This document shows, piece after piece, positions 1 through 64,000 of a DNA stretch of 64,000 bases. The stretch covers positions 34,708,388 through 34,772,387 of the forward strand of contig NC_092670.1 in the NCBI RefSeq assembly GCF_964355755.1, given 5' to 3'. The translations under genes were made by a program, and so were the position numbers. The first letter of the stretch is position 1. The number at the start of each line of letters is the position of its first letter. Under the pieces are notes generated by a model, which worked only from the letters and a program-made list of their open reading frames with translations, did not search any database and was not told the DNA's origin. The DNA is from Antedon mediterranea. Lineage: Eukaryota > Animalia > Echinodermata.

Positions 1-1265
1 TTTTCATTTTAATTGAATTTTGAAGTAAAACTGTCAAATTTGACAACAAAAAAACACCAATGAAATGAAATACCTAAAACCTTGATCACACTGAGTAACC
101 ATGCTATTTAAAGTCCAATGTCGTTGGACGAATAATCCAAGTATGGACATTGGTTAATACTTTAAAGTAAGGTTCCCATGGTTAAAGTTAAAACCCAGTG
201 TGAACAAAGATGGTATTTTATGTTTTATATTTGGCAGCATTTTGTTGTCAATCTACATTGCATTTTGTCCCCTGTGGAGAAGTTCCAATGACATGAGATT
301 TAATAAAATTTTTTTTATTACATTTACATTTTTATATATTATTTTTGGCTACAGTAGGATGGGCCTGTTAAACCTGACAGTGGGCTATTTAGTAAGACAT
401 CTTTGAAAAAAAATTTTTTTTTTAAATTTTGTTGATGTGAAATTTGTTAGACCAGTTGATTTTTGAATTAGTTCAAAATGAACTTGAAAATTGGTCATTC
501 AATTTGATCTTGGAAAAGTATATACATGCGGTAATCCTAGAGTGTGTATTTCAAATTATTTGATGACTCAGTGTTTAAGCTTAATAAACCTAGTATGGGT
601 TCATGTGGATATGCTTGAAGCCTTTGTAACGGGGAGGAATATATTGTGTCAAATCATTTTCAGGCGGTTACCCCATACTAAGCCAACTGGTAGACAGATT
701 AGAAATGCACAACATAAACACAAACTAGTTTGAATTCTGGATTAAAATTGTTGTTAGTCATTCTTAAGTAATATCTAGGATAGGAAAAATATTATTATGA
801 ATATTAGTCATTCCCTGGAAATGCTGTATGCCAAATATTTATAAAATATTATATTTCTATAATATAGTACCACCGCTATTTAAAATTTTTTTTTGTTATT
901 TACTTTTTCTTTCCTTTTTTCTGTTGAACCTGTTTTCTCCTTTTCCCCTACCCGTTTAAAATTTCATTATCGCTACTAATAATTGTTTTGTCATTTAAAT
1001 AATTGTGTATTAATACTTTAATTTTTATTCATTTTAATTTGTTCACATTAGTATTCAATTCCATTCCATAAAAGAAAAAAAAATTGATCCATAAATAAAT
1101 CGCTCTGTTTGGAGGCATGAGAGCGGTACTTGCATTAATTTGTGCAATAATCACTTATTCTGCCTAATCGTTTGGTGTGCGTATGTAATGTGTGCATACG
1201 TCAGGGTAAATTAAATATTGTAATTAGTAAATTATGTAATAATCTTGCTATTTTTCTATTCACAG

Positions 1266-4200
1266 CCCCAAGACAAGAAACATCAGTTATGCCAGAACTA
1301 TCCAAGGACAAGAAGAAAAGCTTTTTTGGAAAGCTGAAAAAGAAAAAGGTATTGTATTTAAGTAATATTTAAAGCTCTGTCTACACTATCACATTTTATT
1401 AACAAAAAAATGTGATGTGCTAATATGGGCATTATGATTTCATATCACAATCATATTTGAGCACATCACACTTTTTTTGTCAAACTAGTTTGATAGTGTG
1501 GACAGAGCTTTAGTTCAAGTAAATATATACATATAAGTGGGCTAAGCATTGAACATTGGTGGTACACGTGGTATTGGTTATGTCATATTAAATGTAATTT
1601 TATATTGATTTGAACTTTTGACCTATCATAGTATTATTACTGTACTACTAAATATGTATTTAAGATATCAGATGTTAATATACTGTAATTAAATATTCTT
1701 TCAGACTGGTTTTGATCTTGAGCACACCCCATCCGCGCATGTTCAAAATGCTGGACCAGTAAGTCCAACATCACCTACACGACAACGACAAAATGCTGGA
1801 GCAGTGAGTCCAACATCACCTACCCGACAACGACCGACCACTGTATATAGTGATCGAGCACCAGTGGCAAAGGCCAATGCTGAACTCACACGAACCCAGA
1901 CAACGAAAAAACGGGCTGCTCCAAAACCACCAGATAATGTGGCTGGTGGCTTAGCAAAGTCAGCAGCAACCAGGAAAAAGAAGGCTCCACCTCCTCCAAG
2001 ACCTGATGCAGGTTCTACGTCGCCTAAAGTAGAATCTCCCAGAGAAGCTGCAGAGGATTCGACATTGGGAGCTCTTGCAGAAGCCACACCAAAACCTGCT
2101 GATGAAGCAACAACAGAACCCTCTGTAGAAGCCACAACAGAACCTTCTGTAGAAGCTACACCAGAACCTGCTGCAGAAGCTGCAATTGAACCTCCTGCAG
2201 CTGCAGGAGAAGTGAGTTCACCTAATACTTCAATGGATTCTTCCATTGAGGTTGAAGTTCGTGCTAGGCCTAAGGATGAAGAGGAAGAAAATATAAAGAA
2301 GTTGAATCGTAGAAGCTCTCAACGCCCTCTATCTCCACCACCTCCACCTCCAGGACGAGATGGTAAATATCATTTACTATTCATTTAAATAGTAATTATG
2401 CTGTGGATGTTTGGTTGCGTTGTTTGTCATTTGATTGTAATTTGATTTTCTCATTAATTCCTTACATCTCAGTAATACTTTCTTTTGTGAATCTATGTGG
2501 TATTTTCACCCGATTCCCAGTACTGTATTTCCACATGCTATCTATTTCCGAAGTATCCTAGGAGTAGTTGGTAATACAGCATCTCATTTATATCACATGT
2601 GATTCCTGTATCATGTAAGGTTAGGTTGAGGGTTAGGTTACTACAAGATACATGTGATGTTTTATTACGAAATTTTTCTATGATACTTAGGAAATAGATA
2701 CAGTACCGAGAATTGGCTGGTATTTTATAGTTTATTTGGTATTTTATAGAAAAAAAAGAACCAAAATTTAAACACTTTCTTGCATGTTTGTTAATGGAAT
2801 TCCAATATGTTCTGGATTGCATGATATGTTACATGGTTCTACTGTATAGCATGTTACTTAAATAAATAAATAAATATGGCACCCCACTCTTTGCCCTCTG
2901 GCATTACTGTACAATTTTGCCATGGCATTCTGCCAAAAATGATCTGGGTTTTGCTCTGGATCTAATGAATATGCATGTTTTAATTAATATGCATGATTTA
3001 ATGAATATGCATGTTTTTAACCATCTATCCTTTTCCCCATGGGACTGACTTACTAAATCAATTTTTAGGAATATAACCTTTTTATGTTAATCATACATGA
3101 GTTTTTGTGTTGCACACTATACACAGTTCCTTAGTTCATTTGTGTCATCAGCACCCAGCCATTTAACAAAATAACAATTCACATCTATGTTTTTCGGCCA
3201 TTGTTTCACAATTACAGCATCTAAAATTTTAAGAAAGTGCTGTGACCCGACATTCACACATGAGTTGGATAAACAATTGCCCGTAAAATAAAAACAAATA
3301 ATTATTCTTTCTATCTTGAATCATGGCCCTGTAATTAGAAACTTGTTTTTCTAAATCATATTAATTCATCTTGTACATCAATTCATGTTCACTTTCACAT
3401 AAATGCACATCTTGTAAAAGCATGTTTTGTTTAGTTGTATCAATCACGTTTCAGGTACACTACACTTTAACATACCGGCCCCTTATTGCTCTGAGACAAA
3501 GGCAGACCGGCCTACATTTACACCTCCCCCTCCCCCTGATGAGCCCCCTCCAGAAGAAGATGATGGTAAGTCATTGGTTGAAGACAGGCTAACAAACTTG
3601 GTGATGGTCCATTAAATTACGTAATGAAATGTGACGTTGGAAAGTAACTTACAGTATATAACCATTGCATGGCTTGCTTTGGGTTTCTTTGCACATTAAA
3701 TATTGCTTGTATTTTTCATATTTCATTTGGTTCTGAATATTACTGTATTACTAAGTTTATCTTTATTAAAACAATAATTATTTAATTATTTTCTTTTATT
3801 TATAAAAATAATAATTTAATTTATTAAACATTTTTTTTTTATGTATCAAATTTAAGTATTTTATTGTACTACCTGTCAAACACTTCAATTTATTTATTCT
3901 TTTTAATCAAGACTCCCTAAGTGGTTGCAAAAAACGCATTAACTAGGTAGAGGGATTTTGACTTGCCAATTATACGCATAGGAACACTAAAAGCTAAATG
4001 TTCTTACAGGTAGTGGTCTATACTTGGAGGGAAACTTTTAAGGGGGATCTTATCTCCTGCTAAACAAAACAGTGTTTAAAAGTGCCTCTTTCGTTCTAAG
4101 GCTATCCTTCGATTGACGTACATTTTATCTTTAAAAAATAGTATATCTTAACTTAATTTTTGCTTTGAAAGGCAATCTTATAACACTTGAATTGCACGTG

Positions 4201-7200
4201 ATGAGTGGTAGAGTGATTAAGACAGGGGAACTGTGATTACGTAGTCATAACATCGGCAGCGGTTCTAACCTCACTCGCTCCATGGTTCTGGTGGTAGAGC
4301 GAGTCTTTTTGGATAGGACTATAAACCAGAGATCCAGTTTATACATCTAGCTCATGTGCACGTTAAAGAATCTAGTACATCTTTCAAGACGTGTAGGGGG
4401 TTACCACGGTGTACTACTACACACAGCCACTGTCCCATAGCCACTGATCATAACTGGTCCCTCTGGGAGACCAGTCTTTCGCTGAAGGGGACACCTAGTA
4501 TAAAGAAATAATAATTAAAAGAGTACGTCTTTTTTATTTGTTATTATATTAGATCAAAGTGTATGCTCATCACAAAACTCTGATGCAGAAGCAGAAGAAC
4601 CAGAAGTAGACCAAGGTATTTCCTTTTTAATTTTTTTAAATTTTATATTAAAATAATATTTTGACAAACCATATCTTTAGTTATGAACACAATTTCATTT
4701 GTTTTTAAAGTAATTCTGGGTAATGTTCATGAATTATAAACTATTTTTACCACTGGTTTATATAATTCAACTCTCTTGATAATGGTGGGAGTCTCCCGAT
4801 ATTTCGGGTCATCTCCCGCTCTCTCGCTAAAATATAATTTCTCCCGATATTTTGGATAATCATAAAGATATATCCCAATAATACTGATAGATGGCCTTTT
4901 CAAGATGAAGTACAACTGTTGGAGCTACCCTTGTAAAACAAAGTTAAATAAATAAATAGTCTTCCAATCTTTGTGCTATTTCCTGCATTTTCCGCCTTTG
5001 GTACGCCATGAAATACCCATGTTTACTATTGTATAGATGCCAATATATTATTATATTATTTTTTTAATATCACCCTATAGTTTGAAGTAATTTTCAAAAT
5101 ATTATAGCGGCCTTTATAGGTTGGACATGCTTTAAAAATTCCTTCTGATTTTTCCAAGTTGAGAGGTCTGCCTAGCATTTTTCTTAATATTGAAATATAA
5201 GAACCAAAAAGTATAATAGTGTAGCTGTATCCATTTGAAAGTATGCTAGTTTGAAATGTTTAACAGTGGCTTCTATAATAATAATACGGTAATTAGTATT
5301 ACTAGTTACTAATGAATAAACCAGAAGTGAGAATAGACGAAAGTTAAGACCTAATTGATTCTGCACTCACTTCATATTATACTAAAATAAACATAGATAT
5401 TGTAACCAACTGTACAATCAAACAATATAATATAAAATGTAAAAAAAAATAAATACTGTACACCAGGCACGGATTAAGCCGGGGGCTAATCAGGCTTTAG
5501 CCCCACCGGCAATTTAACAGCCATGTCTTTAATGACTATTTTTCTGCAATCCCACGGATCATTTTTATCATTTATAAAATAGTTAGCCTCCACTAATCTA
5601 TAATGCTGGATCCGCCCCTGTATACATATTGTGAAGTAATAGTGTTTTATTTTCATAAAACATCTGTTTCATCACTTATAGTTGTATGTCACCTTAAGCA
5701 TTTCTGAGAATCCCATGTAGAGGAATCTGTCATTCATAATTTTATAGTAGCCTATTATTAGGCATTTGTGAAAGAGGAGTGGTGATGTATTATGTTGAAG
5801 AACACTTGATAATACTTCAAATGTCAATTGGCATTACTTATTTATCTCTTTAAATTGTTAATTCATAGTTTTTGTTGAAGAACGCTCAGAAAGACATATT
5901 CAGTGTACGTGCAACCAAGAGACGGGCGAACACGAGTGTGTCCTACACAGACAACAAATACTAGCGGGTGCTTTTGGACCCATCCGAAATAAAGAACCAG
6001 GTGACGTAGACAAGTCGTGTATTCCCATCGACCAATCAGATCTTTGTGTTCCAACCAATAGTGTACTAACTCGGGAACTTTCAGTAGGCTCTTCCAGTAA
6101 TAACACGGTGACGGTTTCCCCCTCTGCTACTAACGATTTATCATTAAACTCTGACACATCAAGTAAAGATAGTAAGATAATTGATTTGAGGGATTTATTC
6201 TATAGGAAAATAATGCAAACTTTGTATATGCACTGTCATATTGCACTCTTAGTGGTAGTAGTTCAGTAGTTGTATGCTATCTGTTGTATACACATAAATT
6301 CTCCGCTTTCTGCATCTGACCATTTTATAGACTTTTTCAAAGTAAATATTTATTTTTTTAATTCAATTTTCACTCAAACCCCCTTCATAATGCACATTTT
6401 CGTCTTGGAAAACATTTGCAAAAGAACATATCACAAAGAGGTGAAAATAAAAAGCACTTATTGGGTTTGACCTTACTAAAATTCTCTTAAGAAGGAACAT
6501 TCTTTTCAAATTGACCTTCAAATTTTTCAAAATTAACCATGGTAACTTCTTTTTAAAAAGTGAATTTGATTGACCCATTCAAAAAGTCTATTTAATATCC
6601 TGTCTGTAGTATAGAATTGCTCTCTTGTATTTGTCTATAAAATCTCCTAAACACAAAAAGTTCCATTCACAGGTACGCATTCCCCGAGCTCAACCAGTGC
6701 ATCTTCTTCCAGTGGCAGAAATTCCTACAAACCACCCAGGCCACCAAAACCTTTCCAATTATGGCCCCAGACACCTCCTAAAGTGCCGCCTAAAGGTGCT
6801 AGTAAAAAACCAGTTCCCATCCCTAGAGTCTCCATTCAACATTCGCAACAGGTTGAGCGGTTTACCGCTAACGGTCAACCAGTGGCTATGGTCACTCCAA
6901 CCACATCCCCGGCCAAACCAATTGCTGCCCCAAGGCCTTGCGCAGTAGGCTATAACGTTAATGTAGTAGGCTCAGCTAACATTGTGGAAATGGATGAGGG
7001 CACACTAACACAACAGGATCCTAACTTGCCTAATTCAGATTCTCTTCACAAAATCACTGAGCCAGGTTTGCTTTTTTGTATATTACACGCATCTACCATT
7101 TTTTAAACATCTTGGGATATGTCAATTCACCTTAATAATATTAGGCTTAAGTTCTGTCCACACCATCAAACAAGTTTGACAAAAAAAGTGTGATGTGCCC

Positions 7201-10200
7201 AACTGTAGTAGTGATATGCTTAAATATGGTAGTGTTATGACCTCATCATGTCGCATGGGCACATCATATTTTTTTGTCACATAAAGTTTGATAGTGTAGA
7301 CAGAGCTTTAGGTTTACCTAATGCTTAAATGCATGATGAATTTATGAACATATGCTATTGCATGATGCATGTGTTATTTTATAGGTATATGACCTAGGGT
7401 CTGTTCAGACTTAGTTAACTTACTTGCACTATGAGTAGGCTTCATGGGCCAATAATCGTTGAGATATAATTGTTAATAAAAAACTCTTTAAAGCTTGGTT
7501 CCCACTAGGATATAACGCAACACAAATAAATATAAACAAAATCATTTGACCAATCACAAGCGATCGATTATTCGAACAATCGCGTGTAGTTGGTAAATTC
7601 ACTTGCATTGTATCTATGTCCTTGTGCTGTGTACAAGTGGGAACCAAGCCTAATCACATATAACCTGTGCTAAATTTAAAAAAATGATTCATTAATATTA
7701 TCTATAAAAATGCTTAATTAAGCTACATTGACACTTCGTTTCATAGAACGGAATTGGTGCCATTCAGTTTCTTTATGATCTCCATTATTTAACAAAATGG
7801 TGCTGTCTTTTGTGTGAGATGTAGACTAAGTCATTGTATTCAAAAGGTTTTTTTTCTGCTGTTAGCAGTTTTTATATTCATATGGAACTTTTTTATTTTT
7901 TTTATTTCATGATCATCTTCTCCGTTCCTTGTTTAGTAAGCATGTGCACATATAATTCACACACTGTACAAATAATCATTTGAATGTTTTGTTCTACAAT
8001 TTTGAGTAACTTTAAAGGTTAACTTGCTACCTCTATATAGATGTCTTAATTTGCTAAAGCGTGGTTTCCACTAGCGGTGCAACATAACGCAATCTACGCA
8101 ACGTAAGAAAATGCCCTTCTAATAATTGTGTTTGGCCTGCCTACCTGAAATCAAACCTGCGATGTTTGCAGCACTGTTTCCTAATTATGCAATACACCAC
8201 TTTCTGTCAATACGTCACTGCGTTGTATTGCTAGTGGGAAACACGCTTAAGAACTTGCGTCGATTAAATTCATTGTGCGCATACAGGGACATTTAATTGG
8301 AAAGTGCCTAGATCTTCATGCATCAAACTTGTGTTAAACATTTCTTGTTATTTATATTGATCTCCTCTTTTCTTTTAGTATTTACAAATTATTCTTTTCT
8401 TTTTTTTGCTTTATAGATTGTATATTTCAAATTGTAAATGATCATATTCTTGATATTTTTTTGCATTTTATTTAATTTATATTATTTATATTGCATTTGA
8501 CTTGTTATTTATATTTTATTTACTGCATTTCTATTAACTCGATGGAAATGTTGAAATGGATGAAACAAAACCTAAAGCAATCGATTAAACAATTTTTTTT
8601 TAAATTTTTTTCTTTCCCAATTTATTATTTCTATAAGAATTAAATTAAAATTGATGAATTTATTGATTTAAGATTATTAATTTTAGATTGTTCATTGAAA
8701 TTGTGATTACACCAGTGACAGATCTAGGATTATTTAAACATAGTATTAGTATTCTGTAAAAAATTGGTTTAAAAAGTTGTTCATAATTCTAAGTGGGGAG
8801 TGTATGCCCTAAGAGCAGCCTCCAGATCCCCTGTACTACAGTTAATTGATTGAGGGCAATATCTTCCATTTCAATTTTCCGACTTTTACATTTTGAGGTA
8901 CTGTATATATTTTGTACTAATATATTTTCTTACTGTATAGTGCAAAAAGAGGAGGATGACGAAAAAGAACAGTCAAATGCAGTGACCTCTGACCCATCTG
9001 ATGACCTCGCAATAGAGAGTACAGAACATAGGGAAGATGAGGTTGATGGAAAGACTTTGAACATGGATCAAGAAAGGGAACTTGAAATTGCTGTTGTAGA
9101 TGCATTAATGAAGTCTGTTGAAGAAGAGAAAAATGAAGATGAAAGTGAAGATAAAATTAAGAAAAAAGCAGAGGATGATATTAAAGAAGTTAATGGCAAT
9201 GATAACATTTTTGAGAAAAATAATGACATGTACATTGAAACTGGTCCGATTTCAGAGAGTAAAATTGATACAATCTCTGAGGAGAAAATGGAGGTTACTA
9301 AATCTGAGAAAGAAGGAGAAGATGTAGAAAGTAGTAATAAACCTCAGCAAATGAAAGAAGAAAGCGAACAATCAAAGGTCACAGCTGGTGATGATGTGAC
9401 AAAAGCCACAAATGGTGAGGTCAGTAATGAAATTCCTATTAAACAATCAGCAGCAACTGAGGTTGAAGTGAAAGATCTTAAAGATAAATACGAGTTGCTT
9501 CAGCAACAGTTTGCAACTCTCCAGCAACAAATGATAAATAGTCAACAAAACTTGCTGGAACAACAGAAGGCACAGTCTGGTGCCCCGATGATGTCTGCAC
9601 AAGAACTATTGGCGCTACAAGCACAACAGATGCAACAGCTTATACAGCAACAAATGTTGCTACAATCTCAAGGCATGATGAATGTGCAGCAGCCACCAGT
9701 TGCTAATCAGGACACCCGTACAGTAACTCCAGTTGCGACAGAAACAACTGCGAAAAAAGAACCGACAAAAACAAGCACACCTCAAGATTTGCACCTTCCT
9801 AAGAAATCTCCACCTCATTCAGAAATTCCAAATAAAGTACAATCTCCAGAAACTGATAAAGATTTAGCTTCCGCTTTCCGATCTTTAAAACCGAAAACAA
9901 AACCAAAGAAACATTCGTATATTTTCTCTGCGGCAATGAGACCTCGTGCAGAGAGTGACGCAGCCAAGTCGTCAAACGCGGTAGGGCACGAAACAAAAAG
10001 ACGGTCGGACTCGAATCCAGATCATCAATCTGAAAAGACAACAGAGATCATAAAACCTTTACAGACAAAAGCTGAAGTGGACAATAAATCTGATAAGTTT
10101 AGTCTTAAAGAAGCAATTGTGCACCCAAACGTTGTCATTGTAGAGAAAACGCCACCAGAACCTACAAAAAACGAGAATGGAGTTTTATCTGGGAGATCAA

Positions 10201-11076
10201 CTAGCATACCCCAGGCTACTGTGGCCCCACAACCTGCATCAAAACCAGTGGCTGGCCGGAGCGGAACCATCATTGCTTATCGAAATCCAAGAAATGAGGA
10301 GCTACAGGACATTCAGACAAGTGGAAGTGTGTCAAAGTTCAGACAGGTCAGCTTAAAATAAATACTAATTCTGTAGGCTGCTTCCAAAGTACTTTTCTAA
10401 ATATGGGATACACTTAGGCCAGTTTAACATATTTAAAAGGTATCAAATTTTAATCTGGACTGGCTTAAATTCAGGTTTCCAAAAAGTTTAGTTTTTGTTA
10501 GAATTTTTTGTACTATGTTGCATTTATATGAATATCGGTTTATTTTATGTATGTGATGGCACAAAAGCAGTGTATGGTAGAGGTACGCAGAACGGTATAA
10601 TATTTGGTGGCAGCAATATATATTGGATAATTTATTAATATTTTGGAAAATTAATTTGATAATTATAATAATGTGCATTTTAGATGTAGCTTTTTGTATA
10701 ATACTTTTTTACCAAAAAATGTATATTTCCTGGCTGAAAATGTACACCTTTCTCCTTACACTTCCACCCCTCAAATATGGCATCCCTGCTAAAGCATACT
10801 CTTGTTCTGCTATCCTATTAGCTTCATATCACATAATTTTAGGCTTTGTTATATACTGTATAAAATTGTGATATATATGATGAATTATGATGATGATTAT
10901 TATAACTATAAAAGATAGCTGTAAATTCATAATTCTTGAGATTATGTTTATAAAATAATAAATACTTTAAAACCACAAGTTATATTAAGTAGTTAAGTCT
11001 CTGAACTTTTGTTAGTAATTCTTTAACAACACAAAAATATTTCTTATTCCAGATGTTTGCCGGTAACAGTACGTAA
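1266..11076 (+). CDS. 3' part of a spliced gene for a Pro/Glu/Gln-rich, largely disordered scaffold protein, possibly cordon-bleu (COBL/COBLL1)-like; 5' exons lie upstream of the window
   Basis: GT-AG exons join in frame: 1266-1348, 1705-2362, 3455-3565 (or 3506-3565), 4553-4615, 5869-6171, 6673-7065, 8941-10346, 11053-11076 (MFAGNST*). Motifs KKSFFGKLKKKK, KKRAAPKPP and RKKKAPPPP resemble Cobl KrRAPpPP motifs; Q-rich coiled coil at about 9470-9670. The gene structure is well supported, the family assignment is weak. Confidence 0.75.
1372..1510. mobile_element. Short palindromic MITE; family also at 7149-7308, 23336-23448, 31963-32093, partial at about 19785-19910
   Basis: TIR AAGCTCTGTCTACACTATCA ... 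TGATAGTGTRGACAGAGCTT with internal GTGATGTGCCC / GGGCACATCAC. Confidence 0.8.
4198..4520 (+). mobile_element. tRNA-derived SINE with a Deu/Nin-like central domain
   Basis: A/B-box-like head, core GGATAGGACTATAAACC...CACGTTAAAGAA...TAGGGGGTTACC and A-rich tail; homologous to the copies at 17940-18170 and 53885-54197. Confidence 0.8.
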
Positions 11077-14000
11077 AAGTATGCAAATTAGAGGCTATGG
11101 AACTATGGGATGCCTGGTGCATTTGATTTCAATCCAAGGAATAGCATTGAATGTATTGAAAGACACAAATGAGCACATGCTATTACTTGCACACCAGTTA
11201 ATTTAACATACATAACACATAAGCCAAGATGGCTTGTATAGGCGAACTCTCCACAATCGTAACCAATATGAAAAAAGGGGTGGAGGGCTTGAGGCATCAT
11301 AAGGAGGGGTTGTTGGATCTGAACGATGTATTGAAATGTCACTTTTTATTTTGGTATTATAAAAAAAATGACCATATTTCAGTTTTTCCGTTCTGATTAA
11401 AATGAATGTACAGTTATAAATAAAAAACAATATAGAATAAAACTTGAAGACAAAGCAATATTAACTAAATTAACATTTTTTATTTTATAATTACTTCAAG
11501 TTCTTTATACATATTTATAATTTTGTTTGATTTGAAATCATGATAAAGTAGTATTTCTACTGAAGCCAGTTGAATGATTCATAGTAGACGATGGATTATC
11601 TGGACTGTCATTGGTCAAACTGTTTGCGTTTTGCTTACGTCCTTGTGTTAGGTCCTTGTGTTACGTCCTATGCCCTGTTTCCGCAGTCAAAAATTAACCA
11701 ATAAAAATCAACTGATGATTAACTGATGATAAACTGCCTGTGGAAACCAGGTTTAACCTATTCCACTCCAGAAAAATTACCTGATAATTATCCCATTTAA
11801 ATTATTATAATTATCGGATAAATGTGATAATTTTTAACCTTTGACCTGAAGGACAAATTGTGGCATTGTGATTGGGCATCTGGTTGTCTGGTAATGACTG
11901 ATCATGCACACTTTATATTTTTAATATTTACCTGATTGGTTAATAAATTTAAATAATTTTATTTGGCTTCGAAAACACACCCATAGTGAGAACCAAGCTG
12001 AAATAAGATGAAAAACATCTATTTATGTTAATGTTCAGATGTCTTGTGATTATAGAAACATTGAGGATTTTAATATTTCATTCAACCCATAAATCGTGGG
12101 ATTGAGACCAACTATTTCTGGTTAAATCCATTGGCTGAAATACCTGGTTCAGTTCATATATTATTTACAATTAATATTTAATTACAGGGATTCTATTTGG
12201 ATATGTTAATCATATAAGTCATACCATATATATTTTATTTTCATAATGTTGGAACAATTTTGTAAGCAGAGTTTGTAAATAATTTAAAAGTGATAATTAA
12301 GAAATAAGAAGTAGTCTTATATTTCGATTGTGATACTCCTTAATATATGTAAATCATGAAGTGAAATAACAACATAGGAAATTTTTTTTATTGAATCTTG
12401 GAAGGATTTAACATTCACAGGCACAGATGTAAAAAATTATTTTCAATATGAATGTATTAGAGTTTTTTCTGTTTTTTTTTCTGGATTAAAAAAAAAAAAG
12501 TTTGATGTGCAGTGTACACAGGATGACCGTACACCCAGCACACACACCCCTTATACCACTATTATGTATCTTTTTAAGCCCTGTGCAATACCCTACTTTA
12601 CATGTATATATTGCAAGAGGCACCTAACATTGTTATCAAGTTAGATACATGCCATTACCAAAGTTTGGACAACTTTAACCACACAATCTCCGACAAAAAA
12701 TGTAATAATTTATCTGAAATAATAACATATTTCTGAATGTGCCTTGTCTAATGATACACCTTGTGTACCAAAAATAATGGTTTATGTGGGTCTCTCAAAT
12801 AATTGCACCATTTTAACAGCAAGTGTCCAAACAAAGGCCTTGTCTACAGATATACCTTGATACCAAGAGCAACCTTTAAAATGTTTAAATGTATGTTTCA
12901 TAATAATTACATCATTTGAACAGTGTTTCAAAAAGTGCCTTAACTCTACAGATATACCTTGGTACAAACAAAATGTTTTTTTTTTATAGTGTATTGTTAA
13001 TATAAAGTTTGGTATCAACATATTGATTTCGCCATGCATATCTTCAAACAATATTGTATTGTAGTAAATACACACTGCGGAATTGATCGAACACATGACA
13101 GAATGTTCCATTGTGCCATCATCATTTGATCATTTTAGCAAAGGTGGAAGTATATTTAATGGTATAACCCAGTCAAAACAATTCCTTTAATTTAATAAAA
13201 AATGAAGAGTGGCCCATATCAAACAATCTTTTAAGGAGAAAAAAAATGGTCCTAACTTAATGTATCTAGAGATTTATATATATATATTATGTTAATATTT
13301 GATAAAGACTGTATATAATTTTAAGATTATACTATCAACAAGAAAATCGGGATGTATAAATAGTTTGGTGGATTAAACAAAATATTTATTTTTTCAGTTT
13401 CGAACTATATTAAAAGCGACCAATAATGATGGGTAATGTACTTATTAACGTTTTTTTTTCGTTATTATGTAAATGATTATTATTAGATAATGGTTTTTAA
13501 TTTGAAAGCATATGTTTCAATAATTATAAAATATTCATTTTTAGTTTAAAATATTATTTTATTCTTGTGGACAAATGAAAAAATATTATTTTATATTTCT
13601 GGGCTACTATTAATAAATTATATTATTCATTAGTTTTTTTGTATTCTTTATAAATCATGTAACATATATGATATAATTATGATACTATAATATAAAAGGT
13701 GGTTTGAATTAGAAGTTTACGGAATATTCAATTGGTCTTGCATGGATTTGAACCCAAGACCTTGAACTTGGAGGATGGCATCTTGTGTTTATGGTCTTAT
13801 GGAATACTACAATCATGTACATTTTTTCATGAGCTTTAAATTATCTTTGTAACCTTGAAATTCGAATATCTATCATATGACAAATTTCATAACTGAAATT
13901 TATTTTATAACCGATAAGTAATAATATCTGTAACTACTATTTTCTTATATTGATTCATATATATGAAATATTATTATAACATGTATATCACCTTGGTTTC

Positions 14001-15118
14001 TCTCCAGGAAGGTTCATAACATATTTTAGTTTATTAATACAAAAAGACAGTAAAATAAATGACTAAGACATATATATGTTTGCGTATTTATTATTAAAAT
14101 TGTGTGTTTACTTCTTTTCTATTGTTGAACACAGAACCTCTATTATGGGGACCCAAATATTGGTTAGCCTTTATTGCCATAGTGGCATCATATTTCCACT
14201 TGTTCCGTTTTTAAAGGCCAGGTGCGGGCAAAAAATTTCTATTGATCATGCATTCCAATAATTATTGATCTATAGTTTCCCCTATGTTTCATAATTTTTG
14301 GGATTTTATTTGTGTTACACAAGCTTGTTGAAAATAAGCACTTTCTTATCAGTGGGATAGTTCAAATTACACAGTAAAATCTCTATTCTTTTGTACACTA
14401 ATTTTTTTATTAGAGAGGCATTTTAAAAAGCTATGAAAAATAAACAGTGTGGTAAAAAATTTTATCAGATGACTAAATATAGGTAATATAACTTGAATTT
14501 TACATTTCTGGTATTTTTATTCAACTTCAGATTTTTATTTTCATGCTATAGCAAAAATTATCCACCGTATATCCACCATCTTTTTTCACCTTCTAGGGAG
14601 TCACCAGATATGTTATTACATTAGGTTAAACTACCTAACTACTGAAAAAAAGTCTTTCTGGTTTTTATGGCAGAATTTGGCAAAATTTGGTATTTGACCA
14701 TATTAAGCAAAATTCATGTTTTTTCATCTTGATTTCTGTTACAAATATTTGATTTATGTACAATTAATCAGATTTTATATTTAAAATTCATGCTTTAAGG
14801 TAAAATATTGTCTGGGCTGTCCCAGGAGGAGTTCTATTTTATTCATATTTCCTAACAATGTCAAATACTATATTTGTTGAATAGTCATATTATTCATACT
14901 GTATATTGCTTTAAATATTGTTCACGTTTCAATATTAATTATTTAATGAATATTTATATTATTTCCTTGTTCAGCAATTTTCATTCTTTGCCACATATCA
15001 TCTTTATTGATCTTCATGTTGCCTTTCCTCAAGAAATTTAAATATTGATTATTACATTTGAATATTCATATTTCATAATAAGGCGTGCTTACTATTGTTC
15101 ATATTTAAATATTAATTA

Positions 15119-18100
15119 TTACAGTTGAATATTCATATTTCCTAATAAGGCTTGTTCAGCAATTTTCATCTTTTGCCACATCGTATCATCTTTGATATTC
15201 TTCTCATTTCCTTTCCTCAAGAAATGAAAAAGAAAAATACGAAGACCTTCGCGTAGTAAATTGAACTTCGGGAACGCCGAGAGACTTCCAAGGACGGTTG
15301 TAATCGTTTCTTCTTCGTTTTCCATTAAAAGCGATGTTAGAATTTTACGCAAAAATTTGACCATAGGCTTGTCCATATCACTGAACTCAATTACCTAGTT
15401 TGAAATAATAAGTATAAAAATGAATCATACCTTTAATATTTATTTCAATGAATTATGAGTCATACTACACAAAAAGTACTGCTGGCAGGCCAATTCAACT
15501 ATTTTTTCTTTCAATCCAATTTTTGGTCAAAGTGGATAACTATAGTATTATGTAACATTAAAATGGCATATTCAACAAATACATTTTAAGAATTATTTTT
15601 TTAGGGGACAACACATCTTTAAGCATCACCACCCATGTATAGCAGATTTAACTTATAACTGGACATACCGCTATGGAATCAGAAAGGAAGTCTTATTATT
15701 ATTAACTGGACATACAGCTATGGAATCAACCGTAATTGGTTGTGGTCATTTCCTTACCTTCAGAACTGAAATGGACATTGCATTAGCCACCAGCAGATGT
15801 ACAATGAGCAATGCTAAGTTGTTTGTAGCATGTACTGGTTGTTGTTCTAATGATTTAAACTTGTCCCAAAATGAAAACTGAAGACCCATCTGAAATTGTT
15901 TAATTTTTAATATATTAGTGATAAGAAATGGCTACTATATAGTCATAGTCATAGTCATAGTCATATATACTTTATTGTCCATTTAAAAAACAGAAATGTG
16001 ATTTGAAAACTGGCAAAATACAAAAATATAAAATACAATTTACAAAAACACACACAAAAAGTTAAGAGGCTAAAAATTGTTAAAATTAGATAAAAATTAT
16101 CGGTTACAATTACATTTTACCTTTGTACTCTGGAGTTATATAAGTGTATAGCATTAGGTACAAACGAGCACCTAAACCGTTTTGTTTTGGTATTAAGTGC
16201 ACGTAGTCTTATGCCAGAATTCATGAGAGCAAATTGTTTGTGAAGAGGATGTGTTTCATCATCAATGATACTTTTTACTTTTTTTAACACATTTTCTTTA
16301 TACAAGGATTCAACATCAGGTAAGTGCTCTCCTACTAGTCTAATTGCTCTATTTCCTATTCGATTAAGTTTAATTTTATCTTTTTGCATTGTATTACCAT
16401 AAAAACAAACATTACAAAAAAGTATTACACTGAGAATTACAGAGTTATAAAACAATTTAAGTATAGTTTTGTCAATTTGTAGGTACTTCATTTTTTTATA
16501 TTATTATAATGTATAATACCTTTTGTTACTTCGTAAAGACCAATTTACACAGATGAGTGGTAATGGGAAGCTGTAAATGGTAAGCAAAAACAGAAATATA
16601 CGGGCGGTTGATCAGACACCCCCTCGGGATAGATACAGATTATACGCGGGACAAGCATGCAGGTTTTCATTGCTGCTCGTCTGTGTAAATTGGCCGTAAG
16701 TCCTATAATATTAAACACTTATAAGCGCAATTTAAAAAAAAAACTATTGAAATAGGTGAGTTTTCAGGAGAGATTTGAATTGAAAAGGGCACAGAATTTA
16801 GGTTGGTTCTAGGTGGTGTTAACGTAAGTTTAGGATGACCTTAATGGCTTAATACGTTCATGAAGATAATGTGGAGAAAGTCATTCTTCTTTATACGACT
16901 ACTGTTACAATTTGTAATAGAGATAATACTTAATATTTCAAGAAATTAAGAAGAGGAAAAAGACATACTCTATATTTTCTGTCATAAGTACAGAACTTAG
17001 TAGCCAGGTGTGCGTAGTACGGATTGAACGCCCGCTCCTGCAGACAACAACCAACAATAACGTGAACTATTTCTCGCTCTTGTCCGGATTTCAATCCAAG
17101 CCTCAGGAGCTTCTCAAATGAATCAATGTAGTCCTAAAAAAAGAAAAGTTCAGTATCATCAATATTATGATTACAATTATGAAAGCCGGACTTCTTAAAT
17201 CTTTAGAATTGCCTTGGGAGGCTTCAGGGTTCCCTACTATTTCTTGTGTTCCTAAAACCACTACCTGAAAATAAATTGGGCCTACACGAAAAATGTTGAT
17301 TTGTCAATAAAAATGAATGTTGTTATACTTATCAAAGCAGTTTTTATGTGGCCATGCAATTTACCCTACAACATGTTAGGATATCCCTGTCATGAATTTA
17401 TTTATAATAAAATTAAGAATAAATGAAAACTTGTACAGCGCCGTTGTCCCCCACCCATGTGACACTTCAGACTAGTGAAGCGTTTAACTGTTCCATTCAC
17501 TTCTGAAACGTAAAAAGATCTTGGAACCCACTGATTTTTGGCTCTACGCTCTTGAAGAATGTTTTGTGACAATGATCGTAGGCCTCTGACCACAAGGTCA
17601 GGTAAGTAAGCTGGAGCGCTGTCATTTAGAATCTTAAAAACGAACAACGTCAGTTTATACTTAATACGTTGTTGAACAGGCAATGTAAATCATTTGTGCT
17701 GGGACGATGACAGTCACCCAACCAAATAGCTTACTTGAAGTCCTTTCATCAAGCTAAAAGGATCTATATTTTTTTCCTCATGACCTAGGTCGTAGGGGCG
17801 TAGCAGATGAGATACAGTAGTAGTACTCATGATACAATGCAACAGGCATATCACTCAGCGGTGCCTATCTCCTCTAGGGCTGGCTACGCTCTTAAGGAGT
17901 TGATGTGGGTACGGTACTGGTTTAGTTGCCGGTGGGTGAAAGTGGCTGTGTGTGGTCTAGTACACTGGGGTAACCTCCTACTCGTCTCGAAAGTTGTACT
18001 AGGTTCTTTAAAGTGCAAATGAGCTAGATGTGTACACTGGACATACGGTTTATAGTCCGAGAAGACTCGTTCTACCACCAGAACCATGGAGTGAGTGAGT

Positions 18101-21100
18101 CTCGAACCCTTGCCGATGTTATGGCTACGTATTTACGGTTCCACTGTCTTAACCGCTCGGCCACTCACTCATTTATACAGTTCTAAAGTATTTTGAAACA
18201 ACAAACCTCAGCTGTCATTATCACGGCAAAGATCGTCTTTCTGATATCCGTGTTCATCCTTTGTTGTCGGGATAACTCCATTATTTTAGAACTCATCTGG
18301 TTCACTTCTTTATTCACTACGTTACTGCTGTCATTTGAATGTTGTCGACCCGTCCAAGCGGAACCAACCACCCACCAGCGACCGTTCACGTCAGCTGATA
18401 ATAAATCTTCTAGGGATACAGTCAACATAGCTTCTGTCGCTGATGCTGAAAGAGAAAAAATAATGCAAAAAGAAAATGTTTATAAAGATGTATTGTCCCC
18501 AAAAAACATAAAAAAGGAGATTAATTAATCAGACTTTGAACATGTTATTTTGTAGTTTTAATAAAGTTAATCAATTCCATAGAAAAAAAAAAAAATGTTT
18601 TCACTTATAAAATGACAAAGTTAGTAGTTAAAATCATACAAAATGGCAGCCACTTTAACTATTTTTTGCTTTAAATTATAGGTTTTATACCAGAGGATAT
18701 ACAGTAACAGTTAATAGTCATGGATCTATAACCCGAGTGAACCACAGACAATGGATGAACCCTATACTACTCTTTCATCTGTATATACAAATATTGAAAA
18801 TCTTAATAGTTTATCTTCATACAGATTTTTATGTGTGGCATTTATTACCTTTACTGATGCCTTTTAAGAGTTTCTTTAAATGCTCCAGATGGTCTGCGTC
18901 ATAGCCTGGTATCTTACGAAGATTGTTGTTCCGAACTGCTGTTAAAATCTCTAACATAAACTTGACTCTAGATCTGATTGACAAAATGAAAGAAAAATTA
19001 GTAGTATGTATTACAGTCCTTTCAGATTTTGCCTTTTAAATGCCCCACCAGTGAGTCACCTATCATGATAATTGCAATGTCTGAAACTTTTAGAATATTA
19101 TTTTACAGCATATATTATGTGTATGTCCATCTTTGAACATATGAAGACAAGGCAAAAAGAATGCCTAGCAAGGTAGGTACCTCAATGCATTCATTCACCA
19201 TACCATTGTATCTATACTATATTATCATACAGTATAAGGAAAAAATAGAATACCTTAGTGAACAAATTTATCATTTACATAGATATCTTTATAGTAAGGG
19301 TGTAGAAATGAATATAAATTGAGCTGATGGTAGTTGATATACACTGTAGATTTAGTCAGTAATTGTTATTGTCTGCTGGCTTCCAGTAGCGACAGTTAAG
19401 CTTGGTTCCCACTAGAACGTAACGCAAGGACGTAAACGCAACGCAAGCGTTTTAACCAATGACAAGCGAAGTTACAGACAGTTAGCAATCACAAGCGAAT
19501 AAGCCATCGCTTGTGATTGGTCAATTCACTTGCGTTGCGTTACGTCCTTGTGTTGCGTCGCTAGTGGGAACCACGCTTTAACCTTTTAGCAACAGTTAAG
19601 TATATATCTTGATTCAACTTACTGTTCCTTGAATTCCTTTGAACAGGCATTTGCTTGACTTGTTATCTCCAAGATGATATCTTTGAGGGCGGAAGGATCA
19701 TCTTTACGTAGGCTCATCCCACAGCCTAGACAGACCAATCAGAATGTATTTTTACAGTTTTATTGTAATGATATATGTTGAACTAATTTGACAAAAAAAG
19801 TGTGATATGGTGGTGATGTGAGTTCATCGTGTCCATATATGGGCATAATCCTGTCTATATATGAACAAAACACATATTTTTGTCAAATAAAATTTGATAG
19901 TTTAGACTTTGAGACAGATTGTGGTACACATTTTGAAAATCTAGTAATAAAAAATATCAGAATACATGGTATATCAAAAAGGATGAAACCATTATTAAAT
20001 AATGTATAAACAAACACATTCAGACTTACTCCTGATGATGAGTAGTAACATTTCAATATCTCTTTCTGTGAATGATGTCACAAGTTTCCTGATGATGTCA
20101 TAAATTAACGTGCAGTGAATAATCTAAAAAAAAAAAAGTGAAAAGATGAGAGCGTATCAATTTGATCTCTGGTGCACATGCGTACAATTGAGGGAATAGT
20201 GCTGTTCTACCGTACCACGCAGAGAGTGCTAAATAGTTGCTATCCAATCGAGTTATAATACCATGAAAGCTCCAATGGTCTAATGGACTTTTTCTCATTG
20301 TCACAGATTTCCTCATCTTAATTTTTTCAATATAACAATATATAAATCCAAAGGCAAATTACTAAAAAGAATGACAATGTTGTGGTTATCAGTGGCTGGA
20401 CCTCAATGAAGATACAAAATGAAATAAGCTAAATCAAAACGATATTTAATTAAAACAATCAGAAAAATGTGCAGATTTTTTGGGCAACACAAGCCCTTTA
20501 CGTGCAAGTGAAATAAATACATAATATATATAAATACACATGTATAATAAAGATAAAGTCATAGATGTAATTTAATAGATAATATTCTAAAGTCTGCTTT
20601 TTAGTCAAATAAAATATCACTTGTATTTATTATCATGAATAAATTAAACTTACTTTAAAATTATAGAGATGAGAAAAAATGAGTAATATATTGTCGCATT
20701 GTTTGCCAACACCATAGTTACCGCCACTACCATATAAGGTTGAAAACTCTTTAGCAACCCTTGTTATAAAATGTGCACCTTAAAAAAAGAAAACCATTTT
20801 TGTTCGACAATTTAAAAACTGTTAGGCCTACAGTACAGCTCAATTTAACAAAAATCGTTAATAAGATATCAAATAAAGTATAGTAACAAAAACTATTTTT
20901 CAAAAGCAAATATCACTCATTAAATTGGAAATTGTTAAAAACAATTTGATTTATTTATTCTACAATATTATTACACCATAGGAAATGTAATTCATGTAAT
21001 CTTGATCAAATATCTGTAAACTACATTTACTTCAATGTAAAATCTAAGAAACAATAATTATCTTTTCATACCAACTTCACTTCCAATACTAGTGTGCAGT

Positions 21101-23856
21101 ATTGCGATTAATAACACATGCTCCAACACAAGACGTTCTGGAGTGAGAGAGGGCGACACACACACTTGTAATATTATAGTTGTCAAAGCCTCATTCATAT
21201 CTGAAAAAGATTAATTGTAATATACAGTAATAACTTTATCTTGCAGTGTTATTTTATATCATTATCTTCACTTATCTCTACACTTACCATTACGACTGTG
21301 TTTTAAATATAAATCTTCTACTTGGGAGCAGATCCATTGTAAATTTGCTTCACTTAACCTAAAAAAAAAATATACATAATAAAAATAATCACAAAATATA
21401 GTATTATCAGTGTTTTTGTTAAGATAAGGGAGATACAGTTACTATTGTTTTTTAAATATAAGACCCACCTATTTATTAGACCCTTGACCTGTTTTCTTAA
21501 TTTTTCAAGTTCCAATTGTTTCTGACTATTTTCACCCATCATTTGCGCTCGTTTTTGAGGTGGAATGTAACTGCCGCTGGGTAATTCTGTGCTTTCGGAC
21601 GTCCCTACTAAGTTGCCGTACGGATCCATCTTTGGTAACGATTTAATATGTTGTACATCCTCATCATCTTCATCATTATCATCTTCTTTATCATCGCTGC
21701 TTAAATCAAAATCATCATCATCCGAATATTCTTCAGGTAATGTTCGTTCTTCGATTTTATCACTTTCTTTCTCTTGTATAATTTTCTCTTTTCTTTTTGC
21801 GCTTTCTTCAACAGGCTCATCATTCTCATCCTCTGATTGGTCGGAGAACGAAAGCATTTCTTCATCATCCATTCTGAGATCTGATTCTAAATCACTGTCT
21901 TCAAATGCTTTTATTTTTTCTGAATCGCAAACATCAAGAAGATCTGGAAAGTAGACAGTTAAGCAAAATAACGATGGTAATAAATTTAGCAAAAGAAGAG
22001 TAAAATATTATACATCATAAGTGTCCTTGCATAGTAATAATAATAAAAATAATAATAACAATAATAATAAGTTTATTTAAAAACAGAAAACTTGATCACT
22101 TAATATAGTTTTTTAGCAAGGCCGTTTCAGTATACAAAAAAAAAACAACAATTAAAAGTAAAAGAAGTAAAAAAAACATAACTAAAACAATACAAAAGTT
22201 AAAAGGTGTTTACAAATGCAAATTGATCAATGCTATTGACTATTATTACTATATTCCCTGCCTCCCAGTCGACTACTGTCTCATCTGAGACCACTGAAAA
22301 CATACGTATGGGAGGTTGACAGTCATCACTCCTGTTTGTTTGTCATCTTTCATCAATCAATTTTATTTTTAAATTATTATTTTTAAAAGGATACAATCTA
22401 AGCCATCTTGCTTAAACACCATCGGTAACAACTTTTCTTTCGTTTTCTTTTTCTTCCTGAATTTCAAAGATTTTTCCAGTTTCTTTATCAACTTGTCTTC
22501 CTTTTCATTTTGTTCTAGCAACTGAGCCTTTTTCAACGTTTCTTCTTTTTTCTGTTAGAAAACAAAAGAATTTTATTTATTAAAAAAAAAGAAGTCTATA
22601 ACCATGAAATGGGAGAGGTGGGGGGAAATTAAGACTGATTCTAGTATACAATGTTGCTATAATTTGGCAAAATTGTGATTTACGTCTTGTTTGGTTTGGA
22701 GAGATAAAATCACTACAATTGTAACATTTATAGACATCTTAAAGACACCTTCCCTACCTTTTTTTATATTTAATTTAAGATCACAAACTATATTTAATGT
22801 GAAAATAATACTATATGGTCCTATTGCGATAACTTTTTTCCGTCTTTAAATGGTTAAAAATGTGAAAAATAAGTCGATTCTAATAATTATAGCGGCCCGC
22901 TATAAATCCCAAAATGCATTGCGCGCGGATTGATATTTTTGTTTTTCTTCTGTAATTCACCCACTTTTCGATCGATCGTGAGACCAAAACAAATGAAATA
23001 CTTCAAACTTTTCAGCGAAAATACCGATCCCCAATTTGTATCAACGGAGTCTGACAAAAATAGAAAGACAATTAATGCAGCAACTATACAACGTCAGGCT
23101 AGGTATATAGCTAGCGTACAATGTTCGTACGTTACTGTTACCTACAAAGCTAGGCCTAGCTAGAGGTCACTCGCCACGTGCTACAGTACTTAGGTAGTGC
23201 ATTGTTTCTCACTTTTTATCATAATTTACAATAAAACGTACATTTAAGACAAGGAATACCCTGGTTTAATGTTTTTAAAGTAATATATATGTATTATTTT
23301 TACAAAACGTCACAAATTGTAGGGAAGGTGTCTTTAAGCTCTGTTTACACTATCAAACTAGTTTGGTAGGGATATGACATCATCATGTCCATATATGGGC
23401 ACATCCCATTGCTTTGTCACATAAGGTTTGATAGTGTAGACAGAGCTTTAGATGCAAAACAGACCTTATTATTCCCTTCTTTCTTTGCCACCGTTTTCTT
23501 CTTCTTTTTCTTTACACTTTTTACTTCTTCAGTCTTTTCAACCACTTGTATCTGTAGAAAATTTAGATAACACAAATAAAAAGCTAAATTTATCCAAGAA
23601 AAATCAGTTTAATTTACCGTTAACACTGTGACTTAAAACAAACCTTTTGTTTCTTGGTGTGAAACGCCTGAATTTTAACTTTCTTTAATTTCTTTGCCTC
23701 CTTTCTTCTTTCTTTTCTAGACTTGCCAACCCTTTTTCTCCTCAGTCTTGGGTCTTTACTTGTCTCGGTTTCATCATCATTCTTTTCTAGTAGCTTGTAA
23801 ACAGATTTCTTATAACGCTTTAGATTTTGAGGCTGCTGCTTTTTCTTCACTTTCAT
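15119..23856 (-). CDS. NOM1: Nucleolar MIF4G domain-containing protein 1 (MIF4G + MI/MA3 domains)
   Basis: 14 phase-compatible coding exons: 23644-23856, 23465-23551, 22395-22551, 21469-21943, 21288-21358, 21072-21200, 20654-20778, 20030-20123, 19623-19725, 18849-18973, 18207-18445, 16969-17133, 15758-15889, 15119-15394. Diagnostic peptides: FKQDGLDYLL, YIPPQKR, VKGLINRLSEAN, LRKDDPSALKDII, SRVKFMLE, GRWWVVGSAW, QRMNTDIRKTIF, DYIDSFEKLLRLGLK, FNPYY, QFSFWDKF. Confidence 0.95.
15938..16495 (-). mobile_element. LINE 3' fragment (Rex/Babar- or L2-like) in a NOM1 intron
   Basis: ORF LKLFYNSVILSVI..HPLH..SGIRLR..TKRFRCSFVPNAIHLYN followed by AATAAA and a (GACTAT)n tail. Confidence 0.8.
17500..17760 (-). 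mobile_element. Degenerate L2-like LINE fragment in a NOM1 intron
   Basis: LPVQQRIKYKL..FKILNDSAPAYL....LRS is typical of the L2/CR1 ORF2 C-terminus. Confidence 0.65.
17940..18170 (-). mobile_element. tRNA-derived SINE, same family, 3'-truncated
   Basis: Box A TGGCCGAGCGG and box B GGTTCGAGACT on the minus strand, with the shared core. Confidence 0.8.
19398..19578. mobile_element. MITE; family also at 7491-7650, 8057-8249, partial at 31600-31730
   Basis: TIR AAGCTTGGTTCCCACTAG ... CTAGTGGGAACCACGCTT with internal ACGCAA / TTGCGT symmetry. Confidence 0.8.
22743..23333. mobile_element. MITE with TTAA target site (Kolobok-like)
   Basis: TTAA|AGACACCTTCCCTAC ... GTAGGGAAGGTGTCT|TTAA. Confidence 0.85.
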
Positions 23857-24893
23857 TTTGCTATGTTGGAAGTTATTTATTAAATTTATAAAATAAATTA
23901 GGCTAGGTTTATGTTATGAACAACAAATAAAAATACAATCTGAATTATTATTAGAGATAACTCCACAACAATACATTAATTTAACTTGAACATGTAAAAA
24001 GCACATTTTGGTATGTAGGTAGGCTTATCCGGGATCGAGGTCAGTCCTATCATCAGATCGAGCCGGTTTTTTACCTACACTAGACAGCCGTACGTACGCA
24101 GCGTAGTCTGTAGAGCTGAGTATCGGAGGCCTAGCCTAGCATCGTAAATTTAAAGAAAAGGCATAGCTAGGCCCCTAGTAGGTCTAGTGTAGTTTAAAGA
24201 TCTATCCAGCCTAAGCAGTAGTTAATGATCAAGTGTTATAAAACAATTTAATACTATATCACTCATTTTGTTTGATGTTATAAAATATACCAACTTTTTT
24301 TTCACCTTTCTTCACAAACACAATCACAACAAAAAACACATGGCAAGATAGATGTCGTGTTAGAAGGCAAGTCCATTATTTATAATAGCAAGGCACCGTA
24401 AAAGAACTTTTTAATTGATATAGATAACGATAATTTTATAGTCTTATAAGAAATAATTAAACATATACAGATTTTTTTAAATTTAAATTATTACAATAAA
24501 AATATTTCTGTTAGTTTTCTGCATAATATTTTGTGTACAAATCATTTGCTTTCCCCTACAAATATTGAACTGTCTTTACGTCGATAGAGGGAGTATACTT
24601 TACTTTGGGAAATCCATTTCCATTTTAGCCTTTGAGAGGTGTAGATTGTAGGCCTAGTATGCTTAGCCTTAGGCCTAAGCTTTATTTCGTTATTTCTATC
24701 AATAAAAATTAAATTAGAATTTAATATTGATTTTAGTTAAATATAATAATATAATTTAGTGGTAAATAAATGAATAATCTGAATGTTTAGGTTATAACTG
24801 CCTGAGAAGCAACACAACACCTTAAAAGTTAATAAATAGGCCTCCTAAGTCTTGACATTATTGAACTGAGGCTCTTGCTAGACTTAGATTCAG
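23857..24893. promoter_or_regulatory. Probable bidirectional promoter and 5'UTR region shared by NOM1 and ERCC3
   Basis: Divergent ATGs 1.04 kb apart (23856 on -, 24894 on +). An acceptor-like TTCAG sits directly before the XPB ATG and a minus-strand donor-like site lies near 24305, implying 5'UTR introns. Confidence 0.6.
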
Positions 24894-27800
24894 ATGGGGA
24901 AGAGAGACAGAAAGAACGTAGGTAAGTCCCCTAGTTGGTTGTGGCCAATTAGGTAGTATTCAATTACACGAATTATATTATAAGTAATTTTTCTATAAGT
25001 ATAAGTAGTGGCTAAATTTACAACCCACAAAAAAAAATCTTGGGGTGGGGAATTGGAGAAAAGAATGAGGGATTGTGAGGCACTGTCTCCATGTTGTAGG
25101 TGATGATTATTAGGGTTACAATGCTGTATTTCTCTTAATCCTCTTATTTTCTTCTTATTACTCTGTTTATATTCTTTTTCAGATGGCAAGAAATCAAAAA
25201 AAGCAAAGGTACCCGAACCAGACATAGAGGATGATGATACTCAAGAAGGTATCTCTATTTGACAAGTACTTTTTAAATTGAAGTTCGAAGTACTTCAAAG
25301 AACTTCACATAGCTTGGACTCAATCAGGGGCGGATTCAAGGGGGTCCTAGCCAGCCTGGGCCCCAGACAGCCCGGGCCCCAGCCAGCCCGGGCCCCAGCC
25401 AGCCCGGGCCCCAGCCAGCCCGGGCCCCAGCCAGCCCGGGCCCCAGCCAGCCCGGGCCCCAGCCAGCCCGGGCCCCAGCCAGCCCGGGCCCCAGCCAGCC
25501 CGGGCCCCAGCCAGCCCGGGCCCCAGCCAGCCCGGGCCCCAGCCAGCCCGGGCCCCAGCCAGCCCGGGCCCCAGCCAGCCCGGGCCCCATCCAGCCCGGG
25601 CCCCATCTAAATTTCACAAATTGTAATGCAAAAGATAGGATCAAATTAAGTCGAGCACTTCATGTCACTACTTGTAGGATCTTTCCCCCACTCCCCTCCC
25701 CCACCCCGCCCCCCCCCCCCTATTTCAAAATCATGGATCTGCCACTGTCAATCTTTCATCAATTCAGGTCACTTGTTCCATTTATCCTCAAAATTGGACA
25801 GCAACAAAACAGAAATGTCTTAAAGGTCCCAAATTCTTTCCTACTTCTTATAATGCTTTTTGAAAAACAAAATGTACTGAAAAATTTACTCGTGTTTTCT
25901 TTTATTTATCTAGGAAATGAATCGCAACTGGTGCCAGAGGGAGCGTTTAAGAAGGTAGATGAAGTTTCGGTCGAGGATGAATACGGAGCTAAAGATTACA
26001 GGTCACAATTGGAGCTTAAAGGTGATCACGGGTCTAGGCCGTTGTGGGTTGTAAGTGTATTTTAATCTTTGGAAGATATTTCATTCAACTCTCACATGAT
26101 ATGTCACTGTTATGCACTTGTCAATTGTATGACGCTCTAGCAACCCCTGGGAGAGGGAGTAATAAATAATTAAGTCATATTTTACGCAGGGGTGTGTCAT
26201 AGTGTATACAATATAAGGTATGACACACATCGGACAAATGAGTACCTCTTCCGGGGGTTGTATATATATATATATATATATATAGGTAACTTTATTCCAA
26301 AAAATGTAACAAAACCACGCACTGTGGATTTACAAAATCTGATACGTTCTTATATGCATGCATCCTACAACAACAAAAAATATAAAATAATGTAAAAATA
26401 AAGATTCAAAATAACAAAAGCCACTTATTTCTGTTACTGGCAATCTCACGCAAATTAATTAGGTCGTTAAAATTATTTATCTTTGTATAGTGTCATACAA
26501 TTGACAATGCATTCATTATATTTATATTAACATTTATATGAATATCGCGCTACAGAAAACAAAATTAATAATATTTAGTAATACTTTTTTGTCTTTCTTT
26601 TAGGCTCCTGATGGCCACATCTTCTTGGAGTCCTTCTCACCAGTATACAAGCACGCTCACGACTTTCTCATTGCGATTTCGGAACCTGTTGGTCGTCCAG
26701 TACATATACATGAATACAAGTTAGTTGTATAACATAATATACTAATTGTATAACTGTAGTGTTTTATATTAATCTAATTTAGCCAGCCTACACCTCATAT
26801 ATATATATTGTATTGTTTGTAATAATTTGTTTGCGGTACACCACATAAGAATTTCTCAGTTTCTCTAATTAATTTGTTAATATTATATAATATTGTTTTG
26901 TTAATTTTAAAGGGACGACCAGTTTGGGGTTATGCCTATTATGTGCTCCTGACACGATTGTACTTTTTCAAAATAATGAATATTAAATACTGGACTGTAA
27001 ATAAGGCTTGTTTAACCCATTTGACCTTTGAATCCAAAATAGATGACCTGGAAGTACTTGGACTTATGATTTAACTAACTAAAGTTGACTATTTTGTATT
27101 ACAGGTTAACTCCATATTCCTTGTATGCGGCTGTTTCTGTAGGCCTTCAGACTAATGACATCATTGAATACTTGAGACGCCTCAGTAAAACATCAATTCC
27201 TGAAGGAATTATTGAGTTTATCAAGGTAATTCAAATAACAATATATTATGTTAATTCTATGTGGAGAGCCTCTCGACGGTTATTTTTATTTATAACATTT
27301 AGGCGATCCTGTGCTTCAATGGTTTACTTTAGTATTGTTTTTATGTCTGACTTTGATAAATGATATACATGATATCCTCAAATGGATATTATTTGGTCAA
27401 ATGACAAAATTGTACTTATACCAAGTACATTTGAGAATACAATACTTTACTTTAATAATCTAGTAGTAAAAAGTAATAACCTAGTAATTATCAGGTAGGA
27501 CTCGAACCCACGACCTCTTAAAATGTAAATTGTGGAATAACCTGTGACTTGCAGCCTACTGGGCTGAATAGCGACATACCACAACTTTCTAACTAAGGGT
27601 CCCTTTGTGATCAAATGCTGCCACCAAACGGCGCTCTTTCATCTGTCCACCACAACGGGGGCTGAGATGAACCAGTATACTGGGTTAACCCCAATTCTTC
27701 CAGTTCTCCTAATCACTAAATTGATTTGGAATTTATTTCTTTTTTCAGCTTTGTACTGTGAGCTATGGTAAGCTAAAACTTGTGCTAAAACACAATCGAT

Positions 27801-30800
27801 ACTTTGTTGAAACGTCATTTCCCGTAAGTATTTTAATTTCCCTTTATGTTCACCATTATTAACCAAAATTAAAGTTATTTTGATTTTATTTTAAGCTCCA
27901 TGCATCATGTGAGCTTCCTACAGACTAGCCCTAGTTGTTACTTTTTGCTTATTGTATTTACAGGAGGTTCTACAAAAATTACTAAAAGATCATGAAATTC
28001 AGGAATGCCGTTTCCGAGAAGATGACAAACTAGAAGATACGGATGGACTTATCAAGTCACAAACAACAATTAAATCGGCATTAAAAGTAAGAAATTTATT
28101 TAAAGATATATTGTCCCTTTAAAAAAATAATTATTAACACTTTGACCACAAATTTTATTTACCTGAAAAAACTGTAATATAATAGTCAAATTGGCTGCCA
28201 GCCAATACATTTTTGGTTGAATTTAACCATTTAATTTGTAATTTTATAAGTGAAAACATTATCAAAGTCTGATTTAATTAATCTTGATTTTTCATGTTTT
28301 TGGGGGACAATACATCTTTAATAAAAAGAAAGAATATGGATGAACAAAACAGAATAGAAAAAATACCGTCATTATCTCTAACCACACATTTGGACTGGGC
28401 AAATATTTCTGATTTTGCTTTCTGTTTTTAAGAATAAATGTTCTATAGAAAAGTACCCTTTGAACCATTGGAAAGCTCTTGTATAGAAATTCCTACATTT
28501 TATACAATTGTTTGGTAAACATAGATCACATTTTCGCGCCGCGGCCTTAGCCAGCTATGTCCCAAGAGGATATATTCATTAAGAAGCTTTATCATCGCGG
28601 TAGCTATAGTTCTAAGCCCGACAGTTTTGTGAATTTGTAAACTCTACTATAATTTATAGGTCCTAGCTGCTGGATCCAAAAAACGTATGGGAAAAGAGAG
28701 TCTATGAGGGCTCACGGTTGAACGATTTTGGATTCTTGCCCTTTGATTGGTTGACGCGAATCAACAGACTGGAAAAAAATTTTCTCACTTCTACCGCCGT
28801 GGAGTCACGTTGTCTCTAGAGGGTATTCAGTTGCATGCCTACAGGTTGAGGGTCACACACACAGCACATTAAAGTTCAAAATTGACCATTTTTAAATGCC
28901 ATTTTTGAATTATAGATTAATATTTTTTGGCAAATAATACATTGTTGGAAAGGTACACATGTCTTCTTTCAAAAGCTGTTGAAAATTAGCAGAAATATCA
29001 ATTATTCAATGAAATACAACCAGATTACTAACACCCACCAAAATAGGCATGATGTGATTTATAATTAAATAGCTATGTTAGATTTTGTGTATTTTTGCGA
29101 TTAACCAACATATTTTTATTTTGTTACACGTTTCCATGGTAAAAAAATGTCTATAAATAATTGTGTATTCATAGTACAATTAACTAGTGAAGAAATGGGC
29201 ATAATGTGATTTATAATTAAATAGCTATGTTAGATTTTGTGTATTTTTGTGATTAACCAACATATTTTTATTTTGTTACACGTTTCCATGGTAAAAAAAT
29301 GTCTATAAATAATTGTGTATTCATAGTACAATTAACTAGTGAAGAAATGGGCATAATGTGATTCATAATTAAAGAACTATCTTTGATTTGTATGTATTTT
29401 TGTGCTTAAAGGACATCTTTTTAATAATTAATCATTTAATATCTGAAGAAAGAACAATGATTAATTTTAAAATGTTGAGCAGCGTTTTTGTAAGAACTAT
29501 TTCTTGTTTAATTAAAGACCAAAACTCTGAATTGTTTATTATATGGATGGTCTTTAATTGGAGGTAGACTATATCAAATTCTTTATTCAATTTTATGTAA
29601 CACCTAAATAAATTCCTGTCATTTGATTGGACAATTGTGGGTCACATGGCGTGCAATAGTACGCACTATTAAACGATCGTTTAATAGTACTATTTTAAAC
29701 GTTTTTGTGTACGAAAAAAAAACGTTTCGCGGATGAAAAAAAATCTGTTAGGCCTAGCCTAGGCGTTTTAGCCCTGCTAGGCCTAGGATTGTTTAGTTGT
29801 TTGTTGACATAATTAACACTAAAGTAGTTGTGTTTATAAAATCCATATAAATATAACATTTAATATAATATTAAAAACCAAATGTTACTGTTTTTAATCA
29901 ATGTGAATGAAATATAGGCCTTGGCTAGGGCTACCTTATTTGATTCAAATGACAGGAATTTATTTAGATGTTATTTATATAATTTAAAACAAACAAATAA
30001 TGGCATTTGGTGAATGATGAAATGTTATATAAACTCGGTGTTGCCTCGTTGATATCCTTTCATCATTCACCTCATGCCATTATTTGTACCATTACACTCA
30101 TAAAGATTCATTATTTGTATATTAATTAATTTCCACAATATAACATACAATAATGTTAATAAAATAAAATTGCATAAATACAATGAAACGTAGTTCAAAT
30201 GATTGTAAACATACTTTTCTTTTAAAGCTCAATAAACCAGCGACTAGTACAGTAGATGCTGAAGCATCTGAGCAAAATGGAAGTGAGAAAGAGGCCATTC
30301 CGAGTGATATTTATGATTTTTACGACAAGATAGATAAGGAAGATGAAGAAGGAGAAGACTTACAGACTGTGTCATTTGAGGTCAAACAACAGGAAATTGA
30401 GAAATTACAGAAAAGGTAATATAGCCACATTTTCTCCCTCTCAGGCAGTCTAACAACAGGATGCTGAGCTCTTGAGATCAAAGGATTTATCTCTGGCTGC
30501 GATGACGATCAGTTCCACGCCCCTTAACACCGCACACTGTAGAGAATATGTCCATAGTACAGATCAAGACTGAGTTCCTATCTTGGGAAGCTCTGTGTCC
30601 TGTTATTAGATTGCCTTGGTTAAATACTGTCAAGAGAGTTAACCAATCACATATGCTCTTTGTCAGTTGTAAATTAGGTTTAGTTTAAATGGGTTCTATA
30701 ACTTTAGTGTCTTAAAAGACACGGCTATTGTATAGTATATTGTATAGTATATTGTATAGTATATTGTATAGTATATTGTATAGTATATTGTATAGTATAT

Positions 30801-33800
30801 TGTATAGTATATTGTATAGTATATTGTATAGTATATTGTATAGTATATTGTATAGTATATTGTATAGTATATTGTATAGTATATTGTATAGTATATTGTA
30901 TAGTATATTGTATAGTATATTGTATAGTATATTGTATAGTATATTGTATAGTATATTGTATAGTATATTGTATAGTATATTGTATAGTATATTGTATAGT
31001 ATATTGTATAGTATATTGTATAGTATATTGTATAGTATATTGTATAGTATATTGTATAGTATATTGTATAGTATATTGTATAGTATATTTGATAATCCAT
31101 TCAATGTTTAGTGTGTTATTTTTTTTAATAATAGTAAAATTAGGTTAGTTAATAATTAAAATGGGTATAATATACAATAAATTGTGATTTACCAAATCCG
31201 ATCATTGTAACCAAAACATTTAAATTGTTTTAGTCATCCTTTGGTTTGAACAAGCTCAACAAATTGTATTAGTGCTATGTATCTGTTTTTTAAAAAAAAG
31301 CTTATAGTGTGGATATAATTTTGTTGCAATTTATAGTTTGTTTATTTTCTTTGAAGGTGTATTGAGTTGGACTTTCCACTCCTAGCTGAGTATGATTTTA
31401 GAAATGATACCAACAACCCAGACCTTAAGTAAGTACTTCATGCTGTTCTCCAGTGACCGTATTCACCATTCACACCCTTACAATTAAAAATCTCCTATCT
31501 ATTGTGAATATTTAAAAATATTTATTTAGTTAAGTGAAATACTTAATATTTAAGGGTGATATATCACTTAAGTGTGATTGGTGAATATGGCCACGGAGTC
31601 CTAGGATGCAAGAACGTAGATGCAACTGAAGCGAGTTGACCAATGATAAGCGACAGTTTGAATAATCCATCGCTTGTGATTGGTCAAATCACTCGCGTCC
31701 TTATGTTCCATCCTAGTAAAGACCAAGCTTTGCATTGTTGAATCGTTTATTTGATTTAAAAAGCTGTCCTGTTTGAACTAAAAAATTTTAATTTTCATTT
31801 GCTCTTTCATATGTTTCTTTCAGCATTGATTTAAAACCTACAACAATTTTGAGACCATACCAGGAAAAGAGTTTACGGAAGATGTTTGGTAATGGGCGTG
31901 CTCGTTCGGGAATCATTGTATTACCCTGTGGTAAGACCATTGAGTATTCTGATGTGCCTTATGCTCTGTCTACACTATCACACTATAAAAGTGTGATGTG
32001 CCCAAATATGGTAGTGATATGACATCATCATGTCCATATATGGGCACATCACATTTTGTTGTCACATAACGTTTGATAGTGTGGACAGAACTTTTGGGAC
32101 TGAATACCTTGAGAAAACCTTCTGTATTAAAAATGTGTATTATTACTGTATATGACTGAGTATACTCCCATGGGGCTTGGGTATAACATTTGTTGGTAAT
32201 TAAGGGGTGGGATTATACTCGAATTGTACTAAGAATCAAATTCTTGTGTCCAAATTTAGCATAAAAGTGGGTAGAATTATAATTAAGAATGAGATTGTAC
32301 TCATCATACAGTATTATTATTAGGCTGTCAACCTTGGTACTGTAGTCTTCCCATTAATAGCACCCCTTTTCATTATCCTGGTTTCGTAATTGAATCTTAC
32401 GTAAGTATAATAATTTGCGTCAGGTGCCGGTAAGACTCTCGTTGGAGTGACAGCATCATGCACGGTTCGTAAACGCTGTATTGTCTTGTGCACCAGTGGC
32501 GTTGCTGTGGAGCAGTGGAGGTCACAGTTCAAGATGTGGTCAACGGTCGATGACACAATGATATGCAGATTCACGTCGGATGCCAAAGACAAACCAATGG
32601 GTAGGTTGAAAAAAACTTGTGAAGGCGAACTTTTCCAGAAAATGCAACTTATGACCGCGGGTCCGCAATACTAGATACTTGCTTGATGTTAATGGGTCAG
32701 TAATTAACAAGCTAAATAGCTTATATCAGCCTTCCTATCTTTCAATACAATACTGTATAGACATTTGGGGGATACAGGTACACTTTAATTTTATGTAAGA
32801 AGATTTTATATTAACAACTATATAATTGTTGATTATGAATTATTGTTGCTCAAGCATAAAAATAAATAAAGTAAAATAGTTCTGTTGTGTTCTAATTCCT
32901 TTACTTTTTTTTTCAGGCTGTACGATATGCATCAGTACATATTCCATGATTTCCCATAGCAGTAAGAGGTCATGGGAAGCTGATCAGGTCATTAAGTGGT
33001 TGAAAAGTCAGGAATGGGGACTGATGGTATTAGATGGTAGGTGATAGGGATAAAATGTCAAAGGTTATAATCGTTGTGTTGGATAGTAAGTTGGGAATAA
33101 AATAACAGAAAAAGAATAGGATATGGAAAAAATGTATTGCTCAGTATAGGACCATGCCACATCAATGTATGTAAACTGGGCCAATGGGAAGGACCAGGTA
33201 ATGAGAGTAAATGATCTTGCCTATACAAGCAAGATAGAGAGGTTTCCAACCCATGCTAGTCTGATTTCCCTTACATTACGCCATATGGATCTCTCACTAA
33301 GATGACAGTAGATAAAATTGATTCATAATATTTTGTATTTATTCAGAGGTTCACACGATCCCAGCCAAACAGTTCAGAAGAGTTCTGACAGAAGTACAGG
33401 CACACTGTAAACTAGGTCTGACCGCCACTCTCGTCAGGGAAGACGACAAGATTGCGGATCTCAACTTCCTTATTGGTCCCAAATTGTATGAGGCAAATTG
33501 GATGGAACTGCAAAACAATGGACATATTGCCAAGGTGCAGTGTGCTGAGGTCTGGTGCCCTATGACACCAGAATTTTATCGGGAATATCTAGGAATGAGG
33601 ACCAGAAAAAGACTGGTAAGATGTAAACATTTTTTTTCAATTCAATTCAAATTTATATACCATCCTCTATGGTTTTTGGGGTACATATAGTAGAAAGGAA
33701 TGTTGTAGAATCCTCTATTTTTTCTCTTCACAGAAGACGAAACCAAATAAACAACATTAAGGAATGTGTTGCATATAAAAAAAATATTTTAAATATCATC

Positions 33801-35215
33801 AATTGTAATAAAATGGACACTTAAAGATGTATTATCCCCCAGAAAAAAATAATTCTTAAAAATGTTGAATATGCCATGTTAATGTCACCTACTAGTTACC
33901 CATGTTGACAAAAAATTGGATTGAAAAATAATATATATTTACCTAAAAAACTGTAATTTAAAGCAAAAAATAGTCAAATTGGCTGCCAGCCAATGGGTTT
34001 TTGGTTGAATTTAAACATTAATTTTGTCATTTTATAACTGAAAATATTAACTTTTTTTTTTTCTACGGAAGTGATTAACTTTATTAAAACTACAAAATAA
34101 TCTATTCAAAATTTGATTTTATAAATCTTTATTTTTCATGTTTTGGGGGACAATACATCTTCAAAGTAAATTTTTAATTTACTGTCTTTGATTAAATATA
34201 AAATTTGTTTTCAACCTATATTTTAGGCTATATTATGTTGTCTATTTTGTTTATAGTTGGTATATGTAATGAATCCTAACAAGTTTAGAGCTTGCCAGTT
34301 TTTAGTGAAATTTCACGAGCAACGAAACGACAAAGTGATCGTGTTTTCAGATAATGTCTTTGCACTTATTCACTATGCCAAAGCTATGGAAAAGTAAGTT
34401 TAATAATATAGGTGACAAATTTAGCTTTGTGAAAATGTAAAAAAAAAATGTTAATAGGCCTAGTATGTAAATATTATAGACATAATTTCATAAAACATCC
34501 ACGTACAGTACAATTCTTCATAACAAAATGTGTTCAATCTTCTATCAACCAAAAGTCGTGGTAAGTCAATTATATAGTCGCCGTACAGATAGGATGCTAC
34601 ATCAATACTACCATTTTGATAATTGTAGGGCCATTTGAGTTCCTCAAGGATTCTGCGTTACCCCACTAATTGAGACTTAAAAAAGTTCCTTTCCTTGGAC
34701 CAGCTTTGTTCCCTTGGATTGGGATGTAAGCACACCATCAACTAACCAGTCACACCATCAACTAACCAGTCACACATTTTAGATAAGATAAGATAAATCT
34801 TTATTGTCATGAACACAACAAGGCGAACATGAAATTTGTTTTCCTTGATGCTTAAAAACACATACAATATATAAAACATTAAAAAGTATCAATAAAATAC
34901 ATAAAACTATTATTAAAAACTATCTTTGATATATTGAGTTGGAAACATGTATAGAAACAATTATTAGAAATATCTGTCACGATCTTCAATATCTTCATTA
35001 AATGGGATAAAATCCTATTTTAGTGTGATTTTCTGTTTTGTATTGTTTGTTGTATACATGGAATTTATGGAATCAATCGATTAATAGTGAAAAGTATTTT
35101 GTTTTCTTATTTCACCAGGCCATTCATCTACGGACCAACGACCCAATCAGAACGGTTACACATCTTACAGAATTTTGTACACAATCCAGCTGTAAATACA
35201 ATATTTATATCAAAG
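24894..35215 (+). CDS. ERCC3: TFIIH helicase/translocase XPB; first 15 coding exons, C-terminal exons not found in the window
   Basis: Exons 24894-24921, 25183-25248, 25914-26050, 26604-26719, 27105-27225, 27749-27823, 27964-28086, 30228-30415, 31357-31428, 31824-31930, 32424-32600, 32917-33036, 33347-33615, 34257-34393, 35119-35215. They encode [64 protein letters not shown], Walker [27 protein letters not shown] and NTIFISK. Confidence 0.97.
25325..25747. mobile_element. Small TIR element carrying a GC-rich minisatellite, in the XPB intron after coding exon 2
   Basis: CAGGGGCGGATTCA ... TGGATCTGCCACTG, flanked by TCAAT on both sides. Confidence 0.6.
25349..25606. repeat. 16-bp GC-rich tandem repeat (AGCCCGGGCCCCAGCC)n, about 16 copies
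   Basis: Read directly; explains the three overlapping repetitive ORFs. Confidence 0.97.
28104..28317. mobile_element. TTAA-flanked MITE; family also at 33825-34160, with fragments at about 15430-15620 and 18483-18700
   Basis: TTAA|AGATATATTGTCCC ... GGGGACAATACATCT|TTAA, with shared internal GTCAAATTGGCTGCCAGCCAAT. Confidence 0.75.
29046..29372. repeat. 152-bp tandem duplication, about 2.1 copies
   Basis: GATTTATAATTAAATAGCTATG at 29056 and 29208; near-identical units. Confidence 0.85.
30726..31089. repeat. 12-bp perfect tandem repeat (TATTGTATAGTA)n, about 30 copies
   Basis: Read directly; lies in an XPB intron. Confidence 0.98.
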
Positions 35216-35670
35216 GTAGGAAATACAATTCTTTCACAAATTCAGACTTTCTACAGTATTTTCATTTAGCAAATAATTTTTTAAACATTTTTAAACTAAA
35301 ATAATGTATAGCATCACATTGTTTACATAAAATAGCAGGAAAATATTATGCTACGTGTATCGGCTTGTTCAACTAAAATTTATTGTTGCTTGTCACAATA
35401 CTCGCTCCGTGATTGAAAGGCATGATGAGATGATGCAAATATTTTATCCGCTTATTAAAATGATCATTATTTTTTCAAGTCCTAAGCATTTGTGTCAACG
35501 GAAAACATCGTAAAAAACTGTATCATATTAAATGTTTACCACAATTCTGCATTTTTTTTTGGGTAGCTAGGAATCAATATAACTTTGAACTATATTACTC
35601 TCTGTATGTCAAGCAAAAGTTTAAATCATAGTTTTACTCCCTGATTTCTTTTTTTTAATATTACAGTATT

Positions 35671-36164
35671 AGGGAGGTTTCGCAACCTTACGATAACGAA
35701 AACGGATACGTCACACATTCTGACACTTTTGAGCTGATCCCCATTTCATATCCGTAAAGCGTATTCGTGTTGACGAATATCACCAGTCATATTCGTAACT
35801 ACAAAACGAGTATAGTTTTTGATCTATTTTGCACATTTTGCATTTGAATCAGGAATGATTCATGATTATAATATAATTATAGATTTATTGAAAGTAATTT
35901 ACTAATGTAATTTACTAAAATGCCAGGTCAATTTTGATAAATAGCAGTTTTTAAAGTCCTCACTCGCTTTGATGTTACGCTAGGCCTAGCAGCCAAGCAA
36001 CACGTACCTGCGCTTCGCTCAAATTTACCGCAGTCATATTTTAGACGGCGCCCTCAATATTTTGTTGCCATGCGAAACAGATTTTTACTGGCTTACATAA
36101 ATGAATACGTGTGCGTGACGTATCCGTTTTCGTTATCGTATTCGTAAGATTGCGAAACCTCTCT
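35671..36164. mobile_element. MITE (PIF/Harbinger-like)
   Basis: Long imperfect TIRs AGGGAGGTTTCGCAACCTTACG..ATAACGAAAACGGATACGTCAC and GTGACGTATCCGTTTTCGTTATCG..CGTAAGATTGCGAAACCTCTCT. Confidence 0.8.
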
Positions 36165-36758
36165 ATTATTTATTTTCAGCAATGTTAGTTTGTAGTTTAG
36201 GTTGTCTTTAAATTTATATTTTTTATATCACAGTTTTATTTTTATGACACTATTATTTTGCAGTAGTATATAGCATACTTTATTCACAACTATTAAGACT
36301 CAAAGTGTCTTTCACACATGTTCTGGCATGTTTCTGCTCAGGTGGCGGCAAATCCAACTGAACATCAATGTTTCGTTTTCACACGGCTACGTGCATATCG
36401 GTAGGTGGATAGCAATGTGGAACGTTGTGAAAACGAAACATTGATGTTTGATTTGCCGTACCAGAACCGTGCTAGGACAGCCGTGAAAGACCCTTAACAT
36501 GTGGTATTTTCCTTGTGCTATCACAATGTCAGTTGTGCAATATTCCCTGTGAGTGACATTGATGCCATAAATATCAGTAAAGAAATTAATGCCATGTTCT
36601 TTGTCAAAGTAATATTGTGATGACCTCATAGTATATTATTTCACTTCTTTCAATAAACTTCAGAACTCTTCAGTGATGTTGTTTTAGAAATTAACTGTTT
36701 CTATATTGAATCATAAAGAAAGAATCGTAATGATCTGAAGTATACGCTGTTTAGATTA

Positions 36759-38091
36759 CAGTCAACTCTCCCAATACCGGACACCCTTGGGCGGGCATAT
36801 ATTTTCCGGTTTTTCGAAAGTCCGGTTTCCTGAAAACATATTTTTAAAGTCATCACGTTGTCACTGAAAATGCTTTGAATCACCGGTCCGAATGCTGCCC
36901 GGTACGGTCTCCTAGCGTAGGGAAGGCCTAGGCTAGGCTATGATTGTGTCAATCTAGTTTTAATTAAATAAATACTGATAGGCCTAGGCTAGGCCTACTT
37001 TATTAATATTAAGCTACAGTAATTCAATTTACCTTTTTTAAAAGTTACATTATTTACTGTACCAATAAAACATGTTACAATAGTAAATTATTGTTTCTCA
37101 ATGTGTTTTTAACGGCAAAAAGGCGTACGTACGTACCTACGTACGTACGGTGAACATAATTTCGGTCTGTTTATTGTTTTTCGTGAGCTAGCTAGCAGCA
37201 GCAGCAGCATGGGTGTGAAGGGCTTTGATTGATGCGCATGTGCAGAGGTGTCATAATCAAATAAAAATGCCCACACCTAGACCACATGTTTTTTAAGCTC
37301 CTTTATTTTGACGTAATTTGATAGCAATGATGAAAATTGATTAGGTAAACGAGCCAAGCAATAATGACACAATAATTAATTGGTAACATTTCAAAGTTTA
37401 TTCAAACTAGTTAAGTCAAGTTCATTCCGTTTACGTTTTGCCATAATGATTTCCAAATTTATAATGATGCACATTTTTAGTGAAACATTCCTTTTTAAAG
37501 TCCTATTGCAATTGTGAATTTAACAATAATTTAAACAAAACAAAGACACAAAGTGGAATGTAAATTGAACTTTATTAAAAAACAATTCATATGCTAAAAA
37601 ACAGGGAGTTGTTAACAACTCCCTGCTAAAAACAATAGACATTAAGACATAGCGCTTCGATGTGAAAAAGCCCACGCAGTTCGATACGCAACAAAGCAAT
37701 TGCCGCCTCGTGGGTTAACAATGAACTGACCTGTCAATCACAGTGTAGCGCTCCATGGCAACATTATTTGATCGTACCGCGAAATGTCGCGCACTTCATG
37801 CATGGTGAGGGTATGGTTAAAAGCTTTTGTACATTGTGAATGTATTGAATCCGAGTCAGCGACGACGATGTTTTCGTAAATATTTGGAGTTTTTTAACTG
37901 TCAGTCCGGTTTTCAGACGCTAATTTTCGTGTTTTGTACTTCATAATTTGTCCGGATTCCGGAATTGGGTATTCCGGTTTTCATGATAAATTACAGTACA
38001 TTTAGAAAAGGGACAAATTGGGCCCTCCAAAAAAGTCCGGTTTTTCGTGAATTCCGGTTTTGGGAGAGTCCGGTATTGGGAGAGTTGACTG
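36759..38091. mobile_element. Non-autonomous Tc1/mariner (pogo/Tigger-like) element
   Basis: Perfect 24-bp TIR CAGTCAACTCTCCCAATACCGGAC, TA on both sides, no transposase ORF. Confidence 0.9.
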
Positions 38092-39005
38092 TATTCATTT
38101 TCTCAACTAAAAACGAAACTAAGTTTATTTCCTTAAAATGTATTATGTATTTTGAAACCACAATAACATAAGAGTTCAATTGATCTGAACTGATTGATCA
38201 TTACATGTTGCAGTACTGTAAAATACATTTTTATTATTTAAGCTAGATTATAAATCTACTAATTATGTATATTTATATTTACTTTTAATAATAATAATAA
38301 TAATAATAATTTATTTTGAAAACGCTTTTTGAACAGCGGTACACATAATAATGATGCATCCTTAAAACAATTAAACATACAATATAAAAATATATGAGTA
38401 TAAAAATAAAGATAGACTAGATTAAAACAGATAATACTCAGATAAAACGGAAGTTCGATAAAACCAAATTAAAAAATAAACTGTAATACTAATACCAATT
38501 AAATGCAACCCACATACATAAGCTTGGATACTAAATTAGCATATCAATTAGCATATCAATTAGCATATCAATTAGTATATGAACAAAGGAATTTACAGTA
38601 TTTATTGCAAGTTGAAATTTTATTTTTTATACAGCACACTCAATGGTAATATTTTGTGTCATTTCCTCATTGAATGAAAATATTTATTAAAATGAACTGA
38701 AGAATTATACAAAGTCACAAAAAGCGATCATGTATAATTCATTTTAAATTTTATACATTTTAAACATTAACATTTTCAATTAAATGATTTATTCTGTTAA
38801 AAGTAACATGATTTTATTTGATTATAATGCTAACATTTGTTAGCAAGATGAAATTAAATTTACTTATCACTAACAATTTTGATTCGTGTATCTGCTCACA
38901 TTACTTGTTTATTTGATAAAGATTATTTCTTTTTCAAATTTTGTAGTATCTACTTGCTTTGCTCTCACTGTAATTTCTGTTAACCTGTTTCTTATCATCT
39001 TTGAT

Positions 39006-40775
39006 TCAATCAATTACATTAAAACTAGAAACGTACATGTCATTATTAAACTTAAGCACAAAATGTTTAGTTTTCTTTTCTTGGTTGCTATATTTCTCGG
39101 TACATAACAATTCCAGCTGGTTGCTTGTTGAAGGTGGATCATCATCTTTAATTTCATAATAGATTTCCTCATCATCCATTTGTTCTACCTTCTTTTTGTT
39201 TGTAGTTGGTTGTGATTTCTCACTTTCTTTAATGTTGTAATATTCTTTTCCTTCCTCTTGCTTGCTTGTAGAAGCTTCTTCATTCACTTCATTGATATTA
39301 TTGTTGCTTTCTTGCTCATTTTCCGTTATCTTTTCTCCCTTCTTTGAAGGTATCTCACTATCTTTAACATTATACATTCTTTCACCTTCTGTTTTATCTA
39401 GTTCCCTTTTTAAGGTTTTGATAGTATCATCATGTTGACTCTGCTTCACAGTTTGTGAATGTACATAGTGTTTTATTTTAAGTGTATACATCAATACTAG
39501 TAAAAGTATCATTAACAGTATCCCAGTTGTAGTTGCAAGTATAATAATAGTTATATCCTTATCATTGTGATTCAACTGTTGATGTGTAGTTGCTGTTGGC
39601 ACAATATCTTTGACTGTGAATTCCATTTCATCAAACCTCTTCTGGACATCAGTACTCACCAAACATGTTACAGTGTAATTACCAGCTGGTAAATTGTTAA
39701 AGCATCTTTCATCATTCTCTTGGTTGTCATCAACGTATGTAATAGGTTCTTCTCCATTCAAACTCCAATTGTAAATTGTCTTATTACCAGATCCACCTTC
39801 TGTGTAGCATTTGAAGCAATTTGCATCCACATGAACTTCTGGTGATTTGTAAAACCTTTTTATTTTCACAATCAATTTAGGAAGAGAAGTAGTTTTAAGT
39901 CTATGATCTTTGACTGTAAATTTCATCTCTTCATATTTTTTCTGTACATCAGTACTCACAAGACACTTGACAGTGTAATTTCCAGCTGGTAAATTGTTAA
40001 AGCATCTTTCATCCTTCTCTTGGTTGTCACCATCCTCAGTAATTTTCTTTCCATTCAATGTCCAATTGTAAATTGTCTTATTACCAGATCCACCTTCTGC
40101 ACAGCACTTGAAGCAATGTGTACTCGCATGCGGTAGTTTAGGTGTTTTATGCAATATTTTTACAATTAATCGAGGGTAAACCTTTAGTATCAATGTGTAG
40201 CACTCGAAAGATACATGTTGGGCGAAACTTGTGAAGCAATAAAAGAATATACCATCTCCAGCTTGGAAACCAGTCAATGTCTGACTAATACTTAAGCTAC
40301 TGCTATTAACATTATATGACTGCATATTGATATATCTTCCTTGGATCCATCCTATTGTTAATTCTTTTGTGTTTACTCGAGTGTATTTCTTGATGCATGT
40401 GATTTTTAATTCTTCATCTTTTTCAATGTTTTTAAAATGTTCACATTCAAGATACATAAACTTTTTAGTTGAGATTTTGGTAACTTCTGCTGAAGGAACC
40501 AAATAATGCTTATTCTCGTCATCTTGACATGCGTATATTCCTACACTTTGTTGTTCATTGAAATATATAAACAGATTACAGTTCACTGTATTATTGTTAT
40601 CAGGATGTTTTCCTTTAAACTGTTTGCTTGATGGTAATACTGCTGGATAGCGCATATATGATGTATCCAAGCAATCATATAGCCACCATAGAACAGCGCC
40701 TTCTACAATGATATTACTGACATTCAAGAAGCAAACCACTGCTATGAAGTTGAGGATAACTTGTGACCTGGTCAT
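39006..40775 (-). CDS. Receptor copy A: type I membrane protein with intronless CDS, Ig-like ectodomain (two copies of the membrane-proximal domain) and Tyr-motif tail, 589 aa
   Basis: Uninterrupted ORF. Signal peptide MTRSQVILNFIAVVCFLNVS; Ig-like motifs NLFIYFNEQQSVGIYAC, LKITC..IGW..GDGIFFYC and 2x FKC..EGGSGN.TIYNW.LNG..AGNYTV.CLVS; TM ITIIILATTTGILLMILLLVLMYTL followed by KIKH; tail motifs MYNV, EYYNI, EEIYYEI. Confidence 0.85.
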   Translation of the reverse strand: MTRSQVILNFIAVVCFLNVSNIIVEGAVLWWLYDCLDTSYMRYPAVLPSSKQFKGKHPDNNNTVNCNLFIYFNEQQSVGIYACQDDENKHYLVPSAEVTKISTKKFMYLECEHFKNIEKDEELKITCIKKYTRVNTKELTIGWIQGRYINMQSYNVNSSSLSISQTLTGFQAGDGIFFYCFTSFAQHVSFECYTLILKVYPRLIVKILHKTPKLPHASTHCFKCCAEGGSGNKTIYNWTLNGKKITEDGDNQEKDERCFNNLPAGNYTVKCLVSTDVQKKYEEMKFTVKDHRLKTTSLPKLIVKIKRFYKSPEVHVDANCFKCYTEGGSGNKTIYNWSLNGEEPITYVDDNQENDERCFNNLPAGNYTVTCLVSTDVQKRFDEMEFTVKDIVPTATTHQQLNHNDKDITIIILATTTGILLMILLLVLMYTLKIKHYVHSQTVKQSQHDDTIKTLKRELDKTEGERMYNVKDSEIPSKKGEKITENEQESNNNINEVNEEASTSKQEEGKEYYNIKESEKSQPTTNKKKVEQMDDEEIYYEIKDDDPPSTSNQLELLCTEKYSNQEKKTKHFVLKFNNDMYVSSFNVID

Positions 40776-42175
40776 TGTAATTTCTTCACCTCTACTAAGA
40801 ATTTTTTCTGACGTTACTTTAGTAAACTGTTGTTTCCATGAATACTAAAACAAATGATTTTGATGCATCTGTAAAGAAAGCACGATATTGAAATTATTAT
40901 TTTCTTTTTAACTGAAAACAAAACAAATTTTTATTTCTGTGTCTACTTCTGTTTTTGACAACAGTCATAACAACGATAATAGTTGTAATTATTATTATAG
41001 TTATTTTTCAAGGTTCATAAGAGCCTACTGAAAGTCTGAAAAGAAAATGTATCTGTAGTACAAGCAATGTGATGAAATCTGCTGTAAACTGTGTCTATGC
41101 AATGAATTGAATATTCTAGACCTGGATAATTAAAATTAAATTAATTGTTAACGTTTTCCGTCTTCCGACATTACGCTTTCCACAATTTGTTTCCATTTTT
41201 TTCTGTTTATGGCAGGATGGTTTGTTATTGTGTTAGTGTCTACTTGTCCTTGTAAGTCTTTCTTTATTTGATTCATCCAGTTATTTCTTGGTCTTCCTAC
41301 ATATTCCAATACATATACCATGTTCACAACTAAGGATATTGAGAATGGAGAGATACGCTGCAGAGTATTTTATAATAAAGTGTATTATGCTATAAGTATA
41401 TTGTATCTCGAGTCGAGTGGCTGAGCAGTTTAGGCAGTTGGTCTCAAAGGTCTGCTATGAATTATGTGCCTGCATGGCACATTGGTTGGCTTTTGTCGAT
41501 ACTGTATTTTTACAGACATGGTCTGAAAACTTACCTACTGGAAGTTGTTAGTTTAATGTACATATACAATATTTGTTATTGACGGTCAATTTCTGACATT
41601 TGGACTGCTTGGTAGGTTTGCTTGCTTCTGGTAGTATAAAGGCTAAAATAAATGAAATTTTATTTGTGAAGTATGTAGTCAGTCTCACTGCATTACAGTA
41701 CAAATGTCCTATATTCATGTACCATTACATACAGTATATGAACACTATTTCGATTAGAAAATCATTATAGAGCGGGTACACCTCTATTCAAGGAACATTA
41801 GGGAAACTTTCATTTGAAGCAAACATGGAAAATGTGTTATAACACAGGCGACCCTTATTTAGGGGACATTTTCCTGGGTCCCAAAAGTGTTCCCTTAGGG
41901 AAGTACTGTAATCTAAAGTAGAGAATAAACTATATATAGAGGGTACATCAAATAATTTTCTAAAAAGCCCCCAGTGAATATCAGGGGAATGCAGTAAATG
42001 GGTTAAATAGATTTGATTAGTTTTCATTAGGATCTTTTCTATTTTCATTCTTTAGTTCTTTTTTCTTTCATAGTTTATTGCACAGTAGTAGTCGTGGTTC
42101 ATTATGCAAATAACAGCAAACAAGATTTTGATACAGAAAAAGAAACAAAAATATTAGGCTAGATAAAATTATCTT

Positions 42176-43345
42176 CTACTTCTGATGTATCAATTGAAAC
42201 GTACATTTTTCACACACAGCTACCCAATTCTTTCGGTAACAATGTTGATCACGCCAAGCACCACCATGGCGCTTAAACAGAGCAGCACAATTATTACCGT
42301 TACTAAGTTTGGGCTGGCCTTGTTGCCAATCTGAAAGATTAATTACGACTTTTAAGGACTAGTAGAAAAGAAATAAAGTCTTAAAATGATCATGTAACTT
42401 TCATTTATTTAGAGAAGTGAGTAACATACTTTTAAGTTTAATAACTTCCCATTGGGCATATACAAAATTGATAAACATGGATTGAAAAAATATTAATTTT
42501 AATTTTTTAATCTGAAAGTGATATTTATTATTCGTATGAAAGCTGTTTCTTCAGATTTTTTAATTTATGAGCAAAATATCAAAAGAACTGAATAAAAGAA
42601 TAAAAACAAACGTACTTTCATAACTTGATGTGTTTAACATCCACTCAAATATGCCATCTCTATCTATATCATCAATGTAGCCAATCCATGAGGCATTTGA
42701 TGTGGAATCTTCAGTGAGTCTCTGAAGTACCCACATGTTTTCACTTTCACTTGAAATTTCAACCAAATTACTTTTCAAACGCTGGCATTTTTGCGACATG
42801 TTTAGCCACGTACCAGAAGTGTTTGTGACCCAGTAGCATTTGGAAAATGAGGCATTGTAGTGCCATCCTGTTGGACAACCTGTAAATAAATTATGATTTT
42901 AATCGACCTTTTTGACAGACTGAAGTTTAAAAAAACTGTTCCGAAGATAATAAATAATAATTGCTTCTTTACATTGTTCTTAGCATCAGTGCCATAATGT
43001 CTTTCACTGGCTAAAGCCAGAGACACCAGAGCTACAGTAAGAGGTCCTTAGAGGCTCTTTCCCCCTGTGTAGCACCACTGCTATTGTATACGATTTGTCC
43101 TTCAGGTCAAAGGTTAAACTTTATTGCATTTATTCGATAATTATCCGATTTGAATTAGATAATTATCGATTAAATTTCTCGAGTTGAATTGGTTAGACCC
43201 CGTTTCCACAGGTATTTTATCGGTTAATTATCAGTTAATTTTATCGGTTAATTTTTGACTGCGGAAAAACAGCCTGTTACTCACCACAGGTAATGTAATA
43301 TGTAACAGCCAAATATGACAGTACTGCAAGTCCTCTCAGTTCCAT
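42176..43345 (-). CDS. Secreted single-domain C-type lectin-like protein (about 159 aa)
   Basis: Coding exons 43285-43345 (signal MELRGLAVLSYLAVTYYITCG), 42616-42879 (CPTGW..KCY..W....KC....SNLVEISSESEN..SWIGY....GIFEW) and 42176-42330 (NWQQGQPK..NCA..GAWRDQHC....VCEK). GT-AG junctions, both phase 1; upstream UTR-exon donor near 43916. Confidence 0.88.
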
Positions 43346-44697
43346 TTACATAAATTTTAAATTCTGTAAATATAAAAAAAAAGGAGGAGGGGGCTAGCTA
43401 GACAATAATCATATTCTTTAGATAAAAATTTGTGGAGCTGTGTTGTCGACTCACGTTATCGATTCTCATCTGCACATTGCGTTTGTGGCACCACTATTAG
43501 TGACACTGACAACCACTTTATAAAACAGGATTAATTAGAGAGCTTTCACAAAATACGTAATTTTAGCTTCAGGAAATTTTCATTTAGATTTTATATTTCC
43601 TAGACTCTAAAGCTAGACAATTCAGCTATTAAAATGTGTTGTTTAATTGTAATTTAATTAATTAATAAACTAGTATGTTTGCCTGTGAGATGCCGGTGGG
43701 ATTTTACGAAATCCCACCGGGAATTATGGTCGGGATTCCCGGTGGGATCCTGGGAAGATCCCGCCGGGATTTCCGATTGTTTTTTTACCCAGGTATGCCT
43801 GTGAAAACATAAAATCCATTTCACATCTATAATGTTCAGTAGTCACATCAGTCAGTTTGTGGTGTCACGATTAAAAAGTAATAATGTTTAATAAAATAAA
43901 CTATTAATAAACTTACGTCAAAGATTGGTTCATCTAGCTAACAGCTACACTTTGTTAGTTCTTGTTATGTTGTTGCCGGTTGGTCTCCTCTGTACCACTT
44001 CGTTATTTTCTGGTAAAGTCTAGCAGGAAAACAACTGACTAGCTGTTTACTAGATGAAGCTGTTTATAGTTGGTTTAACTATTACTACTTTGAAACCAGA
44101 TGAAATTGTTTCACACTTTTAAATGATTAAATAATTTAATATAAAATGAATGAATGGTTAGATGAACACATGAATGAGCAAGAAGCAGGGGGAAAATGGA
44201 CACAAATATGAATTAAGGAATAAATCAAGCGTTGGGATCTACATACCCTTAAATTGCTGTAAAAGGTGAAAAATGACCAAGTCACTGCTGCTTATAAAAA
44301 TTTGATATGGTTCTTTCATGAACATACTCTTTGCTGAACAAAAACTAGGTGTATGACCATTCATTCAATTGTAACTTGAAACTTCATGTTTAATTAGAAG
44401 TTTATTACAAATAAATTATTTAATCAATAATGTCATTGAACAGTGTTACTGAGACATTGCTTCAGTTTTTTGTCTGTACTTGCGTCAAAGTCAGTCAACC
44501 ATGAATCCTCTCGAATTATAAGCTGTTTTGATTTTATGCGACACGATTGCATATCCATTGTCTTTATCTCTAATATCCATTTTTGCAAGGGGACACTTGA
44601 AATGAACGAATGACAAATATGTTTTAATAGTACAAAAAAAATGAATTTAATGCAAATTGTGGGTGTCACACAGGTATATTATAATGTGCAATAATTT

Positions 44698-45959
44698 CTA
44701 ATACATAAACACTCCTAAATACCAGGTACGCCACATGAGTGTTTCACATCTATATATAAATACTCCTTAATACCAGGTATGCAACTTGAGTGTTTCACAT
44801 CTATACATAAACACTCCTAAATACCAGGTACGCCACATGAGTGTTTCACATCTATATATAAATACTCCTTAATACCAGGTATGCAACTTGAGTGTTTCAC
44901 ATCTATACATAAACACTCCTAAATACCAGGTACGCCACATGAGTGTTTCACATCTATACATAAACACTCCTAAATACCATGTACGCCACATGAGTGTTTC
45001 ACATTAATATATAAACACTCCTAAATACCATGTACGCCACATGAGTGTTTCACATCTATATATAAACACTCCTAAGTACCAGGTACGCCACATGAGTGTT
45101 TCACATCTATACATAAATACTCCTAAATACCAGGTACGCCACATGAGTGTTTCACATCTATATATAAATACTCCTAAATACCAGGTACGCCACATGAGTG
45201 TTTCACATCTATATATAAATACTCCTAAATACCAGGTACGCCACATGAGTGTTTCACATCTATATATAAATACTCCTAAATACCAGGTACGCCACATGAG
45301 TGTTTCACATCTATATATAAACACTCCTAAATACCAGGTACGCCACATGAGTGTTTCACATCTATATATAATACTCCTAAATACCAGGTATGCAACTTGA
45401 GTGTTTCACATCTATATATAAATACTCCTAAATACCAGGTACGCCACATGAGTGTTTCACATCTATATATAAACACTCCTAAGTACCAGGTACGCCACAT
45501 GAGTGTTTCACATCTATACATAAATACTCCTAAATACCAGGTACGCCACATGAGTGTTTCACATCTATATATAAATACTCCTAAATACCAGGTACGCCAC
45601 ATGAGTGTTTCACATCTATATATAAATACTCCTAAATACCAGGTACGCCACATGAGTGTTTCACATCTATACATAAACACTCCTAAATACCAGGTACGCC
45701 ACATGAGTGTTTCACATCTATATATAAATACTCCTAAATACCAGGTATGCAACTTGAGTGTTTCACATCTATATATAAATACTCCTAAATACCAGGTACG
45801 CCACATGAGTGGTTCACATCTATATATAAATACTCCTAAATACCAGGTATGCAACTTGAGTGTTTCACATCTATACATAAATACTCCTTAATACCAGGTA
45901 TGCAACTTGAGGTGTTTCATATCTATACATAAAAACTCCTTAATACCAGGTATGCAACT
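44698..45959. repeat. 51-bp minisatellite, about 25 copies, two interleaved unit variants
   Basis: Unit CTATATATAAATACTCCTAAATACCAGGTA(CGCCACA/TGCAACT)TGAGTGTTTCACAT. Confidence 0.97.
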
Positions 45960-47889
45960 TTAATAATAATTATATTGTTGATTGCTATTGACACACCTAA
46001 TTTTTAATAATAAAACATTCATTTTTCTAAGACTACAATTAATATAAATTTTTTTTTGTTTTTTGTTTTGTTTTGTTTTTTTTTTGAAAATTTGTATCTT
46101 TGATAAGCCAATTTTTTTTTTTTTTATGTATAAAACATTATGGGTCATGGGTAATGTATTTTTGTGTTACTAATTGCAATACTTAGAATACAATTTCTAT
46201 ACACTAAGTATTTAGACCTTTTACCATTTTAACACATTCTTGGTGTCAACTTATTTGTAAGAATTAATGAAAAAAAAAGGAAAAGAGTGGAAATAATGTT
46301 GTCATGATCAAAAGTGTGAAACACTTGGTTCACTTATTTTCACCATTACAGTAAATTTCTATATTTTATAGCTCCTCAGAATAAAAAGTGATACTCGTGA
46401 TTAAAACATTTTCTGGAAGCTGTTGAATTGTAGATACGAATTCATGTACAAATTTTGCGCATCGGATGTTGTGATGTCATCATAAATTGAATTATAAAAA
46501 TCATATTTTCATATTTTGCGTTATACTTCATGACATTTAAAAGAGCGCGCATCGATATTCTACGTATCCAAATTTCTTCAACACGTTAATATGTTGTTGC
46601 TCAGATAATTCCCTTCCAAAATTGCTATCTACGCGTTTCATTATGATGACGTCATCATGTTAAAAATTGAAATAAAAGGCGGGTTCTGTTATTTTCACCT
46701 ATTCTGCGCTGTGAGTAGTATGTACTGTATACAGTATAGTGTATACTGTATATATTTAGACACAATATAGAGGGTACAATATCATTTTATTTTCTTCATA
46801 TCACAATGGCATTATCGTTTTTCTGTGCGCAACATTCTAAGTATGACATAGTTAGTTAGTTTCTACTGTAAAAAAACATTATTTTATCAATGTAATGTAT
46901 ATATTAATATTTTTTTTTGAAGTTGTAAAGTCTATCTTTAAAAAAATATTTACAGCTTTTTGTTAAAAAAATTCCCATAAAACTGCTAATTATATACAAA
47001 AATTAATTGCTTAATTTTTCTACCGGTAATAGGAAAATGACTGCTTATCAACTAAAGTCTAATTCATATTAGATGTTTTTTAAATTTCAAATAAAACATT
47101 TCAGAAACTAAATAATTAATAGACATTAAACCAGTTAAAATTAAAATGTTACTTAACAAAAATACACACATTCAAGATTAAGAAAATGTTATTGTTAATA
47201 TAAATAAAACATACAGAAATGTATGATACTCAGCTGATCAACTTATCATTCTTACAGTTACACTAAATTGTTACAAAATTACTAAACCAAAATAACACTA
47301 GAATCAAACATCATAGATACATAAAATTGGAAGTCAAAAGTATGTATGATGCAATAAAAAAATGTGCTTTTAAATTTACTGTTCAAATATTAGGATCTAT
47401 ATACATTTGATGGATGCAATAACATAAAACAAAATCAGGAAATTTGGTTCAGAAAATACTTGATTCAGAAAATACTTGATTGAACATAAAAATCTATACA
47501 AAGTTCCTTTAAAATGTATTTAAACTTGACTCAATTATTTATAATTGTGACACCCATTTAACATAGTCATATATTTATAATTAAATCATTATAAATTTTG
47601 ACAAGTTTTAGTAGGATAGAATAGACAGATGTCTTTTCACTTGAGCTCCTGTAAATTCTGTTTCGGCAAGCTCTCATAGTGCTGGAGAACTGAGTGGTGT
47701 AAATGGTTCCTCTGTTTCTTCTTCATTTTTTGGTTATCTTAGGATTTTATTGATCTATGTAAAACTCTTTATATAATATTATATAAGACAACATTTTTTT
47801 TTATTATTTGGTGGATGCTTGCACATAATTATGTAGTTGTCCCAGACAAGTCATCTTCTTCAACACTATGATGCGTTTCATTTTTAGAA

Positions 47890-48590
47890 AGCTTTATCAT
47901 CTATTTCATCTTCAAGTACTGCTTCTGGTTGTCTGTTGTTGCTTGTTGATGATCTCTCATTGTCTTCATCTTTGAATTCAATACTTTATTCATTTATTTT
48001 ACTATTAGAAATCTTGACATCTTCCATTTCATCAGTGTTATACATCGCATTATACATGATCTGTGAAGTTGTTTGAGAATCTGCTTGTCTGTTGTTGCTT
48101 GTTGATGGTCTCTCATTTTCTTCATCTGTGAAATCAACACTGTATTCATTTATTTTAATATTAGAAATCTTGACATCTTCCATTTCATCAGTGTTATACA
48201 TTGCACACATGATCTGTGAAGTTGTTTGAGAATCTGCTTGTCTGTTGTTGCTTGTTGATGGTTTCTCATTGTCTTCATCTGTCAATTCAATACTGTATTC
48301 ATTTATTTTAATGTTAGAAATCTTGACATCTTCCATTTCATCAGTGTTATATATAGCATTATACATGATGTGTGAAGTTGTTTGAGAATCTGCTTGTCTG
48401 TTGTTGCTTGTTGATGGTTTCTCATTGTCTTCATCTGTCAATTCAATACTGTATTCATTTATTTTAATGTTAGAAATCTTGACATCTTCCATTTCATCAG
48501 TGTTATATATAGCATTATACATGATGTGTGAAGTTGTTTGAGAATCTGCTTGTCTGTTGTTACTTGTTGATGGTCTCTCATTGTCTTGGA
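47890..48590 (-). repeat. 156-bp coding tandem repeat in the tail of copy B (4 units plus a partial fifth past the stop)
   Basis: TGTGAAGTTGTTTGAGAATCTGC recurs at 48527, 48371, 48215 and 48062. Confidence 0.95.
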
Positions 48591-49785
48591 TCTCATAATA
48601 GATCACTTCACTGTCTGTCTGTTGGTTTCTTGAGATTTGTCGAATTGTCACATTGTGTCTTTGTTGTATTGCATTGATCTCTGGAATTTCAATGTCACTT
48701 TCTCTATCACTGTCAGTGTCACTATTTCTATGATAATATATGTTTTGTGGTTTGTTGTGATGCTTTCTTTTTTGTTGGTATAGCAACATAATGACAAGAA
48801 ACCCAAATATGGTTGTCAATGTTGCCAATAGTATATTTGTTATCTCAATTGTTGGTGTTGCATATGGCGTAGTTGTTAGGGATGTGCAGGGATGAACAAA
48901 AAAATCTATTTCATCAGACCTGTTCTGTACATCAGTACTCACCAGACACTTGAGAGTGTAATTACCTGCTGGCAAATTGTTAAAGCATCTTTCATCATTC
49001 TCCTGGTTGTCACCATCTTCTGTAAGTTCTTCTCCATTTAAAGTCCAATTGTAAATTGTACTAGTACCAGATCCACCTTCTGTGTGGCATTTAAAACAAT
49101 GGACTTCTGGTGTTTCCATATGAACTTCCTGTGTTTTGTACTGTCTTCTTATTTCCACAATTAATCGAGGATGAACAGTCAGTATCAATGTGTAGCACTG
49201 ATAGGTTGTGTATGTGGTGAAATCATCTATGGAACAGCAAAAGAATACACCATTTCCAGCTTGGAAACCAGTCAAAGTTAGGTTAAAAATTAACATACTA
49301 CTTTGTAAATCATCATATAACTCCATATTTACATATTGTCCTTGGATCCATCCCATTGTTATTGTTAATGGGTTAAATGTATATTTTAAAAAGCATGTGG
49401 CTTGTATTTCCTCGTCTTCAATGATATTTTCAAAGTTTTTACACCTAAAAGTAGTACGCCCAAAATCTAAATCTGCAATCCAATTTGCTTCAGCAGAAAC
49501 CACGTAGTGTTTATTCTTATCATCTTGGCATGTGTATAAACCTGCATTTTGTTGTACATTAAAATATATAAACAGATTACAGTTCACTGTATTATTCTTG
49601 TCAGGAAATTTTCCATCAATTTGACCTCTGAACTGTTTATTTGATGGTAGTATTGCTAGATGATAAATATGTGATGTATCATTACTTGTATAATTCCAAT
49701 ATATGAAACCTTCTACAGTTGTATTACTGACATCATGGACAAAAATCACCGCTACAAGGATGAGAACAAGTGATGACCTGGCCAT
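47986..49785 (-). CDS. Receptor copy B: Ig-like type I receptor with intronless CDS and four about 52-aa Tyr-containing tail repeats, 599 aa
   Basis: Intact ORF paralogous to A. TM ITNILLATLTTIFGFLVIMLLY then QQKRK; motifs VIYYEI, IMYNAI x2, IMYNAM, EYSIEL. 5'UTR acceptor TTTCTGTTTCAG ends at 49979. Confidence 0.85.
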   Translation of the reverse strand: MARSSLVLILVAVIFVHDVSNTTVEGFIYWNYTSNDTSHIYHLAILPSNKQFRGQIDGKFPDKNNTVNCNLFIYFNVQQNAGLYTCQDDKNKHYVVSAEANWIADLDFGRTTFRCKNFENIIEDEEIQATCFLKYTFNPLTITMGWIQGQYVNMELYDDLQSSMLIFNLTLTGFQAGNGVFFCCSIDDFTTYTTYQCYTLILTVHPRLIVEIRRQYKTQEVHMETPEVHCFKCHTEGGSGTSTIYNWTLNGEELTEDGDNQENDERCFNNLPAGNYTLKCLVSTDVQNRSDEIDFFVHPCTSLTTTPYATPTIEITNILLATLTTIFGFLVIMLLYQQKRKHHNKPQNIYYHRNSDTDSDRESDIEIPEINAIQQRHNVTIRQISRNQQTDSEVIYYEIQDNERPSTSNNRQADSQTTSHIMYNAIYNTDEMEDVKISNIKINEYSIELTDEDNEKPSTSNNRQADSQTTSHIMYNAIYNTDEMEDVKISNIKINEYSIELTDEDNEKPSTSNNRQADSQTTSQIMCAMYNTDEMEDVKISNIKINEYSVDFTDEENERPSTSNNRQADSQTTSQIMYNAMYNTDEMEDVKISNSKINE

Positions 49786-50689
49786 TATACAATGCCTTCA
49801 CCTCTTTCAATCTTTTGATTTTAGTAAACCTTTTCTATTCTTGATATAATAATACATCAATTATAGAATGCCTTCACCTCTTTTAAGTAAATGTCTCCTG
49901 ATCTTGTGTGAATATTTCCAGTTACCAATCTTGTAATACACAATAAAATGAACCTTACAGAAATAAATTGTGATGATTCTGAAACAGAAACAAACTCTAG
50001 TGCTTGCTTGTGGTTGGTAACAAATTATTATCTTATTTCTTGATCTTGTATTAAATATAGATACAACGTATAATCTTGTTATCTGTGATCAAAAGTCGCT
50101 TAAAAATAATCGTTATCGTAATATTCTAATGTTTCATAAAATATAGAAACAAAAAGTACTAGATGACAGTTTTAAAGCAAATTTTACATTTAATATTTAT
50201 AATATGAATTATTTGTTTGATATTAACAATGGTGACATGATAAAAACATTAAATCTTGAAAAATACAAATCAAAACATTAATTTTTAAATCATAATTGAT
50301 CTCAGCATGAATCATTATAAATAAAGATCAAATCATTAAATCATGATAATAAAAGGTCACAGCATTGGATAATGATAATAGAGATCAAATCATTAAATCA
50401 TGATAATAAAGATCACAGCATTAAATCATGATAATAAAAGATCACTGCATTTAATAATGATAAAGATCACAGCATTAAATCATGATAATAAAGATCAAAA
50501 CATTAAATCATGAAAAATATTGATGAAAACATTAAATCATGATAATAAAAAATAACAGCATTGAATCATGATAAAGATCACAGCATTAAATCATGATAAT
50601 AAAGATCAAAACATTAAAGCATGAAAAATATTGATGAAAACATTAAATCATGATAATAAAGATCACAGCATTAAAAATCATGATAATAA

Positions 50690-51608
50690 CGCCCGTATTC
50701 TTAAACCGGACTTTAGTCGTAGTTCGAAGTTCGACTTGAAAAAGTCGTAGTTCGAGCTATTACTTCAAATTCGATTAAAAAAAAGTTTGCAGTTCGACTT
50801 AATGAAGTCGAGCTTTTAGTCGAGTTGCACACGTCTGGGTAACAAAGGCTATACATTGGCCAATGACAAGAGAGTATTTGAGGAGCAGACGAAATTTTGC
50901 GCATTGATATCACTTTCCATTTTCTTACAACACTTTTTACGCATCAGGACTATATACATGAAAAATAATTTTAATCGTTAATTATTAGAACAAGATCAGT
51001 ATTAATTTAACAGTGAAGTATATTTGATTAACAACAAACAAAATCTTCAAACTATATTTAGGAACCATGGCGGTACGGTAACTTTTATATTTTCTAGGCC
51101 CCCAACAAAGTATGATCGCGACAAACCACGCACTTCATAGCGTGACAAGAAAGCGCTAGGCCCCCTAAACATTCCATCACGTGGTGAATTTCCGCATCTG
51201 CCATTGTCGCTAATGGCGTGACGTAGTTCAAGTTGGACTTGCGCGAAGAAAATAATGTAATTTGTATACGGTTGTAAATAAAGATGATTTTCATTATTAT
51301 AACTTATACCAATGTATATTTAATTAAGCTAATATAAAAATAGATATTTCATTCTTCCAATATCTGGCCAATATAACAACTCAATGACTGTTACGTTTTT
51401 TATAAACATCGTTTAAAAACCATTTAGTCGACCATTTAGCCTGCTCCCTCCAGGACTAAAAAAATTGATCAAAATCCGTCTCGATTTAGTCGAGGTTGGC
51501 CTGATTTAGTCGGTGATTTAGTTGAAGTTCGGTTTATGAATTAAAATGACGTCACTTTTTTAGTTTTAGCTCGAACTACGACTAAAGTCCGGTTTAAGAA
51601 TACGGGCG
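50690..51608. mobile_element. PIF/Harbinger-like MITE in the 5'UTR intron of copy B
   Basis: Perfect 38-bp TIR CGCCCGTATTCTTAAACCGGACTTTAGTCGTAGTTCGA, TAA TSD (50687-50689 and 51609-51611), absent from the paralogous intron of copy C. Confidence 0.9.
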
Positions 51609-52362
51609 TAAGAATACGGGCGTAAAAGATCACAACATTGATTAATGATAATAAAGATAACAGCATTAAATCATTATAGTAAAATGTCACAGCATTGAAT
51701 AATGATAATAAAGATCACAGCATTATAAATCATGATAAAAAAAATCACAGCATTGAATATCATGATCATGACACTGAATCATGATAAATATAGATTGAAC
51801 GAAGCATTGTCAAGACCACTCTCAGTTAAACCTTCATAAAGGTGTAGCCCATCATTGTCGCCCATAAATGATCCATTATTGTTTGGTTTACAGTATAGAT
51901 ATTGATACTGATCGATACAACTGAAGAGTATACACCAAAAGCTAATTAATGTGTTTGTTTAGATTGTTTGATATTCTACTCGCCAGAAAGTGGTTTTACA
52001 GCACTTCCTTGAAGTGCTGTTGTCTTTTTTTTATTATGTTGTCAATAGGGACTTTACGAAACACGACCGTTAGGGGATGACGACAAATATCCTGTGTTTG
52101 CTAGAGAGCGTAAAATCATATACAGTCAACATAGCCATTTTATTAGTTACACACCTTTGCGCGAAAGACGACGACCAACAGTATCTCTCTCCCTCCCCTG
52201 TGTCGCGGCGTGGGACCCTTGCTTGGCTCTGGTGGAACAGCATAGGCCTAGCCTTCCTAGCTAGGAGCCTCCCATTCAAACGCCGTGCAGAATGTATTGC
52301 TTTTAACACAGCCATTTTAACCTAATAAAGCGTTATATTGTTAAACAATTAAATTAGAAGTT

Positions 52363-53742
52363 TTTTTGTTTATTGTATTCATAAATGATATGGTTGATAA
52401 TATCAAATCTAATATTAGTTTATATGCAGATGATACTTCGTTATATGATATTTGTACAGATCGTAATATTTCAGAACAAAAATTAAATGGTGATCTTAAT
52501 GTCATTTATAATTGGGCAAAAAAATGGAAAGTAACATTCAATGCTAACAAAACGAAAGCTATACTGTTTACACGTAAACATTTAGATAACTATGTTAGTT
52601 TAAATTTCAATAATGTAAATCTACAATTTGTAAATGATCATAGGCATCTTGGTGTAATGCTTAATGCAAAACTCAAGTGGGATTCCCATATCCAATCTGT
52701 AATTAACAAAGCGTCTTTATCTTTAAATATGCTACGTCGTGTCAAACATATTCTACCTCGACAGGCTCTCTGTCACATTTACATATCACACGTTAGACCA
52801 TTAATGGAATATGCAGCTCCTGTTTGGTGTAATATCCCAGATAAATTAAGTGATGAACTAGAAAATATCCAGATTTCTGCAGGTAGAATATGTACTGGTG
52901 CGTGGAAACATACAAGTCATAATGCATTAAGACAAGAATTAGGCTGGTTATCATTGGAAAAACGTAGACAATTTCTTAACCTAATACTGTTTTTTAAAAT
53001 TATTCATAAGTTAACACCGGTGTATCTTTACTCCTTATTTAATTTTTCTGACAATATTGAAGTTTATAACTTGCGTAACATCCGAAATATAATAATTCCA
53101 TTTTGTAAGACCACATCATATCGTTTATCTTTTGTCCCATCTATTATAACACATTGGAATGAGTTAAATAATGAAATAAAAAATTCCTCATTTCTTGTTG
53201 AGTTTAAAAAATTGCTACTGAAATCCAATTTGTTGGAAACAAAAAAACGTTCTTATTATGAAACGGGTGATAAGAAGATTAACCAAATTCACACTAGAAT
53301 CCGACTTGGTTTCAGCTGTCTCAATTCGCATTTATTCTTACATGGACTTCGGGACAATCCAAATTGTACTTGTGGCTTTAATGTTGAGAATCCGCTTCAT
53401 TTCTTATGTTACTGCCCTAATTATAATACACAAAGAGATATTCTACTTGTAAGCGCTAACTCAATTATTGAGGATATCTTAGCCAAGGATTTTTCTTTAA
53501 CATTTAATTTTACATTTTTAAGTGAAATTTTTATTTTTGGTTCCGATCTTCTTTCGAATTGTGAAAATGCTTTATTATTTTATTATGTACAACAATTTCT
53601 TGTTAATTCTGGAAGATTTAATTGATGTTTCTGTTAGTTGTTTTAAAATGTTGTATTTGTTAATCTGAGGCGCCTTGAAGCTAAGATGGTTCCATCTTGT
53701 AAGGCGCCTCTGTGTAATATACTGAATAAAAAAAAAATAAAA
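52363..53742 (+). mobile_element. 5'-truncated non-LTR retrotransposon (CR1/Jockey-group-like RT C-terminus), recent insertion
   Basis: Open 419-aa ORF with FIVFINDM, LYADDT, HRHLGV and a C-terminal Cys/His knuckle (CTCG..E...HFL..C). 3' hairpin at 53668-53710, poly(A) tail, and a 12-bp TSD AAATTAGAAGTT at 52351-52362 and 53743-53754. Confidence 0.93.
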
Positions 53743-53884
53743 AAATTAGAAGTTAAAATATTATTTAGAGTTTTGAAATTTCCACGTTTAAGTGTAATTT
53801 GAACTGTATATTTAAGGTTTAGTACATTATTTCTATTCGTTCTCTGAAAATGGAAACTTTATCGTCTTTAAAAAGTTAAGACTT

Positions 53885-54197
53885 TTTTTTGTTTGTTTTA
53901 TCTTTATACTGGGTGACCTCTTCAGTCAAAGACTGATCTCCCAGAGGGCCCAGTTGGTAATTAGTGGCTGTTATGTACTAATACACCGAGGTAACCCCCT
54001 ACTCGTCTCGAAAGATGTACTAGGTTCTTTAAAGTGCACACGAGCAAGTTGTGTACACTGGACCTACGGTTTATAGTCCTTATCCGAGAAGACTCGTTCT
54101 ACCACCAGAACCATGGAGTGAGTGAGCCTTGAACCCCTGCCGATGTTATGGTTACGTGATTACGGTTCCACTATCTTAACCGCTTGGCCACTCACTC
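53885..54197 (-). mobile_element. tRNA-derived SINE, same family, full length
   Basis: Box A TGGCCAAGCGG, box B-like GGTTCAAGGCT, core GGATAAGGACTATAAACCGTAGGTCC...GAGTAGGGGGTTACC and A-rich tail. Confidence 0.85.
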
Positions 54198-54768
54198 AAC
54201 GACGACGGAATTTCACGCTAAGCTCCTCCCAATTTGTTAAAGCTCATGCATAAATTATTCATGAGAACCATTCTGTGGCTTCCCGTCGTGTTTTGTAAAG
54301 AAGAACATGAAAATGTGGTTGTTTTTTTTTGGTTTTTTCGCATACTAATATTAAATATCAAGTCAAGTACACTTTTGCACAATAAAAAAAAAAATCCAGA
54401 AAAATATGTGGATTTTGGTAGTATATTCATCTGTGGTAGCAAAGTGAAGAAGAAAAAAGAAGATTCAAGTACAAAGTAATGTGGTGTTCTGCATCATTTC
54501 AAATGTTGTTTATTTTTGGTTTTTTTTTCTTCCTTTCTAAACTATATTTAAACATGATGAAAAAGCAATTTTATTGTCTATTCTAGAGGTGTGTTCTGGG
54601 TGACTTTATTTTTGTCAACCCACAGTTTTCTACAAAATGTTATATCAAAGCAGTGATGCATATTTACAGTAGGCAATGAAATGCTAATTTTTTTTTCAAA
54701 TTTCATACTACAAATATTTCATATTTACATTTTCTGCTGCTTGCTTGTCGATGGTTCATCTGTGACAT

Positions 54769-56341
54769 TCATACTTCCTCCAGATGTTCATCTTCCTTTT
54801 GCTGTCTGCTTGTTAAGGGTTCATTTTTTAATTCAATACTGTGTTTATTTATTTTAATATTAGAAATCTTGACATCTTCCATTTCATCAGTGTTATACAT
54901 CGCATTATACATGATGTGTGAAGTTGTTTGAGAATCTGCTTGTCTGTTGTTGCTTGTTGATGGTCTCTCATTGTCTTCATCTGTGAAATCAACACTGTAT
55001 TCATTTATTTTACTATTACAAATCTTGACATCTTCCATTTCATCAGTGTTATATACCGCATTATACATGATCTGTGAAGTTTTGAGAACCTGCTTATCTG
55101 TTGTTGCTTGTGGATGGTCTCTCATTGTCTTTGATCTCATAATAGATCACTTCACTGTCTGTCTGTTGGTTTCTAGAGGTTTGTCCAATTGTCACATGGT
55201 GTCTTTGTTGTACACCATTGACCTCTGGAATCTCACTGTCGCTGTCACTGATGTCATTATTTCTATGATAATATACGTTTTGTGGTTTGTTGTGATGCTT
55301 TCTTTTTTGCAGGTAAAGCAATAGAATTACCAGAAACCCAAATAAGGTTGTCGATGTTGCCAATAGTCTAGTTTTTAAGCCAATTGTTGATGTTGTTAAG
55401 CCAGGGACTCCTTCATTTGCTACTAAAATGGATGTGCAGGGTTGAACAAAAAAATATATTTCATCAGACGTGTTCTGTACATCAGTACTCACCAGACACT
55501 TCACACTGTAATTTCCAGCTGGTAATTTCTCAAAGCATCTTTCATCATTCTCCTGGTTGTCATCATCCTCTGTAATAAGTTCTTCACCATTTAAAGTCCA
55601 ATTGTAAATTGTAGTATTACCAGATCCACCTTCTGTGTGGCATTTAAAACAATGGACTTCTAGTGTTTCCATATAATTAACCTCTGGTGTTTTGTACCGT
55701 CTTCTTATCTCCACAATTAATCTAGGATGAACAGTCAGTATCCATGTGTAGCACCGATATTTGTTGAAATCATATATCCAACAAAAAAATAATACACCAT
55801 CTCCAGCTTGGAAACCAGTCAAAGTTAGGTTAAAAATGAACATACTACTTTGTATAAAATCATCATATAACTCCATATTTACATATTGTCCTTGGATCCA
55901 TCCCATTGTTACTCTTAATTCGTTAAATCTATGTTTTAAAGAGCATGTGACTTGTATTTCCTTGTCTTCAATGATGTTTTTAAAGTTACACCTAATACTA
56001 GTAGATAAAATATCTAAAACTGGGTACCAGTATACTTTAGCAGAAACCGCCACCACATAGTGTTTATCCTCATCATCTTGACATGTGTATAATCCTTGAT
56101 TTTGTTGTACATTAAAATATATTAGCAGATTACAGTTCACTGTATTATTCTTTACAGGAAATTTTCCATCAATTTGACCTTTGAGCTGTTTACTTGAAGG
56201 TAGTATTGCTAGATGATGAATATGTGATCTAACCTCAGTTTCATCCCAATTCCAATATATAAAGCTCTTTACAGTTGTGTTACTGACATCGTGGAGAAAA
56301 ATCACTGCTACAAAGATGAGAATAAGTGATGACCTGGCCAT
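54769..56341 (-). pseudogene. Receptor copy C: ectodomain and TM intact (ORF 55094-56341, 415 aa), tail cut by a nonsense codon and a frameshift; pseudogene or short-tailed variant
   Basis: CAA>TAA at 55094-55096 relative to copy B, then a 2-nt loss at about 55083. Two further tail repeats continue in another frame to 54769. Confidence 0.75.
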
Positions 56342-56719
56342 TATGCAGTACCTTTATCGCTTTCAAGTAAATTTCTCCTGATCTTGTGTAAATATTTCCA
56401 GTTACCAATCTTGTAATACACAATAAAATGAACGTTACAGAAATAAATTGTGATGATTCTGAAACAGAAACAAACTCTAGTGCTTGCTTGTGGTTGGTAA
56501 CAAATTATTATTTTATTTCTTGATCTTGTATTAAATATAGATACAACGTATAATCTTGTTATCCGTGATCGAAAGTTGTTAAAATATAATCGTTATTGTA
56601 ATATTCTATAGTTTCATTAAATATAGAAACAAAAAGTACTAGATGAAAGTTTTAAAGCAAATTTTACATTTAATATTTATAATATGAATTATTTGTTTAA
56701 TATTAACAATGATTACATG

Positions 56720-57290
56720 ATAAAAACATTAAATCACGAAAAATACAAATCAAAACATTAATTTTAAATCATAATAATGATCTCAGCATGAATCATCATA
56801 AATAAAGATCAAATCATTAAATCATAATAATAAAAGATCACAGCATTGGATAATGATAATAAAGATCAAATCATTAAATCATGATAGTAAAAGATCACTG
56901 CATTAAATCATGATAATAAAGATCACAACATTAAATCATGATAATAAAGATCAAAACATTAAATCATGATAAAGATTAAAACATTAAATCATGATAATAA
57001 AGATTAAAACATTAAATCATAATAATAAAGAACAAAACATTAAATCATGATAAAGATTAAAACATTAAATCATGATAATAAAGATCAAAACATTAAATCA
57101 TGATAAAGATTAAAACATTAAATCATGATAATAAAGATTAAAACATTAAATCATGATAATAAAGATTAAAACATTAAATCATGATAATAGGGATCAAAAC
57201 ATTAAATTATGATAATAAAGATCACAGCATTATAAAACATGATAATAAAAAATCACAGCATTGAATATCATGATCATGACACTGAATCAT
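56720..57290. repeat. Degenerate 25-30 bp AT-rich tandem repeat (AAATCATGATAATAAAGATCACAGCATT-like) in the receptor 5'UTR intron; paralogue at 50290-50688 and 51625-51790
   Basis: Read directly; copy number differs between B and C. Confidence 0.85.
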
Positions 57291-57314
57291 GAAAAATATA
57301 ATTATATTTCTATG

Positions 57315-57875
57315 CTATGTTAGTGACGATATCGTGTAAATTGTAAGTTGGAAACCAGTCAAAGTTAGGTTAAAAATTAACATACTACTTTGTAAATCAT
57401 CATATAACTCCATATTTACATATTGTCCTTGGATCCATCCCATTGTTACTGTTAATGTGTTAAATCTATGTTTTAAAAAGCATGTGACTTGTATTTCCTT
57501 GTCTTCAATGATGTTTTTAAAGTTGTTACACCTAATACTAGTACTCAAAATATCTATATCTGCGATAGACCCTGCTTCAGCAGAAACCACATAGTGTTTA
57601 TCCTCATCATCTTGACATGTGTATAATCCTGCATTTTGTTGTACATTAAAATATATAAACAGATTACAGTTCACTGTATTGTTCTTGTCAGGAAATTTTC
57701 CATCAATTTGACCTTTGAACTGTTTACTGGAAGGTAGTATTGCTAGATGATGAATATGTGATCTAACCCCATTTTCATTCCAATTCCAATATATGATGCC
57801 TTTTACAGTTGTGTTACTGACATCATGGAGAAAAATCACTGCTACAAAGATGAGAATAAGTGATGACCTGGCCAT
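57315..57875 (-). pseudogene. Receptor copy D: 3'-truncated fragment (signal peptide + N-terminal Ig-like region, no TM)
   Basis: Homology to B/C stops at LTGFQ (about 57348) and runs into the 5'UTR intron of copy C. Upstream homology ends about 10 nt before the ATG, at 57885. Confidence 0.8.
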
Positions 57876-58786
57876 TATGCAGTACAGTGGGACAGCCAGT
57901 CGACAAATCGTTTCAAATTTCGACTCGGAGAGGGCGCCCTACTTTTCTAATTTAGTTCAAAATTGCTAAATTTTAGGGTGTTGGAAAAACACAATATTTG
58001 TAAATTTAGCTGATTATCGGAAAAATATTGTTAGTGAAATAAATTCATAAATGGTTTTAATATATATACATGTAAAATTAAATGTATTTGAACAAAACGA
58101 TAATCTGTAATTTAACGGCAAAATCAACCAATGTCTTTTTTCCGAAATTGCACCCTAGAAAATCATTAAAATAAAACATTTAGAAAAATTGAACAGTCCT
58201 GAATTTAAAATCCCTGTTAGAAAAATTAATAATCTACAGAATACGATATTAAGATACAAAATTCGGTGGTTGGGATGCAGCTCCGATTATTCAAACTAAA
58301 GGTACCACTATTTGTTCCATCGAAAACTAGCGAAACCGCCATTTTGTAAACACATCGTCATCGTGTTTATGAATTTATTTATAGCGAACGATATACGCGA
58401 TGTTTATAATTGTCCGCGTATAAGAATTCATATAAATAAATACATTCCAATACAACGTATATATTACTTGTTTATTTATCTCAGTATACATTTTAGTTGA
58501 GGAATATTTATCATAACTATTATAATAGCTTTTATACGAGTCCGAGGCCTAGCCCTATTAGCGAGCGATTGTTCCAGGGGCGGAAAGTCACTTAGTGACG
58601 TTGTGATCGGGCGCGTCGGGCCTAGCTAATATTAATAATATATGACCTGAAATAAGCGGCTAACAAGAACTGTTATATACTTGCTTACAATTGTTTTGTT
58701 ATTGATGAACAAACAAGCAATTAGATTGAATAACAAATTGTTTATTCATTTTTTTTGGGTAAAAACATGTACAAACTAGTACTGTA

Positions 58787-60224
58787 TCTATATATAAATT
58801 TACGTAAGGGCAAAAATCGGTAAATCGAGCGTTATTTCTAGAATGTTTACTCGATCGTATATAAAGTTGGTTAGAATCTCGGTACTGATTTTAACCACCT
58901 GATGTAACCCTGTTTACTAATTAAATTGAGTTAGATAATTAGTTATTGACAATTAAAACGAATTTAGGTTCAACGATTTGCCCCAAATAGGGGTGTTTTT
59001 CGATCGTGGTATACACTGTCTAATGGATGTCCGTCTTGAAAAATACCCGAAGACAATAATACGAGGATGCTTCGCATTTTCCTATCTCCTCCTACGATAA
59101 TTGTTTTTAATGGCTGAAAACCGGTTGAACAGCTCGAGTACAGCATCATAATGTTGAAGACAGGCCGATTTTCTTTAAAAAATACTATTTTGATAGATTT
59201 AATATACGTTTATATAAATGTATTGATTTGCGATGAATGGAACATTCCAATCTCTGTTACACAAGTGTCTATTCCCTCAGGCGTCGTAAAGGCAAGTACT
59301 GTATACTCATAACAGAAATTCGATCCATTTTTTCCCAATCTGTTCTGCAGAGGTTGGATATAATTTTTTTTAAACAGATAATGAGCTAGCGTTTTCAGTC
59401 GCCGTATATTATGTACAAATCTTTATTATTGCATTTAAACCACCCACATCATCACCCTTTCCTCACTGGCATGAGTAGCGTTGTAAACCAAGAGGATAAG
59501 CCTATACGGTGCATCACATGCCCTAAACGCAGAACAACTTTGGTGGGTAGGGTAGGAACCAACTTAATTATGAATTGGCTCTAAGAAACAATTGAAAACC
59601 ATTGGGCCTACTAATTAAGTTGAGTTAGATAATTTAATATTTATTGACGATTAAATCGAATTTATGATTTTCCCCGAATAGAGGTGGTTTTCACAAATTG
59701 TTTAACATTATATATAAACATACGTCATCATAGTGTATCGTTACATGTACTGTACTATTTCAATCGACTACGACGGTGATAGTTTCAACAAAGTATTACA
59801 TCATCGCAATGTTTTACTGTGTTTAGTGGTATATTATTTGTAAAACATGAAAACAATTAATATTTCGTTACAAAATAAAGAATATTTTTAAAATTGTTCC
59901 TCTTTGCACCCATCCTCTTCCCCATCCCTCAACCATAATGTTACATACAAAACACAAAATATGTTTGCTTAAATCTGACTTTTAAAACAATTGGTCTCAT
60001 TTTGTGACAAGTTTCTCTTTCGGAAGTAATTCCCAGGGTGCTAATTTTAGTTGAGTACATAAATCACAGTGTCTTTTTATTCGTTCCTGTAAACGACATG
60101 TATTATTGTCCTGCATTATTGTACATTTGAAATCGCCATTTTTTTTACGCTGAAATCATGTATTCGAGAACCATCTGTGGGCACGACCTAGATGGTACGC
60201 GAGCAAAGCGAGCGTGCCATCTAG
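58787..60224 (+). mobile_element. Non-autonomous Helitron-like element
   Basis: Begins A|TCTATATATA and ends with hairpin CTAGATGGTACGC..GCGTGCCATCTAG|T; no TIR or TSD. A second copy of its first about 83 bp lies at 60416-60498. Confidence 0.65.
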
Positions 60225-60523
60225 TAATATAAATTAATAGTAATATTAAACTAATACAGTATTAATAAAATATAAAATAGGCCTAACATACAATAAATAT
60301 TCAATTTTTAAGGTCTACCACATGACAATAACATATTTACAGGGTATAGTGTAGTAGGTTTGCATTCAACATAAATATTTGTATTGTAATTCATCTAAAT
60401 CCTCTGCAACATACATCTATATATAAATTTACGTAAGGGCAAAATTCGGTAAATCGCGCGTTACTTCTAGAATGTTTACTCGATGGTATATAAAGTTGAT
60501 CAGATCACCAGGCTAGGCCGGCC

Positions 60524-61955
60524 TTCACCATTTAAAGTCCAATTGTAAATTGTAGTATTACCAGATCCACCTTCGGTGTGGCATTTAAAACAATGGACTT
60601 CTAGTGTTTCCATATGAACCTCTGGTGTTACTGTTTTGTAAAGTCTTTTTATTTCCACAATTAATCGAGGATGAACAGTCAGTATCAATGTGTAGCACTG
60701 ATAGGTTATGTATGTGGTGAAATCACCTATAGAACAACAAATTACGTTGTTTTTAGAACTAACCAAAAGAACTTTGACAAAAACCAGTTTAAAATAAAAA
60801 TGAATAATGTGTTATTACATAGAAAAGAAAATGTGACATTTCTAGGTGTAATTTTAAACGAAAATCTTAACTGGAAACATCACATACAGCTTATTAGGAA
60901 AAAAATGTCTAGGGCAATTGGTATACTTTTAAAAGTAAGAGAATTCTTTCCTCATAAAGTCCGTATTAGTCTTTATAACACCTTAGTATTACCTCACCTT
61001 CTGTATGGTAACTTAATATGGGGAAATACATACAAGAGCATGTTAGAAGCAATACTAAAACTCCAAAAGAGATCTGTAAAATGCATTACCTTCTCTAAAT
61101 CCAGACAAGCCTCAGAGCCACTGTTTAAGAAACTAAAAATATTAAACGTTTATGATATTTACAAAGTAAACGTCATAGGATTTATGGCAAACGTAAAATT
61201 CAATGAATTACCACATCACATTTTAAATATTTTTAATTACTGTGACAGTATTAGGCCTACTCATAACCTCAGAACAGAAACTGAATTCGAAATTCCCTTC
61301 ACAAGACTAACTTGCAAAAAAACGAAGCTACACTGCTTTTTTATGCAGGATCCCTGTTTTCAGTTGTACTGTAATTATGATGTACTGTAAATGATGACTA
61401 AATAAATGTGGAATAAATGAAATAAATGAAAAGAATACACCATCTCCAGCTTGGAAACCAGTCAAAGTTAGGTTAAAAATTAACATACTACTTTGTAAAT
61501 CATCATATAACTCCATATTTACATATTGCCCTTGAATCCATCCCATTGTTATTGTTAATGTGTTAAATGTATATTGTAAATCTGTTGTGCATGTGACTTG
61601 TATTTCTTTGTCTTCAATGATGTTTTCAAAGTTTTTACACCCCAAAATCATCTGCGATCGAAATAATTGCTTCGGCAGATCTAACCACATAGTGTTTATC
61701 CTCGTCATCTTGACATGTGTATAATCCTACACTTTGTTGTACATTAAAATATATAAACAGATTACAGTTCACTGTATTATTCTTGTCAGGAAATTTGAAC
61801 TGTTTACTTGATGGTAGTATTGCTAGATGATGAATATGTGATGTAACCCAATTTTCATTCCAAATCCACATTATAACGCCTTCTACGGTTGTGTTACTGA
61901 CATCATGGAGGAAAATCACTGCTACAAGGATGAGAAAAAGTGATGACCTGGTCAT
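60524..61955 (-). pseudogene. Receptor copy E: frameshifted, LINE-interrupted and 3'-truncated
   Basis: Three pieces: 61635-61955, about 61430-61640 and 60524-60741. A 14-nt deletion at about 61640 relative to B shifts the frame, a LINE occupies 60742-61429, and homology ends at NWTLNGE (60524). Confidence 0.85.
60742..61429 (+). mobile_element. 5'-truncated LINE (CR1/L2-group RT C-terminal region) inserted in receptor copy E
   Basis: ORF segment with TFLGVILNENLNWKHHI, LYNTLVLPHLLYGNLIWG, LQKRSVK and SEPLFKKLKIL. The 3' end is short AATAAATG repeats; the flanks rejoin the receptor sequence GVFF|CCSI. Confidence 0.9.
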
Positions 61956-62844
61956 TATGTAATGCCTTCACCTCAAGTAAATGTCTCCTGATCCTGTGTG
62001 TGATTTTGAGTATTTCTTATCTGTTGCCGATCTTGTAATACAAAATAAACTGAATATTTTATAGAAATATATTGTGATGATTCTGAAACAGAAACTCTAG
62101 TGCTTGTTTGTGGTTGTTCACAAATTATTATCTTATTTCTTGATCTTATATGATTCTTTTTTAAATGTATTTAATCTATTTTGTCATCTGTAAGTGTAAT
62201 CGAAGGTTTTTTTTTGATGATTTTAATCTGCTATATATAGAATTATACATTTATTATAATTGGAAACAAGAAGTACCTATGCCTTTCCTTCAATATTAAA
62301 CTAAGAGCATTTTCATAATTTCATATTTCATAAATATTTGAGTTGTGTTGGTAAGCTGATGGTATTATAACGAATAATGTTTTGGCTGGAATCTACATGT
62401 TGTTCCCAAATGCTTATGGCACAGAATCTGACCCTCCATATAGAATCTAAGAGCTGATGATCACTTTCTATCGAACCCTTAAAGAGGTGGTCCATGGCCC
62501 AAGTAACGATCTGAAATTACATATACATAGTCTGCTTTATCATGTTTGTAATTTAACAAGGCCATACATGGCTGCAGTCGTGTGCTCAAGTTAGTGTTTA
62601 CCGACCGACCGTCCAACCAACTGACCGACATAGTGAGCTGTAGAGTCACCTAATTGTCAAACTTGTGATGGTTACTACTGAATGGGCAAAATTAACTGAA
62701 ATTAAGTAAAATACCCAAACACCAATCAATTGGTTTAGATATTGATGTTTATTAATATTACCCATTATTAATTTTTTATAAATACAACTAAAGAGTATTT
62801 AGTTTAAAATTCAAATCTAATTATTTTATTTCTTCTGAATGCAG

Positions 62845-63145
62845 TGTTTGATATTCTGCTCACCGGAAGTGGGTTGGCAACACTCCCTTGAAGTAGTTGT
62901 CTTTGCCTTTGATAGCTCAACTATAGCTAATTCCTAGAACAGGAAAATGTGGTTGTTTTTGTTGTTGCACACAATATATTACTGTAAATCAAGTTGCTAG
63001 TTAGCACTGTACACTGTACAATAAAATAATCCAGAAAAGCATGTGTATAGGTAGTATAAATAAATTCATTTGTGGTAGAAAAAGTTAAGAAGAAACAATT
63101 TAATATGATTGATGCACAAATAATGTGGTGTTTTGCATAATTCCT
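62845..63145 (-). promoter_or_regulatory. Putative promoter and non-coding exon 1 of receptor copy E
   Basis: Homologous to 51965-52027 plus 54301-54500 upstream of copy B. Minus-strand donor CG|GTGAGC at 62863; TGTGGT at 62948, 63071 and 63124; CCGGAAGT at 62863-62870. Confidence 0.55.
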
Positions 63146-64000
63146 AATGCTATATCTAATGTTGTCACCGTCTCTAAACCCATTGTTGTTGTTCTTGTCA
63201 CAGCCGCCAGTAATAATATACTAATAACATTACTTGAAAACAGGTCGCTGGAACACTGACCATGTTTCTTTGATAGTGCATGGCAGGTTCTTGTTTCTTG
63301 TGATGTTTTTTCTTAAGTAGGTGTAGCAACATAATTATATGTTATAATTAAATAATGTTTTCAAAGTTACACACATCACATGTAGCCCTTCAATATATTG
63401 ACAGTTGACGATTCATTATATTATTTTTTTTATTAAGCGCTGTTTACATAGCGCTTTACACTTGCAAAATGGTACAAACAACATCAAACTAAAGTTGAAT
63501 CTAGGTGGTGAGAACAAAATTAATTCAGTTTTGGCATAATTCAATTTTAACTTTAATGCATCCAGGAGCGGACATCGTTGACACATTTATTTGCCAATAG
63601 ATAACCTGAAATCAGCGTAAAGATGAAACAATACACCACCATTCTTTAAAATATTTGGGATTGGTTTTGTTTTAGGAAAACATATGGTAGCAATTTTAAT
63701 AAATGGAAACATGTATGACAACTCTTTATATTTACAGCATATTTCAAATAATGGGAAAATTACAATTCACAAAAGACAAAAAATCTATAATGTCTATTTA
63801 CAAGTGGAGAGGGGAATTTTTGTTTTTTTATTTTTTTAAATTAAAGCCTTTTAATAATATGAGCCTAAAGTAAGGAGAAAATATGGTGGTATATTCAGAA
63901 TTCTGACTGAAAGTCATTTTGATTATATAATGAAAACTTATCTTTATCAACATCAGAATTAATTTTGGCAGAAATTGTCCACTTTATTATCAACATTTTT

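Follow-up and report, generated by a model that had tools for sequence, protein, structure and literature searches.

A minus-strand array of intact and decaying receptor genes probably nested in a giant intron of the feather-star XPB gene

Does the gene for XPB (ERCC3) in Antedon mediterranea, a feather star, hold a cluster of receptor and lectin genes inside a single intron, or does the gene break off where that cluster begins? The window, that is, the whole stretch of DNA analysed here, covers 64,000 nucleotides of contig NC_092670.1 (RefSeq assembly GCF_964355755.1, positions 34,708,388 to 34,772,387 of the forward strand), and all coordinates below count from its first letter. A sequence-only reading of the window had placed the cluster, antisense, in a giant intron of XPB. 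The XPB coding exons 1–15 (24894–35215, plus strand) start with an ATG at 24894, and all 15 are intact, giving an open frame of 611 aa that ends in NTIFISK at 35215. A GT donor follows from 35216, the intron starting GTAGGA. The 14 measured introns are all GT-AG and range from 140 to 2141 bp, which bears out both the intact upstream exons and the intron range of 0.1–2.2 kb given in that reading.

Near-perfect minisatellites are present in intron 2 (25349–25605, 16-bp unit) and intron 8 (30726–31089, 12-bp unit). Head to head with XPB, on the minus strand, lies a multi-exon gene (approximately 16900–23860) whose start is separated from the XPB ATG by about 1 kb and which looks NOM1-like from its motifs; the one exon scanned had no Pfam match. 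A gene for a large low-complexity protein has exons between 1693 and 10361 on the plus strand, and three of its ORFs were scanned without a Pfam match.

No exon encoding the XPB C terminus was found between the donor and 64000. A tblastn comparison of six XPB C termini with the whole window, both strands included, gave a best E of 1.4 (P0004) among the matches listed, whereas upstream XPB exons of 23–24 aa were recovered at E 3e-8 to 4e-10; the 9-aa exon 1 reached only E 3.5. The longest exact peptide shared by the window and the 169-aa XPB tail was 5 residues, compared with 4–7 for 200 shuffled tails. An acceptor followed by V-G-D codons (AG|GTNGGNGAY) is absent from both strands of the window, and a degenerate DNSFDL pattern gave 4 matches, all mismatched, against 5.6 expected by chance. 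The next exon had been named as something that might map before 39 kb; these searches found it neither there nor anywhere else in the window. The helicase motif expected after exon 15 is likewise absent, as claimed, but its sequence in this animal is VGDNSF and not the VGDTSF that had been assumed. We also considered a tail split into micro-exons within the window and rejected it: exons of fewer than approximately 10 codons are individually possible, 169 residues made up of them are not. No Rfam family was found in 24–64 kb.

Complete models of the gene place the missing part further downstream. The 780-aa RefSeq feather-star XPB (XP_071942531.1, here P0004), the nearest relative of exon 13 and followed in that respect by Anneissia, is identical to the window model in 611 of 611 residues and then continues for 169 more, starting VGDNSFDLPE; its domains are Helicase_C_3, ResIII and ERCC3_RAD25_C (E 5e-126). 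Its sole cluster mate, P0121, is a 784-aa XPB isoform with a 4-aa insertion in the tail, shows the same full identity to the window across 611 aa, and is encoded on one and the same contig. RefSeq models are co-linear on a single strand, so the 3′ XPB exons should lie beyond 64000 if P0004 represents this locus. The stretch 35216–64000 (plus strand) is thus likely XPB intron 15, of at least 28,785 bp, with its acceptor outside the window. That intron 15 is such a giant intron and holds the receptor/lectin cluster is probable, given the complete, identical RefSeq model and an adjacency of exon 15 and receptor that is common to a second organism. Of the nesting first proposed, the host exons on the 5′ side are observed, and searches over the whole window found no XPB exon among the nested genes; its 3′ side and the long splice are inferred from P0004 and P0121. 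Introns average 2.7 kb in another feather star (PMC13079724, in part), so 28.8 kb is large for these animals. In Anneissia, XPB isoform X1 is full length, and isoform X2 (P0005, 656 aa) stops a little beyond the exon on the far side of this intron and has a short divergent tail.

Six nested genes, five receptor copies and one lectin, lie on the strand opposite to XPB, as had been described, and a further receptor remnant adds to them. The receptor family is intronless, the whole ORF being contained in one exon. By ORF, hydropathy and domain scan, G1 (39006–40775) is an intact single-exon ORF of 589 aa; by ORF and repeat analysis, G3 (47986–49785) encodes 599 aa and has its stop inside the last tail repeat. 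In G4 (54790–56341, 415 aa) a stop at 55094 and a frameshift shorten the tail, G5 (57348–57875) is a fragment with the N-terminal 176 aa only, and G6 (60524–61955) is a pseudogene with a frameshift, an insertion of about 690 bp (60742–61428) and a 3′ truncation. The remnant (62845–63335, also minus strand) consists of a post-transmembrane stretch and 3′ flank, with 43 bp at 81% identity to G3 and 224 bp at 72% to the G4 flank, and the array may extend past the window. DNA identity is 80–91% among G3–G6 and about 71% for G1. The picture of a family both expanding and decaying is confirmed by intact G1 and G3 next to the cut G4, the broken G5 and G6, and the remnant. A 156-bp (52-aa) coding repeat, present in 4.3 copies in G3 (47924–48587) and 1.9 in G4 (54833–55131), lengthens the receptor tail and multiplies its tyrosine motifs. 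Upstream of G3 and G4 lies a 28-bp-based tandem repeat (50240–50690, 51620–51800 and 56720–57300), which is broken up by an element (50689–51609) whose inverted ends are 54 nt long; this repeat, where G5 ends, is a possible recombination site.

The remaining nested gene encodes a C-type lectin (42205–42879, minus strand), with lectin-domain exons at 42616–42879 and 42205–42330 and flanking exons that are not resolved; it matches Lectin_C at E 1e-6 (29.7 bits, cut-off 22.6) and matches the Antedon protein P0123 at 54%. The intron further contains a MITE-like element with terminal inverted repeats and very high contig depth (35667–36168), a DNA-transposon-like element with 29-nt inverted ends (36754–38096), a 51-bp minisatellite of 24.5 copies (44701–45952) and a truncated LINE in sense to XPB (52345–53745, plus strand), which retains the reverse transcriptase end (a sub-threshold RVT_1 match, E 6.5e-6) and carries AATAAA with a tail rich in A.

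Contigs from 6 of 16 sequencing runs were compared with the locus; none of the runs is catalogued as RNA, and X12 and X13 are called RNA-like from their spliced contigs. Over 35020–35665, no loose end at the donor was seen among the best 20 of 29 matches, and X2 contigs tile 35027–35665 without differences. Organism B (run X9) is approximately 3% diverged from the window. There, one contig (X9 record 24) spans 35072–35664 and, judging from its depth value, 36408 as well, and a second (record 25) links 36426–36756 to 38599–39695, inside G1. The segments skipped in X9 contigs coincide with elements bearing inverted ends: the MITE-like element is apparently missing in organism B, and record 25 skips the DNA-transposon-like one. 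From these two records, exon 15 and the G1 stop would be approximately 1.6 kb apart in organism B without the inserts. Record 25 has 197 unmatched letters against 194 bp of window between the two inserts, which leaves little room for an exon 16. Exon 15 and G1 are thus adjacent in two organisms.

X13 record 17 (2895 nt) is spliced: it matches exons 11, 13 and 14 and leaves a 120-nt gap that corresponds to exon 12. Its 905 nt past exon 14 could accommodate exon 15 and 170 codons plus a UTR of 298 nt, although the same arithmetic also works without exon 15. X12 record 10 has 380 nt past exon 13. Exon 15 is matched in neither of the two RNA-like runs (X12, X13), whereas both DNA-like runs X2 and X3 match it. 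A spliced contig of full-length size was found; the exon 15–16 junction, for which the proposal had called for RNA spliced from donor 35215, was not seen, and the blank over exon 15 is unexplained. Contig depth is even, at 60–62 over XPB and 50–67 over the cluster in X1 and at 150–172 and 146–198 in X9, a weak hint that both are present as one copy. The X1 contigs listed show 0 differences in three records within XPB (31150–34580) and 21 in four records within G1 and the lectin gene (38920–43091), a pattern that may indicate higher polymorphism in the cluster; four amino-acid-changing X1 differences bunch at G1 codons 210–217.

Could the window instead hold a duplicate of only the 5′ part of XPB, with the complete gene and its ordinary introns elsewhere and the cluster simply downstream of the copy? 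In favour of such a duplicate, the 3′ exons were not located and the RNA-like contigs do not match exon 15. All 15 exons are intact, however, RefSeq holds a single XPB cluster whose two isoforms come from one contig and equal the window over all 611 residues, organism B has the same adjacency of exon 15 and receptor, and the even depth, for the little it weighs, points the same way, so we regard a 5′-only duplicate as improbable. Slightly more improbable still is that a misassembly or a private rearrangement brought the cluster beside exon 15 or inflated the distance between them. The stretch from 35.7 to 38.6 kb is indeed dense in repeats, and in organism A no single record crosses it; against this stand the X2 contigs that tile the donor region without differences and receptor copies that are 9–29% apart in DNA, too diverged for false duplication. 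The X9 contigs, from another organism, argue against misassembly up to 39.7 kb, the limit of bridging in organism B, and no contig bridges 39.7 to 64 kb.

A true cluster nested in an XPB intron hence remains by far the most probable reading. XPB would be completed by exons past 64000, with the at least 28.8 kb that follow exon 15, minus-strand array included, forming a single intron. The founder of the receptor family and the lectin gene were likely already located in intron 15 when the two sampled organisms separated; the receptor copies would afterwards have multiplied by tandem duplication, transposon insertion together with duplication would have enlarged the intron, and several receptor copies would subsequently have decayed. 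The common antisense orientation would most simply have been inherited from the founder.

That orientation had also been credited with shielding XPB from the splice and polyadenylation signals of the nested genes, a claim that finds no support. A version of it is compatible with real nesting, namely that selection keeps the copies antisense since those in sense would terminate the XPB transcript or cause its mis-splicing, and two observations speak for it: the three receptor ORFs have eight AATAAA motifs on the strand that encodes them and a single one on that of XPB, and same-strand nested genes are able to interfere with their hosts in human cells (PMC3192792, in part). Over the whole intron, however, the motif counts are about equal or lean towards the XPB strand, with AATAAA at 72 on that strand and 67 on the other (shuffles 43 and 47), ATTAAA at 78 and 48, GTAAGT at 4 and 2, and distinct acceptor-like sites at 2 and 2. 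An acceptor-like excess on the XPB strand (11 versus 2) was discarded as a product of overlapping counts. The LINE with its A-rich tail sits in sense to XPB, and because five of the six units are tandem copies, the units amount to at most two independent origins, for which a single orientation arises by chance in 1 of 4 cases. Mammalian host and nested pairs show no more than a slight antisense bias (PMC11694760). Selection for antisense copies is therefore doubtful, and inheritance from the founder is the simpler account.

What the receptors are is a separate matter. A hydropathy scan of G1, G3 and G4, in place of a dedicated predictor, gives each a signal peptide and one transmembrane segment, and the layout of G1 is a hydrophobic N terminus, an N-terminal beta region, two membrane-proximal Ig-like domains, the transmembrane segment and a tail with tyrosines. 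The ectodomain modelled from 7 sequences is all-beta at pLDDT 71, and the fold from a single sequence is poor (pLDDT 44). With this model, the top Foldseek matches are Ig proteins at E 7.5e-5 and yet a TM-score of 0.23, and the best hit of the VIA structure search is a generic match (Z 8.2, rmsd 2.4, 94 aligned); the structure matches overall are generic beta-sandwiches with TM-scores of at most 0.31. The Atlas score is 0.92 to C2-set. Neither an Ig domain match in Pfam nor a sequence match in PDB was obtained, and the ectodomain is accordingly called Ig-like as a prediction from the model. The ITIM consensus is [ILVS]xYxx[ILV]; this motif, short enough for chance occurrence, is found in the tails of G3 (Y396, Y423, Y475) and G4 (Y400), where the tyrosine motifs read VxYxxI/IxYxxI, and Y512 and Y539 in the G1 tail lack an ITIM residue at -2. 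Between G3 and G4, dN/dS is 1.05 over residues 27–205, 0.38 in the proximal domain and 0.39 in the tail, and in pairs with G1 it is 0.5. From these ratios the outer part appears relaxed or diversifying, with positive selection not demonstrated.

Searching by words for homologs of the G3 ectodomain returned 0 of 2074 candidates, and a profile search returned 11 proteins, with clear relatives at 33–44% in P0124 and P0125 (both Antedon) and P0129 (a fragment) and weak matches otherwise; one of the two Antedon relatives is on the same chromosome, the other on another. G1, G3 and G4 are all three missing from the protein collection searched, and with intact 590–600-aa receptor genes absent from it, the present count of crinoid receptors may be too low. 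A metagenome scan with the receptor alignment gave 53 pattern matches, of which none was confirmed, and a scan with the XPB exon-15 pattern gave none. Tentatively, these could be feather-star-specific intronless Ig-like receptors with inhibitory tyrosine motifs that diversify their outer domain inside an XPB intron while copy number and intron length vary from animal to animal, making the cluster a concealed, polymorphic locus for crinoid immunity or self-recognition, which we think possible though unlikely. If the family is immune and polymorphic, it would provide a candidate locus for recognition in the living echinoderm class that branched off earliest. The unannotated receptor family, rather than the nesting, is in our opinion the more interesting part and the lead worth pursuing.

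CD22/Siglec-like proteins and invertebrate allorecognition receptors are Ig-superfamily receptors with tyrosine-motif tails. G3 and G4 resemble these receptors in their predicted all-beta ectodomain with Ig-like matches, single transmembrane segment and VxYxxI/IxYxxI tails, but differ from them in having a single-exon ORF, a generic beta-sandwich (TM-score ≤0.31) and no Pfam Ig or PDB sequence match.

As architecture, arrays of paralogs that sit in one large intron of a conserved host are already known, with close precedents in insects, and the present locus is one more such array, its host here being a core transcription and repair factor (TFIIH subunit); we found no report of a feather-star XPB nested locus in the literature, supplements aside. 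In D. melanogaster, 12 GMC oxidoreductase genes lie in an 83.2-kb intron of flotillin-2 (Flo-2), which likewise combines tandem paralogs, one large intron of a conserved gene and the opposite strand; that cluster, however, has been kept across four insect orders in a flotillin-2 host, whereas the receptor array is young, decaying and known from Antedon records only, in the TFIIH subunit XPB (PMC1891103, in part). The insect TipE/Teh cluster similarly places paralogs in a late intron, the last, of a single-copy, widely conserved gene (CG18675, host span about 20–100 kb), but as a stable orthologue set of known function, in contrast to the birth and decay seen here (PMC3240667, in part). In mammals, about 12–17% of genes are hosts, these are broadly expressed, and an earlier human survey cited in the same source put nested genes at 63% antisense and 41% single-exon (PMC11694760, in part). 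Mammalian nested genes, as here, occupy the largest intron of the host, but their hosts mostly carry fewer than four of them and the nesting there favours 5′ introns (PMC11694760, in part), whereas XPB would carry at least six in a late intron.

Follow-up and report, generated by a model that had tools for sequence, protein, structure and literature searches.

Lineage-specific clusters of Ig receptors with tyrosine-bearing tails have separate origins in cnidarians, tunicates and vertebrates. The vertebrate KIR, LILR, Siglec and NITR receptors are multi-exon; their activating forms bear a charged residue in the membrane helix and are paired with inhibitory ones. The Alr proteins of Hydractinia, in the available part of their description, are single-pass, with one to three unusual Ig domains, and are encoded by a cluster of 41 loci with 12 pseudogenes (PMC9546547). 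Each Alr domain, like the helix, is encoded on its own exon; a V-set domain 1 is followed by an Fn3-like spacer, and Tyr motifs are found in some tails, ITAMs being common. The Alr system is further marked by an extreme allelic polymorphism from which fusion or rejection can be predicted. The Fester family (FF) and fester coreceptors (FcoR) of Botryllus are, according to the available portion of the source, lineage-specific type I IgSF proteins of copy-variable clusters, with ITIM and 'core' YxxI/L/V tails; they are multi-exon, alternatively spliced and paired, have hemITAMs in some tails, and belong to a mapped allorecognition system (PMC12582321). Two echinoderm precedents are likewise taken from excerpts of their sources. 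The coding region of kirrelL, one gene found across echinoderm classes, is intronless in all echinoderms examined and proposed to be retrotransposed, and the gene is needed for skeletogenic cell fusion, which it drives (PMC8903837). The sea-urchin TLR families (LRR-TIR receptors of simple exon structure) turn over rapidly and contain about 26% pseudogenes; positive selection and expression in immune tissue have both been shown for them (PMC3367398).

Literature searches returned no Ig receptor system of this kind for echinoderms and no such family for crinoids. The immune genes of crinoids are little studied. The window analyzed here (the whole stretch of 64,000 nucleotides of Antedon mediterranea DNA) contains what is, judging from its sequence, a real and apparently undescribed family of Ig-like receptors, lineage-restricted and evolving by birth and death.

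The tandem array and its surroundings

Five paralogous copies lie co-oriented on the minus strand, an arrangement proposed in a preliminary description of this DNA and borne out by tblastn of copies A and B against the window and by the open reading frames. Copy A (39006..40775) is an intact 589-aa ORF, and its orthologue in a sister species is ~97% identical. Its product consists of a signal peptide (residues 1-26), domains D1 (~27-101) and D2 (~102-199), a third domain in two copies, D3a (~200-292) and D3b (~299-392), a transmembrane helix (~408-430) and an acidic tail with three Tyr units (MYNV, YYNI and IYYEI). Copy B (47986..49785; 599-aa ORF) has a signal peptide, D1-D2-D3, a transmembrane helix and a tail with VIYYEI and with a 156-bp (52-aa) Tyr repeat present in 4.3 copies; a nonsense codon (TAC>TAA) lies inside the last of these repeats, 33 codons upstream of the next stop. 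In the case of copy C (54769..56341), ectodomain and transmembrane helix are intact and the tail is damaged: a CAA>TAA change at 55094-55096 ends it after 70 residues, and a 2-nt deletion a few bases past that stop shifts the frame of what remains of the tail (to 54769). Copy D (57315..57875) is a 5' fragment (signal peptide, D1 and most of D2) whose homology breaks off near 57348 and in which the shared upstream block is absent and replaced. Copy E (60524..61955) is a pseudogene truncated in D3, with a frameshift near 61650 and a LINE-like insertion at ~60745-61428, and it breaks off near 60524. On the minus strand at 62936..63149, self-BLAST reveals a segment with 72% identity to the flank 3' of C (54302-54505); it may be the last part of the tail of a sixth copy that lies outside the window. 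One copy of the five is intact (A), two are tail-damaged (B and C) and two are broken (D and E). The full-length layout attributed to the family is recognizable as signal peptide, ectodomain and helix in A, B and C, but is intact in A alone; the one or two small Ig-like domains described as following the second domain are there, two in A and one each in B and C.

A, B and C each form one unbroken frame from a hydrophobic N-terminus through the ectodomain to a helix that is likewise hydrophobic (the Kyte-Doolittle maxima lie at residues 1-25 in all three, and at ~410 in A, ~318 in B and ~325 in C). (What "intronless" means here is this reading of the genomic frame; it would take RNA to exclude splicing.) As first described, these one-frame genes have an intron-dense neighbor, ERCC3/XPB, with 14 introns in about 10 kb. 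The ERCC3 exons (24894..35215, plus strand) are a near letter-for-letter match to an Antedon protein and cover residues 1-612 of 780. A donor at 35216, after residue 612, opens an intron that does not close inside the window, and no remaining exons for residues 613-780 are found there. Since these residues are absent from the window, the whole array probably sits antisense within one ERCC3 intron of at least 28.8 kb; such nesting, if confirmed, would be an oddity of note. The break in ERCC3 at residue 612 was missed in the preliminary description. The gene at 15-24 kb may be NOM1-like, an identity for which Pfam gave no confirmation.

The spacers of the array are filled by LINE pieces and a 28-bp satellite, and a LINE-type reverse-transcriptase fragment lies between B and C (52345..53625, plus strand; Pfam RVT_1, E=6.5e-6). 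Rfam has no match in 35200-64000. A C-type lectin domain is encoded on the minus strand by two exons (42616-42879 and 42205-42330; Pfam Lectin_C, E=1.1e-6 and 0.011) with splice sites readable in the sequence; its signal exon was not identified. It does lie within the array, between A and B, as had been reported, but outside the repeated unit, and it occurs once (self-BLAST). On inspection, the idea that the lectin exons are spliced to A was discarded: there is no good in-frame acceptor, and the signal peptide would be buried.

Predicted ectodomain folds and cytoplasmic tails

By prediction, the genes encode type I membrane proteins whose ectodomains consist of three or four Ig-like sandwiches. 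The Ig fold on which the original proposal depended is indeed predicted for D2 and D3, which are modeled as Ig-like β-sandwiches and would thus count as IgSF at the level of the fold. The AlphaFold model of D2 is a seven-stranded sandwich (pLDDT 75-85), and the pattern of B-strand Cys, C-strand Trp and F-strand Cys is visible in its sequence. Its best structural match is a macroglobulin domain (Z 10.1, rmsd 2.3, 91 aligned), and its top matches in general are sandwiches of the macroglobulin and Fn3 types rather than IgSF domains. An initial fold (6 sequences, mean pLDDT 47.8) served for D3 alone. The D3 model (pLDDT 58-82 by block) best matches CD22 domain 3 (Z 9.2, rmsd 2.9, 89 aligned), followed by mostly IgSF structures; the F-strand Cys of D3 follows the Tyr at a distance of four residues rather than two. 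No Pfam Ig family reaches its cut-off in A-D; the language-model neighbors are Ig-clan clusters (0.89-0.93).

D1 is not the V-like domain that it had been taken for: about 75 residues and five strands are modeled (pLDDT 61-86 by block), whereas a V-set domain has ~110 residues and nine strands, C' and C'' among them. Its E-F-G part alone aligns with Ig sequences, and its two Cys are 17 residues apart. Folded as part of a longer chain, D1 gave no structural match; since it was not folded alone, this is no evidence of a new fold. As a prediction, the five-stranded first domain is a notable oddity.

The ITIM consensus occurs three times in the tail of B and once in that of C, but not in A or in the homologue XP_071950092.1 (see below); A, B and C are free of ITAMs, and all four tails lack a hemITAM. 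As a family-wide feature, the proposed Tyr-signaling motif is thus not supported. Counts of YxxI/L/V are not above those of shuffles; the first tail unit of B carries two matches to the ITIM consensus (P=0.022 against shuffles, in a set of 20 tests without correction). Between A and B, tail conservation is highest in the block IYYEI.D...PSTSN. The helix cores of A, B, C and XP_071950092.1 contain no charged residue (Lys, Arg, Asp or Glu), so that no activating partner is evident.

Homologues, constraint and turnover

A profile scan of 1.84 billion proteins yielded 16 hits, comprising two clear homologues, one unnamed fragment and 13 long repeat proteins with short matches, which were rejected as family members. 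(Ten of the 16 were looked up and eight scanned with Pfam; judged by name and source only, none of the ten is named Kirrel or KirrelL and none comes from another echinoderm.) The clear homologues, XP_071950092.1 (P0128; E=3.8e-53) and XP_071957072.1 (P0127; E=1.1e-58), are both 'uncharacterized' proteins of Antedon mediterranea, with ectodomain identity of 36-44%. Both share the D1-D2-D3 order and the cysteines of the array copies. XP_071950092.1 also has their signal peptide and transmembrane helix, but its D1 is longer and its tail is basic and free of YxxI/L/V motifs; XP_071957072.1 maps to a chromosome-scale record other than that of the array and is incomplete at both ends. A word-indexed protein search had no match for A and, given the family alignment, retrieved XP_071950092.1 only; it missed XP_071957072.1, which was part of its own query, so its blanks weigh little, and the Antedon-only range rests on the profile scan. 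Full-length matches to a described, conserved family were looked for, and clear matches were confined to the 'uncharacterized' Antedon proteins. On the profile scan and the predicted folds, the array can be retained as a lineage-restricted, tandemly amplified family that has no named orthologue and whose products are predicted to be type I membrane proteins of Ig-like fold.

Among the weak profile hits are several microbial repeat proteins of the PKD/SprB type, and D3 of A passes the Pfam cut-off for Y_Y_Y (E=5.9e-9). Uptake of a viral or bacterial Ig/PKD-repeat gene, which would account for the absence of introns, is nevertheless highly improbable: the microbial hits are short repeated stretches, the best folds for D3 are animal IgSF domains, none of 318 pattern matches in metagenome contigs or five in viral contigs was confirmed as a relative, and BFVD gave 0 matches at E<=0.001. 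Other weak matches are to NCAM2 Ig1-3 (E=0.17), colinear across D1-D3, and to CEA (E=0.016). These, together with tail tyrosine motifs that are not family-wide and the intronless kirrelL as a driver of skeletogenic cell fusion (PMC8903837), would suit an adhesion or cell-fusion molecule of development, skeleton or regeneration, an IgSF retrogene that, like kirrelL, has no introns and whose duplicates nearby would for the most part be by-products. Adhesion genes of the kirrelL type are conserved across echinoderm classes, while the profile scan finds clear homologues here in Antedon only; with weak constraint and fast copy turnover also against it, we regard an adhesion role as fairly unlikely.

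Comparison of A with B indicates purifying selection on the ectodomain (dN/dS 0.31 for D1 and 0.50 for D2, bootstrap intervals below zero), which argues that these are real coding genes. In the B and C tails dN is also below dS (0.34, interval just below zero). Comparisons of D2 within the set of B, C and D give ratios of 1.6-3.4; these depend on 1-4.5 synonymous changes, and both of the bootstrap intervals computed span zero; B vs E gives 0.38. With no significant dN/dS above 1, diversifying selection is not borne out. Change is rapid: between A and its sister-species orthologue there are 28 substitutions (20.5 nonsynonymous, 7.5 synonymous), a dN/dS of 0.64 that is indistinguishable from neutral (P=0.22-0.83). 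Sister-species A also has an in-frame 27-nt deletion and a 1-nt insertion, with a frameshift about 17 codons before the stop. As read from these sequences, constraint on the family is weak.

Lesions in four of the five copies, the frameshift in sister-species A, a between-species dN/dS not distinguishable from 1, and spacers full of LINE pieces and 28-bp satellite might all be expected if amplification were mostly non-adaptive, with once-functional retrogenes drifting in an unstable, repeat-rich intron and A merely unbroken so far. We consider this rather improbable in view of purifying selection between A and B, the low dN in the B and C tails, the frame-preserving nature of the 27-nt deletion, and the retention of ectodomain cysteines and tryptophans across members that are 36-57% identical. 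Retrogenes are often germline-expressed. Given a free-spawning animal, a C-type lectin domain nearby and a genus-restricted, fast-changing surface protein, a gamete- or species-recognition function diverging quickly between sister species also comes into consideration. The between-species changes in A are spread over the tail and the stalk-proximal domains, with one in the covered part of D1, and a large, pseudogene-rich family would better suit defense than fertilization; a role in gametes is improbable.

The family probably extends well beyond the window. Summed contig depth over D3 is roughly 15-25x single-copy depth in three of three deep runs (this is not a copy number), and loose ends, read by eye, match the out-of-window paralogue XP_071957072.1. 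Annotation is nearly blind to the family: it offers two 'uncharacterized' models, although there are signs of many further copies. Same-species fragments from two individuals have eight listed differences (seven nonsynonymous) in the same-sample run X2 and three in X8, with mixing of paralogues possible. Run X8 covers intron and intergenic DNA at depth 3-7, and it is therefore treated as DNA and given no expression reading. The 5' end of A (40650-40900) has no cover in this run set, X2 included, though X1 covers it in another comparison; no weight is given to this gap. Turnover looks birth-and-death-like. The overall profile of the family, by analogy and as far as the excerpted sources go, matches those of Hydractinia Alr, Botryllus FcoR and the pseudogene-rich sea-urchin TLR (PMC9546547, PMC12582321, PMC3367398).

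Putative function and relation to known systems

Our best guess, held tentatively and at somewhat less than even confidence, is that the family encodes putative germline-encoded recognition receptors, signaling through tail tyrosines and serving immune or non-self recognition. The founder may have been a processed copy of a tandem-Ig gene. Such a retrocopy origin is plausible, with a precedent in echinoderm kirrelL (PMC8903837, as excerpted), but no parent gene was found. One copy would have landed antisense in the ERCC3 intron and multiplied through unequal crossing-over, and patchy identity suggests gene conversion among copies. The membrane-distal D1-D2 would bind a foreign or altered-self ligand; a Src-type kinase would phosphorylate the acidic IYYEI motif common to A, B and C, with SH2 proteins docking there and a phosphatase at the ITIM-like VIYYEI of B and C, and the number of tail repeats might tune the signal.

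The array resembles Hydractinia Alr in its clustered single-pass Ig-like proteins with Tyr motifs in some tails. It differs in that a single frame encodes everything between the signal peptide and the end of the tail, D1 is modeled with five strands and ITAMs are lacking; no sequence homology between the two was found. It shares with FF and FcoR of Botryllus its lineage-specific type I IgSF character, copy-variable clustering and tail motifs, but none of their multi-exon structure, alternative splicing, pairing, hemITAMs or mapped allorecognition is seen here, and the window contains no second family interleaved as FF/FcoR-type pairs (self-BLAST). Like KirrelL it is intronless in its coding region, but it is multi-copy, pseudogene-rich and Antedon-only. 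It recalls the sea-urchin TLRs as an echinoderm receptor family of simple exon structure with pseudogenes and rapid turnover, but is Ig-like and known from genomic sequence. With KIR, LILR, Siglec and NITR it has in common a tandem Ig ectodomain, one helix, an ITIM-like tail in some copies and clustering; it lacks sequence homology to them, a V-set sialic-acid domain and, in A, B, C and XP_071950092.1 (paralogues outside the window being unseen), a charged helix core.

Allorecognition, which the preliminary description put forward, is without specific support. On a more far-reaching proposal, which we think rather doubtful, a single-exon retrogene was the raw material from which feather stars independently evolved their own Ig receptors for non-self recognition or allorecognition. 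These receptors would be polymorphic and copy-variable, with a truncated five-stranded domain of a new kind for binding and with signal strength set by the number of Tyr repeats, and one of their clusters would be sheltered in an intron of the essential ERCC3. If this were true, Alr, FcoR and KIR would have a counterpart in echinoderms. The family is a candidate immune system, not a demonstrated one. Being single-exon, it should be easy to type by PCR, so that copy number, allele diversity and selection would be directly measurable in Antedon populations.

Copies of the tandem array

Stop-to-stop reading frames and a tblastn search of the window with copies A and B place five Ig-like paralogues on the minus strand where the preliminary description had put them (A, 39006-40775; B, 47986-49785; C, 54769-56341; D, 57315-57875; E, 60524-61955); the same search finds no sixth copy within the window. 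Unbroken frames of 589, 599 and 415 amino acids are found in A, B and C, respectively. All three share a layout in which a hydrophobic N-terminus is followed by a cysteine-patterned ectodomain, a single hydrophobic helix and, last, a tail of polar residues. Outside the tail, each carries 7-8 N-glycosylation sequons, and the predicted architecture is type I membrane topology with Ig-like domains. Ectodomain identity is far above chance (A-B 57%, A-C 52%, B-C 75%). Self-comparison shows the third domain of A to be duplicated, the two copies (D3a and D3b) being 85% identical at the DNA level.

The array is decaying, and A is its sole intact copy. (Lesions of B-E are as read in the assembly sequence alone.) A TAC>TAA change ends B within the final unit of its 156-bp tail repeat (4.3 copies in all) and cuts off 33 further codons; a nearly full protein could still be made. 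In C, a CAA>TAA change at 55094-55096 is closely followed by a 2-nt deletion; the ectodomain, the helix and 70 residues of the tail, VIYYEI among them, are retained. Of D there is a 5' fragment; E combines a frameshift, a LINE-like insertion and truncation. The array may extend beyond the end of the window, because 62936-63149 resembles the 3' flank of C on self-BLAST.

A conserved non-coding block lies upstream of B, C and E (49860-50051, 56340-56531 and 61954-62151) and contains the acceptor-like TTTCTGTTTCAG; acceptor-like sites in A lie 93 and 136 nt before the ATG. An untranslated 5' exon may precede the coding frame of the Ig-like genes. A 28-bp AT-rich satellite lies 5' of B and of C as well as at the D breakpoint (50298-50689, 51622-51795, 56719-57274) and may favour unequal crossing-over among the copies.

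ERCC3 and the surroundings of the array

At 33349-33612 an exon matches the ERCC3/XPB protein XP_071942531.1 with 100% identity and an Anneissia protein with 97%. Residues 1-612 (of 780) of XP_071942531.1 are laid out in order in 15 exons at 24894-35215 (+). Residues 613-780 have no match in the window, and the expected C-terminal motifs are likewise not found there. The last of these exons has a normal GT donor, opening an intron at 35216 that does not close within the window; the other 14 introns measure about 0.14-2.1 kb. On the simplest reading the array and a set of lectin exons lie antisense within a single ERCC3 intron at least 28.8 kb long; a copy of ERCC3 broken at this place, or an assembly misjoin, is a conceivable alternative. 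Two very uniform minisatellites occupy ERCC3 introns at 25349-25605 (16 bp x 16, 98%) and 30726-31089 (12 bp x 30, 100%).

The C-type lectin exons, within 42205-42879 (-), have QPK and WRD at the positions of the usual sugar-binding motifs, which are commonly QPD/EPN and WND. Neither a signal exon nor a 3' end of the lectin is found in the window, and the exons may be a remnant. Between them and B, at 44701-45952, a 51-bp unit is repeated 24.5 times in tandem at 94% identity, and the repeat is open in two opposite frames merely through its period. ERCC3 is head to head with an intron-rich gene at about 15100-23913 (-) that resembles NOM1, an identity for which Pfam gives no confirmation. Gene exons at 1693-10361 (+) hold long Pro/Glu/Gln-rich frames (231, 135, 151 and 503 aa) with no Pfam match. 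A dispersed SINE-like repeat of 240-320 bp (53887-54198, 4202-4520 and 17941-18171; 79-88% identical) has no Rfam match in the part scanned.

Predicted ectodomain folds and tail motifs

Ectodomain domains D1 to D3 are counted from signal peptide to transmembrane helix (and are distinct from copy D). A first model from six sequences is poor overall (mean pLDDT 47.8) and fair for D3, whose best match among 48,161 solved chains is CD22 domain 3 (Z 9.2, rmsd 2.9, 89 aligned). A bacterial starch-binding domain ties with it (Z 9.1), and the matches next in rank are mostly IgSF domains. With homologues added, the D1-D2 model reaches a mean pLDDT of 75.4 and a pTM of 0.74. D2 is modelled as a seven-stranded sandwich; its best matches, at Z 10.1 to 7, are domains of the macroglobulin, SoxY and Fn3 types, with PECAM-1 at Z 7.0. 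The D2 sequence has the Cys-Trp-Cys spacing of the IgSF. Sequence matches agree weakly with Ig-like folds: CEA (E=0.016), NCAM2 Ig1-3 (colinear, E=0.17) and, as weak hints, Atlas neighbours in Ig-clan clusters (0.89-0.93) and Pfam Y_Y_Y over D3. The Ig-like ectodomain originally proposed is borne out by the predicted D2 and D3 sandwiches, to which these matches add weak hints. The V-like first domain is not: the model gives D1 five strands over about 75 residues, a domain that the fold search hardly probed.

The best-kept tail block between A and B is IYYEI followed by D...PSTSN; acidic IYYEI, we presume, resembles Src-family substrate and SH2-binding sites. The tyrosine-signalling tails of the preliminary description find support in some copies at most. 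By the ITIM definition in the accessible text of PMC9546547, B has 3 matches, 2 of them in its first tail unit (shuffle P=0.022, one of 20 tests without correction), and C has 1 (shuffle P=0.11); against the claim, there are none in the tails of A and of the A. mediterranea homologue XP_071950092.1, an ITAM is absent from A, B and C, and all four of these tails lack a hemITAM.

Relatives, divergence and possible function

Scoring 1.836 billion representative proteins with a profile built from the window ectodomains gives 16 matches at E<=0.001, of which two reach E<=1e-30. These two, XP_071957072.1 and XP_071950092.1, are A. mediterranea proteins (36-44% identical) named only 'uncharacterized protein'; an unnamed 133-residue fragment spanning signal peptide and D1 (E=2.9e-6) is a third likely member. 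No orthologue can be named, as in the preliminary description. The other 13 matches, long Ig, PKD or SprB-type repeat proteins aligned over short stretches, are rejected as relatives; none of the 7 looked up is an echinoderm by name. Horizontal origin of the family is highly improbable. The profile matches include no Anneissia member, though the collection contains ERCC3 from that genus; single-exon genes missed in annotation could account for this. A-D themselves are absent from the collection.

Contigs of public sequencing runs contain an orthologue of A, about 97% identical, in a second organism. Summed contig depth over D3, which is not a copy number, is 6,022-6,833 in run X1 (unique bins about 256-352), 817-930 in X5 (about 50) and 2,757-4,377 in X7 (about 146-194). 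The window holds only five D3 copies, and a contig loose end at 40117 in X2 (the window's own sample), X5 and X7 reads by eye as the VDVNQ stretch of XP_071957072.1; both organisms therefore probably carry additional paralogues outside the window.

Selection is purifying at depth, and constraint is weak recently. For A against B, dN/dS is 0.31 in D1 and 0.50 in D2 (intervals below zero), and most comparisons among B, C, D and E give 0.3-0.8. For D2, three pairs give ratios above 1 (1.64, 3.44 and 2.52), values resting on 1-4.5 synonymous changes; B against E gives 0.38. Paralogue differences are spread unevenly over the gene length, with 0-16 in each 60 columns, as gene conversion would give. 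Over the covered parts, A and its orthologue differ by 28 substitutions (20.5 nonsynonymous, 7.5 synonymous; dN/dS 0.64), with no departure from neutrality (P=0.22 without weighting, 0.83 allowing for transition bias); the count excludes ambiguous site 39059 and paralogue-dominated site 39981, and most of the D3b 5' part and the signal peptide lie outside coverage. The orthologue has a 27-nt in-frame deletion (9 residues) just inside the membrane (39452-39478) and, at 39059, a 1-nt insertion some 17 codons before the stop, which alters the final ~17 residues. X2 differs from A at 8 sites, 7 of them nonsynonymous and all in D3, where paralogues may be mixed. That the proteins are adhesion or fusion molecules is rather unlikely; drift of a decaying family is an unlikely reading of the whole, and gamete recognition a distinctly unlikely one.

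Echinoderms are already known to have an intronless IgSF gene, kirrelL, of proposed retrotransposed origin (PMC8903837, in part), and, in sea urchins, pseudogene-rich receptor families (accessible text of PMC3367398). No description of the present family was found in the literature, most subscription papers lying outside the search. No sequence homology to Alr, FcoR or KIR-type clusters was found, and the feather-star family stands outside them, differing in exon structure, first domain and tail motifs; going by the available portions of PMC9546547 and PMC12582321, likeness in working is at best analogy. The family would have been founded by a processed copy and its copies spread via unequal crossing-over; D1-D2 would bind ligand, and the tail would signal through phosphotyrosine. 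Germline-encoded recognition receptors are, tentatively, the best fit to this anatomy.

Follow-up and report, generated by a model that had tools for sequence, protein, structure and literature searches.

Variable patches around a predicted interdomain elbow in a tandem cluster of immunoglobulin-like receptor genes from the crinoid Antedon mediterranea

A stretch of 64,000 nucleotides of the Antedon mediterranea genome (NC_092670.1, positions 34,708,388 to 34,772,387; hereafter the window) contains a cluster of related genes in which an initial annotation recognised four short hypervariable patches within an otherwise conserved ectodomain. The question raised by this locus is whether the patches form a ligand-binding surface and, if so, where on the protein it lies and how it is diversified. 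The reading favoured here, to which we give roughly even confidence, is that these are single-ORF type I membrane protein genes in tandem, of a likely crinoid-specific immunoglobulin superfamily (IgSF) family, whose four patches are predicted to encircle the elbow between the first two domains and are likely a variable ligand-binding site, probably serving non-self recognition.

The window holds five copies, of which three are open (A, B and C) and two are broken (D and E; Table 1). The genes are single ORFs for type I membrane proteins whose domains resemble those of the Ig superfamily and whose tails bear tyrosine motifs. In copy B a signal peptide is followed by three domains (D1–D3), a transmembrane (TM) helix and a tail with 52-residue repeats, the stop codon being a TAC-to-TAA change within the last repeat. 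Copy C has lost the repeat portion of the tail through a CAA-to-TAA stop and a frameshift. Copy D ends after the LTGFQ motif and hence lacks patch 4; unrelated DNA begins about 12 nt upstream of it, and it adjoins the satellite upstream of C. Copy E is truncated within D3, and the LINE-like fragment inserted in it matches an RVT_1-bearing ORF at 52366-53625 (E 4e-14). The fifth copy, A, is more distant than B–E are from one another and consists of a signal-like N-terminus, D1, D2, two D3 domains, a TM segment and an acidic tail. A C-type lectin gene lies upstream of copy A, and a direct splice from it into copy A is conceivable. For copy B an assembly artefact is excluded by contigs identical to parts of it (239 and 191 nt), from a run that may be the source sample itself.

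Table 1. Features of the receptor gene cluster, in window coordinates; residue numbers are those of copy B.
Feature	Position	Strand	Description
Copy A	39006..40775	-	Intact single ORF, 589 aa
Copy B	47986..49785	-	Open single ORF, 599 aa
ITIM-consensus VIYYEI of B	48589..48606	-	Also present in C
TM helix of B (res 318-336)	48778..48834	-	Uncharged
D3 of B (res 207-298)	48892..49167	-	Ig/PKD-like stalk domain with less variation; two in A
D2 of B (res 110-206)	49168..49458	-	Ig-like beta sandwich; Cys131, Trp146, Leu169, Phe182, Cys184
Patch 4 of B (res 183-197)	49195..49239	-	FG loop of D2, CDR3-equivalent position
Patch 3 of B (res 132-141)	49363..49392	-	BC loop of D2, CDR1-equivalent position
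Patch 2 of B (res 97-115)	49441..49497	-	D1 G strand, interdomain linker and D2 start, by alignment
D1 of B (res 27-97)	49495..49707	-	Ig E-F motif L71, N80, G82, Y84, C86; fold uncertain
Patch 1 of B (res 27-38)	49672..49707	-	First strand of the mature protein and loop, around Trp30
Satellite and ~380-bp flank upstream of B	49860..50689	-	Duplicated upstream of C (56340-57280)
Copy C	55094..56341	-	ORF of 415 aa; complete ectodomain, TM, one VIYYEI
Copy D	57348..57875	-	Fragment, signal peptide through LTGFQ; no TM
Copy E	60524..61955	-	Pseudogene with a LINE-like insert and, in patch 2 near 61640, a 14-nt deletion
LINE-like fragment	60743..61429	+	Inserted in copy E where patch 4 starts

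The E-F motif of D1 matches the V-set spacing Leu89/Asp98/Tyr102/Cys104 (N80 is D in P0007), and D1 aligns with the V-set-positive domain of P0006 and with NCAM2 D1. The V-set Cys23 and strands A/A'/B were sought in D1 and not found; in B its sole cysteines are Cys69 and Cys86, the B-strand Cys being absent. The cleavage site, placed by eye, puts the mature N-terminus just ahead of Trp30 in A–E, P0002 and P0007. Modelled alone, D1 forms four strands (pLDDT 62) and matches no Ig structure; no structural match exceeded Z 4.4, the best obtained, and no atlas match exceeded 0.83. D2 retains the IgSF B-strand Cys, C-strand Trp, E-strand Leu and F-strand D-x-x-x-Y/F-x-C, its hallmark residues (Cys131, Trp146, Leu169, N/D178, Phe182 and Cys184) aligning with those of NCAM2 and CD22; Cys115 and Cys197 are additional. 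The D2 model has seven strands and superimposes on Ig-like sandwiches at Z 8-9.7 (VCAM-1 D2: Z 8.6, rmsd 2.5, 95 aligned), the top matches being generic β-sandwiches, a fold also found outside the IgSF. Confidence in the three-domain model is modest (mean pLDDT 66), and Foldseek with it returned only transglutaminase and complement sandwiches at rmsd >11 Å, an uninformative result. Pfam gave no Ig family above cut-off for A–D or for the single domains of B. All six sequence matches at E<=5 in a PDB profile search were IgSF members, among them CEA (1.4e-4), NCAM2 (1.7e-4) and CD22, and the atlas matches that carry Pfam families fall in Ig clans (0.90-0.92). The receptors likely belong to the immunoglobulin superfamily.

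Among 1.84 billion representatives there were two matches with E<1e-30, both of them A. mediterranea proteins, and named close relatives are limited to uncharacterised proteins of this species. XP_071950092.1 and XP_071957072.1 are true homologs, 44-45% identical over D1–D3, whose patch loops are unrelated to those of the cluster; the former shares the layout of the cluster genes through the TM segment but lacks an ITIM consensus in its tail. Word-index protein searches matched none of 742 candidates, P0002 only among 7,843 and a single PKD-like protein, of bacterial origin, among 3,066; as they missed the known homolog P0001, they do not set the bounds of the family. From these comparisons the family is likely crinoid-specific, and it is presumably large. 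Contigs aligning to B numbered 119, 146, 73 and 147 in four runs from two organisms; run X11 gave none, which does not prove absence. No description of the family was found in the literature searched, whose coverage mostly excludes subscription journals.

The patches had been delineated from copies B–E, two of which (D and E) are broken, and all 16 of the peptide strings quoted for them were located in these copies on the minus strand. The alignment of B–E across B residues 23-206 has 191 columns, 71 of them variable, and the patches are genuine: 41 of 60 columns vary inside them versus 30 of 131 in the framework. Clustering is also evident when no patches are defined, with 63 runs of variable columns against 90 expected (p<5e-5; none of 20,000 permutations was as low) and a significant densest 15-column window (p=0.0005). 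A, P0001 and P0002, which played no part in defining the patches, show 11-25% identity in them versus 45-50% in the framework (Fisher p 1e-5 to 0.02). The description of the framework as nearly invariant was overstated (dN 0.048, dS 0.139). Nor are the indels confined to the patches, about half lying outside (near B residues 53, 116, 159, 217, 221 and 254), or always in frame, the patch-2 indel of E being a frameshifting deletion.

The label ‘CDR-like’ suits patches 3 and 4, which are loops of D2, and fails for patch 2 at the D1–D2 junction and patch 1 on the N-terminal strand. In patch 2 the model residues for B100-110 have pLDDT <50. The antibody and TCR pattern, with BC, C'C'' and FG loops on one N-terminal V domain, is not matched. 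With the BC and FG loops on the second domain and patch 2 at the domain junction, the patches are predicted to surround the D1–D2 hinge, and their modelled positions suggest a site like that of Fc receptors and KIR, not an antibody tip. A variable recognition surface is plausible for the patches, which likely set what each receptor recognises.

The proposal of diversifying selection stands only in part, as site models are strongly significant but a fast class with omega about 1 fits better. The PAML M8 analysis suggested for these genes gives an M8a/M8 LRT of 51.5 (38.1 after masking indel-adjacent columns), M1a/M2a gives 51.6, and 16 of the 20 sites with posterior >0.8 lie inside patches. Patch dN (0.37) is ~8x framework dN and 2.7x framework dS (bootstrap 1.7-4.6), with a within-patch dN/dS of 1.43 (0.94-2.35) and, in patch 3, a dN of 0.245 versus a dS of 0.064; the framework, at omega about 0.3, is under purifying selection. 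The excess of patch dN over framework dS and the M8a/M8 result reject plain relaxation with an unchanging mutation rate. The selection models rest on 4-5 sequences. Taken at face value, these figures describe codon-by-codon diversifying selection on CDR-like loops, with no special role for exchange between copies, and M2a/M1a retains an LRT of 7.7-8.0 when multi-nucleotide changes are allowed. That account is nevertheless rather unlikely. In the better-fitting class dN and dS are both about 9-fold faster with omega about 1, an improvement over M2a of 4.1 lnL that has the same sign in 5/5 column subsets; the bootstrap rejects M2a as generating model, none of 18 M2a simulations giving the fast class an advantage >0, whereas 4.1 lnL was attained in 13 of 18 simulations under the fast class. 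Adding omega>1 to the fast class raises the LRT by 0.0-0.25 for B–E and about 2 for A–E, so that omega>1 is significant at constant dS and lost with a free-rate class. In many patch codons 2-3 of the positions differ, and false positives are known to arise from multi-nucleotide changes and from variation in the synonymous rate (PMC10336034, available text). A very strong M8 signal may vanish when block-like changes enter the model.

An omega of about 1 in the fast class would also be expected of unconstrained, drifting loops and linker with micro-indels and poor alignment, two of the copies being dead and the patches having no variable recognition function. In its favour, the model shows patch 2 as coil at low confidence, C has a cut tail in addition to the broken copies D and E, and indels occur in other loops and linkers as well. 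We regard such drift as improbable: by itself it does not yield a class at ~9x the framework synonymous rate, other D1/D2 loops are nearly invariant in DNA (B residues 142-182: 1-6 differences in 102-123 nt), and the open ORFs of A, B and C by themselves give the same patch excess. Counting against the preferred reading, a general rise of patch dS is contradicted by the parity of synonymous differences in same-amino-acid codon pairs (9/138 in patches versus 42/609 outside) and by a patch/framework dS ratio of 1.9 whose interval includes 1. In two near-B contigs the excess of patch changes was non-significant (p 0.06-0.15). Selection likely acts on the loops. A further alternative concerns what they bind, namely that the proteins serve as labels for self-recognition or adhesion, binding their own isoform, as in Hydractinia Alr, or a gamete partner, and are not microbe receptors. 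The general build is shared with Alr (clustered, single-pass, unusual V/I-set, some ITIMs; PMC9546547, available text), the profile matches to CEA and NCAM2 are to adhesion molecules, and a partner could complete the truncated D1. We find this quite unlikely, as no search returned a sequence link to Alr or FcoR. Crinoids are, to our knowledge, solitary, and we know of no fusion-rejection system described in them.

For the preferred reading, an elbow site with likely recognition function, we infer that the loops are swapped in multi-nucleotide blocks, most likely drawn from paralogs by gene conversion or unequal exchange. Selection would retain new loops and purge framework change, and the family would evolve through duplication and decay. 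The loose ends of contigs at patch borders, translated by hand, read as new in-frame loops. The 5' flank pairs B with C (7% versus 14-18%), unlike the coding tree, (B,E)(C,D), and copy E shows a mosaic pattern, closest to C/D in patch 1 and to B in patch 4. Recombination tests, which are confounded by clustering, placed 2 of 60 triplets past Bonferroni, and no donor tract for block replacement was identified. Homogenisation of the framework relative to the flanks is unsupported for B–C (framework dS 0.15 versus 5' flank 0.07). A bolder version, in which copying templated by paralogs or fragments (D, E) rewrites the elbow loops, also somatically in immune cells, in a large crinoid Ig repertoire built on a V domain without A/B strands, would imply an Ig receptor diversified at the level of the individual in an echinoderm; we consider it very improbable.

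Besides VIYYEI, the tail of B has two ITIM-consensus matches (IMYNAI) within its repeats, a single match per tail being a weak signal (p about 0.11-0.13 by shuffling). The tail of A contains YYNI and YYEI, and no ITIM consensus is present in the tails of A and P0002. On the favoured interpretation, ligand engaging the elbow would cause the tail tyrosines (the ITIM-like VIYYEI in B and C) to be phosphorylated, followed by recruitment of SH2 proteins and probably an inhibitory output for B and C. All three open copies have an uncharged TM segment, so an adaptor-coupled activating form is absent from the window, a check that covers 3 members of a larger family.

This apparently undescribed crinoid family works like the variable receptor clusters of the KIR, CHIR and Alr type. 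The vertebrate leukocyte-receptor-complex families (KIR, LILR, chicken CHIR) and Fc receptors are likewise tandem clusters of type I Ig-domain proteins that include pseudogenes and have hypervariable regions and ITIM tails, and tandem paralogs, pseudogenes and clustered hypervariable ectodomain sites are all found here. The cluster differs from them in its one-ORF coding, truncated D1 and PKD-like D3 and in lacking a charged TM residue in A, B and C, and homology to KIR, LILR or CHIR was detected neither in 8 representatives (E<=0.001) nor in 6 PDB sequences (E<=5). We know of no MHC or IgG in echinoderms that could act as ligand. In the available text of the respective reports, CHIR comprises 103 loci, 41 pseudogenes and seven hypervariable regions (PMC1458963), and ligand binding in the KIR/Fc-receptor class involves loops from the two domains or the D1–D2 hinge (PMC3972465, PMC6433993). 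Hydractinia Alr, as far as the available text describes it, is similarly a lineage-specific single-pass IgSF cluster mostly missed by Pfam, whose members have additional cysteines and in some cases ITIMs (PMC9546547). In models of Alr domain 1 the V-set strands are retained and the canonical cysteines are missing, whereas D1 of the cluster keeps the F-strand Cys and lacks strands A/B. Botryllus Fester/FcoR, in the portion of the account available, has >35 IgSF genes, FcoR tails with ITIM/hemITAM and diversification by intergenic recombination, with spliced genes, cognate pairs and Sushi domains in FcoR (PMC12582321). In the crinoid cluster, by comparison, each gene is one ORF, variation is in short patches and no partner gene was identified. 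Single ORFs with four short patches make patch-swap binding tests simple. Echinoderm immune diversity is described mainly as expansions of TLR, NLR, scavenger-receptor and SpTransformer genes in sea urchins, and crinoids go unmentioned in the available text of that account (PMC13428168). If the favoured reading is true, the cluster would be a case of invertebrate deuterostomes arriving independently at the KIR/CHIR/Alr/FcoR design, with ITIM-like tails.

The window, whose GC content is ~32%, is animal DNA that carries short exons, satellites and LINE fragments; it contains a tandem array of five paralogs (A–E) of one receptor-like gene. Copies A, B and C share a layout of a signal-like N-terminus, an ectodomain, one transmembrane helix and an acidic tyrosine-bearing tail. 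In E, 14 nt are deleted in patch 2 (patches 1–4 are four short variable stretches of the ectodomain, the conserved remainder being the framework), a LINE-like insert lies where patch 4 starts and the third domain is truncated. A CAA-to-TAA stop truncates the tail of C after its first tyrosine motif, and a TAC-to-TAA change in the last tail repeat of B forms the stop of that copy.

A spliced C-type lectin gene (Pfam Lectin_C E 1e-6), with a signal exon and two lectin exons, lies between A and B and has the same orientation as they do; its possible last exon ends ~40 nt upstream of the A start codon. The AT-rich satellite found ~380–500 bp upstream of B and of C belongs to the duplicated unit. 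Upstream of B it is interrupted by a MITE-like element with inverted ends of ~30 bp or more; D breaks off just before the satellite upstream of C. A LINE fragment (Pfam RVT_1 E 3e-5) separates B from C. The 90-bp direct repeats (93% identical) flank ~1.6 kb between D and E, one of them ~20 bp from the truncation point of E. Long homogeneous minisatellites produce false ORFs on the plus and the minus strand alike. Left of the cluster, the closest conserved gene is marked by an ERCC3/XPB helicase exon (Pfam E 1e-14), a potential anchor for finding the syntenic region in other crinoids.

Features of the receptor cluster and its surroundings (window positions)
Feature	Position	Strand	Description
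Copy A	39006-40775	-	open single ORF, 589 aa
Two D3 domains of A	39588-40200	-	
Copy B	47986-49785	-	open single ORF, 599 aa
Copy C	55094-56341	-	open single ORF, 415 aa
Copy D	57348-57875	-	fragment; ends at LTGFQ
Copy E	60524-61955	-	patch-2 deletion, patch-4 insert, third-domain truncation
Tail repeat	47924-48587, 54833-55131		156 bp (52 aa)
C-type lectin gene	42200-43350	-	spliced
Satellite	50298-50689, 51622-51790, 56719-57274		28/57 bp
MITE-like element	about 50690-51620		roughly 900 bp
LINE reverse-transcriptase C-terminal fragment	52366-53625	+	open, 419 aa
Direct repeat	58786-58875, 60415-60504		90 bp
Minisatellite	44701-45952		51 bp x 24.5
Minisatellite	30726-31089		12 bp x 30
Minisatellite	25349-25605		16 bp x 16
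ERCC3/XPB exon	33322-33690	+	

All 16 peptide strings quoted in the initial annotation are present in the window, and the clustering of variation that it described is confirmed: 41 of 60 columns are variable inside the patches versus 30 of 131 outside, and variable columns form 63 runs against 90 expected. The patches are the least conserved parts also in A and two database homologs, none of which was used to define them. The in-frame indels ascribed to the patches hold only in part, as indels also occur outside and the patch-2 indel of E is the 14-nt deletion.

No Ig family scores above the Pfam cut-off in the copies. The family profile matched six PDB sequences, all IgSF, among them CEA (E 1.4e-4), NCAM2 (E 1.7e-4) and CD22, and an atlas search gave Ig clusters at 0.90–0.92. 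The AlphaFold model (pLDDT 66, alignment of 10 rows) consists of three beta domains (D1–D3). D2 resembles Ig-like sandwiches (Z 8–9.7) and has Ig spacing (Cys131, Trp146, Leu169, Phe182 and Cys184, numbered as in B), while D3 is similar to both Ig and PKD-type domains. D1 contains the Ig E–F motif and starts at the Trp strand, without A/B strands, in every family member seen; folded by itself it gave no clear structural match. The patches had been called CDR-like, which the model bears out for patch 3 (D2 BC loop) and patch 4 (D2 FG loop) but not for patch 2 (D1 G strand, linker and start of D2) or patch 1 (D1 N-terminal strand). As the N-terminus, BC loop and FG loop of an Ig domain lie at the same end, patches 2–4 should meet at the D1–D2 elbow, the hinge between these domains. 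The family is not an antibody-like CDR system. A passage of PMC3972465 places the KIR/LILR site at the interdomain hinge, with six loops from both domains used by KIR2D.

The tail motif VIYYEI of B and C fits the ITIM consensus as used in a passage of PMC9546547, and two further matches occur in the tail repeats of B. Compared with shuffled sequences, a single match in a tail carries little weight (p 0.11–0.13), and the consensus is absent from A and the database homolog P0002; YYEI is kept in A. The tail tandem repeat (4.3 copies in B; 1.9 in C, now beyond its stop) multiplies tyrosine motifs.

Eight matches at E<=0.001 were found among 1.84 billion representatives: two strong ones, both uncharacterised Antedon mediterranea proteins (44–45% identity), and weak ones to two fish Ig-repeat proteins, one bacterial PKD protein and three unnamed sequences. 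These relatives suggest that the window derives from a crinoid. Words of B are shared with eleven public runs from four organisms. In four runs (organisms coded A and B) 73–147 contigs per run align to B, most of them <95% identical; these counts, which are not a copy number, suggest that the family has many members. The alignments often end at patch borders, where the unaligned ends, translated by hand, read as new in-frame loops (for example YCIFKTFSNS and CVSEMFGDGKA in patch 4, ADVVQYKSN in patch 2). A 6-nt patch-3 insertion in contigs of organisms coded B and C has the same position as that in E. Contigs of four runs also join D3 to another D3-like unit (joint at 49100); together with the two D3 domains of A, this makes a variable stalk length within the family probable.

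Site models (GY94) were fitted to B–E using ((B,E),(C,D)), which scored best among three trees. M8 is favoured over M8a (LRT 51.5; 38.1 once indel-adjacent columns are masked), and of the 20 high-posterior sites 16 fall inside patches, but a mixture with a ~9 times faster class at omega=1, raised in both dN and dS, fits better than M2a. By counting, dN and dS are 0.048 and 0.139 in the framework and 0.375 and 0.263 in the patches; dN/dS within patches is 1.43 (0.94–2.35) and the ratio of patch dN to framework dS is 2.7 (1.7–4.6). The partition model gives omega of 0.32 versus 1.2, and with patch dS free the patch omega does not differ from 1 (p 0.60). Freeing omega of the fast class gains an LRT of 0.25 or less, and M2a/M1a falls to 7.7–8.0 when double and triple changes are allowed. 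The observed advantage of the fast class, 4.1 lnL, was reached in 13 of 18 data sets simulated under it, and none of 18 simulated under M2a favoured it; its sign is kept in 5/5 subsets and when the analysis is limited to the three open ORFs. Counting against the fast class, codon pairs for the same amino acid differ synonymously at an equal rate in patches (9/138) and outside (42/609), which places the surplus of synonymous change in multi-hit codons. The pattern could equally result from misalignment within patches. PMC10336034 describes inflation of selection tests by multi-hit changes and synonymous rate variation, and a passage of PMC1458963 names the counting method as the source of a moderate rise in synonymous counts in polymorphic regions of CHIR genes. 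From the model comparisons and simulations, the patches change faster than the local neutral rate, apparently in blocks; the diversifying selection proposed initially is not established as codon-wise positive selection by site models on B–E.

Sequence comparison gives moderate evidence that the copies are mosaic. Judged by their 5′ flanks, B and C belong together (7% divergence, versus 14% and 18% from E), whereas in the coding tree the sister pairs are B/E and C/D. E is closest to C/D in patch 1 (8–10 differences; 19 to B) and closest to B in patch 4 (4/45 differences versus 10/36). D has 2 unique framework changes versus 13 in C (p 0.007, outgroup B). Triplet recombination tests pass Bonferroni in 2/60 cases and are confounded by the clustering of variation; no donor tract was found.

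The most likely reading, held with moderate confidence, is a crinoid family of Ig-type surface receptors evolving by birth and death, in which a variable elbow site would take non-self ligands, paralogs would diversify this site by exchanging blocks under selection, and tail tyrosines may carry the signal. Codon-wise selection alone would suit the M8 result and sits poorly with the block-like change, and we consider it doubtful. That the patches are unconstrained loops would agree with a patch omega near 1, and the faster-than-neutral change speaks against it; this is improbable, marginally more so than the unlikely case that the receptors serve self or gamete recognition.

No description of the family appeared in the literature searched; supplementary gene-family tables for crinoids may still include it. 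The family works like the KIR/LILR/CHIR, Hydractinia Alr and Botryllus FF/FcoR systems as a receptor cluster, with no homology shown to any of them. It is set apart from these known clusters by its single-ORF genes, a first domain that lacks A/B strands and variation centred on the elbow.
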